From Gemmatimonadota bacterium (GTDB taxonomy: Bacteria; JBHIER01; G020348925): a stretch of 64,000 nt of DNA. The position numbers and the translations under genes are program-made. Below are positions 1 to 64,000 of the stretch, in pieces. The notes under the pieces are model-generated. The model did no database searches and had not been told where the DNA came from. It saw only the letters and a program-made list of their open reading frames with translations. Where the stretch lies: positions 2,247,688-2,311,687 of the forward strand of contig CP070758.1 of NCBI GenBank assembly GCA_020348925.1. The letters are read 5' to 3'. Within the stretch, counting starts at the first letter, position 1. The number at the start of each line of letters is the position of its first letter.

Positions 1-1898
1 AGAGTGACATATTCTTCGTAAAGTGTCGAACCATGCTGCAGCCCAGAATCCATCACCTGCCCGACGTGAAAATTTTCCAAGACCGCCAGGAGCCCCCCGA
101 GATGATCGGAGTGGGGATGGGTTAAAAGGACGCCATCGACCCTCCGAATGCCTGATTGTCGCAAATACGGTTCAAGGACCCTTTTCCCGCAGTCATAATA
201 GCGGCTCCTCCGTCCGCCGTCAATGAGTAAAGTTTTCCCCTGGGGCGTTCGCAAGAATATGGCATCACCCTGACCCACGTCGAAAAAAGTGACAACCAAT
301 TCGTTCTGGTTCCCACGGACAGCGTAGGTCCATATCCAGCAATTTGCCGCAACGAGAAGGGTAATGATGAGCCAGTGTCCGGCTCGACCGATTCTTTTCA
401 CGTTAACCAGAAGCCCTGTGACACAATAACACCCCAGCACAACGGGCAAGCTCGGTTGGGGGACGCTGAGGGTGGAGAAGGGCAGAGAAGCGAAGAATGT
501 GACTGTGTGAATGAGCCCTGTCAGGGCCAACCAATTGGAAGCATTAAAGAGGAGACCGATGTCAGAACTGAACGGCCCGAAGAGGGAGGCGGCAAAACCC
601 AGGGAGAGAATAAGCCCCACCCACGGTACGACAATCACATTTGCCAGGACAGATACAACAGGAACGCGATAGAAATAGTAGGCCACAATCGGGGCAATGC
701 CCATTTGGGCCGAGAGGGAAACGAGACTCCCTCCCAGGAGCCATCGCCGCCACCAGGTGTGCTGCCTCCGCAGGAACAAGGGCAACCACTCCTTCAGACG
801 GGGATACGCATAGACAATCGAAAGAACAGCCGCAAAGGAGAGTTGAAATCCTGGATCGAAGAGAGCTTGGGGGGAAAAGAGGAGGATGAACAATCCGGCA
901 AAGGCTAAGGTATTCAAAAGATCGACATTTTTCTCCAGTATCAGTCCGGTGAGGACAACGGCAGCCATCAACGACGCCCGCACGACCGGTGCCCTCGAAC
1001 CGGTCACAAATATGTAAAGGAATAGAATTCCGAGGGTACATACGACGGCCCAATTGAAGGAGAGTCTGAATACTCGAAAGAGGTTGAAAAAAATGAAAAC
1101 GACGAGACCGACATGGAGACCCGAGACAGCCAGGACGTGGATCACGCCTGAATCACGAAAGATCTCTTCGATGGATTCAGGTATATTTCTCCGCTCCCCT
1201 AAGAGGATACCCTTCAGCAGCGCCTCCGGTGGACCTGTGAGGTTTCGTTCGATCGTTCGTCTCATTGATTTTCTTATGGGCCAGATGAGTGCCGACAAGA
1301 ATGGGGTTCCCCCTCTACGCTCTATGATTTCCACGTTATTCACTCCCCGCAGAAAGATCAACCCGTATATACTCCTGCGGTTGAGGTAGGCTTTGTAGTC
1401 GAATCCCCCAGGATTTCTGAGACCGTCGGGTTCCTCCAAGCGAGCGTCGAAACGAATGACGTCCCCGTATGAGAATCGGTCAGTCCTCTCTCCCATCGTC
1501 ACTCGAACCTTACCCTCTGCTCGACGCCACTCATGTGCCGTGGCGATCCCTTTGACACTGAGTGTAAAAGTTGTCCGTTCCTCATCGCATTCGGGCAGCG
1601 ATGCGATTTGGCCCACTATCCCCGTGGACGTTGCCTTCCGCAAGAAATTTGAGACGTGTCTCGGCGAAAAGTCGGACGTGCGGAGTTCATAATGAAGGCT
1701 TGAAACCGTTATCACCAGAACGATATATAAGGCAGGATTCCATTTCCCCACGCTCTTTTTGGTCAAAAATATCGTTATCGCGATGAGAAAAAGAAGTGCA
1801 TCCAGGGTGAGGAGAACAAGAATTGGGGGATTGACGAGGTGTCCGAGAATGATTCCCAGGGCAAAGTAGAGTGATAGTTTCAGTGCGGGGCGGTTCAT
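1..1898 (-). CDS. comEC: DNA internalization competence protein ComEC/Rec2 (3' end outside window)
   Basis: Hand translation from ATG at 1898 (MNRPALKLSLYFALGIILG) gives RNPGGFDY, HVLAVSGLHVG, DPGFQLSFAA, FFDVGQGDA and HPHSDHLGG, covering the competence domain and the metallo-beta-lactamase domain. Absent from the ORF track because the stop lies outside the window. Confidence 0.93.
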   Translation of the reverse strand, partial: MNRPALKLSLYFALGIILGHLVNPPILVLLTLDALLFLIAITIFLTKKSVGKWNPALYIVLVITVSSLHYELRTSDFSPRHVSNFLRKATSTGIVGQIASLPECDEERTTFTLSVKGIATAHEWRRAEGKVRVTMGERTDRFSYGDVIRFDARLEEPDGLRNPGGFDYKAYLNRRSIYGLIFLRGVNNVEIIERRGGTPFLSALIWPIRKSMRRTIERNLTGPPEALLKGILLGERRNIPESIEEIFRDSGVIHVLAVSGLHVGLVVFIFFNLFRVFRLSFNWAVVCTLGILFLYIFVTGSRAPVVRASLMAAVVLTGLILEKNVDLLNTLAFAGLFILLFSPQALFDPGFQLSFAAVLSIVYAYPRLKEWLPLFLRRQHTWWRRWLLGGSLVSLSAQMGIAPIVAYYFYRVPVVSVLANVIVVPWVGLILSLGFAASLFGPFSSDIGLLFNASNWLALTGLIHTVTFFASLPFSTLSVPQPSLPVVLGCYCVTGLLVNVKRIGRAGHWLIITLLVAANCWIWTYAVRGNQNELVVTFFDVGQGDAIFLRTPQGKTLLIDGGRRSRYYDCGKRVLEPYLRQSGIRRVDGVLLTHPHSDHLGGLLAVLENFHVGQVMDSGLQHGSTLYEEYVT

Positions 1899-2189
1899 GG
1901 CTGCTGTTCTTCCTGTCGCAACCATCTCTCCCCTGCGTTAAGGTAATACAACTGATGAGGATGTGCAACCTATGAATCGTTCCATTGTGAAAACATTTTC
2001 ATCCTCAATGGAATTCTGCAAGAATCAGGGCATATATTCACCGTCCCCTGAGAGCAAGGTCACCTCAAACATCAATGGAACAATCTCCGTACCGGCGGCT
2101 GTTGCGGAAGCATCCATGACGTGATCGAAAACTTCGATTTAGTAATCCGCAGGATCCTCTCGCATCAATCGCATACCCTCGAAGAGGCC

Positions 2190-2288
2190 GTCATTCCTGG
2201 GCACGCAGAGCCTGCCCGTATTTTATTACGGGGAATCTCAGAGCATGAGGCAGCGGCATGGAGATTCCGGCGCTACGGCCTGAATGAC
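2190..2288. repeat. Pair of REP-like palindromic elements (GTCATTCC...GGAATCTC family)
   Basis: Reverse complement of 2261-2288 matches 32518-32545 at 25/28 nt. A related, interrupted copy in the opposite orientation lies at 2190-2238. Confidence 0.6.
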
Positions 2289-2316
2289 AGACGGAGCGAA
2301 TCTCTCCACAGTGCCA

Positions 2317-4098
2317 TCACGGTCCACAGATATCCAGATCCAGAATATGATTAACCAAGCCCAACGCATCCACGACGTCCACCGCACCATCTGTAGTGCA
2401 ATCGGCCCGACAGGCTTCATCCAAAAATAGCACATGAATTCCCAGCATATGATTGATCACCTTGAGTACGTCAATGATATCGATATATCTGTCACCGTTC
2501 ACATCCCCCATCTCTCCTCCCTGACACCCTACAATCCCCGCACCGTAGAGAGAAACGTGCACTTCCGGATGTTCCGCATCGTTGCATTGTATGATGAGTG
2601 TCGCTTCAAAGGTGTTTTCACCCGATGGAGTGAAGGTTATGATCACATCCTGTGATTCCAAGGCTCCAATGTTCATCTCATTCAAAGAAGAAACAAAGTG
2701 GGAATCGTCCGTTGTGATGTGAGTCACTTCCAGAACACCATCACCGTCATTGGAAATTGTCAGAGTTCGAGGGGACGGACGATCCACCCAGGCAAAGTCC
2801 CATTGCAGCACATCAACATTGAGGCGAATGCGGGGGCTGCCTTGAGTGGAACCCGGTTTTACTCTCCAGGTGTGCACAATGCTTTTATCATTATCAACCA
2901 AAGGTTCAAAGACGTACAACAGGCCCCTGTCGCGGTCGAAACCGGCCGCGCCCACATGATACCACTGCTGGGAGGATTCGATGTGATACAGATACTCATC
3001 AATATTCAGGGCAGCGTACGGCTGAGGTTCGTAGGGCTCCATTTCGCCTCTGGCCACGGCGGCCAGGTCCGCGGGATCGTAAAAGAGTATCTGCCCTTCG
3101 AAACCTGTGCTCCACCAGCCTCTCTCATCGTGAGGAGGGTCAGGCACCGGAGGATAAGGAGGTTCATCAGGCCACACGGTTCCGTCTGCGAACCCATACC
3201 AGCACTCTCCCGTTCCCTTGGTACCGACAAAGATGACGGCCGATCGATCACCAGTCGTTATCCAGGCTCCACCGGACCATTCATCCGAATGATGATATCC
3301 ATTCAGGGTGTACTCATCCGGCGAAGTCACGTCGGTATACAGGAGCAAGGGGGCGGTCTGGAGCTGGCTGCCGGGTGCAGGCGGATTCCCCTCGTTCCAC
3401 GGACCGTAGGCCAACAGGGACGGCCCCCGCGCTCCCTGACCCCCGTCCCTGAAACGGCCCGTGACCAGATACATACCCGGCGTGTGGGCATCAGCCCACA
3501 CCTGAGGGATCTCGAAGATGTAATCCGTGGTGACGTAATTCCAGTAATTCCCGATGCGCCAGGCCCCGGCAGTCTGGGGATTCGAGAGGTCAAGCTCACA
3601 CCAGCCGTGAGAGGGGTTGGTGTCGCCCTGCCCCATGTGCTGCGCCCAGCAAAAGTACAGCTTGCCTTTTATCTGTTCTCCCTGGGCTGGCAGGTATTCC
3701 AGGCCCGCCCGGGGAATCTCGAATTCCGGAAACAGGCCCCCTTTAATATCCTGGAACGGTTGCAAGGTCACGGCTGTGTTCAGTTCGCTCAGATTCTTTG
3801 CCGGCGAGTGAACAGGAACGGGGATCGTGATCTCCGACACGTACTGGTACCAATTGTGACCGGTCCCGAATATGGAGCCGGGATACCCATCATCAGGTCC
3901 TTCCGGATCACCGCCAGGGTAGTAGGCCATGGCCGCCCCGCTCCAGGCCCAGCCTATCTCCTCCAGCTCATCCGGCAGCCTAAAGGCACCCACGTATTCC
4001 AAATCTTCCGGCTGGATGAGCTGGCCTTGGCAGGGTATTATGAAGACCATGACCAGAACACATTCAAGAAGAATCATCTTTTGTTTTCGCATATTCAC
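2317..4098 (-). CDS. Secreted protein: uncharacterised N-terminal domain, Ig-like (ASH/choice-of-anchor D-like) domain, C-terminal dockerin-like module
   Basis: Signal peptide; TLTISNDGDGVLEVT Ig motif; two Ca-loop repeats GDVNGDRYIDIIDV and ADCTTDGAVDVVDA. Confidence 0.8.
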   Translation of the reverse strand: MNMRKQKMILLECVLVMVFIIPCQGQLIQPEDLEYVGAFRLPDELEEIGWAWSGAAMAYYPGGDPEGPDDGYPGSIFGTGHNWYQYVSEITIPVPVHSPAKNLSELNTAVTLQPFQDIKGGLFPEFEIPRAGLEYLPAQGEQIKGKLYFCWAQHMGQGDTNPSHGWCELDLSNPQTAGAWRIGNYWNYVTTDYIFEIPQVWADAHTPGMYLVTGRFRDGGQGARGPSLLAYGPWNEGNPPAPGSQLQTAPLLLYTDVTSPDEYTLNGYHHSDEWSGGAWITTGDRSAVIFVGTKGTGECWYGFADGTVWPDEPPYPPVPDPPHDERGWWSTGFEGQILFYDPADLAAVARGEMEPYEPQPYAALNIDEYLYHIESSQQWYHVGAAGFDRDRGLLYVFEPLVDNDKSIVHTWRVKPGSTQGSPRIRLNVDVLQWDFAWVDRPSPRTLTISNDGDGVLEVTHITTDDSHFVSSLNEMNIGALESQDVIITFTPSGENTFEATLIIQCNDAEHPEVHVSLYGAGIVGCQGGEMGDVNGDRYIDIIDVLKVINHMLGIHVLFLDEACRADCTTDGAVDVVDALGLVNHILDLDICGP

Positions 4099-4140
4099 AA
4101 CCCCTTTCCTCTAATGGTCGGAATCATTCATTGACAGATC

Positions 4141-4299
4141 CTCCCTAACCCTCCTTTTCAAAAGGAGGGGACAATCCCCCCAATCCATTATCCTCCCCCT
4201 TTTTCAAAGGGGGATCGAGGAGGATTAAAATGCTTACCTTTCTCAAAAATGTATCCTCACCTGAAATCCCCCTTTTCCAAAGGGGGATTTAGGGGGATT
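4141..4299. repeat. Cluster of three REP-like hairpins CCCCCTTTT-N2-AAAGGGGG
   Basis: Hairpins at about 4149-4169, 4194-4214 and 4265-4289; a further copy at 8381-8406. Confidence 0.6.
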
Positions 4300-4339
4300 G
4301 AAAAAATAATTTCTTTTCAGACAAGTAAACATCATTCCA

Positions 4340-5489
4340 TCACAGGCATTCTTCAAACCCTAAAATCAATCTTACGATCTTGACGACATCAAGAATATTC
4401 ACAACTCCATCACCATCACAATTCCCCCCAGGTCCGTTGCAATCGGCCCGCCACTCCTCTTCCTCGGTGGGTCCGGTCAACTCCAAAATAATGTTCACGA
4501 CCGAAACCGCATCGAGTATGTCCAGACTGCAATCCCCGTTCACATCACCCTTGGCATCAACGTACTCGATAATCTGTATCGAAAACGATTCCTCATCACT
4601 GTCCTCCAAAACATCTGTGACCCCGATCGTAAACTGGAACGTTCCCGATTCCCCTGGAACACCTGAAAGTGTCCCTGAAGATTCGTCCAGATTCAATCCG
4701 GTTGGCAACCGACCTCCAACAACAGACCACGTATACGGAAGACATCCACCATTCACATTCATTCCTTCATCATACGGACACCCAATTGTGCCGTCAGGAA
4801 GATTTCCATTCGTAATCTCAATCGTCCCGCACTCGCAAATCTGAAAGAAGGTATCACTCGTATCGCAACACGTCGGCTCGGCCGCATCGCAGATTCGTAA
4901 GAGACATTGCGTCGATTGTGTGCTCGGAATAGTCCAGGAATAGCTGCCATCGTCGGACGTACTTTGAACAAGGGACTGCCAGTCGGAGCCACCATCCGTC
5001 GAATACTCGATATCGACACTACCGCTCGTATTTCCATAAGTCCAGAGAATATTTTCACTCTCGCCGACACACCAGTTCTCACTGCCATTCGGAGATGTCA
5101 GTAGAATCTGACAATTGCTTCCTGAGGGTCTGACCGTATTTCGATCCCAATATTGAATAATGACGTCAAGCAAATCACTGGATTCGACATCGGTTGTATT
5201 ACTGGGATTCGGCCCAAAACGTATATTGAACGCATTGACCTCCTCGGTCCACGGTTCCCACGAGGGATCCCAGACCCACAGGGCATGATTCATTCCCCGC
5301 TGCTCGAAGAGGTCCATCTCGTCGTCCATGAAATCATCCCCGTCCGGTATCCAGCGCATCAGTCCGAACTCGTTCACCGACACCGGCACATTATGCGTGC
5401 TTTTATACGTATCAATTATTGTCAGCAATTCCTCCAGCCAGGTCAGATTGAACTGCTCGTCCTGGCCGTCCCAGTCAACATCGCACATC
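4340..5489 (-). CDS. 3' part of a secreted clan-A (GH5-like) glycoside hydrolase with Ig-like domains and a C-terminal dockerin-like module (5' end lost in gap)
   Basis: PVSVNEFG nucleophile-like strand followed by GMNHALWVW; LTSPNGSENW Ig-like domain; GRLPTGLNLD..GTLSGVP (He_PIG-like); dockerin loops GDVNGDCSLDILDA and DGDGVVNILDV. Confidence 0.7.
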
Positions 5490-5589
5490 NNNNNNNNNNN
5501 NNNNNNNNNNNNNNNNNNNNNNNNNNNNNNNNNNNNNNNNNNNNNNNNNNNNNNNNNNNNNNNNNNNNNNNNNNNNNNNNNNNNNNNNN

Positions 5590-6676
5590 CAGCCAGATGG
5601 GTCAAAGCTCGACGGCGTATGCGGGGATCGAGAATAGCAAGAAGACGTCCCTCCAACTGCGATCGCCTTGCCATGGAAACTGTCGCCAGGGATGTCAACT
5701 GAAATTTGGGTAGTGACTGAGCGATCTCAAGGAGCAGACCTGCGTATTCCGATGGCACGGATCCTTGTTCCAGTACCGCATCGTCGCAGGCATGTTCCCG
5801 CTCCTTGAGGAATTGTTGATGGGCGAGCCAGACCAGGGGATTGTACCAGTAGATCACCATGGTTATTTGAGCGAAGAGCTGCATCATGCAGTCCCATCGT
5901 TTCACGTGGGCAAACTCGTGAAGCAGAACAAATCGGCGATGCTCATCGCTCCACGAATCGACTTCGGTGGGCAGAAGAATCGTCGGCCGCAGGAACCCCC
6001 ATGTCATGGGCAAGGTTGTTTTTTCGCTTTTGAGCAGCCGGACCTGCCGTCTCAGTCCGCATTTTTTCTTCAGCGAGTTTGTAAGCTGAAGCCAACCGGA
6101 TTCGGTAACCCTTTGAGCCCGTGAAGCTATTCGCCAGATAAGGATTTTACCCAAAAGTTGTCTTAAAAAAACCACTGCCATGCCCAAGATCCAGATGGAG
6201 ATGAGGATGATGGTTCCATGTGTTTTCATGGTGGTTATCAGGGAGAGGATCACATTCTGTTGTTCCACGGATGGTGGTTCAGTCGGTGTGCTTGTTTTCG
6301 GACTTTCCGTGGTGAAAGTGGCTTGAGCCGTCGAATGTGATTTGCTCTGAGGATCTGTCGATGTTGAAGCGTGATTCTTGTTTGTTTCCTCAGAAACCAG
6401 CGTTTCTAAATTCTGCGGAAGTAACGCAGACAGGATCCCGGGAAGAGTTAGATCCCAGGCCGGCAGGAGAAGATTGAAAAGCGGAAGCAGGAGAAGGGAG
6501 ATCAGGGCCATGCCCCAGATCAGATGTTTAGTGGCCGATGAGGCCCGACGAAGCAGTCCGGTGAGGATAAAGGCGGCCATCAGGACGCACGAGCCTTTTA
6601 TGGTCATGGCCAGAACGAACATCAGTATCATCGTCGATGGGACCGATATCCCGACGGTATTCAGTAAGGGTTCCAT
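5590..6676 (-). CDS. M56-family metallopeptidase, BlaR1/MecR1-like (3' end lost in gap)
   Basis: Transmembrane segments, PMTWGFLRPTILLP, HEFAH zinc motif, YWYNPLVW and REHACD; lies directly downstream of the BlaI-like gene. Confidence 0.9.
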
Positions 6677-6677
6677 G

Positions 6678-7067
6678 TTAGCGTCCCTCCTGTTTGGCTT
6701 GATCGATGAGGTGTTTCAAACGTTCCAGATCTTCGTCCGACAATTCCGACTTAGAGACATTAAGGAGCGCGGCCACGGCCTCCTCGGTGGAGCCGTCGAA
6801 AAAGATCCGGACGAGATGCCTCAGGGCCGACTTTTTAGCTTTCTCCCGGCTCAGTTTGGGGGAGAAGATATAACGCGGACCATCCTGCCGATGCTTCAGA
6901 TGTCCCTTCGTCTCCAGCACCCTGAGCAGAGCCCGCACGGCCGAGTAACTCGGTGGGTCGGGCAGATTGTCCAAGACCTCGGCTGCCGTGGCGCTGCCTT
7001 TCTGATAAATGATGTCCATGATTTGCCGTTCACGACGACTCAAATTATCCTGGGTTTGTTCAGTCAT
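6678..7067 (-). CDS. BlaI/MecI/CopY family transcriptional repressor
   Basis: LSRRERQIMDIIY, PPSYSAVRALLRVLETKG and FFDGS motifs; AAAGGAG RBS ahead of ATG 7067. Confidence 0.92.
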   Translation of the reverse strand: MTEQTQDNLSRRERQIMDIIYQKGSATAAEVLDNLPDPPSYSAVRALLRVLETKGHLKHRQDGPRYIFSPKLSREKAKKSALRHLVRIFFDGSTEEAVAALLNVSKSELSDEDLERLKHLIDQAKQEGR

Positions 7068-7124
7068 TAGACGCTCCTTTTGGACCTTTTGTTGATAGAG
7101 ATTACAAAGAAATACGATCATAAA

Positions 7125-7202
7125 ATGCTAATATTTTAGCATAGTGCTAAAAATATAGCGTTAGGGTTTCAGTGTCAAGAAAAAAATGCTATTATTTTAG
7201 CA
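7125..7202 (-). promoter_or_regulatory. blaI promoter with three palindromic operator boxes TGCTA-N6-TAGC(A/G)
   Basis: Boxes at 7126-7141, 7145-7160 and 7187-7202. Minus-strand TTGACA at 7178-7173 with TATTTT 17 nt downstream, inside box 2. Confidence 0.7.
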
Positions 7203-7626
7203 CAAAGAGAAAGTATTACATTTGGAAAAAGGGAGCTTTCATTGGTTGATCAATACCTTTGGAGCGCATTATCCGTTTGTCTATTCTGAGAGTCATGAGT
7301 GTAAAGAAATACCCCGCGCTTCAAGACAGACCTTGCTTCACTATCTCACATTGTTCTTAAAAACCTCTTTCCATGTTATATTATCGCTTTGCGATAGAAG
7401 TAAGTCTCATTTTTGGTGACATTCTCTTTGTGTATCATGCCCCTACCATAGTCTGACCCCTAGCGACGACTGTATATAGCTCTAAAAATGCACACTTTTG
7501 ATGCCCTGAGTAAAAAACTCGCCCTGTCTTCACAAAACGAAACTTTTCGGATATGTGCTCCTTGAGAAAAGAATCCCCCTGACCCTCAGTGGAAAAGTGG
7601 GAACTTTCGGTTCGTGGAAAAAACAC

Positions 7627-7655
7627 TTGACAAAGCTGTATTTTTTTACTAAAAT
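7627..7655 (+). promoter_or_regulatory. sigma70-type promoter
   Basis: TTGACA-N17-TAAAAT upstream of the gene at 7717. Confidence 0.55.
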
Positions 7656-7716
7656 GGTTTATCAATGTGGATGAAGTTTAGCTTCAGATCGACTCATTAT
7701 GAAAGGAGGGATTCGG

Positions 7717-7974
7717 ATGCCGGAAAAGGTTATTGGAAAAGTTGTCGGATATTTTGCCAAGATCGGGGTGGCGGCGATTGAGATGGAAGGGGAGATGAAA
7801 GTCGGTGATACGGTCCACTTCCACGGACACACAACAGATTTTACCCAAACGGTGGAGTCGATGCAGATCGAGAACGAACCTAAGGAAGAAGTCAAGGCAG
7901 GGGATTCCGTCGGGATGAAGGTGGACGATCGCGTGAGGCCGCATGATGTTGTTTATAAGGTAACTGAGGATTGA
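7717..7974 (+). CDS. Small beta-barrel protein (translation elongation factor-like / peptidase U32 C-terminal-like)
   Basis: IGKVVGYFAKIGVAAI, GHTTDFTQTVESMQIE and GDSVGMKV..RVR motifs; AAAGGAGG RBS. Confidence 0.8.
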   Translation: MPEKVIGKVVGYFAKIGVAAIEMEGEMKVGDTVHFHGHTTDFTQTVESMQIENEPKEEVKAGDSVGMKVDDRVRPHDVVYKVTED

Positions 7975-8014
7975 ATTCTAAATCCAAAACTCAAAATCCA
8001 AAAGATAATAATAG

Positions 8015-8041
8015 AGGTCAGTCGAGAGGCTGGCCTTTTTT
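8015..8041 (+). terminator. Intrinsic terminator after the small protein gene
   Basis: AGGTCAGTC-GAGA-GGCTGGCCT stem-loop followed by a T run. Confidence 0.6.
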
Positions 8042-8044
8042 ATG

Positions 8045-8089
8045 GTCGAAAAGCTTGCCCTGAACGAAGTCGAAGGGTCGAAAGGTCGA
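8045..8089. repeat. REP-like element (CCTGAGC..GTCGAAGG family)
   Basis: Similar copies follow stop codons at about 48724-48756 and 53604-53650. Confidence 0.55.
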
Positions 8090-8507
8090 AAATCGCACGG
8101 GAGCAGAGCAGCACAGGTGCGGAGGAGCAAGGATGCAATTGCCCTGAAACGTGAGATATTGCCCCATCCTGCGGGCGAGCTTTTCCACCCCTCGACAGAA
8201 TCCGGGATGGACCAATTTTTAGACGAATGATTGGAAATGCTGAAAAGAATGCTTGGCAATGCGCGAGAATATCACTAAATTTAGAAAATTTTAATGCTCA
8301 AACGATAGGTGAGAAATCTCAATGACCAGCACCTTGACTGAAATCTTACCATCGAAGGGTAAGATGATGGACCTCCCTTCAATCCTCCTTTTGAAAAAGG
8401 GGGATTTTTTTTGTTCACTACTTCATGCGGGTCAAGGGAAAAATTTTCTATAACCCGTTATCTAATAATGTTTAATAAGGGGATTCTTCGATGGATCGTA
8501 GTGTAAT

Positions 8508-9581
8508 ATGAGGCAGAAAGTGCAATCAGCCAAGCTTGTCCTCAAAGATGGATCCGTTTTCCAAGGACAATCATTTGGCGCCGAGAACGCTGTGGCCGGG
8601 GAAGTTGTCTTTAATACAGGTATGATCGGCTATCCGGAGAGCCTCACGGACCCGTCCTACAGGGGACAGATTCTGGTGCTGACATATCCACTCATAGGCA
8701 ACTACGGAGTCCTCGGGGATGATAGCGAAGAAAATCTTTCAAAGCATTTCGAGTCAGAAAAAATACAAGTTCAGGGTCTCATACTATCCGATTATACCGA
8801 TTCATATTCTCATTGGAACGCCAAGAGATCCCTGTCAGAATGGATGAAGGAGTCCAACATCCCGGGGATATGTGGAATCGATACGAGGGAGCTGACGAAG
8901 AAATTGAGAAAAAAAGGGACAATGCTGGGAAAAATTGTGTATGACTCCGAAAATATTCCTTTCGAAGACCCAAACAGGCGAAACCTGGCTGCAGAAGTGA
9001 GTATCGAAACACCCATCGTTTACAGGAAAAGTGAGAAAAAAGTTGTCCTTGTGGATTGCGGTGCAAAAAACAACATCATCCGGGCTTTTCTCAGGAGAGA
9101 TCTGACCGTTATAAGGGTACCGTGGGATTACGATTTTATGAAAGAGAAAGCCGACGGTATCATACTCTCGAACGGGCCGGGAGATCCGAAAAAATGCGAG
9201 GAGACAATTGAGAATGTCAGAAAGGCCTTGTCTCAGACCACACCAATCCTCGGCATCTGTCTTGGTTCACAGATCTTGGGCCTCGCCGCCGGTGCGGATA
9301 CGTATAAATTGAAGTACGGCCACAGGAGCCAAAATCAGCCGTGCCTGGAGATGGGTACCAAAAGATGCTATATCACCACGCAGAACCACGGTTACACTAT
9401 TGACTCCGAGACATTGCCCGAGGATTGGCGGGAGTGGTTTTTCAATAATAACGACGGGACGAATGAGGGTATTATTCACATTTCAAAACCCTTTTTTGGC
9501 ACACAGTTCCACCCGGAGGCATCGCCTGGACCGGATGACACGGAGTTTCTGTTTGACTTGTTCTTGAGAGCCATGTCATGA
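8508..9581 (+). CDS. carA: Carbamoyl-phosphate synthase small subunit
   Basis: GEVVFNTGMIGYPESLTDPSY, SNGPGDP, GICLG, TTQNHGY and QFHPEASPGP motifs. Confidence 0.98.
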   Translation: MRQKVQSAKLVLKDGSVFQGQSFGAENAVAGEVVFNTGMIGYPESLTDPSYRGQILVLTYPLIGNYGVLGDDSEENLSKHFESEKIQVQGLILSDYTDSYSHWNAKRSLSEWMKESNIPGICGIDTRELTKKLRKKGTMLGKIVYDSENIPFEDPNRRNLAAEVSIETPIVYRKSEKKVVLVDCGAKNNIIRAFLRRDLTVIRVPWDYDFMKEKADGIILSNGPGDPKKCEETIENVRKALSQTTPILGICLGSQILGLAAGADTYKLKYGHRSQNQPCLEMGTKRCYITTQNHGYTIDSETLPEDWREWFFNNNDGTNEGIIHISKPFFGTQFHPEASPGPDDTEFLFDLFLRAMS

Positions 9582-12500
9582 AAAAGAAACCGAAAAAGGT
9601 GATCATATTGGGATCCGGCGCAATACGGATCGGTCAAGCCGGAGAATTCGACTATTCCGGCAGTCAGGCTATTAAGGCCTTGAAGGAGGAAGGGATTAAG
9701 ACTGTTCTGGTGAATCCAAACATTGCCACGATCCAAACATCTGACTCCCTGGCGGATAAAGTCTACTTTTTACCAATCGATGCATATTTTGTTGAAAAAA
9801 TAATAAAGAAGGAGAAACCTGACGGCGTACTGCTCGGCTTTGGCGGGCAGACAGCGTTGAATGTTGGGGTCGAACTATCGAAAAAAAGCGTCTTCCAGAA
9901 AAATAATGTCGAAGTATTAGGGTCGCCGATTGAGGCCATCGTCAATACAGAGGACCGCGATCTGTTTGTGAAAAAATTACGGGAGATCGATCTCAAGACG
10001 CCTGCAAGCAGGGCGGTAGCGTGCGTTGAGGAGGCGCTCGATGAAGCAAAAGATATCGGGTACCCGGTCATGTGCAGGATCGCCTACGCTCTGGGTGGTC
10101 TGGGTTCGGGCGTAGCCTATGATGAAACGCAACTCCATACAATAACGAGTAAGGCCTTCTCCTTCACCCAGCAAATCCTGATAGAGGAATATTTTGGCGG
10201 CTGGAAAGAACTCGAATACGAAGTGGTGCGAGATCGGTACAACAATTGCGTTGTCGTCTGCTCCATGGAGAACATCGACCCCATGGGAATTCATACGGGT
10301 GAGAGCATTGTTGTTGCTCCGGTTCAAACGTTAAGTGCCTCCGAGAATTTCAAACTGCGGTCCTTATCCATCAAAGTGATACGCCATCTCGGTATTGTCG
10401 GCGAGTGTAACATACAGTTTGCCCTCGATCCTCAATCGGAAGATTACAGGATCATAGAGGTCAATGCCAGATTGAGTAGGAGTTCCGCTCTGGCCTCTAA
10501 GGCAACTGGCTACCCCCTGGCCTTCATCGCGACGAAACTAGCCCTGGGCCGGAGTCTTACTGAGGTGAAAAATATCATCACGAAGGAGACGTCGGCCTGT
10601 TTTGAGCCGGCTCTGGATTACGTTGTGCTCAAATATCCACGGTGGGATCTTCAGAAATTCAAAAAAGTGGCTCTGGGCTTAAGTTCGGAAATGAAATCTG
10701 TAGGTGAAGTGATGGCCATAGGTCGGGGCTTTGAGGAAGTACTTCAGAAAGCAATTCGAATGACGGATGTTGGGATGAACGGTCTCGTCTGCAATGATCT
10801 GACATTCAATGACCTCGAGCAGGAATTGAAGGAACCGACCGATAAGAGGGTGTTCGCAATTGCTGAGGCGATTCGAAGAGGATTTTCTATTGACAGAATA
10901 CACGAGCTCTCCAGGGTTGATCCATGGTTTCTTTACAAGATCAGGAATATCGTTGAGACAGAGGAACAATTGAAAGGGTACGGCCAGAGAAATATACCCA
11001 AATATTTGGTTAGAGGCGCAAAACAAAGGGGGTTTTCCGATCGTCAAATAGCGCTGCTTACGGGTAGTGATGAGCTCAGGGTGAGGAAACGAAGAATAAA
11101 GATGGGTGTCCTGCCCTGTGTGAAGCAAATCGATACATTAGCCGCGGAGTATCCTGCGAAGACCAACTATCTCTACATGACGTATCATGGTTCCGAAGAT
11201 GACCTTGATCTTAGGGGAAAAAATCAAGTGATCATTTTAGGTGGAGGGGCCTATCGAATTGGGTCCTCGGTGGAGTTTGACTGGTGTTGTGTGAATTCAG
11301 TCATAACCTTGAAGAATTTAAAGTATCACACAATAATGATAAATTGTAATCCTGAGACAGTGAGCACGGATTACGACATCTGTGATAAATTGTATTTCGA
11401 AGAACTCACCTTTGAGAGGATTTTGGATATTTACGAGAGGGAGAATCCTTTGGGGATCATCGTTTCCATGGGCGGTCAAACACCGAATAATCTGACCATC
11501 CCTCTGCATACGGCGGGTGTTTCAATACTCGGAACGTCACCTTGTAGCATTGATAATGCCGAGGATCGGCATAAATTTTCAGAGTTGCTGGACACATTGG
11601 GAATCGATCAACCGGAGTGGAAGGAATTGACCAGTATGAGGGAAGCGGAGGTCTTCGCCAACACCGTTCGCTACCCTGTTCTCATACGGCCGAGCTATGT
11701 ACTCAGCGGTGCGGCAATGGGCATTGCTTTGAGCCAAGATGAGCTGAGGGACTATCTGAGGAAAGCTTCGGAGGTGAATAAGGACCATCCGGTGGTTATC
11801 AGCAAATTTATTACGGGGGCCAAGGAGATAGAAATTGATGCGGTTGCAAAGGACGGTGAGCTGTATTGCTACGCTATCTCCGAGCACGTCGAGAACGCAG
11901 GGGTTCATTCAGGGGATGCAACGATGGTCTTGCCTCCTCAGAGAACCTACCTGGAGACAATGAGGAGAGTCAAAGTCATCGCCAAGAAGATAGCAAAATC
12001 TTTAAAAATAACGGGTCCCTTTAATATACAGTTTATTGCTAAGGAGAACGACGTTAAGGTCATCGAGTGTAATTTGCGAGTTTCAAGAAGTTTCCCCTTC
12101 GTTTCCAAGGTGTTCAAGATCAATTTCATTGACCATGCAACGAAGCTCATCATGGGCAGACATGTTCCCAGGATAGATCGCTCCTCCTTTGATTTGGATT
12201 ATGTTGGAGTGAAAGCACCGCAATTCTCTTTTACTCGATTAAAAGGCTCAGATCCGATATTGGGAGTTGAGATGGTGTCAACTGGGGAAGTCGCATGTTT
12301 GGGTGATGACTTTAATGAGGCTTTCTTGAAAAGTCTCATGTCCGTTGGTTTCAGGATACCGAGGAAAACAATATTGTTATCCACGGGGCCGATCGATACC
12401 AAGGCTCAATTCTTGGACAGTACGAGAATCTTGGACCGATTGGGATTCAAGTTTTATGCTACCAAGGGAACGGCAGATTTTATGGGTGCCAATAATATGA

Positions 12501-12766
12501 AAGCAGACGTTCTCCATTGGCCAAGTGAGGGGAAAGAGCCAAACGCGCTTACGTACATCGTTGATGGGAAAATTGATTTAGTCATAAATATACCTAAGAA
12601 TATTGAGAAAGAAGAGCTTGATAATGACTATCTCATCAGGCGGAAAGCGGTTGACTTCAATGTTCCACTGATTACAGATATGCAGCTTGCGAAGCGGTTT
12701 GTCGAAGCGATGTGCAGAACATCGCTCAAGGAATTACGGATTAAAAGCTGGGGCGAATATAGTTGA
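9578..12766 (+). CDS. carB: Carbamoyl-phosphate synthase large subunit
   Basis: GQAGEFDYSGSQA, duplicated ATP-grasp halves (IEVNARLSRSS; NCNPETVSTDYD), C-terminal MGS domain; ATGA overlap with carA. Confidence 0.98.
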   Translation: MKKKPKKVIILGSGAIRIGQAGEFDYSGSQAIKALKEEGIKTVLVNPNIATIQTSDSLADKVYFLPIDAYFVEKIIKKEKPDGVLLGFGGQTALNVGVELSKKSVFQKNNVEVLGSPIEAIVNTEDRDLFVKKLREIDLKTPASRAVACVEEALDEAKDIGYPVMCRIAYALGGLGSGVAYDETQLHTITSKAFSFTQQILIEEYFGGWKELEYEVVRDRYNNCVVVCSMENIDPMGIHTGESIVVAPVQTLSASENFKLRSLSIKVIRHLGIVGECNIQFALDPQSEDYRIIEVNARLSRSSALASKATGYPLAFIATKLALGRSLTEVKNIITKETSACFEPALDYVVLKYPRWDLQKFKKVALGLSSEMKSVGEVMAIGRGFEEVLQKAIRMTDVGMNGLVCNDLTFNDLEQELKEPTDKRVFAIAEAIRRGFSIDRIHELSRVDPWFLYKIRNIVETEEQLKGYGQRNIPKYLVRGAKQRGFSDRQIALLTGSDELRVRKRRIKMGVLPCVKQIDTLAAEYPAKTNYLYMTYHGSEDDLDLRGKNQVIILGGGAYRIGSSVEFDWCCVNSVITLKNLKYHTIMINCNPETVSTDYDICDKLYFEELTFERILDIYERENPLGIIVSMGGQTPNNLTIPLHTAGVSILGTSPCSIDNAEDRHKFSELLDTLGIDQPEWKELTSMREAEVFANTVRYPVLIRPSYVLSGAAMGIALSQDELRDYLRKASEVNKDHPVVISKFITGAKEIEIDAVAKDGELYCYAISEHVENAGVHSGDATMVLPPQRTYLETMRRVKVIAKKIAKSLKITGPFNIQFIAKENDVKVIECNLRVSRSFPFVSKVFKINFIDHATKLIMGRHVPRIDRSSFDLDYVGVKAPQFSFTRLKGSDPILGVEMVSTGEVACLGDDFNEAFLKSLMSVGFRIPRKTILLSTGPIDTKAQFLDSTRILDRLGFKFYATKGTADFMGANNMKADVLHWPSEGKEPNALTYIVDGKIDLVINIPKNIEKEELDNDYLIRRKAVDFNVPLITDMQLAKRFVEAMCRTSLKELRIKSWGEYS

Positions 12767-12889
12767 TTTTACGTGAAAAAGTGAAAGTCCTCGATGCGGC
12801 TTTCGGTCTCTCGATCCCTCAAGGGGTTCTGAGGAGGTTTTATTCAGGATCAACGTATCTTCCGACTCTAACATATCGATTCCATTCTC

Positions 12890-15800
12890 TTAATCACCGT
12901 ATTTTAATCTGACGTCGACCACATTATCCTCCCGTTCCCGGTCGATGAGGATGACGTAGGGATCGATGCCTGCTCGGATTGGTTTTTTGTCGACAATAAT
13001 TTCGATAGTGGATGTATTCTTTTCGAATCTATGCTTCTTCGAGTATAACTCTTCATTGTTCTCTCCCAAGAGACCGATGTCAATATAATCATTGATGGGA
13101 ATCTCAGTCTGGGTTCCCATACTGTCGGCCCGGAATTTGTGGGTGGAAACATTGAGATGAACTCTGTATCGATCGTTATCGAGCTCCTCGTATGTGGCCG
13201 ATTCAGCCTTGTTCTCCCATAGAGTGATGGTTTCGAAGAGGTCGGTTACGAGATAGTCGAAGCTGTCGGGGGCAGCATCTTTGAAGGCGTCGATGAGATC
13301 AACGGAGAGAGGGAATCGGTCTTCCCTGTGTCCGTATTCATCGACAATGGTCTTCAGGGCCCGGTTGACCCTGTCCTCACCGACGTAATCCTGAAGGGCA
13401 TACATCGTGACCGAACTTTTGGGATAGTTGATGTAGTACTGCTTCGAATAGCTCCGCATCAACGGCCGTTCTCCCTCGATGTCCCGTTTTCTCCTGCTTA
13501 AATAATGGCTCATCTCCTTTTTAAGGAATTTTCTGGCGATCTCTTTGCCGTATACTTTTTCCAGACACATGGTCTCAATATACTGGGCCATGGTTTCGGT
13601 GAGCATTTCGTCGCCCTCCGCATCGGCAGGCGTGACAATATAGGCCCACCACTGATGAGCCATTTCGTGGGTGCAGATAGCGAAAACCATGTCAACATCG
13701 CCCGGCTTCTCGAGATTACTGATGAATCCCGCATCCTCGCTCCAGGTGAAGACCGTGGGATTGGAGCGCGCACCGTAATCGACGTACCTGGGAACCTCGA
13801 CGATACGGACAGAGCGGTAGGGGTAAGGGCAGTAATTCTTGGTGCAGTAGTCGAAAGCACGCTTGACACCCTTGATCATCCGATGGGCGTTGTAAGGATG
13901 CTGTTTGTCGAAATAGACTTCGATGCCGATGTTTTCATAGGTGTCTCTCACTGTGTCATACTCCGAAGAGGCGAATACGAACTCTCGGTTCATGGGTGCT
14001 TCGGAGCGATAGTGAAAAAAGTTGCGGCCTTTTTCACTCCAGCGGCGTACGAGGTCGCCATTGGAAACGACGGTTTGGGGAGAGGTAGTACTGATGATGG
14101 CCTCGTAGGTGACGAGATCGCACGGCCAGAAGGGGACGGAACGGTTCGCCTCCTGTAGAGTTGGACTGGACGGGCGTTCGGAAAGGCCGAATTTCTTTCG
14201 ATCCCGGCTGGATGATAATTCGTACTCGGAGTTGTAACCGATGCGGGGAAAATAATTGTGGTTTTGGCCCGTGAGAATAATGCAGGTTCCCTTTGCCGCC
14301 AGCTCATTTTTAGGATTATTGTCGGTGAATCCGCGCGTCTCCGTCCGGAAGTCAAAGTCGAGCCGTATTTCCTGTCCGGCAGTGAGGGGATGGTTCAGTT
14401 TGAAGAGGCGGAAACCGGACTCGCTGTCGTGGATTTCCAGAGAAGAAGGAGTAGAGAGATCGAATTGTGAGATTTCGGAGGTATGCCAATCAGATAAACT
14501 GACGATGATCTCATCGATGTCTGATTTGGTTTTATTCACCAACGTATATTGACCTCCTATGTGGACGGCTCTCTTTTCGGGATAGAGATCTACCTTCACC
14601 TTCACTTCTGATATGTTGGGTTGGGGCCTATTTTTGTACCGTGAATATTTCTTCTCGTAATCGGCCTGGATGCGCTTCGCAGTCCTCTCGGAACGGTACT
14701 CATTTAAAATGTAACGGTTGTAAGCGATGTGTCCACCGGTACCGAGGAAAAGAAGGAAGAGAATGACCAGTGCCCAGTGAAACCGGCGATGGAACCGCTG
14801 CAGACCGACACGGAGTCTGAACTTCAGGGATATCTCATTGTTCCTCCGCCATAACAGGCTGGTCAGAATGACCAGGATGGCGGCAAACAGGAGCCAGTAA
14901 ATTGTATACCATAGAATGACGGGCCCGTAGTGGCCGAAGCCGTTCAGATTCGAGTAAATGAAGCCTGGGACATTCCCGTATCGAAGGAGAGGAAGATCGA
15001 ACTTGAGGACGACGAATATCATTAGATCGGCGACGAAATAGAGGGCACAGAGAAAAAACCCAAGAATTTTATTCGGAGAGAGGTTCTGGATGAAAAAAAC
15101 AAAAACAGTAAAGAACCAGAACTGGAGAAGAGTAATACCGAACAGGTGCCTGATGTACAGGCCGACCTCGATGTTTGTATACCGGAAAACGATGATCTGC
15201 GTCAGGATGGCGAAGATCATGGCCAGGATGATGTAGCAGAACTGTATGGCCATCATGGTCAGAAGCTTGCTCAGAAAGCTCAGGCTGTTGGGGAGGGGCA
15301 ACGTGTCGTAAAACTCGTTGGAGCCATGATCCCTCTCCCGCCAGATGATCACACCGCCGAAGAAGATGGTCAGGGGGATGATGTAAATCCAGAGATGGAG
15401 TGTTTCGCTCAAGAATCGTGATGTTACAGGATAGACATTGTCGCCCATGGGTTTTACATTTAAGCCGAAGTTCGTGAGAATCTCACTGATGGCCATGAAG
15501 GTTAAGATGAGGAAGGCCGGGTGGAAGACGGTGCGTCGGAATTCTCGTGAGATGAGGTGGATGGACTGCCTCAAGTGAAAGACGAAGGTCTCATCAATGG
15601 TGGTTGGTGAAAGGGCGCCCAAGGCACTGATCCCCTTTGTCTCGTGATCTTCCACGAAGTTCATTTTTTTCTTTTTTCCCTCAAGGACCGTAACGAATCG
15701 GAAGCGTCTCCACGTGAAGATGAGAACAACCAGACTGACAGAGAACCAGAGAATCCGGTTCCACAACATCGTACCGCCGAGAGGCATGAGATTGGTGTTG

Positions 15801-16486
15801 ATGTCGGCCACTGTCCAGTACTTTGTCAGCGCATCGAGGGTCGCAATGCCGAATGGGTCGAGAAGACTTTTTGCCGCGTCGTTTTCCCAACCAGCGAAGC
15901 CACCGTGGACGAGGCCGTATACCATTAACAGGCCAATACCGGCTAAGTACGTTGTCGTCATTTTTCTGGTCAGCGTGGCCAGGGAGAAAAAGACACCCCC
16001 GACGAGGAGGAGGTTGGGAATAACGAGAGCAAAAAGAGGAAGCAGGAAAGCCGACAGCCGGAAGGGACCATAATAGTTGGTACCTATGACCAAACAGCCG
16101 ACAATAAAGCCGAGGACGACCCCGAGGAACAGCAGCACGTTGGCGGTGAGGCCACCGAAGAAACGGCCGCCGAGGTAGGTCGTCTTTTTCATCGGTAGCG
16201 TGAAAAAGAAATCATGAATACGAGCTGAAAAGTCCCGTGTCACGGACCGACCCACCATAATTATCGTGAGCAACAGGCCCACGGCGCTGAACCGTGCCAT
16301 CATTTTTGCGATAAGAATGGGCGCATTATGCCACTCTTTGGCGATGCTCAATCCCATTATGTAGGAGTTGGGATTGAGGTTTGCGGCAAAAAAGTAGGTA
16401 CAGACGAATAGAATGATCGTGAAGAGATAAAAAGATATACCTTTCAGATTTCTTGCGAATTCTTTCAAATAGATGTTGAGGAACAT
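12890..16486 (-). CDS. ABC-2 type permease fused to an M1-family aminopeptidase domain
   Basis: Two multi-TM halves, then HEMAHQWW...MLTETMAQY (HExxH-x18-E) and YPKSSVTMYAL. Confidence 0.88.
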   Translation of the reverse strand: MFLNIYLKEFARNLKGISFYLFTIILFVCTYFFAANLNPNSYIMGLSIAKEWHNAPILIAKMMARFSAVGLLLTIIMVGRSVTRDFSARIHDFFFTLPMKKTTYLGGRFFGGLTANVLLFLGVVLGFIVGCLVIGTNYYGPFRLSAFLLPLFALVIPNLLLVGGVFFSLATLTRKMTTTYLAGIGLLMVYGLVHGGFAGWENDAAKSLLDPFGIATLDALTKYWTVADINTNLMPLGGTMLWNRILWFSVSLVVLIFTWRRFRFVTVLEGKKKKMNFVEDHETKGISALGALSPTTIDETFVFHLRQSIHLISREFRRTVFHPAFLILTFMAISEILTNFGLNVKPMGDNVYPVTSRFLSETLHLWIYIIPLTIFFGGVIIWRERDHGSNEFYDTLPLPNSLSFLSKLLTMMAIQFCYIILAMIFAILTQIIVFRYTNIEVGLYIRHLFGITLLQFWFFTVFVFFIQNLSPNKILGFFLCALYFVADLMIFVVLKFDLPLLRYGNVPGFIYSNLNGFGHYGPVILWYTIYWLLFAAILVILTSLLWRRNNEISLKFRLRVGLQRFHRRFHWALVILFLLFLGTGGHIAYNRYILNEYRSERTAKRIQADYEKKYSRYKNRPQPNISEVKVKVDLYPEKRAVHIGGQYTLVNKTKSDIDEIIVSLSDWHTSEISQFDLSTPSSLEIHDSESGFRLFKLNHPLTAGQEIRLDFDFRTETRGFTDNNPKNELAAKGTCIILTGQNHNYFPRIGYNSEYELSSSRDRKKFGLSERPSSPTLQEANRSVPFWPCDLVTYEAIISTTSPQTVVSNGDLVRRWSEKGRNFFHYRSEAPMNREFVFASSEYDTVRDTYENIGIEVYFDKQHPYNAHRMIKGVKRAFDYCTKNYCPYPYRSVRIVEVPRYVDYGARSNPTVFTWSEDAGFISNLEKPGDVDMVFAICTHEMAHQWWAYIVTPADAEGDEMLTETMAQYIETMCLEKVYGKEIARKFLKKEMSHYLSRRKRDIEGERPLMRSYSKQYYINYPKSSVTMYALQDYVGEDRVNRALKTIVDEYGHREDRFPLSVDLIDAFKDAAPDSFDYLVTDLFETITLWENKAESATYEELDNDRYRVHLNVSTHKFRADSMGTQTEIPINDYIDIGLLGENNEELYSKKHRFEKNTSTIEIIVDKKPIRAGIDPYVILIDREREDNVVDVRLKYGD

Positions 16487-16544
16487 GGATGACGCCCTCC
16501 GTGGTTATATGTCATCTTTAGGTTTTGCTAAGTGACACGATGAT

Positions 16545-17411
16545 TCACTGGCTCAGATGATAAAAGTATACATCCTCGAGCGTTGGCTTAACGCTCGTAA
16601 AGCCGTCAACAGGGTTGGATTCACTGTATATGTGGATGAACGTCTTTCCTGCGAAAAGTCGCGATGATATGAGGTGGTATTTGTGTTCATAGGTAGTCAA
16701 GTCGCTTTTCGGGATCTCCTTTTCCCAGATTTTACCGTCTACATGTGCCATGGCCTCGAATGTGTTGGCTTTCAAAATGATTTGTCCATTGTTGATGATA
16801 GCCATATTCGTGCACAGGTCGCTGACGTCATCGACGATGTGGGTGGAGAGAATGACGACGATGTTCTCCCCAATCTCGCTGAGCAGGTTATGGAAGCGAA
16901 CGCGCTCTTCCGGATCCAAACCGGAGGTGGGCTCATCGACGATGATGAGCTTGGAATTGCCCAGGAGCGTTAATGCAATGCCGAAGCGCTGCTTCATGCC
17001 GTGAGAAAATGTGCCCAACTTCTGGTTCCTTTCCACCCACAGATTGACTCGTTTGAGGAGCTCCATGACTTTCTTTTTTCGTTCTCCTCTGTCCCGAACT
17101 CCTTTGAGCAGCGTAAAATGGTCAAGGATATTGAAGGCCGTATCCTTGGGGTAGAATCCGAATTCCTGGGGAAGATAGCCTAATAATTTCTTAACTTCGT
17201 TTTTCTGCCTGAGGACGTCGATCTCTCCGAAGCGGATTTCGCCGGAATCAGCTTCCTGGAGCGTGGCAATAGTGCGCATCAGGGTCGTTTTCCCAGCGCC
17301 ATTCGGTCCCAATAAACCAAACAGACCGGTGGGAATATCGAGGGAAACATCATCAAGGGCAACAACACCATTGGCGTAGGTCTTGGATAAATTACGTATG
17401 GTCAGTTCCAT
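16545..17411 (-). CDS. ABC transporter ATP-binding protein
   Basis: GPNGAGKT Walker A, FSHGMKQR signature variant, IIVDEPT Walker B, STH switch. Confidence 0.95.
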   Translation of the reverse strand: MELTIRNLSKTYANGVVALDDVSLDIPTGLFGLLGPNGAGKTTLMRTIATLQEADSGEIRFGEIDVLRQKNEVKKLLGYLPQEFGFYPKDTAFNILDHFTLLKGVRDRGERKKKVMELLKRVNLWVERNQKLGTFSHGMKQRFGIALTLLGNSKLIIVDEPTSGLDPEERVRFHNLLSEIGENIVVILSTHIVDDVSDLCTNMAIINNGQIILKANTFEAMAHVDGKIWEKEIPKSDLTTYEHKYHLISSRLFAGKTFIHIYSESNPVDGFTSVKPTLEDVYFYHLSQ

Positions 17412-17543
17412 AATACTCTATCCTCCGTTCTTCGAATATGATTTCTATTAATCTTGAACCCATTCTCTTTGCTACACGCTTCACTTCATAACTCCACTTT
17501 TCGATCGTAATCTATCAAACGGAAAGAGAGATACTACCTAAAT

Positions 17544-17574
17544 GTGATGAACGTTACTCTTGACGTGATCAACG
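17544..17574 (-). promoter_or_regulatory. Putative LytTR-binding direct repeat
   Basis: GTGATGAACG (17544-17553) and GTGATCAACG (17565-17574) with 21-bp period, between the divergent ABC and LytS genes. Confidence 0.55.
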
Positions 17575-17633
17575 AAACAGGAATCCGGACGTAGTGCGTT
17601 CGTCATTATAATTTTGATTTCGGTACATCCAAA

Positions 17634-18659
17634 ATGTATATTAGAACCATGAAACAGCGATTCGTTGACACACTCAAGAGGCTCTGGCAAAACCGGATTT
17701 CTCGCCACGTTTTGTACTGGCTCATTATCTACGCCGCATTCTATGCAATCATTCGTCCTTTCGAATCACATATATTTGCATTACGACTCGCGACGTTCTT
17801 TGCGGCCTCAGGTCCTATCCCTGTCTATTTTCACCTTGTTATTGTAAAGCGATATTTTGAACAACGGAGATATGTTGCGTATATTGTTGGTCTTGCAATA
17901 GTTATTGCTCTATCCTCGACCTTTTCCAACTTCTTGTTTCGTATGATGGAGAAAGATCCCGATTCACACAGTTCCGGACTTGGTTTTGCCGTCATGTATA
18001 TTGTGGTATCGACCGGTTTTCGGTACTATGGCAGGGGCGTGAAGCAGCAATATCGGCTCCAGGAAGCGGAATTCAAGCATCTTCAAACCGAACTTGCCTT
18101 GCTCAAGTCTCAGATCGATCCACATTTCTTCTTCAACACCCTCAATAATCTTTATGCCCTCAGTCTTGAAAAATCCGATCGTGTGCCGGGTGTGATACTG
18201 AAGCTCTCGGAATTGATGCGCTATGTTATGGACAGTTCCCAGCGGAAAACGGTACCGTTGGAGGAGGAACTCCGGTTCGTGAAGAATTACGTCGAGCTGG
18301 AGAAACTCCGATTCAGCGGAACTCCCGACATTGAAGTTCGGATCGCTGGGACCATGAACGGGAAATACATTGCTCCGATGCTGCTCGTTCCCTTTGTCGA
18401 GAACAGTTTCAAGCACGGAATGAGCAATACCGCCAAGGGCGGATTTGTGTCTGTTGTATCACAAGTTCAAGGTGACGATTTTTATTTCACCGTTGAGAAC
18501 AGCAAACCTGAAGGCGCCGTGAATGATGAGAGAGGGTCCGAGGGGATGGGTTTACTGAACGTGAAGCGGCGGTTAGAACTTCTCTATCATGGATCGGGTC
18601 AACTGTCTATTAAGGAGGATGAGAAAAGGTACAAGGTGGAGTTGAGAATCCGACTATGA
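17634..18659 (+). CDS. LytS-family sensor histidine kinase
   Basis: N-terminal TM segments, LKSQIDPHFFFNTLNN, PFVENSFKHG and GMGLLNVKRRLELLY. Confidence 0.93.
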   Translation: MYIRTMKQRFVDTLKRLWQNRISRHVLYWLIIYAAFYAIIRPFESHIFALRLATFFAASGPIPVYFHLVIVKRYFEQRRYVAYIVGLAIVIALSSTFSNFLFRMMEKDPDSHSSGLGFAVMYIVVSTGFRYYGRGVKQQYRLQEAEFKHLQTELALLKSQIDPHFFFNTLNNLYALSLEKSDRVPGVILKLSELMRYVMDSSQRKTVPLEEELRFVKNYVELEKLRFSGTPDIEVRIAGTMNGKYIAPMLLVPFVENSFKHGMSNTAKGGFVSVVSQVQGDDFYFTVENSKPEGAVNDERGSEGMGLLNVKRRLELLYHGSGQLSIKEDEKRYKVELRIRL

Positions 18660-19384
18660 AGATCAAGTGCATGATCGTCGATGACGAACCCCTGGCCAGA
18701 CGCGTGATCGAGAAGCACATGGCTGTTCTGCCTTCTTTGAAGCTCGTAAAGGAGTGTTCCAACGCCATGGCGGCGGCAGCGTACCTGCATGAACATCCGG
18801 TGGATGTGATGTTTCTGGACATAAAAATGCCTGAGCTGACGGGTCTCGATTTTCTGAAGACCCTTTCGGATCCACCTCTCGTGATCCTGACGACCGCTTA
18901 CTCGGAGTTCGCTCTGGAGGGGTATGAATACTCGGTTGTGGACTATCTGCTCAAGCCGATCTCCTTTGAACGGTTTTTAAAAGCGGTGAACAAAGTATCG
19001 GAGAGGGTTGAGCAAAAGAAGGATCTCCAAGAAGAAAGGAATTCGGAGGTGCACGACGGCTTTATTTTTTTAAGAGCTGATAAAATCGAGCACAAGGTAA
19101 TGTTTTCAGAAATACGGTACATTGAAGGATGTGGGAACTTCGTGAAAGTCTACACGGCCAATAAGATGATTATGGTTTCGGAAACGATGTCGAATATTCA
19201 GGAACGTTTGCCGGAGAATTTATTCATCCGCGTTCACAAATCCTATGTGGTTTCCATCACGAGAATGGATTGCATTGAGAGCAATATGATTCGAATAGGT
19301 GAGAAGGTGATACCCATCGGTAAAACATACAAACGGGAGGTGGAGCGGGCGATTAGCAAGTACCGGTTCGGGGAGCGTTCATAG
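18656..19384 (+). CDS. LytTR-family response regulator
   Basis: VDDEPLA, FLDIKMP and DYLLKP receiver motifs; FIRVHKSYVV LytTR motif; ATGA overlap with the kinase. Confidence 0.95.
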   Translation: MKIKCMIVDDEPLARRVIEKHMAVLPSLKLVKECSNAMAAAAYLHEHPVDVMFLDIKMPELTGLDFLKTLSDPPLVILTTAYSEFALEGYEYSVVDYLLKPISFERFLKAVNKVSERVEQKKDLQEERNSEVHDGFIFLRADKIEHKVMFSEIRYIEGCGNFVKVYTANKMIMVSETMSNIQERLPENLFIRVHKSYVVSITRMDCIESNMIRIGEKVIPIGKTYKREVERAISKYRFGERS

Positions 19385-19542
19385 AACCGTAGATGAATAC
19401 TTCAGTCTCTTATAAAAAGACGGCTTTTACGGCTGTCTCAAATCGAGTTCGGTGCTCTTCAACAGAGTATTTTTAAGAAAGATCGAACCTTGAGGAAACC
19501 ACATTCAGAAGTGGGCATAATCGCAAAGAGGAATGCGGAGCC

Positions 19543-20100
19543 CTATCCTTCCGATGGAGTTGATGATTTTTCGTTAGTCGGCTTATTCTTCTTGGCTTTT
19601 TCTTTATTCTCGACGAGAGGGATATCACGCTGTTCAAAGGCGATCTTCACGCCACTCAGCAGGTCCTGAAAAGATACAGACGGTTTCAATTCGTAATAGT
19701 CTCTGATGCTTTCAAAGCAACCCTTGTACACAGAGAAAGAAAATGTTTCACCAGGGGGAAGGTGGAATATGCTCAGCACTCTTCTGTTTTGAAGGTCCTC
19801 CAGACTAAATCGGACATGATGAGGGGAGAAGTCCCACGCTCTCGTCGAACAGGGTTCACCACCACCGGGGAAGATGAACCGGGGCAATAAACACTGAGTG
19901 AGCCGCGCTTCACCCTTTCCGGTATTCGTAATCTCAAACCGTGTCGCTTTGAAATGGACGAAATCTATCTCATAGTATTCGGCTACGATATTCGGTTGTT
20001 TCATCCTTTCGTGATAAACAGGACTGAAATATGCGAAAACCCATCCCAATAAAGCCAAAACAATTGGTATCCAGATTACGTTCCGTTTTTCAGTTGCCAT
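19543..20100 (-). CDS. Hypothetical protein with a single N-terminal TM anchor
   Basis: GGAGG RBS, hydrophobic N-terminal segment, 185-aa ORF. Confidence 0.6.
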   Translation of the reverse strand: MATEKRNVIWIPIVLALLGWVFAYFSPVYHERMKQPNIVAEYYEIDFVHFKATRFEITNTGKGEARLTQCLLPRFIFPGGGEPCSTRAWDFSPHHVRFSLEDLQNRRVLSIFHLPPGETFSFSVYKGCFESIRDYYELKPSVSFQDLLSGVKIAFEQRDIPLVENKEKAKKNKPTNEKSSTPSEG

Positions 20101-20312
20101 ATTTTTCCTCCCCTACCATGAACATAAGGAGACCGGAGAATGAAATTGATGAGGCTTTACTTTTCAGATGCCATATCTGTTCCCGTCTTATTGCGATCCA
20201 TGCGCAGGATATTCAGCAGAATTTATATGATTTTTTTGGAACCCTATTTCGTAATTCCAGAACTCGAGCACTTTCTAGTGAAGAGGTGCGCGGTAATTGA
20301 AAATGAAAAAAG

Positions 20313-20534
20313 TTATTCTGGCTCAATGAACCTCGATACCTCGCCTCCACACAGTCCGCATTTGCCCTTCAGGACAACCCCACCCTGATCGATCCAGGCA
20401 TCGTAATCGGCCAAAGGTACGGTCTTCTTACAGTGCATACAGTATATATGTTTCAGCACTTCCTGGAAACGCCTCTTCATATCTATATCGGATACTTTCT
20501 TCTTCATATTTCTCTCCATGCCGAGGATGATCAT
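20313..20534 (-). CDS. Small zinc-ribbon protein (start uncertain)
   Basis: YCMHCK...KGKCGLCG: two CxxC motifs. Confidence 0.7.
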   Translation of the reverse strand: MIILGMERNMKKKVSDIDMKRRFQEVLKHIYCMHCKKTVPLADYDAWIDQGGVVLKGKCGLCGGEVSRFIEPE

Positions 20535-20564
20535 TCGTCCTCTGCCGACTCTCGAATCGCCGGT

Positions 20565-21458
20565 TTACAGGAGAACAGCTTCTTCTCTGGCTCCGTGCGT
20601 CTCCTTCTCCAACTCCTTTTCAATCTCCTTTACCGTACTATTGTCGTGGTCCAAAAACAGCACCGAGTAGTGCTTGCCCATGTATTCTTCTTTGACCTGG
20701 ACTTTGAGAACACCACGGTTGCCGAGTTCATAGATGAGTTCTTTTCTCTGCTCATCAGTCAGCGTTTTAAACTCTTCGTTCATAAAGTTCTTGTAGAAGG
20801 GATTGAGCCATATTTCTGGGCCGAACTGTTTTTCAGCCTGCACAATGAGATGCACACACCGTTTGAGATTATCCTCGCAGAGATGTCCGGTGTCCAGTCC
20901 GTTGTCTTTTTCGATCTTGGTTTCCCGTATACGGGCTCCGGATTTTGATGCTCTCGGTCGACGATACCCTCTCGTCAGGAGTGTGTTCCCGTCGATAAAA
21001 TTCTCACGACCGATAATGGTGATCAGATCGCCCGAAGTGGCATCCGGTAATCCGACAATTCGGATTCGTTTCCCTTTCTCGCGAATGCGGGAGCAAATAG
21101 GAATGTAATCCCTGTCCCCGGCTACGATGATGAATCCATGGATGTCCTCGCGAGTTAAAAGAACCTCCAGAGCATCCAAGGAGAGAGCAAGGTCCGCCGA
21201 ATTCTTTCCAGGTTTTCCCAGCACATACTCAGGTTTGACGCTCAAGAGGGCCAGTGATGATTGAGGATCTGGATCGCTGCCCACACCCTCCCAGTCGGCA
21301 AAGGCTCTTCGAATAATAATTCGATCATCTTCCTTTTCGATAGAATGGATGAGGTTACGGATCAGACGCAGCGCCTCCTCTTTGCCGTCTGGAACACCGT
21401 GCATGGTCTCAATTACGCGCTGCATGTTTTCAAAATCGATAAATAGAGCGTACTGCAT
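20565..21458 (-). CDS. NYN (LabA/DUF88, PIN-like) domain protein
   Basis: FIDFEN, GKNSADLALSLD and VAGDRDY acidic motifs; GGAGG RBS. Confidence 0.88.
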   Translation of the reverse strand: MQYALFIDFENMQRVIETMHGVPDGKEEALRLIRNLIHSIEKEDDRIIIRRAFADWEGVGSDPDPQSSLALLSVKPEYVLGKPGKNSADLALSLDALEVLLTREDIHGFIIVAGDRDYIPICSRIREKGKRIRIVGLPDATSGDLITIIGRENFIDGNTLLTRGYRRPRASKSGARIRETKIEKDNGLDTGHLCEDNLKRCVHLIVQAEKQFGPEIWLNPFYKNFMNEEFKTLTDEQRKELIYELGNRGVLKVQVKEEYMGKHYSVLFLDHDNSTVKEIEKELEKETHGAREEAVLL

Positions 21459-21875
21459 TGATAATACCTCCTATAATTATATTTTTAAGCTCTATAAGAT
21501 AGAGAAAGAACCGGTCAAGGGCAACCTAAAATAAATGTGGGATATCGGCACGCATTGATATTTATTTTAAGGTTGAAAGAGATGCTTGCTTCTCGACGTG
21601 AGAATGTTTTGGCAGTAATTGTGAAGCCAAGGGAGGGGTGCAAAAAAATGCACCAAGCATAATTTTATTGCCCTTTTTCAGGCCAATTGAGTTGAAGCTC
21701 GGACCTGCGGTCTCACCGGATGTAGGGATTTTTACATTGAATAAGTATTGATTCTTTTCTTATTTATGTGAAATGACCCATATTGGCTTTGGCAAGAAGA
21801 GCGGAGTCCAGGACTCTTTGGTCGATGAGTTTTACCTCCGAGCGGTTTCCAGTGAGGTTTTGAAAGTACTATGGG

Positions 21876-21891
21876 TGGCATGCATTTTGCA
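21876..21891 (+). promoter_or_regulatory. Candidate sigma54 -24/-12 promoter
   Basis: TGGCATGCATTTTGCA: GG-N10-GC with TTGCA, close to TGGCAC-N5-TTGCW. Confidence 0.4.
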
Positions 21892-22113
21892 TACTTGAAA
21901 AATGTCTTGACATGAAAAGGTGTTATCCTATCGTGAGAGACAAAAGTTTTTTAAGGAAGTGTCCGTTCTGCATATGAAACGATGAGAAGGAGGCGAAAAA
22001 ATTGTATTTTGTCTCTTGTGAAAAATCATTGAAAGAGAATGCTTGGAATTTGCTTTCTACAATGAAATCTGATTCTTTGGTGCTGTTGTTCACGTAATGC
22101 AGAAGTCTTAGCC

Positions 22114-24576
22114 GTGGAAGAAAAAACAAGATATTCCGAGTATCGGAAAGGGGTTGATCGGTTGTCACATCGTCTTTTGAAAGTTCCCCAATTATTGGGA
22201 AGAGACAGAGAACTCGCCTTTTTAGAAAACCATTTCGATGCGGCAAAGGATGGACAGGGGCGATTTGTGTTACTCTCAGGGGAGGCTGGAATAGGCAAGA
22301 CGCGTCTCGTTGAAGAGTTTCAGAAAAGAGTAATGAAATCCGAAGATGTCCGAATCTTGACCAGTTATTGTTCTTCCCAGAAAAAAAACTTTCCGTACAA
22401 TATGTTTACCAGGATGTGTATCCCTCGACTCGAAGACCTCCAACATACTGGAGAGCATGAGGAAACGAGATCACTTCGTACCAATGGAAGCCCTAATTCC
22501 GAGGGATACATATTACCGCTTGTGGACTCGATGATACGTGAGGAGCAGATCGAAGACGCAGAATTTGCCAGGCGAAAGATGTTTTACGGTGTAAGTCAAT
22601 CTCTGCTTCGATTAGCTGCTGAAACACCGCTCCTTATTATTTTAGAGGATATACACTGGGCAGATGCCACCTCTCTTCAGCTTCTTCACTCAATTGCCAG
22701 AAATGTAACCGGAGAGAGAATTCTTGTGGTCATAACCCATCGTCCTGAAGAGATTATGTCTGAAAAGAGCGGCTCAATTTATTTTTTGGCGGACATATTG
22801 CATAGAATGGGACGTGAGCTTCTCTATGAACGATTAGAACTTCTGCGGCTTTCCAGAAAAGAGAATGATCGTCTTATCAAGTGGTACTTCCCTCGTTCTC
22901 ATTTTTCAGAGCATTTTCTACAGTCCATATATGCCAGGACGCAGGGAAATCCTTATTTCACAAAAAGTCTCTTAGAGCTTTTGGTGAGCAAAGATATTAT
23001 TGTAGAATCTAATAAAGTTTGGAGTAGTGCCGAAAAAATTGGGTTGCAACATATCCCTGATTCACTTCATGAGATACTCAGACAACGGCTGAACGGCATG
23101 AATGATACCGAAAGGGCTATAATAGAGTGTGCTGCAGCAGTTGGTGAGAGATTTGCTCCTGAGATCATTTCTGAGGTCAGGGGAATCCCGGTTGAAAACC
23201 TCGTAAGAAAACTCGACTCCGTAGGACAGAAATACAATATTCTCATTGCGAACGGAGAGGAATATCTCTTCAATTATGCTCTGATCGAAGAGATGCTGTG
23301 CCAGAGCATAGATAAACAAAAACGCAGAAACCTCCATCAACAAATCGGTGCGGCGATGGAGAATATTTATAAAGACCAAATCGATTCGAAGGTGGATGAA
23401 CTGGCCTATCACTTTTCAACGGGAAGCGATGAGATCAAGGCTCTGCCATATTTGGAGCGAGCAGGAGAAAGGGCAAAGAATTTGTTGGCCTATCAAGAAG
23501 CCCTAAACTATTTCGAATCGGCTCTCTCTATTTTGGAAAATGCTCCGTCGACTCAAGATAATAATCGACACGGAGTCCAGATAATAATACGAGCCGGAGA
23601 AATGCATCAAGCTCTCGGCAATTGGGATAGATCCCTGGAGTATTTTAAAAACGTTTTAGATATCAGCGAAGAATTGAAAGATGAGCACATCCAGGGAAAA
23701 GCGCTCATGAAAGTTGGTTTAGCCTATGTTGAGCGAAGCGACTGGACTCAAGCAGAATCTTACCTGAATAGGAGTTTGGCTATCTTCCAGCGTTTCGATG
23801 ACTTGGAGAGTTGCGGTTATACAATAACTTGTATTGCGGACATTCACTTTAAAAGATGTGAATGGCAGAAGGCTTGGGATTTTTACGAGGAAGCGCTTGA
23901 AACTGCCATGCGATTGGTGGACAAAAGACTCATGGCAAGGATTTTTAACAATCTTGGAGCCATCTCGGATATCCGCGGGGACTTTTTTGAAGCTATTCCC
24001 TATTACAGTAAAAGTCTCGAGCTCTACAGCGAATCGGAAGACTATTTTGGTATGGCCCATAGTTACCACAAGCTTGGAATGGTCCATGCGAATAAACAGG
24101 AGTGGGAGGAGGCTATTGAGTTTTACAACAGGAGTATTGCCCTGTGGCAAAAGACAGGAGAATTGAGTCAGATGGCTCTCACCTATCTCCATAAAGCTGT
24201 TGCATATCTTTATGTTTCCGATACAGACGGAGCAGAGAGGTGGGCCAACTTGGCTGGGCAGAATCTTATAAGGGTCGAGGACCCTCTCGGTTTGGCCGAG
24301 TGTAATAAAATATTGGGTATTATAGGGGTCCGAAAACAAGAATGGCATTATGCCCAGAGGCGTTTCGAAGAGAGTGTTCGAATCTACGAATCGTGCGAAA
24401 ATTTGCTGGGTTTGGCGGAAAGCTATCAAGAAATGGGCTTTATGTATAGGATTAGGGCTAAGAAAGAGAAAGCGTTGGAAGCTTTTCAACGATCCATGAA
24501 TATTTATAAGAAACTCGGCATTGAGAGTCGAGTCAAGGAGATGAGGCAAAAAATTTCTACTCTTTCCCCTCCATGA
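22114..24576 (+). CDS. AAA_16/STAND-like P-loop ATPase with C-terminal TPR array
   Basis: GRDREL, GEAGIGKT Walker A, IILEDIHWAD Walker B, TQGNP (GxP), then multiple TPRs. Confidence 0.88.
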   Translation: MEEKTRYSEYRKGVDRLSHRLLKVPQLLGRDRELAFLENHFDAAKDGQGRFVLLSGEAGIGKTRLVEEFQKRVMKSEDVRILTSYCSSQKKNFPYNMFTRMCIPRLEDLQHTGEHEETRSLRTNGSPNSEGYILPLVDSMIREEQIEDAEFARRKMFYGVSQSLLRLAAETPLLIILEDIHWADATSLQLLHSIARNVTGERILVVITHRPEEIMSEKSGSIYFLADILHRMGRELLYERLELLRLSRKENDRLIKWYFPRSHFSEHFLQSIYARTQGNPYFTKSLLELLVSKDIIVESNKVWSSAEKIGLQHIPDSLHEILRQRLNGMNDTERAIIECAAAVGERFAPEIISEVRGIPVENLVRKLDSVGQKYNILIANGEEYLFNYALIEEMLCQSIDKQKRRNLHQQIGAAMENIYKDQIDSKVDELAYHFSTGSDEIKALPYLERAGERAKNLLAYQEALNYFESALSILENAPSTQDNNRHGVQIIIRAGEMHQALGNWDRSLEYFKNVLDISEELKDEHIQGKALMKVGLAYVERSDWTQAESYLNRSLAIFQRFDDLESCGYTITCIADIHFKRCEWQKAWDFYEEALETAMRLVDKRLMARIFNNLGAISDIRGDFFEAIPYYSKSLELYSESEDYFGMAHSYHKLGMVHANKQEWEEAIEFYNRSIALWQKTGELSQMALTYLHKAVAYLYVSDTDGAERWANLAGQNLIRVEDPLGLAECNKILGIIGVRKQEWHYAQRRFEESVRIYESCENLLGLAESYQEMGFMYRIRAKKEKALEAFQRSMNIYKKLGIESRVKEMRQKISTLSPP

Positions 24577-24775
24577 GAGGAATCGTAACCGAATCTGGAA
24601 AAATGGAATCCTTGAGAGATTCTCCAGCTCTTACAGAGTTTGGAAAATTTTTTTTGCCTCCATGTGTCAGACGCTTTCAAAGGCTTTCTTAAGACATAAA
24701 TGAGATTGTAACATATTGATATTATTGATAATAATACATATTCAAAGAAATATTGAGATACAAGTTTGAACTGAA

Positions 24776-24907
24776 CTCCCTTTGGTCGCTCACTTACCCG
24801 GGGATTTCACCAACCCTCTGGTACTTGGCGATCCTTGGTCTATTCGAATCGCTCCACTGTCACCCTTGAAAGGGGCTTTCCCCCTTCAAGCGGCCCCCTG
24901 CCTATCG
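24776..24907. repeat. Dispersed ~130-bp intergenic repeat, copy 1
   Basis: Colinear with 39140-39270; both start CTCCCTTTGGTCGCTCACTT and end CCCCTGCCT.TCG. Confidence 0.75.
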
Positions 24908-25585
24908 TAAATTTGTAGAATTTTCCGATAGGACGTGTCATTTTCCTGGCTGGAAGAATTATCTCCATTTTATTTATTCCTGACTTCTAAGCTTCAACTC
25001 CCTCATCGCTCGAAAACCGCTTTTATCCTCCTTAATCTGTATCGTATTCAACCATTGAGTTAACGATTTTTAACACATGCTCTGACTTAACTGTAATTTT
25101 GAGAACGATTTATCAGGAGAAGAATCTCTTATCATGGGCGCGAGATTCTCACGTCGCTTCGTCCGAAATGACAAATCCGGCAAACTGACCTCATGAATCG
25201 CACAACGTAGGTCCAAGGTGGAGTGCTTAACTTGATTCATTCATAAACAATTATGATGTTCTCCATACAGAATTGAGTATAAAAATAAAAATAGAATGTT
25301 ACGAAATTTATATCCTAACGTGGATAATTGCCATAGTGTTTTGCCATAAAATTGTAAAAATGAGTGAATCCCTTTGCGCGGGAGAACATCCAAGCCCATC
25401 TCTCTTTTTTTGTGGACTCTTGAAACACTAAGTTGGATATATACTTATGTAATAAAATCTTTGTGTGTCTGGTTTTTGAACACTTTTCAAGCGTCCCATC
25501 ATTTTTTTGGCATTTTTTTCGCATTTTGAACATTGTTGCTATGTTGCTTCAAAGGCATTTCCTTTGGGAGTGACTTTGAAAAGTG

Positions 25586-25710
25586 CTCGATAAAGGTAAA
25601 CTTCGGGAAACCGGGGGACACAAAGCCACGGGTCTAAAAGCGGTCGCAAGACGCAAATAAAGTGAAAACCTGCATAATTCAGACTGCTCAGGATGGCCGG
25701 GCTGCCGAAG
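25586..25710 (+). ncRNA. c-di-GMP-I (GEMM) riboswitch
   Basis: CGATAAAG-GTAAAC-TTCGG-GAAA-CCGGG-GGACAC-AAA-GCCACGGGTCTAAA...GATGGCCGGGCTGCCG: P2 with GNRA loop, AAA junction, P3 with receptor; about 55 nt upstream of ATG 25766. Confidence 0.9.
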
Positions 25711-25765
25711 CTGACAAGAAGTGGAGGTGGTCTGGCTTTTTAAATAATGTGAATTAAGAGGGAGA

Positions 25766-26368
25766 ATGATCATGCAAAAAATAAAAATGTCTGTATTACT
25801 AATGATGCTCATAACCGTTTTATTTGGAGTAATTGTGGGTCATGCCCAGACTGCGCCAACTGTGAACGGCCTTTTTTACGGGGATGGCGATTACGATAAC
25901 TACTACTTTCTGATGCGCGGTACGAGCGGGCGTGGGGACGTCTATTACAATCTCCTCGGTGATACCCTTTACCTGCTCATGCTCGTTGATGAGATTGCCA
26001 ACGATAATGTCTTTGGAACGAAGAAAGATGATGGATCCTACATGGCCAGTGCGGGTTGGAGCGCAGTGCACTCTGGTGACCGTTTGATCGGTTCCGATCA
26101 CCTGGAAGTTGCCGTGACGTGTGGCGATTCGACATGGAGTTGGTGGCAGGATTACATTTACGAACCTGATGAGGATGAAGATCCGAATGAAGCCGACTGG
26201 CTCTCAAGTCCATTTGGACCCGATGGAGGTGGTACGCCACCACCTGGACTTATTTCCTCGGCCAGCTCGATGCAATGGAATATGAACAATACCACCTGGG
26301 ATGTCACCCTGGGGGGGGACTCGAAGCGGTTCATTGACATGGAAGTCAGTCGATGGGGACAACGATAA
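25766..26368 (+). CDS. N-terminal part of a secreted surface protein; frame shifts at the G8 tract 26311-26318
   Basis: Signal peptide (..VGHA-Q). Coding-like sequence continues in the overlapping frame immediately after the G8 run. Confidence 0.75.
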   Translation: MIMQKIKMSVLLMMLITVLFGVIVGHAQTAPTVNGLFYGDGDYDNYYFLMRGTSGRGDVYYNLLGDTLYLLMLVDEIANDNVFGTKKDDGSYMASAGWSAVHSGDRLIGSDHLEVAVTCGDSTWSWWQDYIYEPDEDEDPNEADWLSSPFGPDGGGTPPPGLISSASSMQWNMNNTTWDVTLGGDSKRFIDMEVSRWGQR

Positions 26369-27534
26369 TGACGTGAAGGATGAGGGCTGGCCAATATGGA
26401 ACGATACGTACCAGTGGGAGTGGGCGATGGTGTATGAAATGAGCATTGAGTTGAGTGCCTGCGGCAGCAATCCGTTGACCGTAGAGATCATTAGTGCGCA
26501 CAATTCCCCTGCAAAGGACAGCGAGGAGAATCTTCCTATCTCTCCGGTTATGCTGATTGACTACGGCGATGCACCTGACGGATATGGTACTAACATGGAA
26601 ACCAATGGTGCTCGCCACTATGTCGTCATAAATGGTCCCTTTATGGGCACAAGTGTGGATGCGGATTCGAATGGACAATCAGACGTCAACGCTTTGGCCG
26701 ATGACATGTTGGACGGTAATGATGACGAGGACGGTGTTGTCTTCACATCATCGCTGGTACCCTGTCAGCTGGCCGATATTACCGTTACAACGTCGAGGGC
26801 AGGTAGGCTCGATGCCTGGATCGATTTTAATAACGATGGTGATTGGGCGGAACCTGGTGAACAGATCATTGCCAACGAATCTCTGGGAACAGGCTCAAAC
26901 GGATTATCCTTTTCAGTCCCTTGCGGAGCGACAATAACAAACCAAACATTCGCCCGATTCCGATTGAGCTCAGCAGGAGGTCTGTCATATGGAGGATTGG
27001 CAGATGATGAGGAGGTGGAGGACTATGAAGTGGCCATTGTTAAGGAGGACGCCGATGGCGATGGTGTTCCGGATGGTGATGACAATTGTATGATTACTCC
27101 AAATCCCGGTCAGGAGGATAATGACGGTGACGGAGTAGGCGATGTCTGTGACAACTGCCCGACTGATCCCTATAAGACCGAACCTGGAATGTGCGGCTGC
27201 GGTGTCGCCGATACCGATAGCGATGGGGACGGAACGCCGGACTGCAATGACGGCTGCCCGGCTGATGCGGGTAAGACGGATCCTGGCGTATGCGGCTGCG
27301 GTGTCGGCGATACCGATAGTGATGGAGACGGGACACCGGACTGTAATGATGGGTGTCCGGCTGATCCTAACAAAACGGATCCGGGAGTGTGTGGGTGTGG
27401 TGTGGCCGACACGGACGGCGATGGGGACGGAACGCCGGACTGCAATGACGGCTGCCCGGCTGATGCGGGTAAGACGGATCCTGGCGTATGCGGCTGCGGT
27501 GTCGGCGATACCGATAGTGATGGAGACGGGACAC
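26301..27534 (+). CDS. Continuation of the same gene: GEVED-like domain and thrombospondin type-3-like Ca-binding repeats (3' end lost in gap)
   Basis: DYGDAPDGYG, LDAWIDFNNDGDW, FARFRLS and EEVEDY motifs, then DADGDGVPDGDDNC and CGC-containing repeats. Confidence 0.8.
27192..27534 (+). repeat. Coding tandem repeat, 99 bp / 33 aa, about 3.5 copies visible
   Basis: CGCGV(A/G)DTD(S/G)DGDGTPDCNDGCPAD..KTDPGV units start at 27192, 27291, 27390 and 27489. Confidence 0.9.
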
Positions 27535-27634
27535 NNNNNNNNNNNNNNNNNNNNNNNNNNNNNNNNNNNNNNNNNNNNNNNNNNNNNNNNNNNNNNNNNN
27601 NNNNNNNNNNNNNNNNNNNNNNNNNNNNNNNNNN

Positions 27635-29425
27635 CGGATTACACTCAATAATGTTTGCATACTCTGCTTCTATATAAAGTCTTTCCTTATTAGATGCCTT
27701 CTGTGCATAAGTCATGGCCTTTTCATAAGCATTAATCATCGACTTAGTATCTCCTAGACCACCGTATGAGGACGCAAGAAAAAGATAGGCTACAGCAAAA
27801 GTCGAATCGAGCTTGACTGCCTTTTTGAGAAAATACCTAGCATCATCATGATAGAATTTCTCCCAATCCTCTCTTCCCCTTAAAAAATAGTTGTAAGCAT
27901 CCATAGAAGTAGTGGTCACTTCAGCTATCGGTATCTGAGCAGACTTTATTATACGATCAGATATACCCATTCCTCGAGAGATTTCCCTACTCAATTCATC
28001 AATCTGACTGCTCAAAATACTGCTAACGCCTTCACCTTTTGAACTGGCAGTCTTTACTATGTTTTCTGTATTTAGATCTAGGACTTTCAATTCCATTGTA
28101 AAAACATTTCCATTCTTGATGAAGCTTCCCCAGACAACGGCATCAACACCATCCATATGGCAAAGCTCAATACCCAAACTCCTGTCTATAAACTCTATAT
28201 CTCCCTTTCCAATCTGTTTTAGGAGATCAAACAGGCGCTCCCAGGTGGTTACCCGGAGATATTTGGATTGCTCAAGGCTTGTAATTAAAAGATTTGGAAT
28301 AGCTGCTTGCAGATAATCATAAGCTTTATCTCCGGTTTTATTCTCAAAGCTGATAACGGCAATAGACAACGCCTCCGAAACCAACGCTTTTTCAAAAAAA
28401 ATAGGTTTTAACAAAAAAAATCCCAAAAACAAAAGAATCGCAATTCCAAGCAGTATTTTATTTCTCCTCGGTGAAAGTAAAATTCTTACATACTTTAATA
28501 TATTCGTTCTATAATAATCCTTTTTACCTACTTGACGAATCTCTTTTATTATGGATTCTCTTTTGAAAGCTTTCGGAGAAGAATGATCACCTTCCTCTGC
28601 TTTTTCCACGAGTCTCTTCAAATCCAATTTTAATTCATCAATATGGTGATAGCGATTCACTCTTTCTTTTTCAAGAGTCCTGTTAACAACCTGTTCTAAC
28701 TTCTGAGATATTCCAGGGCATAGCTTCGATACAGCTTCAGGTTTAACATTTATAATTTGATAGACTACGATTTGCTCATAGTCTCCTTTGAATGGTAACT
28801 CTCCTGTAAGCATCTGATACAATACGACACCCACTGACCAAATGTCAGTTCTGTAATCAACCTCATCGCCATGTATTTGTTCAGGTGACATGTAGCATAT
28901 AGTACCAAGTCTCGATGACTGCTTGGTTATACCAGACACCCATTTTAACTTCGCCAAACCAAAATCCAATATCTTCACTTGCCCATCTCTGTCAATGAAT
29001 ATATTTCCAGGTTTGATATCACGATGGACGATTCCGCCTTTATGAGCTTTACTTAATCCTTCACAGATCTGTATGGTGATGCTGAAAATTTCATTGACAG
29101 TCAGAGATGGGGAATTTTTCACCCGTTTAGACATTTTTTCCTGCAAGGATTCACCTTCAATATATTCCAAAGCAGTGAAAATTTGTTCTTCATACTCCCC
29201 GATTTCATATATAGTAATGATATTTGGATGACTGAGAGCAGCCACCGCCTGAGCTTCACGTTGAAATCGTTCCCGAGCTTCACGATCTGTAGTCAGGTGT
29301 GTCGGGAGAAACTTCAGCGCCACGGTGCGTTTTAGCTTGATATCTTCAGCCTTATAAACCACACCCATACCCCCTTCACCAAGTTTTTCGAGGATTTTAT
29401 AATGTGAGATGGTTTCGTCAATCAT
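27635..29425 (-). CDS. Hanks-type Ser/Thr protein kinase with TM segment, TolB-N-like domain and TPR (3' end lost in gap)
   Basis: LGEGGMGVVY, VALK, HRDIKPGN, DFG, YMSPE and DIWSVG motifs; SIAVISFENKTGD; GGGAGG RBS before ATG 29425. Confidence 0.92.
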
Positions 29426-29677
29426 AGTTCGATCAAAACCTCCCTTTGTAGCACATAACCCGGATGATTGTATTCGTAAAGTATTTGTTTTCTTAATAAA
29501 AATCAAGAGAAAAAGCAGATTAAAAAGGTGTCCTTATCGAGGGCTTTGGGATGTTGCCGGATCTCAGACAAAATCAAAACACGTTCAAAGCCTTTGAGTT
29601 ATACCTATCCCTATTCAGGAAAAGGCCTTTCGAGCGTCGAGAGTACAGTAAATCAGTCCGAAAAACTGGTTTTTCCC

Positions 29678-29706
29678 TTGACATAGAGCGTTATATTTCG
29701 TATAAT
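29678..29706 (+). promoter_or_regulatory. Consensus sigma70 promoter
   Basis: Perfect TTGACA-N17-TATAAT upstream of the cyclophilin genes. Confidence 0.75.
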
Positions 29707-29800
29707 AAGCCCGCTTATAGTAAGCCCACGGTAGGGTCTATTGGGCGAAGGTATTGTGCTTTACTTATTGTTCACTGATTTCTATCGGAAGGGAGGAGTC

Positions 29801-30445
29801 ATGAAGTATCATAAGATGTTTCCGCCGTTTGTAGCGTTAGTCTTTTTCTCTCTCATCCTCTTCGGATGTGCTCAGAAGCAAGAGGAAGCCGGTCAGCCGG
29901 CCGCTGAGAAAAAAGCCGAGCCACAAGCAACTGAAAAAGCAGGGGGGGAGGAGGTGGCCGTGATTGAGACGGACTTCGGACAGATCGTGTTCAAGTTCTA
30001 CGAAAAAGAAGCCCCGCAGCATACGGCCAACTTTAAGAAACTGGCCCGGGAAGGCTTTTACGACGGGTGCACCTTCCATCGGGTTATTCCAAATTTTATG
30101 ATCCAGGGTGGTGATCCTCTGAGCAAAGACGACAACCGTTCCAACGATGGCACCGGCGGTCCTGGCTACACCGTACCTGCTGAAATGGGAGTCAAACACA
30201 CCCGCGGTTCGGTGGCGGCAGCCAGACGAGGCGATCAGGTCAATCCGGAAAAAGCCTCGAGCGGTAGTCAGTTCTATATCTGTGTGGTTGACCTCCCCAA
30301 TCTGGACGCCGCCGGCTACTCCGTCTTCGGACAGGTTATCGAAGGCATGGACGTGGCGGACAAGATAGTGAATGTCCAAAGGGACCAGAGAGATAATCCG
30401 CTTCAAAAAGTCGTTATGAAAAAAGTGTCCATCAAAAGTCAATAA
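29801..30445 (+). CDS. Cyclophilin-type peptidyl-prolyl isomerase, lipoprotein
   Basis: LFGC lipobox; FYDGCTFHRVIPNFMIQGGDP, GSQFYI and YSVFGQV motifs; GGAGG RBS. Confidence 0.93.
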   Translation: MKYHKMFPPFVALVFFSLILFGCAQKQEEAGQPAAEKKAEPQATEKAGGEEVAVIETDFGQIVFKFYEKEAPQHTANFKKLAREGFYDGCTFHRVIPNFMIQGGDPLSKDDNRSNDGTGGPGYTVPAEMGVKHTRGSVAAARRGDQVNPEKASSGSQFYICVVDLPNLDAAGYSVFGQVIEGMDVADKIVNVQRDQRDNPLQKVVMKKVSIKSQ

Positions 30446-30497
30446 TAAGTTCGAGGAAGACGCTTTTATTCATAAACCGACCAAAGGAATAGCGCCT

Positions 30498-31160
30498 ATG
30501 TTAAATCAATTGCGATTTTCAGCCGTCATACTTTTGCCCGCCTTCACCATCATTCTTTCGAGTTGTTCTCAGAAGCAGATCCATACCGGGCGTCCTGGAA
30601 CAGAAGACCAGACTCCTGCAACGACAGCAGAACAAAAGGAAAAGACTGCAGCTGAGTTGAATGAGAGAGAGGTCGCCGTTATCGAAACCGAACTCGGCAC
30701 GATCGTCTTCGGGTTTTACGACAAGGCGGCCCCACAACACACCGCGAATTTCAAGAAACTGGCCCGGGAAGGTTTTTACGACGGCACAACCTTTCACAGA
30801 GTCATCCCGAAATTTGTCATACAGGGCGGTAGCCCCGGCAGCAAGGATGACGACCGATCCAATGACGGTATAGGAGGACCTGGCTATACCATAGAGGCTG
30901 AATTCGGGGTGAAACACACCCGTGGGGCGGTCGCCGCCGCCAGACAGGGGGATGATGTCAATCCCGAAAAGCGCTCGAACGGGAGCCAGTTCTATATCTG
31001 CATGAGGGATATCCCTCACCTCGACAGTGCCGGATATTCCGTTTTCGGCCAGGTTATCGAAGGCATGGAAGTGGCGGAAAAGATCGTGAGCGTTGACCGG
31101 GACGGCAACGACAATCCGCTCCAGCGCGTCGAAATGAAGGTGACCATCGAGGCGAGATAG
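30498..31160 (+). CDS. Cyclophilin-type peptidyl-prolyl isomerase, lipoprotein (tandem paralog)
   Basis: LSSC lipobox; FHRVIPKFVIQGG, GSQFYI and YSVFGQV motifs. Confidence 0.92.
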   Translation: MLNQLRFSAVILLPAFTIILSSCSQKQIHTGRPGTEDQTPATTAEQKEKTAAELNEREVAVIETELGTIVFGFYDKAAPQHTANFKKLAREGFYDGTTFHRVIPKFVIQGGSPGSKDDDRSNDGIGGPGYTIEAEFGVKHTRGAVAAARQGDDVNPEKRSNGSQFYICMRDIPHLDSAGYSVFGQVIEGMEVAEKIVSVDRDGNDNPLQRVEMKVTIEAR

Positions 31161-31194
31161 ACGTTTATTATATAACACTCAAGAATCCATTAAA

Positions 31195-32475
31195 ATGCGA
31201 GAGTTCCGATTCCCCTATGGACGGAAGGAGGTCACCTTTTCCCTTCCCGAAGAGAGTGTTCTTGGTGAAATCATCCCCAGAGAAGTCGAAGGGATAGCCG
31301 ACGTTGAATCGGCCATCCAGGAGGCTTTGATATCTCCCTTTCAATCACCAGCCCTGAGTAAGATATGCAAGCCTGGGGAAAAGGTGGCCATCGTGGTCTC
31401 CGACATCACCCGCCCCTTCCCCGGTCCGCAGGTCCTACCGATATTGCTGAACGAATTGAATAGAGTAGGTGTCCCTGATGAAGATATCACCGTTGTTTTC
31501 GCCCTGGGCGGCCACCGCCGCCACACCAAGGAGGAGCAGAAGCAGGTCCTGGGCGAAGAAGTTGCCCGACGTGTCCGATATTTTGACAGCTTCTGCGAGG
31601 AACAGGAGGACTTTGTCACTATCGGAACAACCAGCCGGGGCACAAAGGTTGACATTAACAAAAGAGTCGTTGAGGCGGACAGAAAAATCCTGACCGGTAT
31701 CATCTCCTACCATTACTATTCAGGCTTTACCGGCGGCAGAAAGGCCGTCGTCCCCGGCATCTCTTCCTTTAATACGATTCAAGCCAACCACAAGCTCCTC
31801 CTCCATCCTGAACCCGGAGCAGGCCACAACCCCGATGCCTGTTCAGGAAAATTGGAGGGGAACCCGGTTCATGAGGATATGGTTGAGGCCTGCCGTATGC
31901 TCAAGCCTGACTTCCTCGTGAACGTCGTCCTCAGCGGCCATAAGAATATCCTCAGGATTTTCATCGGAGATCCTTACGCCGCCCACGGGGAAGGATGCGC
32001 ATTTGTCGAAAGCGTCTTCGGCTATCCTATTCGTGAAAAGGCGGATCTGGTCCTTGTCAGTGCCGGCGGGTTTCCGAAGGACATCAACTACTATCAGGCT
32101 CACAAAGCTCTGGATAATGCTTTCTACGCAGCCAATAAGGAGGGAGTGATTATTCTTCTCGCAGCCTGTGAAGAGGGGATCGGTCCTGAAAGCTACATGG
32201 ATTGGGTTCGGATGAATTCGCCCGGGGAAATGGAATCGCGTTTGCGAGACTATTTTGAGGTGTCAGGACATAACTGGTATACGACATTTCTGAAAACTGA
32301 GCAGGTGCGGATCATACTTGTCTCCACTGTTGATCAGAAAGTTGTGGAACAACTCCGTTTCATCCCCGCTCAAACGGTTGATGAAGCCTTAGGAAAAGCT
32401 TACGAACTATTAAAACCAGACCCATCAATCTATCTCATGCCGCAAGGGTATCTGACATTTCCGGTTTTTGAATAA
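31195..32475 (+). CDS. larA: LarA-family nickel-pincer racemase/epimerase
   Basis: SDITRP, ALGGHR, HYYSGFTGGRK, GNPVHEDM and GGFPKDINYYQAHKAL motifs; substrate not assignable. Confidence 0.85.
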   Translation: MREFRFPYGRKEVTFSLPEESVLGEIIPREVEGIADVESAIQEALISPFQSPALSKICKPGEKVAIVVSDITRPFPGPQVLPILLNELNRVGVPDEDITVVFALGGHRRHTKEEQKQVLGEEVARRVRYFDSFCEEQEDFVTIGTTSRGTKVDINKRVVEADRKILTGIISYHYYSGFTGGRKAVVPGISSFNTIQANHKLLLHPEPGAGHNPDACSGKLEGNPVHEDMVEACRMLKPDFLVNVVLSGHKNILRIFIGDPYAAHGEGCAFVESVFGYPIREKADLVLVSAGGFPKDINYYQAHKALDNAFYAANKEGVIILLAACEEGIGPESYMDWVRMNSPGEMESRLRDYFEVSGHNWYTTFLKTEQVRIILVSTVDQKVVEQLRFIPAQTVDEALGKAYELLKPDPSIYLMPQGYLTFPVFE

Positions 32476-32623
32476 TACCTTCTTTGTTTTTTTGGAAAAC
32501 AAGTTTTACGACACACTGTCATTCCGGCCGGAGTGCCGGAATCTCCTCGATTCATAAAGGAATTCATACTACAAGTTGCTCGATCAATGCCTTAACAATC
32601 GAAAGGAAGTAGGAGCAAGAGTC

Positions 32624-34372
32624 ATGGTGAAAACGGCAAGAAGACTGCATGATACAAGGTATCTCATATATTTTCCAATTATTTGCTGTATTTTACTCAA
32701 CTGTGCTTCACTGAGTAAGTTCATTGGTCTTAAGAAGGACGGGCCTGTTGAGGCTATCAGCGGCATGGTCGTCTCCGCCCATCCTCTGGCCTCAGAGGTC
32801 GGGATACAAATTCTTCAGGAGGGAGGAACCGCCGTGGACGCTGCCGTGGCCACCGCTTTCGCGTTGGGTGTGGTCGAGCCGTACCATTCCGGGATCGGCG
32901 GCGGCGGATTCATGCTCATCCGATTCGCGGAATCCGGTGAAGTCATCTCCATCGATTTTCGGGAAACAGCCCCGAGTCAAGCCCACCGCGAAACGTATGT
33001 TAGAGACGGAGAAGTCGTCGAAGAATGGAGTACGGTGGGCGCAAAGGCCGCGGCCGTTCCGGGCCTTGTGGCGGGATTGTGTCTGGCTCTGAGGGAATAC
33101 GGAACACTTTCTCTCGAGCAGGTGTTGTCCGACGCAGAGCAGTATGCCCGCAGCGGATTCAGGGTTTGGAACGATTATGACCGATACGCTGAGAGTGTGT
33201 TGGCGGAGCTTCTTCAACCCGGCGTCGCACCCTTTCAATTCATTATGGAGAGAGAAAATCCTTCCAAAATCGATCTCTCTGGAGAAGATTATCTTCTGGT
33301 GCAAAAGGATTTGGCCAGAACCCTCGGTCTCATAGCCGAGAAAGGATCGGATGTCTTTTACCGGGGTGAGATAGCGGAAAAAATTGCAGACTGGATGGCA
33401 GAGAACAACGGACTCATCACACAGGAGGATTTGGCATCGTACAGACCGGTTCTGAGAGAACCGGTGCGGGGAACCTACCGGGGATATGAGATCGTCTCCA
33501 TGCCGCCGCCGACTTCCGGGGGTGTCAACCTCCTTCAAATGCTCAATATTCTTGAAGGATTCGATCTGAATGCGCTCGGTCACAATTCCCCTGAAACGAT
33601 CCATCTCATAACCGAAACGATGAAACTTGCCTTTGCCGACCGTGCCTTTTTCTTAGGTGATCCCGACTTCGTCGATGTCCCGGTAGAAGGACTCATCTCA
33701 AAGAAATACGCCGAGGCTCTAAGGAAAAAGATTGACCTTCACAAGGCGAGCGAAATTCGAAATCATGGCGAGCCACTGGATTATTCGCAAAAAGGTGGGA
33801 CAACACATATTTCAGTGATTGATAAGCAGGGCAACGTCGTCTCTCTCACCCAGACCATCAATCTGAATTTTGGCGCGAAGGTGGTCGTGCCTGGTACAGG
33901 GATTCTGCTCAACAATGAAATGGATGATTTCAGTCTTCAGCCCGGTGTCCCCAATGCTTATAATCTTATCGGTGGAGAAGCCAATGCGATCGCTCCAGGC
34001 AAACGGCCACTGAGCAGTATGGCCCCAACCATTGTCCTCAAGGATGGAAAGCCTTACATAATTGTTGGAAGCCCTGGTGGGCCCAGAATTATTACGACTG
34101 TTCTGCAGGTAATTTCCAACATCATCGACCACGGTCTCGATATCCAGAAAGCTGTCGATGCTCCGCGTGTCCATCACCAATGGTTACCGGATACACTCAT
34201 GGTTGAGAAAGGTATTTCTGACGATGTGAAAGAGCTGTTGATAAAAATGGGGCATGAGGTGCAGCAAGGCGGACCTTTGGGAGCAGCCCAGGGGATCCTC
34301 ATCGATCCTCAGACCGGAGTATATTACGGTTGGAGCGACCCGAGGCTTGACGGGAAAGCGGTTGGATATTAA
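32624..34372 (+). CDS. ggt: Gamma-glutamyltransferase (start uncertain)
   Basis: SGIGGGGF, IDFRETAP, TTHISVID catalytic Thr, LNNEMDDF, KRPLSSM and GSPGG motifs. Confidence 0.95.
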   Translation: MVKTARRLHDTRYLIYFPIICCILLNCASLSKFIGLKKDGPVEAISGMVVSAHPLASEVGIQILQEGGTAVDAAVATAFALGVVEPYHSGIGGGGFMLIRFAESGEVISIDFRETAPSQAHRETYVRDGEVVEEWSTVGAKAAAVPGLVAGLCLALREYGTLSLEQVLSDAEQYARSGFRVWNDYDRYAESVLAELLQPGVAPFQFIMERENPSKIDLSGEDYLLVQKDLARTLGLIAEKGSDVFYRGEIAEKIADWMAENNGLITQEDLASYRPVLREPVRGTYRGYEIVSMPPPTSGGVNLLQMLNILEGFDLNALGHNSPETIHLITETMKLAFADRAFFLGDPDFVDVPVEGLISKKYAEALRKKIDLHKASEIRNHGEPLDYSQKGGTTHISVIDKQGNVVSLTQTINLNFGAKVVVPGTGILLNNEMDDFSLQPGVPNAYNLIGGEANAIAPGKRPLSSMAPTIVLKDGKPYIIVGSPGGPRIITTVLQVISNIIDHGLDIQKAVDAPRVHHQWLPDTLMVEKGISDDVKELLIKMGHEVQQGGPLGAAQGILIDPQTGVYYGWSDPRLDGKAVGY

Positions 34373-34488
34373 TCTTAAAAGTGTAGTATCAAAGACAATC
34401 AACATTTTGGGATTTCTCCCAAAAATCAATACTACCAGCGTGAATCACAGAAATCAAGACTCACATTCGCAAGTGCTATGAATTACAT

Positions 34489-34517
34489 AAAAAAGCCCCG
34501 CCAAAGGCGGAGCTTTT
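34489..34517. terminator. Bidirectional intrinsic terminator between convergent genes
   Basis: AAAAAAGCCCCGCC-AAA-GGCGGAGCTTTT hairpin. Confidence 0.7.
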
Positions 34518-34552
34518 AGGACGATTGGGTATATAAGTATCAAACCTCTCTG

Positions 34553-35401
34553 CTAATTTCTGTACTCGTATCCCTCATCTTCGTTATAGTAATCCCCCTC
34601 CTCTTCTTCCGTCATCATCTGATACTTCATCAGTTCTAGCAGGGGAATCCTCATGTAATCTTTCGGTATTTGAAATTCAGACTGGGGAATATTCTGCTTT
34701 GTTACCTCTGTCACCTCAGTTAGATTGCTTCTACCCCACTCATTCATTTCAACAGATCTCATTGGATATCCTTGCTTGAGGAGACTAATATACTCCTCTG
34801 AAGTTTCGAAAGACCACTCTCCGCCTGGACCACTCATTGTTTTCATGAAATGTCCGAATTTTTCAAGATCGACTTCCTCCTGAATATTTACACTTTTGGA
34901 AATCCAAACGTATTCTATCACTTCACCGCCAACATTCACTTCATATTTCTGACTCAATTGATCTGCTATAGTGACTTTTTCGGAAGTCTCATTCACACTC
35001 ACTTTCTTATGGTCCTCAAGTACATTTTGTCCAGTAAAATTCCCCATCTCTTCCATCATACTCTTGTATACTTCTCTCTGGTTTGGAGGTAACTCCTTCA
35101 GAGCTTCCTCCATCTGCTGTTTCAGAGCATCCTGTGTCTCTTTCCAGAACTCGGTAACCGTTCCGGTCCAGTAAGATTCTTTTTCAGGCAGTAAAATAGA
35201 CATCTCTTCATTATCAAGATCGAAAAGAGTCACAGATGATGTTTCAACAATCTTGAACCAGTTATTCTGAATGTAATAGTTTTGGTATTCCTGATCTCCA
35301 TGTTCTAAATTCCCGGTTACTTCCTTGATTATCCATCCACCATTTACCTGAGAACAAAATATCACCGAAAAGACCAGTGTAATAAACCACTTCGATTTCA
35401 T
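34553..35401 (-). CDS. Secreted DUF4412-like protein
   Basis: Signal peptide; T.EK.TIA...SQKY, GYPMRS and IPQSEFQIPKDY motifs; acidic tail. Confidence 0.7.
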   Translation of the reverse strand: MKSKWFITLVFSVIFCSQVNGGWIIKEVTGNLEHGDQEYQNYYIQNNWFKIVETSSVTLFDLDNEEMSILLPEKESYWTGTVTEFWKETQDALKQQMEEALKELPPNQREVYKSMMEEMGNFTGQNVLEDHKKVSVNETSEKVTIADQLSQKYEVNVGGEVIEYVWISKSVNIQEEVDLEKFGHFMKTMSGPGGEWSFETSEEYISLLKQGYPMRSVEMNEWGRSNLTEVTEVTKQNIPQSEFQIPKDYMRIPLLELMKYQMMTEEEEGDYYNEDEGYEYRN

Positions 35402-35993
35402 TTTCCTTCTCCTTGTTGAAAGAGTAATAGATTTACATACACGTCTGATATCTTTTTACTATCTTCAATCTTAAATCAATAACTTTCGGTAAGTATAATA
35501 AAATAGATCGAGAAATTCCTTGACTTTTATCAAAAAAGAAGGAATTTCGATTTTTGAGTAGGAAGTATTAGCAGCAGTATATTATCTCAACGGAGGAAAA
35601 GATTTAGAGATACATATGAAAAAGAAATTGAGTGACTGATCAGTGTATTGATATTCAAATTACAGAATATCACAGATATTATTCAGTCTCGGATATTAAA
35701 CAACGTTTTCAGATTTCCCCAAAAATCACAGAAATCAAACTAAATGTAACTTGTCAGAAAAATCAGTTGCTGAAAAAATCATCCGTATTAGTCAACAGGA
35801 TATGATATATCACAATCCCGCACTTGTTGCTCAACTCGCAATGACGGGTACCGGTTTTAGCAGTCAATCCAACTAAAGGGCTTTATTCAGCAAAACGTTC
35901 AATGCCATTCAAAGTCTACTACAGCCTTTTCTCAATGACGATACAAGGGCAGCTGTTCTGTCTTACGCTCAAACTTTTCTTTATGCGGATCCT

Positions 35994-37316
35994 TTACACT
36001 CCGGATACGACAACGTCTGTAAAAACCAGGCTCGGCATCCGCCAAGAGCTGTATGGCCAAGGGTCGTTGGCTACCTCGACGAGCTTGTGCCAGAATTTCA
36101 GGTGGTTGTCGGCAATATTCATCTCGGCGATGGGCTGCACGAGCTCGCCGTCTTCAAAGAGATGGCAGTCGATACCCACAGAGGCATCTCCGGTTGTGGA
36201 ATTCGAATTGCCGCCGATAAACCCGGTGATATAGATCCCTCTGCCCAAATCCTTCATGATCTCTTTCACGGAGCGCTTTCCCGGAGGGATGACCAGATTG
36301 GTCGTATCACCTGATGTGGGTTCCCAGCCCAATTTCCTGCTGTAATACCAGTCGACCAAGAAATCCTTCAGCACGCCTGCTTCAATCAGAATTCTCTTTT
36401 TCGTCGGAAAACCGTCACCGTCATAGAGCCTGCTGCCAAAACCCCCTTCAATGTGAGGTTCATCAATGAGCGTAAAGAGGTCGCTTCCGATCTTTTGACC
36501 TTTTCGATCCGCCAGAAACGATCTTTTCTGTTGAATATTCCTGCCGTTAAGACCCTGCATGAAGCCACCGAGAATCCTTCGCACATTTCGGTTCTCGATA
36601 ATGACCGGCAGTGTTTCGGTATCGATCTTTTTCGCACCGAGAAGATCGAAAGCTCGCTCGGCAGCGACCCGACCCACGGACTCCGGATCAGGCAGGTCTC
36701 TAAGCGTCCGACTTCCTGCCCAATGATACGCAGTCGGACGTCGGTCGCCCTCATCCTGAACCGTCGCCTCCGCCTCGGCCCAGCACTCCGTCGACTCACG
36801 ATGACCTTCCAGACCATTGCTCGTCATGACGGCCTCTTCATAGAATTCATCGTTAACCCTCGCCGTGACGGAAACAATCTTGTCTCCACCCCGCTGGAGA
36901 CAGGCCGCTTCAATCTCCTTCACCATATCGTGTCTTTTTTCAGCTGTCAAGCCGCTATACTCAGGATCACTAATCCTGAGATCGATGTTTGCCCGTCCTT
37001 CGTAATAACTCGGATCCGGCAAGGTTCGATACGGATCCGCCTCAAGCAATTTCGTATTTTTAATAGCGTTCAAGATAAATTCCTTCAGAGACTCCTGACG
37101 CAAATCCGAGGTGTCCTGAGAGGAGTACCGCTGGTTCACATAAACGTCGATGTCCAAACGCTGAGTCGTCGCCTCTTTGATTTTCTCGGGCTTTTTCTCT
37201 CTGTATTCGACCTCGACAAAGCGGTTTTTTGAGATTCTGGCCTTACACTCGTCGGCACCGGCCTTCCTGGCCGTTTCAATAACCCACGAACATACATCAA
37301 GCATATCCCTGCTCAT
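35994..37316 (-). CDS. pmbA: TldE/PmbA-family protein
   Basis: GSRLYDGDG, GGNSNSTTGDAS and EMNIADN motifs; no HExxxH; follows the TldD gene. Confidence 0.88.
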   Translation of the reverse strand: MSRDMLDVCSWVIETARKAGADECKARISKNRFVEVEYREKKPEKIKEATTQRLDIDVYVNQRYSSQDTSDLRQESLKEFILNAIKNTKLLEADPYRTLPDPSYYEGRANIDLRISDPEYSGLTAEKRHDMVKEIEAACLQRGGDKIVSVTARVNDEFYEEAVMTSNGLEGHRESTECWAEAEATVQDEGDRRPTAYHWAGSRTLRDLPDPESVGRVAAERAFDLLGAKKIDTETLPVIIENRNVRRILGGFMQGLNGRNIQQKRSFLADRKGQKIGSDLFTLIDEPHIEGGFGSRLYDGDGFPTKKRILIEAGVLKDFLVDWYYSRKLGWEPTSGDTTNLVIPPGKRSVKEIMKDLGRGIYITGFIGGNSNSTTGDASVGIDCHLFEDGELVQPIAEMNIADNHLKFWHKLVEVANDPWPYSSWRMPSLVFTDVVVSGV

Positions 37317-37330
37317 TATTCGTCTCCTTC

Positions 37331-38860
37331 TTATTGTATACCACCTACAGTCATTGACTTCACCAGGCATGTCGGTTGACCGAAGGAACAAGGGACTCGC
37401 TGTCCGTCCTTACCGCAAGAACCTGTGCCCCCTTGGTTCAGCTCCAGGTTATCAGCCACCATGGTTACATTGGTGAGCATTTTCGGTCCATTCCCCATGA
37501 TGTTTACATCTTTAATGGGCGCAGTGAGTTTCCCGTTTTCTATCATTTGGCCTTGTGAAACGTAGAAGGCAAAGTCCCCTTCACCGATTTTGACCTGACC
37601 GTTGCTCACATTCTGTACATAAATTCCTTTCTCAACGCTCTTGATGACATCTTCAGACTGCGCAGAACCTGCCAACATATAGGTGTTTCGCATCCTCGGT
37701 ACCGGATAATGCTGGTAACTTTGTCTGCGGCCGTTCCCCGTCGGCTCGACTTTATAATAACTGGCTGAGATCTTATCGTGCAGATAGCTGGTGAGAATAC
37801 CGTCCTCCACAAGAACCGTTCTTTTCCCCGGCACTCCTTCATCGTCAATATTGAGTGAGCCGAGCTGATGGGGAATCGTTGCATCATCCACGATGGTCAC
37901 AAAGGGTTCGGCCACTTTTTTACCGATCATGGTGGCGTAAGTGGAAACATTCTTTTTATTGAAATCGGCCTCCATACCGTGGCCGATGGCCTCATGAAGC
38001 AAAATGCCCGTTATACCTGGACCAAGAACGACCGGCATCTCTCCGGCAGGAGGCTGGATGGCATCGAACAATACAACAGTTTGGTCAACGGCTTTCTTGG
38101 CAATTTCCTCAGCGCGTTCCAGTGTGTAATATGAGAAGTCCCGTCGTCCGCCGTAATTGAACCAGCCCTGTTCTTTCCTGCCGTTTTTCTCGGCCACAAT
38201 TGACGCGTACAGATAGTTTCGAGGCAGCAGATCCTCCGCCTTGACACCATCGCTGGTCACGATCATCATTCGCTTCTGACTGTCGTGCAAACCGGCACGG
38301 ACTTTAACGATCAGATCGGAGAGCTCAAAACACGTATCGTTGACGGTTTTGACCAGAGGGAGTTTGGATGACAGGGGGACGTCGGTCAGCAACGATTTCA
38401 GGGGATAGTAATTCTCTGATTTCTGCTTGACGAAGGTACTGTCTGATTTTTTCCCGGAGGTGTTGGCTATGGTTGCCGCCGTGGCGGCAGCAGCCATCAT
38501 CGATTCCTCGGTCAGTTCCTGCGTGAACCCGTACCCCGTTTGCTCACCTTTCACCGTTCGTATGCCTACGCCGAGATCAACACTGCCGTATGCTCTGTCC
38601 ACCTTGCCGTCTTCGAGCAAAACCCAGTTGGAGATGGTATGTTCGAAGTAGAGATCGGCGAAATCTCCGCCCCTGGACAGGGCCTTATCAAGAACCCGTC
38701 GGCACATCCCATCGTCGATGCCGAATTCGGATTCGAAGTATTCCTTGGAGATAGCTTTCGTTGTACTGACCCAACTACCGGGGATAATCCGGCTCAAGGC
38801 AAGCGCTCCGGCTCCCGCAGCAGAATTTTTCAAGAACGAACGCCTGTTTATCAGTTTCAT
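37331..38860 (-). CDS. tldD: TldD-family metalloprotease with twin-arginine signal peptide
   Basis: NRRSFLK Tat motif; LLHEAIGHGMEAD, TGNGRR, PRMRNTY and CGKDGQ motifs. Confidence 0.92.
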   Translation of the reverse strand: MKLINRRSFLKNSAAGAGALALSRIIPGSWVSTTKAISKEYFESEFGIDDGMCRRVLDKALSRGGDFADLYFEHTISNWVLLEDGKVDRAYGSVDLGVGIRTVKGEQTGYGFTQELTEESMMAAAATAATIANTSGKKSDSTFVKQKSENYYPLKSLLTDVPLSSKLPLVKTVNDTCFELSDLIVKVRAGLHDSQKRMMIVTSDGVKAEDLLPRNYLYASIVAEKNGRKEQGWFNYGGRRDFSYYTLERAEEIAKKAVDQTVVLFDAIQPPAGEMPVVLGPGITGILLHEAIGHGMEADFNKKNVSTYATMIGKKVAEPFVTIVDDATIPHQLGSLNIDDEGVPGKRTVLVEDGILTSYLHDKISASYYKVEPTGNGRRQSYQHYPVPRMRNTYMLAGSAQSEDVIKSVEKGIYVQNVSNGQVKIGEGDFAFYVSQGQMIENGKLTAPIKDVNIMGNGPKMLTNVTMVADNLELNQGGTGSCGKDGQRVPCSFGQPTCLVKSMTVGGIQ

Positions 38861-39139
38861 GATGCCCTCCTTACACATATGAACGAGTGAATGATTGTTC
38901 ATGGAAACAGAGTTTTGGCACATTCAAAAAGTATATCCTTGCTCATACCTCATGCGTCTCGTAGAAAAAAGGATGTAATGTTGTTTGAGAGTCCGTACTC
39001 GTTCTTCAACAGGGTATAATTTGCTCATTTTGTCGCCGTGTGTCAATTACTTTCTTCACGAGTGGTAAGTTCGCTGTCACCCATATCTCCCACGAAAAGC
39101 CGGCTCGTTCTCCCTGTGAGTACACCAAATCGAACTTCG

Positions 39140-39270
39140 CTCCCTTTGGTCGCTCACTTCCCCAGAGGATCTCACCGACCTTATAGTGTTTCGCGATCCT
39201 TCGCCTCCTCGGATCGTCCCACGGTCATCCTTGTAAAGGGCTTCTCCCTTCAAACGACCCCTGCCTTTCG
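39140..39270. repeat. Dispersed ~130-bp intergenic repeat, copy 2
   Basis: Colinear with 24776-24907. Confidence 0.75.
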
Positions 39271-39327
39271 GATATGCGCAGAACTTCGGAAAGTTTCAGT
39301 TAAAAGAGCATAAACCGAGCAACAGAT

Positions 39328-42300
39328 TCAGAGGTTGTTCGAACATATCTCTTTCTCCTTTTCGTAGTCCTTCAGCTTCAGGACAACAAAAGTGATGTCG
39401 TCCTCCTGCGGTCTGCTGCCTCGCCATCTTTCGCCAGCATCAACTAAATGGGTTATGATATCTTTCGGCGAATTATCGACGACCTCTTTAAAAACCTGCT
39501 TAATGCGCGGATAGTCCAGCATCTCTTCACGCTCATTGAAGAGTTCGGCGTATCCATCACTCATTAGAAGTATCGTATCTCCGGTTTTGATGTGTGTCTC
39601 CTTTTGCTCATATGAAAATCCTTCGATCCATCCCAAAGGTATCCCTCCCGTCTCCATCTCCTCGATAATCTGCGTTTCCTTTCTGTAGACTAAGATTGGG
39701 GGCATACCCGCGGTCGTAAGGCTCATCTGGTTCTCTTTGATTCTTAACACTGCCATGCACATGTAAAGTTGTTCCATGTGCATCTTCTTCAGAATGTCTG
39801 TGGATCTGTTGAAAAAATCGGACACCTCCATCTCGTAGGGGAGGGCTTTAAACAAGCTCTTCATCGACACAACCATATTCCCTGCCTTCATGCCGTGTCC
39901 GGTGGCATCCCCAATTGCGACTGTCAACGTGCCGTCTTTCGCCTGGTGAAAATCATAGTAATCCCCCCCGACTTCACTGGCCGTTTTCATGTAAACCGCA
40001 ATGTCGATGTTCGGAAGCTGGGGCATCTCCTTCGGCAGCATGGAAAGCTGAAGTCTGCGCGCCTCCTCCAATTCGTGAGTTTTCCGCTCGTTCTCGACTT
40101 GAATAGCCCGTGCCTCGGCTTCAGCCGCCAGTGCTCTCAATTCGACCTCACGCATTCTGGCTTTTTCTCTCTCCCGTTTTTTTTCGAACCGGACAATCCC
40201 GTAGAAAATTGTAAAAACCACAAGGAAATATATACTATACGCCCACAGCGTTCTCCACCAGGGTGGTCTTATGGTGATTCGAAGGAATGTTCCCTCCTCA
40301 TTCCAAACGCCGTCGCTGTTCGAACCTTTGACGCGAAATATGTACTCGCCCGCCGGCAAGTTGCTGTAATTCACATAACGGCGATTCCCGCTGTACACCC
40401 AATCTTCTTCGAATCCCTCAAGCATATAGATGTATTCATTCTCCTCGGGAGATGTAAAATCGAGTGCTGCAAATTGAAAGGAGATATGATTTTCTCTGTG
40501 AGACAACTCAATTTCACGTGTCTCTGTGATGGTTTTCCGCAACGGTGAATTTTCCCCGTGCGATACTGTCTCATTGAAGATCTGGAAATCAGTGATGACG
40601 ACAGGTGGAATATATGGATTATCCTTTATACTGTCCGGGAAGAATACGTTGAAGCCATTCCTGCCGCCAAAAAACATCTCCCCACTCTTACTTTTGTAAC
40701 ATGCACCCACAAAAAATTCGTTGTCCTGTAATCCATCGGTGACATTGTAATTTTTGAATGTCTCTGTTTTTGGATTGAACTTCGATAAACCTTTCATCGT
40801 GCTCAGCCAGAGGTTGCCGTGGTTGTCCTCGAGAATCCCGTGAACAAAATCACTGGGTAATCCATCCTTCTCCCGGTAGTGGGTGAAAGTCTCTCTGTCC
40901 CTGTCAAGTTTATTGAGACCGCCCTCAGTCCCAAACCAGAGAATCCCCGAATTGTCTTCATACATTGACAATACGAGATTATGACTAAGGCTGTGTGGAT
41001 CGGCAGGATCAAATTGATACCGTATGAAAGTTTTCGTCTCTCCATGAGACTCCCCGGTTTCACTCAAAGCAAGTTTATTGAGACCGCTCCACAACGATGC
41101 ACCGACCCAAAGATCTCCCCTTCTATCTATATACACAGACTGGATGGTATTGTCACTTAAACTGTGAGGATCATCAGGATCGGATTGATATCGGGTAAAA
41201 CGTTCGGTTCTTCGATCGAATGCATTCAAACCTCTGTTCCCTGTCCCGATCCAGAGAAGGCCCGATTTGTCCTCACTCATCGATCCGACAAAATCGCTGC
41301 TCAAGCTGTAGGGATCTTCTGGATCGTTTCGATAGTGCGTGAATCGACCGGTACCCCCTTCGAACCGATTCAGACCTCCTCCCTGGGTCCCGATCCAAAG
41401 TTCACCGTAGCTGTCTTCGAAAAGTGTCGCAACCGAGTTGTGACTTAAACTGAATGGATTGTGAGGTTCGTGTTGATAATGCGTGAACGTCCGATCCTCG
41501 GGATGAAACCTATTGAGCCCACCACCATAGGTCCCGATCCAGAGCGTCCCGTTATGGTCCTCACAGAAGGATGAGACAAAGGGGCTGCTTAGACTTTTGG
41601 GGTAATCAGGGTTCGACTGGTATAGGAAAAATGGTTTTTTCCGACGATCAAAAGTATTGAGCCCGCCGCCAAAGGTACCCACCCAGAGCAGTCCCGATTT
41701 ATCCTCGTAAATGGAAGCGACTTCATAGGTACTGAGGCTATGGGGATTGTTCCTGTCGTATTGGTAGCTGACAAACCTGTCAGCATCTCGGTCATAGAGG
41801 TGAAGTCCACCGCCCAACGTTCCAAGCCAGAGTGCGCCTTTTCGATCCTCATACATGGTCCAGATTTGATTGCTCTCCAAACTGTACGGATCGTCAGGAT
41901 CAAATTGGTAGCGCGTGAATCTCCCGGTTTCCCGATCCAGCCTGTTGAGACCTCCTATGAAAGTCCCCACCCAGAGAAATCCTAATTGATCCTCAAGGAT
42001 AGACCAGACGTTATCTTCGCTGAGGCTGTGGGGATCGTTCGGATCGTGTCGATAGTGCGTGTACTTTCCCGTTTCGCGATCGAATTTATCGAGCCCGCCA
42101 AAGGTTCCGACCCAGAGCGTCCCCTCTCTATCCTCATAAATCGTAAAGACCTGATCGCTACTCAGTGTCGTGGGATCATGTGGGTCGTTCTGGTAATGTA
42201 TAAAAGTAACAGAAGTATCACTCCGCACGAGTCTATTGAGTCCACCACCCTCACTTCCGATCCAGAGGATACCCAGATGATCTTCAAACATCGCCATAAC

Positions 42301-42756
42301 TCTGCCATGACTCAAGCTGTGAGGATCATCAGGGTCATGCTGATAGCGTTTGAATATCTCCTGTTCTCGATCGAACCGATTCAGCCCGTTCTCCGTCCCG
42401 ATCCAAAGAATTCCTTCTCTATCCTCGTGCAGTGCCCTGACAAAATTATGACTCAGACTTTTCGGATCGTTCGAATCATGTCTATATTCGACAAAGTTGT
42501 AGCCGTCATAACGATTCAATCCATCTTCTGTGCCGAACCACATAAATCCTCTGGTGTCTTGAAGGATTGCCTGAACGTTACTCTGGGAAAGTCCGTGCTC
42601 TATGGAAAGATGCTTGAATTGTACATCGATATGTTGGGCATTCAGATTTACTGAAAAAAGTACAGTGAGAAAAAATATGATGTACATCATACGAAAGACA
42701 TCTCTCCTCTTCAATCGAAGATAGCGGTATGTATGGGATTGACGATCTCTGTTCAT
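39328..42756 (-). CDS. Membrane sensor: two-component-regulator propeller repeats, Y_Y_Y domain, TM segment and SpoIIE/RsbU PP2C phosphatase
   Basis: Many ED..G.LW.GT..GL repeats; YSNLPAGEYIFRVKGSNSDGVW; VGGDYYD, GDATGHG, SDG and DDIT motifs. The start may lie slightly downstream. Confidence 0.9.
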   Translation of the reverse strand: MNRDRQSHTYRYLRLKRRDVFRMMYIIFFLTVLFSVNLNAQHIDVQFKHLSIEHGLSQSNVQAILQDTRGFMWFGTEDGLNRYDGYNFVEYRHDSNDPKSLSHNFVRALHEDREGILWIGTENGLNRFDREQEIFKRYQHDPDDPHSLSHGRVMAMFEDHLGILWIGSEGGGLNRLVRSDTSVTFIHYQNDPHDPTTLSSDQVFTIYEDREGTLWVGTFGGLDKFDRETGKYTHYRHDPNDPHSLSEDNVWSILEDQLGFLWVGTFIGGLNRLDRETGRFTRYQFDPDDPYSLESNQIWTMYEDRKGALWLGTLGGGLHLYDRDADRFVSYQYDRNNPHSLSTYEVASIYEDKSGLLWVGTFGGGLNTFDRRKKPFFLYQSNPDYPKSLSSPFVSSFCEDHNGTLWIGTYGGGLNRFHPEDRTFTHYQHEPHNPFSLSHNSVATLFEDSYGELWIGTQGGGLNRFEGGTGRFTHYRNDPEDPYSLSSDFVGSMSEDKSGLLWIGTGNRGLNAFDRRTERFTRYQSDPDDPHSLSDNTIQSVYIDRRGDLWVGASLWSGLNKLALSETGESHGETKTFIRYQFDPADPHSLSHNLVLSMYEDNSGILWFGTEGGLNKLDRDRETFTHYREKDGLPSDFVHGILEDNHGNLWLSTMKGLSKFNPKTETFKNYNVTDGLQDNEFFVGACYKSKSGEMFFGGRNGFNVFFPDSIKDNPYIPPVVITDFQIFNETVSHGENSPLRKTITETREIELSHRENHISFQFAALDFTSPEENEYIYMLEGFEEDWVYSGNRRYVNYSNLPAGEYIFRVKGSNSDGVWNEEGTFLRITIRPPWWRTLWAYSIYFLVVFTIFYGIVRFEKKREREKARMREVELRALAAEAEARAIQVENERKTHELEEARRLQLSMLPKEMPQLPNIDIAVYMKTASEVGGDYYDFHQAKDGTLTVAIGDATGHGMKAGNMVVSMKSLFKALPYEMEVSDFFNRSTDILKKMHMEQLYMCMAVLRIKENQMSLTTAGMPPILVYRKETQIIEEMETGGIPLGWIEGFSYEQKETHIKTGDTILLMSDGYAELFNEREEMLDYPRIKQVFKEVVDNSPKDIITHLVDAGERWRGSRPQEDDITFVVLKLKDYEKEKEICSNNL

Positions 42757-42810
42757 TTATTATTCAATGGAAAAATGCAGAAAAAAGTTAGTGCTGAATT
42801 CCCTGTTGAA

Positions 42811-43626
42811 TTAAAAACCAGTCACTGTAATAAATCCATTGACGACTGACAACTCGATTTCACCTGCACCCGCTCCAAATAAGCCTGTGACAGATGTGGG
42901 TGTGATCGTCTGATTTTGAAGGGACACATTTGAAAGATTGATCGATCCGGATGAAATGTGAGCGGAAAAGTCCGCCGATGTAGATTGCGGAATCAACAAG
43001 TCAATAGTGCCATTGACAACTGACAAACCACATATGCCTGATGCAGGCAAGGATATTTTACTGTCAATGCCTCCGTTGACAAGTCCCCCATTGACGCTCC
43101 CTGAAATATCCCAGAGGCGCATATTTCCGTTCACCAGGTTCGATATTACGGAATTCTCCATCGACGATATCGAAACGTTGCCGTTCACTTGTCCAATATC
43201 TAATTGCCAGCCGCCAGGTATTCGAATGTTGTAATCCACGATGTAGTTCCGACCAGAACTCTGGTCAGGCTGTTCGGTCCGGATCGATATTCTGTCCTCG
43301 CTCTCGCTCATTTCAACAGAGAGATCCGGCAAATGCGCATCGGCATCGGCCCGGCTGTTTGATTCGACTCTCCGCTCTCCCCAAACCGTCACCGAATCTA
43401 TGGAGGACACACCCTCAATGTCAACAGTGCCATTGATAGCGTTCAGCTGAAGGCCTGAAAGGTTTTTAATCGCAATTTGGTAGTAAAAATCTTCCGAGGC
43501 GGAAAAATCCGGTCCAACTGTGGAGGAATCATTATCACAGAATAAAAATAAAAAACCGAGCATTCCCACGATGAGGATGAATAGAGAAGCATTTCTGATT
43601 GAGAAACTTAAAACCTTCATGTCCAT
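42811..43626 (-). CDS. DUF4097 (adhesin-like beta-strand repeat) protein, probably exported
   Basis: Repeated VNG.(V/I) strands and VDYNIRIP; AAAGGAG RBS before ATG 43626. Confidence 0.75.
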   Translation of the reverse strand: MDMKVLSFSIRNASLFILIVGMLGFLFLFCDNDSSTVGPDFSASEDFYYQIAIKNLSGLQLNAINGTVDIEGVSSIDSVTVWGERRVESNSRADADAHLPDLSVEMSESEDRISIRTEQPDQSSGRNYIVDYNIRIPGGWQLDIGQVNGNVSISSMENSVISNLVNGNMRLWDISGSVNGGLVNGGIDSKISLPASGICGLSVVNGTIDLLIPQSTSADFSAHISSGSINLSNVSLQNQTITPTSVTGLFGAGAGEIELSVVNGFITVTGF

Positions 43627-43872
43627 CTCCTTTCTCTCAATTGAACGATCCGCCCTGAAGTGACCACCGATCCGATTGCAATTCGCATCCATCTTTTTTC
43701 GCAAATATACTACAATTTATATAGATAATAGCACAGCACCAACCATTTTGAACAAATCAAAACCACCGTTTTTTTAAGTCTCTATCCGATGAAGAATCTT
43801 CCGGAGGTTTTCCCATAACTTCCCGGACTCTTGAAGTTTTCAAAACGTCGGGTGTCTCTCACACAGCAACAG

Positions 43873-43909
43873 AAAAGCCGCCCCCGTTCGGAAACCAGAG
43901 CGGCTTTTT
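43873..43909 (-). terminator. Intrinsic terminator of paralog A
   Basis: Minus strand AAAAAGCCGCTCTGGTTTCCGAACGGGGGCGGCTTTT; homologous to 53663-53696. Confidence 0.75.
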
Positions 43910-43930
43910 CTCTTCTCTCTCAGATCACAA

Positions 43931-46900
43931 CTACTTCATGAGCACCATCCGCCTGGTGGCTGTAAATTCACCCCGATTGTCCTGCGATGTTCCCTTCGCC
44001 ACAATTCGGTAGAAATACACCCCACTGGCTATTACATTCGCATCCCACGTGGCTGTGTAGTATCCGGCCTCCTGTTCACCATCAACCAAAACGTCCACCA
44101 CCTGCCCCAAGAGGTTATATACCGATACCTTCACCTTCGCAGCCTCCGGCAAGGCATATTCGATATGCGTCACCGGGTTGAACGGATTCGGATAATTTTG
44201 AGCCAGGCTGTACTGCGTCGGCGCAAAATCACCGGCCTTCACCGTAAAAACCGATCCCTGTCCAAACGTAATACCCTCGTCAACCGTAAAAACAATAGGT
44301 TCCTCCACCTCAATACGCACCGCTTCCACGTCCTCGGCGACTGCGAAGGGGACACGCACCACGGAACCAGAACCGGCTTCTATAGCCGTTCCCCGCATAC
44401 TCGACAAAAAGACCACCAGCTCATCACCGACAATCCTGGAACGCACGTCCATTCCTTGAGACCTCTGCGTCAGATCAGGTTTTCCTGGTATCACAACGTT
44501 CTGATCGTACCTGAAGCGCAGCACCACGCCGGCCACATCCACCTCCGAGGAGACACTCACAGGCACCGCCACCGTCCGCCCCGACACGCCCACCACACCT
44601 CCCACCTCAACATCGGCCACGGCCACCTTCGGATCGCACACCCCCACCGCCCGGTTGATGCACTTCATCAAATCGATGACGTTCACCAGACCATCGCCGT
44701 TGGCATCGGCCGCCCACATCGGCTGACCGGGCTGCGTGACGTCCGGGATCTCATCACCATTGCCGTCCCCGGGAAACGGGTCCTCACCCACAATGTGATC
44801 CAGCATGCCAAACAGATCCATCAACGTCACCGTCGTATCCGGCACCCCGGATGAACCCGTCACATCACACTTGGCCGGCACCATGTACCCCCCAAAACAG
44901 ATCTGACCCTTGTCCTCGTACTTCAGACACAGCGGCTCCTTGGGTTGGCCCTCCCAATCCGGCAGCCCATCCAGAATCACCGAACCGTACCATATATCTG
45001 CACACCGGCCTGCCGGCGCACCCGCCAATATCTCAAAGGTCACCGTCACGATCGACAGCAAACCCTCGTGATAATACCGCGGCGGCAACGCACAGTGCGC
45101 AACAGGATCATTCGGCAATATCCTCGGATGCACCGGCGTCGAATACAGCGCGATCTCGTGCAACCCAGGCACCAACTGCCTATGGACAAGCTCAAACCCT
45201 GACGTCCGAACCGTCGTCGCCACATCCACCACCCTCAGGTAGTCTCCCTCATAACCGAGTTCGATCTGGGCAGCCGATACCGGAGCCTCGTTGTCCAGCA
45301 TCAAACCGATATCGACCCTGTCGCCCGGAAACAACGTCGGATCCTGACCGCCACAACTCTCCGAATACTTGAAGGCCACCTTGATCCCGCTGGTGTCCCG
45401 GATGCACATGCCGGTAAAGGGCATGAACTTGATCTCCACCACATTCGTATCCCGGTCACAGTACCCCCTGACCGCATGCACCACCACGTGGGCCGGCATA
45501 CTGAGCGGGGGTGTCAGCCCCTTGGGTATAATGGTCAGGTTGGCCTCAGCCGTCTCCCCGGGCTCCAGCCAGAAGTTCTCCTCATCAAAGGCATACTCCC
45601 ACCCATCCGGTATGTGCGGAGGGAAAGCGCTCTCGTCGATCCACAGGTCGATATGATCGAGATACGGCTCCTCGTTGTAAACCGGAATCGGTATGGTCAC
45701 CGGCTTCCACGTCGAATCCTCATTCACCCAGCGGTGCTTCGACCACAACCAGCGCTCGCAATCGCGCAGATATTCAGTCGTGGAATCCTCCACCGTCCAG
45801 CGCCATGTCCCCGGCTCCTCTCCGGGCGTCAAACAGTGACGGCGGACCACCGGATAGTCGATGACGATGTTCCGAGCATACTGCTGATAATAGGTACACT
45901 CCAGATCCTCGTACTCGAAAAACGGCGTCCTGTAATGGTACGGGGCCACCACCTGACGCCCGAATCCTCCTATACCTCCCCACAGGACAGTATCATACAC
46001 CATCACCTCAAAGGCCGGAAAGAAGAGACCCCAGGGTGCCAGGCCGAAGCTGATCTTGGGATAGGCGCTGTTGGGACCGTCGTTGACCACCGTGGCAGAG
46101 ACATCGTAGGCCGTGTTGTGACACGGATACATGGGGCTCCATCGGATCTCCTCCACGTGCACCGGCTGGACAGGACGTCCGTCAGGTCCCAGATACATGT
46201 GCTCCGGGTAGGGCAGAAACTCGATCTCAACATAACCCCACTCGCCGTTGCACTTGAAGGCCTTGACCTTGATGACGACGGACCCCTCGGGCTCCACTCC
46301 TCCGGGCCAGACGGTTATAATCACATTCTCCGTGGCCCCAGGTGGCAGGATCCGATCCGTCCAGCTCAGATCGGCCCGCCAGTTCTCCGGCAGGTCGGTC
46401 ACCAGCAGCTCAAACCGCATGGGATCGGCGTGCTCGTTGTGCACCGGTATGGTGATGGGTGCCAGGCCCCACCGCACAGGCTCCTTGTCCCACGGCCCGT
46501 CAGGCCAGACCGTCATCCGACCCCGACGACTGTAATACCATGTCGGTTCACGATTCTCAGAACAGAAATACATATCCCGCGTCCATTCCACCATCATGTT
46601 TCGCGACCACCAGTTATGCCTGTCAACACTGTGCCTGAACTGACACTCACATGCCACGCTGGAAGATCCCATCGCCGGAATCTGCACCTCGCCCCCACAA
46701 ATCTGCCGAGATTGAGCAATGAACAATCCCCACTGAGCCTCCCAAAACCGATAGTTCAAGGTCACATCCACATCACATTCATTGTGAAATGTTGCTCTGA
46801 CCGCATACGGATCACCCTCGCAGGGATACTGCCCACGATACGGATGGCTCCAGGTGATGTCCGGCTCACGGATCTTGACACACCCGGGCTCGTAGTCCAG

Positions 46901-47994
46901 GCAAACCTTCACCATGTATTCGTACCCGGGGAAGCACTTCCACTCCTCCTGCTGCCCGTTGTATATCCACGAGTGGCTCACCGCATGGCCCGCATCCCCC
47001 AACATCCTCGGCCGGCTCTCACCCTCCTTCATTCTCCAGACGATGAAGAAACAGCTCTTGGCCGGGATCTGGATGCAGGGACCATCCCCCAGATCGACCT
47101 CCTCCCACTCCCAGTTACCGGTAAAATCGCCGGCTCCAACCTCTCCCAAAAATACACCCAGCGGGCTTTCCCCGGGTGGGAGGGGCTGGCAGGTGGGACA
47201 GGAGCCCCCACGACTCGTATAGACCCACAGGTCCACGGACCCCGGATCGTACCACTGGAAAAAGATCGAGGTCAGCCTGGCCTCGCCCTTGGGATTGTAA
47301 AAGCCCACGGCGTAGGTGTCCTGATCGGCAAAAGCAGGACCGCTGCCCACGAGGAAATCCTCTGCCGGCTCGCTCAGGTTATGGTCCAGGCACGTATCCC
47401 CCCACCCCACGGCCGGCAATCTCCGCAGCGGGAAATTATTATTGAAGACGTCCGGATCATCGGCCTCGATATAAAAGCTCAGGTAGTAGTTTGTGCAGGC
47501 GTTGGATGAGAGCACACCCGTATTGCCCACTTCACCGTAACCCAGGACCACTGGATTGGGTCCCGAAGGATAGTAGGGTCCCGCCTGGGGGGGGCAGTCT
47601 GTGCTCAGGGACATGCTCGGCGGATAGGTCACGGTCAGGGTGTACAACCCTCCCCCGGGTGGAGGGTCGAGGAGAAACTGGTAGTATCCTGAGGACCCAT
47701 TATGGAGAATCGTGATGGTGCCCGGCCCGTTCACCTCGACCCGGCCTCCGGTAATGATCTCCCCTGAGAACTCATCGTAGAAATAGCCGGTGGGATCGTA
47801 GTCGGCGTAATCGGGAATACCGTCCCCGTCCCGGTCCCCGTCCCCCTCGTCACTGTCCAGTACGCCGTCGTCGTCGGAGTCCTGGCAGTGGTTGCCAATA
47901 CCGTCGTCATTGAAATCCTCCTGGCCGGGATTGTATACCGCCGGACAGTTGTCACAGACGTCACCCACCCCGTCCACATCCCCGTCCTCCTGAC
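43931..47994 (-). CDS. Paralog A (5' end lost in gap): TSP3-like repeats, conserved core, cohesin-like, dockerin-like, cohesin-like, T9SS-A/FlgD-like CTD
   Basis: [17 protein letters not shown] repeats; core starts [32 protein letters not shown]...TRRMVLMK. Confidence 0.85.
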
Positions 47995-48094
47995 NNNNNN
48001 NNNNNNNNNNNNNNNNNNNNNNNNNNNNNNNNNNNNNNNNNNNNNNNNNNNNNNNNNNNNNNNNNNNNNNNNNNNNNNNNNNNNNNNNNNNNNN

Positions 48095-48711
48095 CGGAGC
48101 AGGACGTGGCCGGAGTGCTGCTGCGGTTCCGGTACGATCAGAAGAGTCTGACGGCCGGGGAGCCGGAGTTGACGGTTCGGTCGGAAGGGATGGATGTGAG
48201 CTCTCGGGTGATCGGGGATGAGCTGGTGGTCTTTGTCTCCAGCATGAGGGGAGAGGCTATCGAGGCCGGAGCCGGTTCGGTGGTGCGTGTGCCCTTCACC
48301 CTGACCGGCGATGTGTCGGAGGTGGGGATCGAGGTGGTTGAGCCCGTGGTCTTCACCGTGGATGAGGCCATTGTTTTCGGTCATGGCTCGATGTTCGTGG
48401 TCAAATCCGAGGATCTGGTGCCGGCCGAGTACGGTCTGGCCCAGAATTACCCGAATCCGTTCAACCCGGTGACGTCGATCGCCTACAGTCTGCCTCAGGC
48501 GGCCAAGGTGAAGGTGTTTGTCTACAACACGTTGGGACAGGTTGTGGCCGAGCTGGTGGACGGCGATCAGGAGGCCGGGCATCATGTGGTCAAGTGGGAT
48601 GCCGGAGAGTTGGCCAGTGGTGTCTACTTCTACCGGATTGAAGCGAATGGAACATCCCGAGAAAATCGGGGCGACTTCACAGCCACCCGACGCATGGTGT
48701 TGATGAAATAG
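48095..48711 (+). CDS. Paralog B, C-terminal fragment (cohesin-like plus CTD; 5' part lost in gap)
   Basis: Highly similar to 53011-53603 at the DNA level; ends QNYPNPFNP...TRRMVLMK. Confidence 0.85.
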
Positions 48712-48760
48712 AAAGGTTCAAAAGTCTAAAAGCATGTCCTGAGCTAAGGCGAAGAATCTC

Positions 48761-48808
48761 AAAATAAAACCTCCCGAAGGTTCAGAATTCTTCGGGAGGT
48801 TTTATTTT
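48761..48808 (+). terminator. Long hairpin / terminator after paralog B
   Basis: AAAATAAAACCTCCCGAAG-loop-CTTCGGGAGGTTTTATTTT perfect inverted repeat. Confidence 0.75.
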
Positions 48809-48947
48809 GTATGGAGTGCGTCGATAGAAACGGAGCGCTTTCAAATGCAAAATCATAGACTCTCGAAAAATGCGATATAGAATCCCCAGCAATAAATATT
48901 CATTTAGGGGGGCCTTGGAATTCTTCGAACAAATAAGTAAAAAATGC

Positions 48948-48976
48948 TTGACATAAAAGGGCTTACATAGTATATT
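48948..48976 (+). promoter_or_regulatory. sigma70-type promoter of paralog C
   Basis: TTGACA-N17-TATATT. Confidence 0.6.
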
Positions 48977-49127
48977 GCAAAACATTAGTCAGATACCTTG
49001 CTACAAGAGAGATCGAATAATTTGATTTCAATCCTTTTACACCGGATTCAAAAAAAAGTGGCGCACAATTCCAGAAACTTCTTATCAATTTTTTCACATT
49101 TCTTTTTATTCTAACACAAGGGAGGAC

Positions 49128-52100
49128 ATGGAAATGAAAAGGTGCATATGGTTCATGGCGGCATTTCTGATTGTGCTTGCTCCGAGCATTTTCGCCCAGT
49201 CTGTCCTTTCGGAGTTACAGATTACGACGGACACGAATACGCAGTGGCGACCTTCCGTCTACGGCAATTATATAGTCTGGCAGGATCAGCGGAACGGAAA
49301 TGCCGACATCTACGGGTACAACCTGGCCACGAATACGGAGTTTCCCATCTGTATCAATACATTTAACCAGGAGCACCCTACCATCTACGGTGACATCGTG
49401 GTGTGGTACGACTGGAGGAATGTCAACGCAGACATCTACGGGTACGATCTGGCCACGAATACGGAATTCCCGATTTGTTTGAATCCGAATACCCAGCGAC
49501 TACCCGTCATCTGGGAAAACTTCGTCGTCTGGAACGATTGGCGGAACGGCAACTGGGATATTTACGGATACGACCTTTCGACTGCTACCGAATTTCCCAT
49601 CTGCACCAACGGGGCGCATCAATATTTCCCCAGAACCGGCGGTCGCTATGCGGTCTGGTGGGACGAGAGAAATGGCATCGGCAACTGGGATATCTACGGG
49701 TACGACCTGCTCACGAATACGGAATTCCCGATCTGTTTGGATCCGAATAACCAGGGATACCCTGCCGTGCACAATGATATTGTGGCCTGGATTGACGACA
49801 GGGACGGCAACTGGAGTATTTACGGCTACAATGTTACCACGGCGACGGAGTTCCCCATCTGTACCAATACATCCGACCAGTTCCGTCCGTGGGTGTCGGA
49901 TAATGTTGTGGTCTGGTTCGATCTGAGGAACGGGAATCAGGACATTTACGGTTATCAACTCTCCACGGGGACGGAGTTTCAGATCACGACGAACACGAGC
50001 GACCAGAGGCATCCCAAGATCCACTGCAACCGGGTGCTGTGGCACGATCGCCGGGACGGGGATTACAATATATACAGCGCTACCCTTGATATCAATATGT
50101 GTGGGAGAGCCGTGGCCTGGGGAGATACGTGCATGAATCATGTGGGGCCTGACGATCCCGAGGATTTTCTGCTGGGAAGCAGCCCGCTGTACGCGGACCA
50201 GGATCTCTATGCGGTGGGTTTTTACAATTCGAAGGGACTCGCCATGGTGAACTCCATCTCCTTTCAGTGGTACGATCCGGGATCGGTGGATCTGTGGGTG
50301 TATCTGGGGCGTGAGGATTATTGTCCCCATTGTCAGCCGCTTTTGACGGGGGAGAGTCCCTTGGGTAGCATGTTAGGTCAGGTCGGGTCCGGTGATTTTA
50401 TTGGCAACTGGGAATGGGAGAAGGTGGATTTGGGTGATGGCCCGTGCATTCTGATCCCGGCCAAGCGTTGCTTCTATGTGGTGTGGAAGATGAAAGATGG
50501 AATGGATCGACCGAGGATACTGGGTGACGCCGAACATTCAGACAGTTTCTCGTGGATCTACAATGCGGAGTATGGATTGTGGAAGTGCTTTCCAGGATAT
50601 GAATATATGGTGGAAGTGTGTTTGGACTATCAACCCGGGTGTATAGAAATTCAAGGGCCGGATATTACGTGGGATCATCCGTACCGCGGTGAGTATCCGT
50701 GTGTCTGCGATGATTACGCAGTGCGGGCCGTTTTCCACAACGAGTGTGATGAGGGTGAGTTCGTGGATGTTGAATTTTACGAAGCGCCGTGGGGATTATT
50801 CACTGTGCCGACAAGCGGGGGTGCTTTGTGCGTGGAGACGGCCTTTGTCCCCGGTGAGGGAAGGGATACGGTCGTGTGTGCCTGTGAGTATCATCATCAT
50901 TCTGAGGAGCACAACGGGTGGGCAAGGAACATTGTTGTGGCCTGGACGCGGGATATGGAATTTTGCTACGATACTCCAGGTCCAACATGGTATATGAGCC
51001 GGCGATGTAGGATGACGATCTGGCCGGACGGGCCGTGGGACAAGGAGCCGGTGCGTTGGGGTTTGGCACCGATTACGATTCCCGTGTACAATGAGCATCC
51101 GGGGGAGATGCGCTTTGAGTTGCATATAGCTGATTTACCTTCAGAGTGGGATGCGGATTTGAGTTGGGATGACGAGATGTTGTCACCTGAAGAGACTCGG
51201 AATGTTTTATTGACTGTTTGGCCTGATGGTGACGAGCCTGAGGGTCCGGTTGTCATCAGGGTCATGGCGTTTAAGTGCAACGGTGAGTGGGGCGAGGTGG
51301 AGATCGAGTTCATGCCCTATCCGGAGCATTTCTTCCTGGGTCCGGACGGTCGGCCGGTACAGCCGGTGCACGTGCAGGACATCCGCTGGAGCCCACGCTA
51401 TCCGTGCGAGAACAGGCCCTACGATGTCTCGGTGACGGTGGTCAACGACGGGCCCAACAGCGCCTATCCGAAGATCAGCTTCGGCCTGGCGCCGTGGGGT
51501 TTCTACTTTCCGCCCTTTGAGGAGATGGTCTACGACACGGTGTTGTGGGGCGGCGTCGGCGGTTTCGCCCGTCAGGTTGTGGCGCCCTATCATCACAAGA
51601 TCCCGTGGTTTATACACGAGGATCTGGAGTGCAACTACTATCAGCAGTATGCGCGGAACATCGTCATCGACTACCCTGTGATCCGCCGTCACTGTCCTGA
51701 TCCTGATCTGTTACCCCTGGTATGGACGGTGGAGGATTCGACAACGGAGTATTTCAGGGACTGCGAGCGGTGGATGTGGCCGAAGCACCGGTGGGTGAAC
51801 GGGGATACGACCTGGAGGCCGGTGATCGTTCCGGTACCCCTGTACAACGATGAGCCCTTTCCTGTTCTTTTCTGGATGTGGGTGGAGTCGGCACCGGTTT
51901 CTCCCGGTGGGGAGATGTGGGAGACAACTTTTGATGGAGGAGATCCAACATTAGAGATAGATGGCGTTCTCCCGGGGGAAATGGAGGAGGTCAATCTGTC
52001 CATTATCCCCAAGGGGGATGCTCCGCCAAGTGCGTTGCCGGACCATGTGGTGGTGGGTGCGGCGAAGTGGGATATACTCGGCGGATCCGGAAGCGAATAC

Positions 52101-53603
52101 TTATCATGCTTCTATGACACCACGTTTATCGATATCAAGTTCATGCCGTACACGGGCATGTGTATCCGGGACACCAGCGGGATCAAGGTCGGCTACAAGT
52201 ATTCGGAGACGTGCAGTGGCGATGATACAATCTATCCGACCCTGCTGCCCGGCGATCAGGTGAGTATCGGCCTGATGCTGGACAACGAGTACCCGGTCTC
52301 GGCGGCGCAGATCGATCTGTGGTACGAGTCGGCTTACATGCGGGTGGTGGACGTTCAGACGACGACGCGGACGATCGGCTTTGAGCTGGTGCACCGCGAG
52401 TTGGCGCCAGGAACGCACGAGATCGCGTTGTACTCGACGCCGACCCATCCGATAATTGTGCCCAATCCGCCCAGTTCGCATTGCGAGCTGCCGCCCGGGT
52501 ACAATGATGTGGGTTTGTTGTCGATCGTGACGGTGACGTTTGAGATTTTGCCCGGAGCACCTGCGGGTGAGTGTGCGGACATCTGGTACGGGACGGTGAT
52601 CCTGGACGGGCTGCCGGACTGGGAGGGTCATCCCAAGGAGCCGCTGTGTTTGAAGTTTGAGGACAAGGGTCAGATCTGTTACGGTGGGTACATTGTGCCC
52701 AACAAGTGCGACGTGACGGGCTTATCCGCGGCACCGGACACCATGGTGACGTTGATGGATCTGTTGGCCATCTTGAACCACCTCACGGGGAAGAAGAGCC
52801 TGGGATCGTTGGATGACGTTTTTGATCCGACGACGTTGATCTGGGCGGCGGATGCCAATGGCGATGGGCTCGTCAACATCATCGATCTGATGAAGTGCAT
52901 CAACCTGGCCGTGGGCGTTTGCGATCCGAAGGTGGCCGTGGCCGATGTGGCGGTGGGCGATGCGGTCGGAGTATCGGGTCGGACGGTGGCGGTGCCGGTG
53001 GATGTGACCTCGGAGCAGGATGTGGCCGGCCTGCTGCTGCGGTTCCGGTACGATCAGGAGATTCTGATGGCCGGTGAGGCCGAGCTGACGGACCGGGCAG
53101 CGGGCATGGATGTTGTCACCAAGGTGATCGGGGATGAGCTGGTGGTCTTCGTCTCCAGCATGAGGGGCGAGGCTATCGAGGCAGGTGCGGGTTCGGTGGT
53201 GCGTGTGCCCTTCACGCTGAGTGGCGATGTGTCGGAGGTGGGGATCGAGGTGGTTGAGCCCGTGGTCTTCACCGTGGATGAGGCCATTGTTTTCGGTCAC
53301 GGTTCGATGTTCGTGGTCAAATCCGAGGATCTGGTGCCGGCCGAGTACGGTCTGGCCCAGAACTACCCGAATCCGTTCAACCCGGTGACGTCGATCGCCT
53401 ACAGTCTGCCTCAGGCGGCCAAGGTCAAGGGGTTTGTCTATAATACGTTGGGACAGGTTGTGGCCGAACTGGTGGACGGTGATCAGGAGGCCGGGCATCA
53501 TGTGATCAAGTGGGATGCCCGGGATCTGGCCAGCGGTGTCTATTTTTACAGAATCGAAGCGAATGACTTTGCGGCCACGAGACGGATGGTGCTGATGAAG
53601 TAA
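49128..53603 (+). CDS. Paralog C: signal peptide, 7-repeat beta-propeller, conserved core, cohesin-like, dockerin-like, cohesin-like, CTD
   Basis: Seven ~42-aa VW.D.R.GN.DIYGY.L.T.TEF repeats; core starts AVAWGDTC (~50109); [32 protein letters not shown]. Confidence 0.9.
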   Translation: MEMKRCIWFMAAFLIVLAPSIFAQSVLSELQITTDTNTQWRPSVYGNYIVWQDQRNGNADIYGYNLATNTEFPICINTFNQEHPTIYGDIVVWYDWRNVNADIYGYDLATNTEFPICLNPNTQRLPVIWENFVVWNDWRNGNWDIYGYDLSTATEFPICTNGAHQYFPRTGGRYAVWWDERNGIGNWDIYGYDLLTNTEFPICLDPNNQGYPAVHNDIVAWIDDRDGNWSIYGYNVTTATEFPICTNTSDQFRPWVSDNVVVWFDLRNGNQDIYGYQLSTGTEFQITTNTSDQRHPKIHCNRVLWHDRRDGDYNIYSATLDINMCGRAVAWGDTCMNHVGPDDPEDFLLGSSPLYADQDLYAVGFYNSKGLAMVNSISFQWYDPGSVDLWVYLGREDYCPHCQPLLTGESPLGSMLGQVGSGDFIGNWEWEKVDLGDGPCILIPAKRCFYVVWKMKDGMDRPRILGDAEHSDSFSWIYNAEYGLWKCFPGYEYMVEVCLDYQPGCIEIQGPDITWDHPYRGEYPCVCDDYAVRAVFHNECDEGEFVDVEFYEAPWGLFTVPTSGGALCVETAFVPGEGRDTVVCACEYHHHSEEHNGWARNIVVAWTRDMEFCYDTPGPTWYMSRRCRMTIWPDGPWDKEPVRWGLAPITIPVYNEHPGEMRFELHIADLPSEWDADLSWDDEMLSPEETRNVLLTVWPDGDEPEGPVVIRVMAFKCNGEWGEVEIEFMPYPEHFFLGPDGRPVQPVHVQDIRWSPRYPCENRPYDVSVTVVNDGPNSAYPKISFGLAPWGFYFPPFEEMVYDTVLWGGVGGFARQVVAPYHHKIPWFIHEDLECNYYQQYARNIVIDYPVIRRHCPDPDLLPLVWTVEDSTTEYFRDCERWMWPKHRWVNGDTTWRPVIVPVPLYNDEPFPVLFWMWVESAPVSPGGEMWETTFDGGDPTLEIDGVLPGEMEEVNLSIIPKGDAPPSALPDHVVVGAAKWDILGGSGSEYLSCFYDTTFIDIKFMPYTGMCIRDTSGIKVGYKYSETCSGDDTIYPTLLPGDQVSIGLMLDNEYPVSAAQIDLWYESAYMRVVDVQTTTRTIGFELVHRELAPGTHEIALYSTPTHPIIVPNPPSSHCELPPGYNDVGLLSIVTVTFEILPGAPAGECADIWYGTVILDGLPDWEGHPKEPLCLKFEDKGQICYGGYIVPNKCDVTGLSAAPDTMVTLMDLLAILNHLTGKKSLGSLDDVFDPTTLIWAADANGDGLVNIIDLMKCINLAVGVCDPKVAVADVAVGDAVGVSGRTVAVPVDVTSEQDVAGLLLRFRYDQEILMAGEAELTDRAAGMDVVTKVIGDELVVFVSSMRGEAIEAGAGSVVRVPFTLSGDVSEVGIEVVEPVVFTVDEAIVFGHGSMFVVKSEDLVPAEYGLAQNYPNPFNPVTSIAYSLPQAAKVKGFVYNTLGQVVAELVDGDQEAGHHVIKWDARDLASGVYFYRIEANDFAATRRMVLMK

Positions 53604-53662
53604 GTTCGAGAAGCATACCTTGAGCTTGTCGAAGGGTCAAAAAGTCGAAGAGCTGAACACTC

Positions 53663-53696
53663 AAAGCCGCTCTGGTTTCGAAACCGGGGCGGCTTT
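53663..53696 (+). terminator. Intrinsic terminator of paralog C
   Basis: AAAGCCGCTCTGGTTTCGAAACCGGGGCGGCTTT hairpin. Confidence 0.75.
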
Positions 53697-54084
53697 ACTA
53701 TGCTGGGCCAGTTTTTCCAAGAACGTTTTTTTATCAGAAGAAGAATTCTTGTCGTCCCTCAGACTCGCCGTACCGTATGAGAAGCCTATCAATCCGGCCT
53801 CGTTCGTAAGACACTCAATTAATATTAGATCATTTATTATCATTTGGTTACAGAGCACTGTGCACCCTGGGATCCGGCCGGATGTCTGTTCTGATTTTAT
53901 TGGATTCCCCTCAAAGAATTGCACGATTTTCTGTGTGTGGCAGAAAAAGGAGCGTTAACAGGGGAAGAAATATTTTGCAGACAAATATGCTCTCAAAAAT
54001 CGTTCCAAAAGGGATCACATTTGGACCTCTTTTTTGAGGAGCGGAAATTATAGTAAATACTTTAAAAAATAATTGAAAAAGTCC

Positions 54085-54113
54085 TTGACAATATACTTGA
54101 ATTTACTTATAAT
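54085..54113 (+). promoter_or_regulatory. Consensus sigma70 promoter of paralog D
   Basis: Perfect TTGACA-N17-TATAAT with an AT-rich upstream element. Confidence 0.75.
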
Positions 54114-54381
54114 TAGGCGTTGAAGTGTGGCATTTTTTTGAGGGGCAAAAATGTACAAAAGAATGCTGCTCACAACCCATATTGACGTACATAGTTTTCC
54201 TGATCTCCCTTTTTCAAACGAGAGGGCTTTCAGTAAGGGATAATTATGTATTGTAGGTGAAGATTATGCGAGTGTTCCTTTGAATCGAAAGTATTGAGGA
54301 AGACGAACCTCTTTGGATAACGAATGCAGGCAAAACATGAAATTCATATGTTATCGATATTCCCCTCAAGGAGAGAAAAGT

Positions 54382-57300
54382 ATGAGTAGCAGAAGAAGAG
54401 AGAAGATCATGTGGGTCTCATCTCTGATAATATTTTTACTGGTTTTATTTGGTTCGATGAATTCTATTGCCCAGCCTTATGAGGTCTGGGTGGACGATGA
54501 TTATTGCGACGGCTGCGGGAACGACGGTCATACTTGGGGCTACGATGCCTTCGATAATATCCAGGATGGTATTGACGCTGTCTCCAGTAGTACCGTATGG
54601 GTACTACCGGGGACATATTCAGCAATGAACGATATCAATGCGAATGATGTGGAGGTGCTTTCAACCGGTGGACCCGAGGTGACCATCATCGATGGCGGAG
54701 GTTTGGCCAGCTACGGTTTTCAAATTAACACTGACGTGGATAACGTTCGAATAGATGGGTTTACTATTACGGATTGTACCAATGGTATCGTTGTAAATAC
54801 ATTGGCGGACGGGACGGAAATTCACAACAACTACATTGAAGGAAACAGTCTTTTTGGTGTGTCCACTGGTCCGCCCGTCAACGCTGAGAACAACTGGTGG
54901 GGCTCCTGCACCGGCCCGTCACATTCAACAAATCCTCAAGGATTAGGGGATGCGGTTTCCGATAATGTCGATTTTGCCCCGTGGCTCTTCCCTTGCTCCT
55001 ATGCATTCGGCGATACGTGTTTGAATTATATGCTCCCGGGCAATCCTGATGAATATCTGGAGAGCAGCGACAATCCGACGGAGGATTGGTGGGCGGTGGT
55101 ATTTCGCAATCCCGGCGGAGCGGCCAAAATCACGTCCATCTCCTTCAGGTTCTTCGATGGGGGTGTCATCGATCTGTACGTCTTCACCTGCGGTGACCTG
55201 GTTCCTGAGGACGGTCTGTGCGAACCGGGTCAAATTTACGAGGTCTACGACTTTTTGGGAGATTCCCTCACCTCCGCCGTTCGCCACGCCTTTTTAGGAA
55301 CCGGCCTGCACCCGATCTTCAATTGGGAGAAGGTCAATCTTGAGGACTCATGCATTACGGTCGGGCCGAAAAGCTGCTTTATCGTGGCCTGGCACAAAGC
55401 GGTCAATGCGAATCCGCGGATCATGGCCGATGATACCGAAGGGGCGGGGACCCATAGCTGGATCTGGAACGATGAGCTGCAACAGTGGAAGTGTTTCCAG
55501 AACCTCGAATACTGTGTCGACGTCTGCCTCGACTACCAGCCCGGGTGCGTTACTCTGGAATGGCGGGATATCACGTGGGACCCGCTCCATCCTTGCGTGT
55601 GTAACGATTACAACGTCACGGCCGTTTTTTACAACGAATGCAACACCTCTCAGCAGATAGAAGTGGGATTCTACGAGGCCGACTGGGGTTTGTTCTTCCT
55701 ACCGGGACCGAACCGGTGCAGCAGTCAACTGTACACCGTACCGGCGAAGGGGTACTTGGAAGTGCCTTGTAACTGTGAGTATCACCATGACACGGATCCG
55801 GGCAATTCCTGGTCCCGTAACGTTGCTGTGAGGTACAACCGCGACGTGGACTTCTGTTGGGATGAACCGGAAACCGTATATCGCTATGAACGGCGGTGCC
55901 GCCGGACCATCTGGCCGGACGCCGATTACAGCGGCGCGTACGGATCCGTACCCGTTCCCATAACGAACAATGAGGGCCAGCAAATGCAGTTCGATGTTTC
56001 GGTCATCGACACCTCCGGCCCTACGGCCTGGAACTTTCGCTTTGCCAGTGGGAAGACGGATACGACGTTCTGGCTCGATCCACTGGCAGTGAACACACTG
56101 GACCTCATCGTTGAGGATACCCAACCGATAACTCAGCCTCTTGTTGTGTGGGTCCAGGCGTTGCAATGCAACGGCGAGGTGGGCGTGGCCGAGATCGAGT
56201 TCATGCCTTACAGTGAACCGAGTGACCAGGAGTGGTTTCTCAGTATTGGGACTGCCCAGTGGGGGATTTTCTTTCCCACAACGGAGACGTATTATGACGC
56301 TTGGCCAGGTCTTTATATGGATGAATTCATCAACCCTGATACTTCCTTTGTCGTTCCCATGTATCCATGTGAGGACTTAACGCCTTTTACGCCTTATTTC
56401 AGATGGGACTCCAATGGAACTGTGATACTCTATGCCCAAAAAGAATCGTTTTTGTGGCATCAACAGGGCCGGCAGTTCTATCGGAACGTGGTCCTTGATT
56501 TTCCAGAACTGAAACGCCACTGCTTTCCTGTGGATTCTGTGGCTACACTTTATTACCGGGACTGCCGGCGTATTATCTGGGCGGAGAGCCGGTGGCCTTG
56601 GGACGGGGAGATCGTTCCCATCCCTGTTTATAACGAAGAACCTTTCGAAGACACTATCGAACTTTCCGTGGAAACGGCCCCAACGGGATGGACCTATTTT
56701 CTGACTCAGACCAGTATGACCCTGGCACCGGCTCAGGCCGATACCGCGTTCCTGACGGTGATTCCGCAGGGGGCGGATCCACCTGCACCTCCGTATCATG
56801 CGATCGCGGTACAGGCGGTGAAAGGGTTCTGCGACCGCGATACGGGATACCTGAATATTGAATTCATGCCCTATGCCTGTCTATGCATTCACGATTATGC
56901 GGGCAAAGTGGTCGAAAATATCGGTATCGAAGATCCGACCCTTATGCCGGGAGATACGGTCCTGGTGAATCTCATGCTGGAGAACGATTATTACGTCAGA
57001 GCTCTTCAGGTCGGCGTTGTCTACGATCCTTCGTATCTGGAGCCTGATGACGTGTTATTGACGGCGCGCACGGCGAATATGAGATTGGACTACAGCCTGT
57101 CCGCACCTCCCGGAACACTTTTTATCGCTATCGATACAACATGGGTTTCTCCAGACAGTATCGATCCCAGTCCCATGGGATACCTCTGTCAGGAGAAATC
57201 GTCTGAGGACTTTCTGAAGGTCGTCACCATCGATTTTAACATCATTGATAACGCCCCTCCCGGGGTTTGTTCAAACCTGTATCCGGTGAATGTCGTCGTC

Positions 57301-58314
57301 ATCGGATTTCCCGGCTTGATATGGGGAATGGAAGGGGAGTTGACGGAGCAGATATGCGCCTGCGTCGACCACGGGCAGATCTGTTACGGCGGGTACGTCT
57401 TCCCCTTGAAGTGCGATGTGGATGCCGATACGACCGTGAGTCTGGCGGACTTGTTCCTGATTCTGGAGCACATTATCCGTGTCCATGAGCTGAGTGATGA
57501 CATTACTGTGCCCGGTGATTCCCTGTGGGCGGCGGATGCCAATGGCGATCAGGTCGTCAATATCCTTGACCTCATGAAATGCATCAATAAATCCGTCGGG
57601 CGATTTGATCCTCGGGTTGCCGTTCCGTACGCTGCGGTCTCCTTGCCGGAGGCAGTATCGATGCCATCTTCAGGCAGGATGGATATACCCGTTGGCCTCG
57701 AGATCGATGAGCCGCTGGCCGGAGCCCTGTTCAGACTGCGGTACGACCGATCGATTTTTGAGATGGGACGTCCTGAATTGACTGCGGATCAACTCTCGTT
57801 GAACTTGGAATACGGTTTCGTGGGAGAGGAGCTGTGGATTCTCGTTTCAGGTGAGGCGGCCGGAGGTATTGCGGTCGGATCGAATCCAGTGATGCGTCTG
57901 CCCTTTGATGTGGTCGGCGGGGAACTGGGTCAATGGAACCTGCGTTTCGAGGAGACCATTCTCTTTACGGCGGACGAACGGATCATTATTACCGAGCCGG
58001 CTTCAGTTTGGGTGAAGCCCTTGGAGGTTGTGCCGACTGTTTATTCGCTGTCGCAGAACTATCCCAATCCTTTCAATCCGGAGACGGAGATTCGGTATGG
58101 GTTGCCGGAAGCCGGGGACGTTCGATTGGATGTTTACAATCTCCTGGGGCAGAGGATCACCACCTTGGTGAACGAGCATCAGGAGGCCGGATACAAGTCG
58201 GTCGTGTGGGATGGGCGGGATGAAAACGGACAGGACGTATCCAGCGGAATGTACTTTTACGCGCTGACATCGGGGACATTTGCGGCCACAAAGCGCATGG
58301 TCCTGATCAAATAG
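54382..58314 (+). CDS. Paralog D: signal peptide, short right-handed beta-helix, diverged core, cohesin-like, dockerin-like, cohesin-like, FlgD-like CTD
   Basis: VWVDDDY, NIQDGIDA, IDGFTI and NAENNWWG motifs; core starts YAFGDTC (~55000); [24 protein letters not shown]...WDGRDENGQDVSSGMYFY. Confidence 0.88.
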   Translation: MSSRRREKIMWVSSLIIFLLVLFGSMNSIAQPYEVWVDDDYCDGCGNDGHTWGYDAFDNIQDGIDAVSSSTVWVLPGTYSAMNDINANDVEVLSTGGPEVTIIDGGGLASYGFQINTDVDNVRIDGFTITDCTNGIVVNTLADGTEIHNNYIEGNSLFGVSTGPPVNAENNWWGSCTGPSHSTNPQGLGDAVSDNVDFAPWLFPCSYAFGDTCLNYMLPGNPDEYLESSDNPTEDWWAVVFRNPGGAAKITSISFRFFDGGVIDLYVFTCGDLVPEDGLCEPGQIYEVYDFLGDSLTSAVRHAFLGTGLHPIFNWEKVNLEDSCITVGPKSCFIVAWHKAVNANPRIMADDTEGAGTHSWIWNDELQQWKCFQNLEYCVDVCLDYQPGCVTLEWRDITWDPLHPCVCNDYNVTAVFYNECNTSQQIEVGFYEADWGLFFLPGPNRCSSQLYTVPAKGYLEVPCNCEYHHDTDPGNSWSRNVAVRYNRDVDFCWDEPETVYRYERRCRRTIWPDADYSGAYGSVPVPITNNEGQQMQFDVSVIDTSGPTAWNFRFASGKTDTTFWLDPLAVNTLDLIVEDTQPITQPLVVWVQALQCNGEVGVAEIEFMPYSEPSDQEWFLSIGTAQWGIFFPTTETYYDAWPGLYMDEFINPDTSFVVPMYPCEDLTPFTPYFRWDSNGTVILYAQKESFLWHQQGRQFYRNVVLDFPELKRHCFPVDSVATLYYRDCRRIIWAESRWPWDGEIVPIPVYNEEPFEDTIELSVETAPTGWTYFLTQTSMTLAPAQADTAFLTVIPQGADPPAPPYHAIAVQAVKGFCDRDTGYLNIEFMPYACLCIHDYAGKVVENIGIEDPTLMPGDTVLVNLMLENDYYVRALQVGVVYDPSYLEPDDVLLTARTANMRLDYSLSAPPGTLFIAIDTTWVSPDSIDPSPMGYLCQEKSSEDFLKVVTIDFNIIDNAPPGVCSNLYPVNVVVIGFPGLIWGMEGELTEQICACVDHGQICYGGYVFPLKCDVDADTTVSLADLFLILEHIIRVHELSDDITVPGDSLWAADANGDQVVNILDLMKCINKSVGRFDPRVAVPYAAVSLPEAVSMPSSGRMDIPVGLEIDEPLAGALFRLRYDRSIFEMGRPELTADQLSLNLEYGFVGEELWILVSGEAAGGIAVGSNPVMRLPFDVVGGELGQWNLRFEETILFTADERIIITEPASVWVKPLEVVPTVYSLSQNYPNPFNPETEIRYGLPEAGDVRLDVYNLLGQRITTLVNEHQEAGYKSVVWDGRDENGQDVSSGMYFYALTSGTFAATKRMVLIK

Positions 58315-58504
58315 AGGATGCTTTTTCAACAGAGAGGGCCACAACAAAGGAGGTAGAGACCAAGGGTTTTTGGCTATCATTCACGAGTTCCAATTCTTTT
58401 TTAAAATTCTAAAGATCTCACTTTTCGTAACGACAATTATGCAATCATTTTGAGATGTCAACATGCTCGTACAATATACAAGTTCAAGGACGAAGGAGGG
58501 ACCA

Positions 58505-61500
58505 ATGAAATCTCAGGTTACGATGAAAATGAATGCTGTTCTCTTCAGTTTTCTGATGGTCAGTCTGATCCTTGTTCTCACAGGGACGCGGGTTCATGCC
58601 AACGGACCCGTTCTTGAGGTCTATAAATGGGCCGATCCCATTGAGATTTGGCACAAAGACTGCGAACTGATCCCGAATCAGACAACGGTAACATGCTCTC
58701 TCATCGGTGGTGGGGACTGTGAAGTCGTGGGATTGCCCGTCGATGTGATGTTGGTCTTGGACCGCTCGGGAAGCATGTTGGGGACGCCTCTTGACAGTGC
58801 CAAAATCGGGGCAAACATCTTCGTCGATCTGTTGAGAGCCATTGACAACGCCGGTCTTGTCTCTTTTGGCGGGAAAGTGAAACTGAACATGAGTCTGGCA
58901 AAGATGATCCCCTTTGGCAAGACGCTGCTCCATGGGGCTATAGATGGACTCTATTCCGGCGGCAGCACACCTCTGGGTGATGCCATAGACATGGCCAACG
59001 GAAATCTCGCCCCGGCCTCGGCCAGTGGAGGAAAATATCAAGTCCTTCTGACTGACGGGGACCCTTTAACCTTTTCCGGGACGACCGATCCAATCGATGC
59101 GGCCGTTGAGGCGGCTTCCTTGGGGATAACGATCTTCGTCATCGGATTGGACCTGGCTTCGAATCCGATCCCCCCGGATCAGAAGGTGTTGCTCCAGAAC
59201 ATCGCCGCCATTACCGGGGGTCAATATTACGATCCCTCGTTTCCAGGCGCTCTCGTGTCGATCTTCGAGGATATCGCCTATCAGATCATCTGCACCGTGG
59301 GCAAGGATATCGTGGTGACCGAGACGGTCCAGAACTATCTCAACGTGCTCGGTGCCTGTTTCGATTACAGCCATTTCAGCAAACCTCCCGTGTCGTGCAC
59401 CATCCTCGGGGACGGATCGGTGAGGATGACCTGGGAGATCGACAAGCTCGAGGTCGGGGAGAGCTGGAGCGTCTCCTTTGTTGTTGACTCCGATATCATT
59501 GGCGAGAATTTGGAGATCGACGTCATGGCCAGCTCCAAGGTGAATTATGTCAATTACCTGGGCCCGGCTGTCGCCCAGATCCCCCAGGCCTACGTCACCG
59601 TCAAATCCTGCACGCCCGATCTCGAGGCGACCAAAACGGATAACGAGATCCCCTACGCTGAAAAATATGTCGACGGGAACTTCAGTCCCGGCGATACAAT
59701 AAAGTATGACGTTGTGATTTACAACGACGGTTATGATGCGACAGAGGTCTTTTACTGCGATACTGTTGATGTTCATACAACCCTCATCGCCGACAGCATC
59801 AAAGCGCCCGGAGCACCGGTTACTGTCACAGTGGCCGGGGACAACTCTTCCTTCTGTGTCGATATCGGAGTGATATCGGAGCAGGGGACGGTCAACATCA
59901 GCTTTCTTGTGGAGATAGAGGAACCTTTTCCCGAGGGATTGGATCACGTGGTCAATCAGGGATTTGTTCTCAGCAAAGAACTGGACGATGTTCCAACGGA
60001 CGATCCCGAAACAACGCCGCCGCCGCCGGGGGAGGGGGACGATCCGACCATCACTCCGGTGATAGCGGGGGCCGTTGTCCAGGCGACCAAGAGTTACCAA
60101 ATTATTCAGGGTGAGACGACCCCTGGAACCGTGACGCCCGGTGGTGTCATAGAGTATACGGTGGCATTACAAAACATCGGAACTCAGAGTGTGAGCGGTT
60201 TGACGTATCACGATAATATGCCGAATTACACAACGTACGCCGGCAACCTGCAAAATACGTGCGGGGGTACTGTAACGGAACCTGCAATTGGCTCGACAAA
60301 TCCGTTGGTGATCACAAATATCTCACTCGCACCCAACGGCGGCTGCACCATCCAATTCCGGGTTCAGGTGGACCCCACTTTACCTGCCGGCGTGTATGAG
60401 GTGTGCAACCAGGGTATCGTCTATCTTCCCGAGGGGAGCATCGTGACCGACGATCCCGACGAACCCGGCCTGGACGATCCCACGTGCACGCCAGTGGAAA
60501 CAGAAATTTTTATCACTGCAATGAAAACGGACGCTGTGGTTGGAGGCGGTGACCTTGAGCCGGGCGGATATGTGGAATATACGGTGACCCTGGAGAATAT
60601 AGGCAACCAGACCGTAACCGGTCTGACCTTTCAAGATCCGACTCCTTCCTACGCGACGTACGCCGATTTTCTGGATCAAGACTGCGGTACCTTCGGAGGA
60701 ATAACGAACCCCTTGACCATCACGAATATTACCCTTGAGCCCAATATTCCCTGTACCATCACCTATCGGGTCCAAGTCGATGCCTCCGTTCCCTTCGGCG
60801 TATATCAGATCTGCAACCAGGGAGTTGTTTCGAATGTTCCCGGACAAGGGGACGTGTTGACCGACGATCCGGACACAACACCACCGGATCCCGGATACGG
60901 TGACGATCCCACATGCACGCCGTTGAAGACAGAAGTGTTGATTGATGTCACCAAGGATGATGGCTTGGACTATGATACCGACTACGTCATTCCGGGTGAG
61001 ATCATTGAGTACGAGATACGGTTGAGGAACACCGGCAACCAGGAAGTCACTGGATTGACATACTACGATGAAATACCGCTGTATACGACGTTCGAGGGAG
61101 GCCTGAATAACCAGTGCGGCGGGACGCTTCAAGCACCGATCCCAAGTCAGGGGGCCACGGATCCGATTCATATCACAGGCATTACGCTGGCCCCCAACGG
61201 AATTTGCACCATAACCTATCAGGTCAGGGTCAACAGCAGCGTTCCTCCGGGAGTCGATGAGATCGTCAACCAGGGCTTTGTTCAGAATATTCCCTTCCCT
61301 GAACTGCCGCCGGGATCAGAGCCGTCGGACGATCCTGAGACCGGTACGAACAACGATCCCACCAGAACGCCCCTGCGGACGGGCGTCGATATTTGGATCA
61401 TCAAGACCGTCAGTGTGGTGGGTGGGGGACAACTCTTTCCCGGAGGTCAGCTGCGCTACACCATTCGCATCGGGAACAACGGGCCTGAGGATGCATCCGA

Positions 61501-63523
61501 CCTCACCTTCCAGGATGCCATCCCTCAATACACGCAATTGAGCAGCGCTATTACCCAAGATTGCGGGGTTCTCCAGACCTCCACCCCGACCATCAACATC
61601 ACGAATATAGATATCGATGCCGGCGAGGAGTGCACCATTGGCTTCACGGTCACGCTCGAAGGAACGATTCCCGACAATGTGACTGAGATCGTCAATGGCG
61701 GTGAGGTCTGCCAGATCCCCGGGGCGGAGTGTGAGGATGACACCGTCAGGATTCGGATTCAGCGGCCACCCCAAGCCTGGGATCCTGAGGTCTACAAGGT
61801 GGCGACCAACCTGACGAACCCGGGACAGCCCTTGGATCCCGGGCATGTGATCGAATACGTGATCACCATCGAGAATCCCATGGACGTGGGCGTGGAGGAT
61901 CACATCTTTGAGGATCCCATCCCGGAGTGGACGCATACGTTGATCCTCGTCAATCCTGCACCTGGCGATCCTCGGAATGAATCGACGAGCGATGTCGTTC
62001 GGATCACCGGTATTGATATTCCCGCCGGTGGAACCTTTGAGATCGTCTTCAGAGTGACTCTTGATGTGGAAGTTCCAACCAATGTCACGCAGATATGCAA
62101 CCAGGGGAGAATCCACGATCTGCCCGACGAAAACGATGAGCCCTCGGACGATCCCAGTACCCGTCAGATCAACGATCCGACCTGTCTCGAGGTTGCTCAT
62201 GAAATTGAGGTGTGGGATCCTGAGATTGAAGCCTTCATGGTGGCCCTGGATGTCAACGGTGGTGGGTTGGTTGGTGGTGATATCGTTGAATATACTGTAA
62301 CCATGACGAATTTGGGCCCCTATGATGTCTTTACCCTCAATTTCTACTGTCCGCTTCCGGATCACACGGAACATCTCACTGTCACCGGCATACCCTTCGG
62401 GACCGTCGATATCTCACTCCCGGATATGGTCTTCATAACGGGCATGCCCCTCAGCGTTGGTCAGACCATTGAGATTGTATTTTCGGCACAAGTGGTGTCA
62501 TTCCCGCCCGAAGGCGTTGCGGAGATTTCCTGTCAGGGTTGGGTCGGAAATATTCCCGAAATGGAGGATGAGTACACGGACGATCCCGCCACACCGGAGG
62601 AGCACGATCCGACGGTACTCACCTTGGATTCGAACGGGATGAAATGCGATATCAACGACGACGGTGAGGTAACCATAACCGATCTCTTTATGCAGCTCAG
62701 GCATATTACGTACGATGTGGAACTGACAGGAGACGAATTCTGGGCTGCCGACTTCAATGGCGATGAGACCATCAATATCATCGATCTCATGAGCTGCATC
62801 AATGTCTCTGTGGGAAACACGCCGAAGCGCGGAGAGCCGGGCATCGAGATGTCCCTGGCCGATGACATCGCCGTTGTCCACAATGTCGTTTCGGTGCCCT
62901 GCCAGTTGCGAACGACGCTCCCGGTGGCTGGAGCTTGGTTCAGACTGGACTACGACCCGACACGCCTCACGCCGGGGCCGGCACAATTGACAGAACAGAG
63001 TGCTCACATGGCTCTTGCTCAGAGAGATGTCGGTCATTCCCTCTGGATGTTGGTCTACAGCATGGAGGGGGAAACGATTCAGGCGGGAAATGCACCTCTC
63101 GTCTCGGTTCCCTTTCGGAAGGCCCAGGATCTCGACGGAGAGACGGTGGTCAGAATCGACGAGGCGATCGCTTTTCTGCCGCTCGGGGAGGCGATCATCC
63201 TGGAATCCGATTCGCGCGTGATCTCATTGAAATCGACACTCCCTGAAGACTTTGCCTTGGAACAGAACGTGCCCAATCCGTTCAATCCCGAGACGCGCAT
63301 CAGGTACCGGCTGCCCCATGAGGCTCATGTCACCCTTGAAGTGTACAACGTTCTCGGACAACGGGTCATTACTCTTGTCGACGAAGAGCAAACCGCTGGT
63401 GATCGAACGGTATCGTGGAATGGTATCGATGACAGCGGCATCCAAGTTCCAAGTGGAGTCTACTTCTATACCATTACGATGGGTGAATTTTTAGCAACGA
63501 AGAAGATGGTCTTGGCGAAATAG
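58505..63523 (+). CDS. Paralog E: signal peptide, vWA domain, seven DUF11-like repeats, dockerin-like, cohesin-like, FlgD-like CTD
   Basis: LDRSGSM / GGSTP / LTDG MIDAS motifs; repeats K...PG..I.Y.....N.G...D..P...NQG; CDINDDGEVTITDL and ADFNGDETINIIDL; QNVPNPFNP; AAGGAGG RBS. Confidence 0.9.
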   Translation: MKSQVTMKMNAVLFSFLMVSLILVLTGTRVHANGPVLEVYKWADPIEIWHKDCELIPNQTTVTCSLIGGGDCEVVGLPVDVMLVLDRSGSMLGTPLDSAKIGANIFVDLLRAIDNAGLVSFGGKVKLNMSLAKMIPFGKTLLHGAIDGLYSGGSTPLGDAIDMANGNLAPASASGGKYQVLLTDGDPLTFSGTTDPIDAAVEAASLGITIFVIGLDLASNPIPPDQKVLLQNIAAITGGQYYDPSFPGALVSIFEDIAYQIICTVGKDIVVTETVQNYLNVLGACFDYSHFSKPPVSCTILGDGSVRMTWEIDKLEVGESWSVSFVVDSDIIGENLEIDVMASSKVNYVNYLGPAVAQIPQAYVTVKSCTPDLEATKTDNEIPYAEKYVDGNFSPGDTIKYDVVIYNDGYDATEVFYCDTVDVHTTLIADSIKAPGAPVTVTVAGDNSSFCVDIGVISEQGTVNISFLVEIEEPFPEGLDHVVNQGFVLSKELDDVPTDDPETTPPPPGEGDDPTITPVIAGAVVQATKSYQIIQGETTPGTVTPGGVIEYTVALQNIGTQSVSGLTYHDNMPNYTTYAGNLQNTCGGTVTEPAIGSTNPLVITNISLAPNGGCTIQFRVQVDPTLPAGVYEVCNQGIVYLPEGSIVTDDPDEPGLDDPTCTPVETEIFITAMKTDAVVGGGDLEPGGYVEYTVTLENIGNQTVTGLTFQDPTPSYATYADFLDQDCGTFGGITNPLTITNITLEPNIPCTITYRVQVDASVPFGVYQICNQGVVSNVPGQGDVLTDDPDTTPPDPGYGDDPTCTPLKTEVLIDVTKDDGLDYDTDYVIPGEIIEYEIRLRNTGNQEVTGLTYYDEIPLYTTFEGGLNNQCGGTLQAPIPSQGATDPIHITGITLAPNGICTITYQVRVNSSVPPGVDEIVNQGFVQNIPFPELPPGSEPSDDPETGTNNDPTRTPLRTGVDIWIIKTVSVVGGGQLFPGGQLRYTIRIGNNGPEDASDLTFQDAIPQYTQLSSAITQDCGVLQTSTPTINITNIDIDAGEECTIGFTVTLEGTIPDNVTEIVNGGEVCQIPGAECEDDTVRIRIQRPPQAWDPEVYKVATNLTNPGQPLDPGHVIEYVITIENPMDVGVEDHIFEDPIPEWTHTLILVNPAPGDPRNESTSDVVRITGIDIPAGGTFEIVFRVTLDVEVPTNVTQICNQGRIHDLPDENDEPSDDPSTRQINDPTCLEVAHEIEVWDPEIEAFMVALDVNGGGLVGGDIVEYTVTMTNLGPYDVFTLNFYCPLPDHTEHLTVTGIPFGTVDISLPDMVFITGMPLSVGQTIEIVFSAQVVSFPPEGVAEISCQGWVGNIPEMEDEYTDDPATPEEHDPTVLTLDSNGMKCDINDDGEVTITDLFMQLRHITYDVELTGDEFWAADFNGDETINIIDLMSCINVSVGNTPKRGEPGIEMSLADDIAVVHNVVSVPCQLRTTLPVAGAWFRLDYDPTRLTPGPAQLTEQSAHMALAQRDVGHSLWMLVYSMEGETIQAGNAPLVSVPFRKAQDLDGETVVRIDEAIAFLPLGEAIILESDSRVISLKSTLPEDFALEQNVPNPFNPETRIRYRLPHEAHVTLEVYNVLGQRVITLVDEEQTAGDRTVSWNGIDDSGIQVPSGVYFYTITMGEFLATKKMVLAK

Positions 63524-63766
63524 AAGTGAAAAAGATTAGAGGGTTTCTTTAACATTAATATTGGAGAACAGGGAGAAAGGCCCTCAGGTTTTTCTGGGGG
63601 CTTCTCCCATTTCCGTTCCTGAATGTTTCGAACAATAGAGACGTATTGTATTGAATACGAGGTTGGGTTCAATTGAAGAAAGAGGGTCTTTATGGATGTG
63701 AGGCCCGATTTTTTCATCGGTAGGAGGAATAGTACAGGAGCCTTTGTGAAAAGGGAGGCTAACACG

Positions 63767-64000
63767 ATGCGAAAAACAGTTTTGGGTATCTTTTTCTTTT
63801 TCATTGTGGCAGGCAGCGGTATTATCGATCATGGAATCGCGCAGGTTCAAAAGAATCCCAACGATTATCTTCAGGATGCGACACTGTCGGTGGAGTCTGA
63901 AGCCGGGATCCCTGGGAGTACGGACAATGTGGTTTCCATCTTCATGAATAATGGGGTGTCCGTGTACGGGGTCCAGTTCCGACTGGCATACAATCCCCAA
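63767..64000 (+). CDS. Start of a further secreted protein with an N-terminal cohesin-like domain (runs out of window)
   Basis: GGGAGG RBS; hand translation MRKTVLGIFFFFIVAGSG...GIPGSTDNVVSIFMNNGVSVYGVQFRLAYNP matches the cohesin-like strands in paralogs A-E. Confidence 0.75.
   Translation, partial: MRKTVLGIFFFFIVAGSGIIDHGIAQVQKNPNDYLQDATLSVESEAGIPGSTDNVVSIFMNNGVSVYGVQFRLAYNPQ

Follow-up and report, generated by a model that had tools for sequence, protein, structure and literature searches.

Positions 43931-64000 of the window, the 64,000-nucleotide stretch of Gemmatimonadota DNA analysed here, raise the question of why giant predicted surface proteins should end in cohesin-like and dockerin-like modules. 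An earlier note on this DNA proposed that the proteins could assemble into a non-cellulosomal lattice or matrix displaying exchangeable adhesin tips. We found that these modules are genuine and that the window genes make up only a minor share of a docking system spread over the genome, which this poorly known sediment bacterium probably uses to build a sticky, enzyme-bearing coat.

Layout of the window genes

Gene C (49128-53603, forward strand, 1491 aa) encodes a signal peptide, a 7-repeat propeller tip, a core, a cohesin-dockerin-cohesin foot and a C-terminal domain (CTD). The core begins at the 'GDTC' junction with a lectin-like jelly-roll (domain 1, 50112-50633) and continues as an all-beta stalk of about four Ig-like domains, a pair repeated twice (50634-52217); the stalk model has a pLDDT of 64, so domain limits are approximate, and confidence is low for the latter half of the core model. 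The first cohesin (52233-52619), of the pre-dockerin class, bears a Pro/Cys-rich insertion. It is followed by a dockerin of an asymmetric Cys-Cys subtype with a near-invariant repeat 2 and a variable repeat 1 (52701-52919), a second cohesin of the post-dockerin class (52929-53300) and a type A T9SS CTD (53337-53600). Gene D (54313-58314, forward strand, 1333 aa, probable start 54382) combines a beta-helix tip and a divergent core subtype with a first cohesin (56899-57312), a dockerin (57403-57603), a second cohesin (57616-58002) and the CTD. Gene E (58463-63523, forward strand, 1686 aa) is devoid of the core and joins a vWA domain and a DUF11 stalk to a dockerin of the same Cys-Cys subtype as in C (62636-62818), a cohesin (62828-63208) and the CTD; over 1430 aligned columns, its tip and stalk share 31% identity with a core-bearing paralogue. 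Gene F starts with an ATG at 63767, occupies 63767-64000 of the forward strand and ends 8865 bases past the window. Its 3057-aa product has a single N-terminal cohesin, 25 choice-of-anchor-D/ASH Ig stretches and a CTD. Gene G, the next after F (3688 aa), has an Ig-repeat stalk like that of F and no dockerin.

Gene A (43931-47994, reverse strand) is 5'-truncated at a contig end and reads from a TSP3-like stretch through a shared module of about 150 aa, found in three paralogues at 58-68% identity, into the lectin-Ig core (about 47410-45353), first cohesin (45352-44957), dockerin (44878-44639), second cohesin (44629-44258) and CTD (44221-43934). Gene B (48095-48711, forward strand) is 91% identical in nucleotides to the C tail. 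A lies on a different contig from B-F: a 100-N spacer (47995-48094), of a kind present 205 times across the genome, joins two separate, unrelated assembly contigs, and there is no support for physical linkage of A to B-F. Among the pieces listed from the contigs of four DNA runs, none bridged the spacer or extended the A 5' end. A promoter scan gave 17 sites versus 13.5 ± 3.6 in shuffles, and hence no overall excess.

Module assignments made earlier from the sequence were largely upheld by our own HMM census and by Pfam, which returned cohesin-dockerin-cohesin-CTD for A, C and D and dockerin-cohesin-CTD for E. B does show a cohesin and a CTD as its last modules, but it is only the 3' fragment of another family member. 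F indeed starts with a cohesin, but it has no dockerin and falls outside the dockerin-bearing set. As to the tips, the propeller of C consists of 7 TIGR04275 repeats and both vWA and DUF11 in E have Pfam matches, while the beta-helix of D received a weak Pfam match only (E 0.005). The 'TSP3 tip' of A was a misreading: the segment is sub-distal, lacks a Pfam TSP_3 match, and the N-terminus of A is missing.

Folds of the foot and the lectin-like domain

A profile of 40 tails matched the solved cohesin 6kgc over its full length (first cohesin, E 1e-9) and the solved dockerin 4dh2_B (E 1e-8); only this profile succeeded, as phmmer of the C tail alone gave 0 matches in the PDB. In an AlphaFold model of the C tail (pLDDT 81, pTM 0.48), the first cohesin superimposed on 6kgc (Z 15.1, rmsd 2.2, 129 aligned), the second on 2vo8 (Z 15.5, rmsd 2.7, 129 aligned) and the dockerin on 2ccl_B (Z 10.2, rmsd 1.5, 62 aligned). 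Cohesins ranked above other Ig-like folds for both sandwiches. The suspected cohesin fold of the beta-sandwich modules is thereby borne out by structure matches (Z about 15). The dockerin is likewise genuine, as is the TIGR04183 CTD, which is present in A, C, D, E and F. Complex prediction for the C second cohesin and C dockerin with Ca gave a score of 0.08 (mark 0.32); its controls did not fold, and it speaks neither for nor against binding. The best match of C core domain 1 was the lectin-like domain of Cwp84 (4ci7, Z 12.2, rmsd 2.9, 145 aligned), with an Atlas lead to PF18560 at 0.88, and Foldseek with the core model returned generic Ig arrays only. Judged by its fold, the lectin-like domain may bind glycans.

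A genome-wide docking system

A census by our own HMMs over 20,975 ORFs, with 0 matches on reversed ORFs, identified 291 dockerin ORFs, 104 cohesin ORFs (176 modules), 56 ORFs with both and 252 with a CTD. No cohesin is present in 235 of the 291 dockerin ORFs, and 23 ORFs carry at least two cohesins and no dockerin. Hydrolase or lyase families were matched by 24 of 78 dockerin passengers, picked for cluster spread out of the 235, with 12 of them being peptidases, and by 9 of 28 cohesin-bearing proteins scanned. Dockerin-tagged enzymes and multi-cohesin scaffolds, as in a cellulosome, thus coexist at the genome level, and a dockerin and a cohesin in one chain, as in Amy4 and ScaH, are present in the window genes. 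That the system is non-cellulosomal agrees with the finding of 0 matches to GH9 and CBM3, with positive controls, in G000 (96% complete) and G001; G000 gave one weak GH5 match, and GH48 had no match, yet no control genome gave one either.

None of the 291 dockerin ORFs holds two real dockerins; three apparent cases were rejected as split matches on one domain. The order dockerin-cohesin-CTD recurs in 35 ORFs whose passengers differ widely, and its dockerin-to-cohesin linker measures 3-16 residues in 33 of them. Another 163 ORFs end in a dockerin and have no CTD. We rejected the idea that these are decayed CTD genes, as a CTD remnant lies downstream in 1 of 163. The proposal of an adhesin lattice is not upheld in its original form on two of these counts, the cohesin-free dockerin ORFs, many of them with hydrolases, and the lack of any two-dockerin ORF.

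A one-faced dockerin subtype

Two Ca-loop-helix repeats with Ca ligands in both loops are present in the window dockerins, with a loop 1 insertion in A and C; genome-wide, 228 of 279 dockerins retain two intact loops. The Cys-Cys subtype accounts for 11 of the 279, and 3 others have part of the Cys signature. In all 11 copies the second recognition face is near-invariant and the first drifts, which fits a face retaining a partner, and a post-class cohesin comes after the dockerin. The remaining 268 dockerins show one consensus in both repeats, whereas the window dockerins lack the symmetric faces of a dual binding mode. The altered first-face residues and the insertion in the first Ca loop suggest that the family dockerin may not cross-react with the general pool. 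Judged by sequence, the window dockerins are thus a private, one-faced subtype, newly recognised here. The family cohesins form their own clades (support 0.95-0.99), and in the second cohesin of the window family a class-conserved Gln (86%) and Tyr (95%) are replaced. Mean identity within the cohesin classes is 20-26% versus 42% among dockerins; given this divergence, many cohesins may have lost or changed specificity.

Core family and exchange of tips

The stalk of about 700 residues headed by the lectin-like domain is found in 16 ORFs of the genome. Similarity does start at GDTC, as had been noted, but this motif is just the N-terminus of the lectin-like domain; of the 15 members in the genome that have core domain 1, 10 carry the motif. 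Exchangeable tips, also proposed earlier, are supported by one homologue whose identity to a paralogue is 85% up to the junction but drops to 38% beyond it, which indicates recombination of tips at the N-terminal edge of the lectin-like domain. The coverage gap of run X1 over the C tip (49224-50191), with only about 69% of X1 read, is no demonstration of a strain-level tip swap. Two family members are tipless. The window genes have no catalytic module, in keeping with the earlier reading, but that statement does not extend to the family, whose member P0010 bears an M6 metalloprotease tip. Four homologues from other samples retain the whole foot; P0006, P0009 and P0027 are full length with other tips, and P0017 is 5'-cut. 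The lectin-Ig core had only 23 matches among 1.84 billion representatives, protein C had no relative in the named genomes searched, and an alignment search with dockerin-linker-CTD gave CTD matches only, from FCB-group phyla. The core family was not found in G001, the sole close relative (87% complete, 670 contigs, fragmented), which suggests that it is not central to the docking system.

Predicted T9SS export and free-standing cohesins

The N-termini of C-F are hydrophobic (the start of A is missing), so that signal peptide and CTD, the features of a T9SS type A substrate, occur together. The T9SS machinery, which the earlier note had suggested looking for, is encoded in the genome: SprA (TIGR04189, 725 bits), PorU (NF033707, 737 bits versus a cut-off of 420) with an adjoining PorV-family gene, and 8 PorV-family matches overall. 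PorM/PorN (GldM/GldN) gave no match, but the T9SS-negative control set gave no positive over the cut-off. Directly upstream of porU-porV lies a short cohesin-dockerin-cohesin-CTD gene.

A post-dockerin cohesin model built from 22 sequences, with free-standing cohesins left out, scored three free-standing cohesins at 110-113 bits, versus 66 for the next best and a median of 21 for the other 136. One of the three is a lipoprotein, while the other two have the layout signal peptide-cohesin-CTD; the gene for one of these two is immediately upstream of a dockerin-only gene. Among dockerin-only ORFs, a hydrophobic N-terminal stretch is present in 140 of 160 (background 362 of 626, a weak test) and a lipobox-like sequence in only 1. 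The sole secretin match of the genome sits in a pilM-Q cluster.

A model for the foot and its alternatives

The explanation that we place at even chances is that A-E are T9SS-exported, surface-anchored fibrillar adhesin or display proteins doubling as adaptor scaffoldins. In this model the layout runs from a variable tip through the lectin-like domain and Ig stalk to cohesin-dockerin-cohesin and the CTD. SprA would export the chain, and PorU would cut off the CTD and tie the second cohesin to a surface glycolipid; PorU-mediated CTD removal and glycolipid attachment are the mechanism of Bacteroidota. With PorU present, the modules would be membrane-proximal and would cross-link feet on the surface rather than form a free 3-D matrix. 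Because the linkers are short, the foot modules would bind in trans, in a Ca-dependent manner, and post-dockerin-class cohesins in stand-alone genes point the same way. Each dockerin would dock with a cohesin of a different anchored chain; the cohesins, in turn, would accept further family members or dockerin-tagged enzymes. AB2 monomers, with two sockets and one plug, give branched trees; with no two-dockerin ORF, such chains would make branched trees only and no lattice. The result would be a shallow branched coat near the outer membrane, in which the tips grip particles or cells and the enzymes digest the proteins and glycans held. In function the coat would resemble an adaptor scaffoldin of a cellulosome or amylosome with an adhesin fused to it, yet it would be no cellulosome. 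Several observations given above count against this model: the divergence of the cohesins, the replaced Gln and Tyr of the second cohesin, the altered first loop and face of the family dockerin, and the failure to find the core family in G001.

A narrower assembly, which we regard as unlikely, is that the one-faced dockerin recognises family cohesins only, yielding hyperbranched trees or cell-to-cell tethers with mixed tips, uncapped by the approximately 235 enzyme dockerins. The confinement of the Cys-Cys subtype to 11 of 279 dockerins, the invariable post-class cohesin behind it, the separate cohesin clades and the tipless members, which look like pure spacers, all favour such self-recognition. 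As precedent, R. bromii Amy4 and R. flavefaciens ScaH each carry a cohesin and a dockerin in one chain that are reported to recognise each other, with multimerisation proposed for Amy4 (PMC4611034, PMC5301203). However, module clades are expected from common descent alone, a closed lattice is impossible without a two-dockerin ORF, and each complete member, having a CTD of its own, does not depend on docking for its attachment. It is decidedly unlikely, in our estimate, that no trans assembly occurs at all and that dockerin-cohesin-CTD is an inherited structural unit, the dockerin serving either as a spacer, stabilised by Ca and locked by disulphides, or as a cis clamp, and the cohesins as an inert stalk. 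Such a unit would account for the 35 ORFs with diverse passengers, for the scattering of cohesins among the Ig repeats of giants like F and G, which lack a dockerin, and for dockerin-less cohesin-CTD proteins in other FCB-group genomes (8 ORFs in 79 loci). Against it, the linker seems short for the formation of a cis complex, packing between domains is not confidently predicted in the single-chain model (pTM 0.48), and free single-cohesin genes alongside 163 CTD-less dockerin ORFs are hard to explain without trans binding.

These free cohesin-CTD and lipoprotein genes and the CTD-less dockerin ORFs also suggest escorted export, which is compatible with the adaptor-scaffoldin model though highly unlikely in our judgement. 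The post-dockerin cohesin and CTD would form a carrier, acting in cis in A-E; as a free cohesin-CTD protein it would take CTD-less dockerin cargo from the periplasm through SprA and then hold the cargo on the surface. The near-absence of CTD remnants, the hydrophobic N-termini of the cargo (by the weak test above), the assignment of the lone secretin to pilM-Q, the high scores of the three free cohesins and the two gene adjacencies, to a dockerin-only gene and to porU-porV, are consistent with this. On the other hand, the role of free cohesins could be simply that of monovalent anchors at the surface, dockerin-only proteins could remain in the periplasm or exit via type IV pilus machinery or vesicles, and about 160 cargoes would depend on just two or three carriers. 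At the level of titles and abstract openings, the literature searched contains no description of cohesin-escorted T9SS export. If true, it would explain how proteins without a CTD get across the outer membrane of T9SS organisms, and it would offer a simple protein display route. In a wider but improbable scheme that combines these ideas, cohesin-dockerin pairing would be a second address code atop T9SS. Free cohesin-CTD proteins would form folded complexes with about 160 CTD-less dockerin proteins and ferry them through SprA, and the window family would be an orthogonal sub-network whose adhesins grow into hyperbranched trees, either on the cell surface or linking cells, while recombination at one constant domain border reshuffles the tips.

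Relation to known systems

Amy4 and ScaH are Gram-positive proteins with one cohesin per chain (linear, unbranched), serve as enzyme or adaptor and have no T9SS; the window proteins, in contrast, are long adhesins with a T9SS CTD. T9SS type A adhesins with DUF11, ASH or vWA stalks share the CTD, the Ig stalk and the variable N-terminal tip, but not the cohesin-dockerin-cohesin foot and lectin-Ig core of the window family. Non-cellulosomal cohesin folds are known from the X82 modules of Clostridium perfringens (2vo8, 2w1n) and from Archaeoglobus (2xdh), X82 being the best structural match of the post-dockerin cohesin and known here from structure matches. We take each of these to occur as a single module, carried on glycosidases or on small proteins of archaea, and to our knowledge neither system has undergone genome-wide cohesin expansion.

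The closest diderm case is Ca. Stygibacter (Cloacimonadota), a metagenome-assembled genome for which the published report describes a CTD-bearing multi-cohesin scaffoldin-like protein and dockerin-tagged S8 and C25 peptidases and GH57, naming four enzyme types and one scaffoldin (PMC8542988). The present genome differs in its 291 dockerin and 104 cohesin ORFs, in having both modules in one chain and in its tip-swapped adhesins. These counts are greater than in the records checked for B. cellulosolvens, with 78 cohesins on 31 scaffoldins along with over 200 dockerin ORFs (PMC5590126), and R. flavefaciens, with 223 dockerin ORFs (PMC5301203). Type I-like folds, mostly symmetric dockerins and adaptor plus polyvalent scaffolds are shared with clostridial and ruminococcal cellulosomes, whereas the payloads here are peptidases, phosphoesterases, few glycosidases and adhesin folds, with no GH9 or CBM3. 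Cellulosome-type assembly is thereby extended to a diderm lineage whose relatives are scarcely sampled and in which proteases and adhesins stand in for cellulases, and the window family provides a candidate for an orthogonal cohesin-dockerin pair stabilised by disulphides, along with a natural monomer of two sockets and one plug.

The window genes and their contig joints

The window family is a lineage-restricted set of T9SS adhesins whose tips have been swapped and whose cohesin-dockerin foot is of a branching kind. All six ORFs for giant secreted proteins were found where the earlier note had placed them: A (43931-47994, minus strand), B (to 48711), C (49128-53603), D (54313-58314), E (58463-63523) and F (from 63767), the last extending past the window to 3057 aa. 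The genome sequence strings 205 contigs together with 100-N spacers, and one such joint (47995-48094) lies between A and B. Because of this joint, A lacks its 5' end, B is a tail fragment and the adjacency of A to B-F is unsupported; the feature is real, but its original framing was partly wrong. Two further spacers lie at 5490-5589 and 27535-27634. ORF 4340-6676 was rejected as one gene, being a false fusion over a spacer of a BlaR1/M56 gene start with a dockerin gene end. A perfect sigma-70-type promoter match (54085-54113) upstream of D and an 11/12 match (48948-48976) upstream of C suggest that each is transcribed separately.

F contains one cohesin and the next gene beyond the window, G (3688 aa), contains two; both have long ASH/choice-of-anchor-D Ig arrays and a C-terminal T9SS signal (CTD) and no dockerin. 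These repeats form giant stalks in F (window 63767 onward; L001:1692-10865) and G (L001:10917 onward). F, with its cohesin at the distal N-terminus, is a possible long-range display arm.

The foot is built of cohesin and dockerin folds

Pfam recognized the window modules unevenly (E 4e-10 to 0.03 for cohesin; 7e-7 to 0.045 for dockerin). A profile of 40 tails from the genome matched, among solved structures, cohesins over their full length (6kgc, 1e-9) and dockerins (1e-8). In an AlphaFold model of the last 461 residues of C (pLDDT 81, pTM 0.48), the first sandwich resembled cohesin 6kgc (Z 15.1), the second the C. perfringens cohesin 2vo8 (Z 15.5), the dockerin 2ccl_B (Z 10.2, rmsd 1.5) and the CTD that of mirolase (Z 8.9). 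These Z scores and profile matches uphold the cohesin fold of the beta-sandwiches, one half of what the earlier note had staked its proposal on.

A rare lectin-like core carries exchangeable tips

The core (C residues 326-1030) matched 16 ORFs of the genome, many ending at contig ends, and its first domain is present in 15. A model built with 8 sequences (pLDDT 64) places at the front a lectin-like jelly-roll similar to the Cwp84 lectin-like domain (4ci7, Z 12.2), followed by Ig-like domains; the Atlas lead for the first domain was PF18560 at 0.88. The GDTC motif at which similarity was said to start does mark the N-terminus of the lectin-like domain, but only in 10 of the 15 members. The core family is rare, with 23 matches in 1.84 billion representatives (9 are the genome's own ORFs and 3 are marginal), and was not found in the sole close relative, G001 (87% complete). 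Among homologues from other samples, P0006, P0009 and P0027 have a complete core and foot with different tips, and the 5'-cut P0017 keeps the foot.

The tip is a propeller in C and a beta-helix in D; other members in the genome bear FG-GAP plus TSP3, a vWA plus DUF11 stalk (31% identical to that of E), an M6 metalloprotease plus HYR plus beta-helix, Cys-rich repeats plus a 150-aa module (as in A), or large repeats plus beta-helix, and two have no tip. Sequence histories break at the tip/core junction. P0027 and the paralogue c156 are 85% identical before it and 38% after it, the P0027 lectin domain being 60% identical to that of D; paralogues c126 and c101 share 58-60% identity with P0009 upstream and 38-39% downstream. 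This break bears out the proposed exchangeability of the tips and is evidence for recombination where two domains meet. Paralogues have exact tracts of 90-365 nt in common, which fit ordinary homologous exchange.

An exceptionally large non-cellulosomal docking system

A census of 20,975 ORFs with our own HMMs (0 matches on reversed ORFs) found a dockerin in 291, one or more cohesins in 104 (176 modules), both in 56 and a CTD in 252. G001, the only genome that the table of relatives ranks nearer than 'same domain', has the same expansion, with 56 cohesin matches (E<=1e-5) versus 0-4 in 29 unrelated genomes and 48 dockerin matches at 1e-9 versus 0 in 9 others. The best DNA matches were sediment metagenomes, among which the source sample may be. 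Surrounding the window family is an exceptionally large docking system; among the largest described cellulosome systems, one is credited with 78 cohesins and >200 dockerin ORFs (PMC5590126) and another with 223 dockerin ORFs (PMC5301203).

From the 235 dockerin ORFs without cohesin, 78 passengers spread over clusters were scanned, and 24 had a match to a hydrolase or lyase family. Twelve of these were peptidases (M1, C1, M14, M6, S41, M28, C25, C39, S8), the others including GH13, GH31, GH57, GH99, a heparinase domain and phosphoesterases. The remainder were propellers, FG-GAP, LamG, Ig or without family assignment. The system works as a cellulosomal adaptor network does (adaptor scaffoldins are treated in the review PMC12484212), but differs from a cellulosome in that GH9 and CBM3 had no match in the genome. 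It resembles that of Ca. Stygibacter, for which PMC8542988 describes a scaffoldin-like protein with a CTD and dockerins on S8, C25 and GH57 enzymes.

The T9SS machinery (SprA/PorV) that the earlier note proposed to look for in related MAGs is present in this genome as SprA, PorU and eight PorV-family genes. GldM and GldN models had no match in the genome, with uninformative controls; the motor may be divergent. A short 577-aa cohesin-dockerin-cohesin-CTD gene (L066:6905-8635; G000:C1:3284904-3286637) lies immediately upstream of porU-porV, and a T9SS-dependent M6-like gene comes after. In other FCB-group genomes, cohesin-CTD, dockerin and cohesin-dockerin ORFs occur in L099 (Zixiibacteriota) and in L094 and L108 (Ignavibacteria-group). 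Across the 79 loci scanned in that survey, 13 ORFs had a cohesin or dockerin, none in the order dockerin-cohesin-CTD.

A distinct dockerin subtype and positional cohesin classes

In most dockerins of the genome the two repeats share one consensus. The dockerins of A, C, D and E fall into a subtype (11/279) with one Cys before the first loop and another in helix 3, a probable disulphide. With positions numbered as in clostridial dockerins, the second face of this subtype is nearly invariant and the first drifts, a pattern that suggests a single binding mode to a retained partner.

Cohesins group by position in the chain. A post-dockerin model trained solely on 22 non-family sequences found 12 held-out family cohesins at 51-92 bits and three free-standing cohesins at 110-113 bits (next 66; median 21 among 136). 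Two of the three are signal peptide-cohesin-CTD proteins; the third, a 199-aa lipoprotein with one such cohesin (L071; G000:C1:2246564-2247163, minus strand), lies 525 bases before the window and is a candidate monovalent membrane anchor. Two dockerin-ended window genes (2317-4098 and 4340-5489, minus strand) follow it. A terminal dockerin without CTD occurs in 163 ORFs, and the sole secretin match in the genome is inside a pilus cluster. Since free post-class cohesin-CTD proteins and CTD-less dockerin-ended ORFs both occur, the dockerin-cohesin-CTD tail looks like a cargo-dockerin fused to a cohesin-CTD. Dockerin-CTD proteins have a conserved linker of 44-49 residues with two predicted amphipathic helices (61 ORFs, e.g. 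L007:2602-3204), which could cap the dockerin face until CTD cleavage.

Possible assembly of the feet

By the mechanism of Bacteroidota, SprA would export the chain and PorU would cut off the CTD and attach the chain to the surface. The feet would then dock in trans, Ca-dependently, with each other and with dockerin-tagged enzymes, giving a branched coat near the membrane with adhesin tips outward; this reading, whose binding steps are all inferred, is the most likely one, with an even chance. Docking in cis is disfavoured because the dockerin-to-cohesin linkers are short (3-16 residues in 33/35 ORFs). The self-assembling lattice of the earlier note needs revising, since no ORF in the genome has two dockerins and, by polymer theory, one-plug, two-socket chains give trees, not networks, unless the cell surface supplies multivalency. 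Only 23 ORFs are capable of branching, and in the case of shared specificity they would be capped by the 235 dockerin proteins that are monovalent.

Alternatively, the feet might form a private self-polymer, which we consider unlikely; the cohesins of Amy4 (PMC4611034) and ScaH (PMC5301203) are described as recognizing their own dockerins. That the foot is an inert structural element seems a little more doubtful, and a role as export escort, compatible with the branched coat, is improbable. A bolder combination, escorted export plus orthogonal adhesin trees, is likewise unlikely.

Scaffold-like genes also cluster at L017 (G000:C1:4334158-4340957), where a six-cohesin-plus-CTD gene lies beside two three-cohesin-plus-dockerin adaptors, and at L039 (2626821-2635766), where consecutive CTD genes have one, two, four and one cohesin. 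At G000:C1:4079993-4080334, a dockerin match is interrupted by one in-frame TGA, either a broken gene or a recoded stop.
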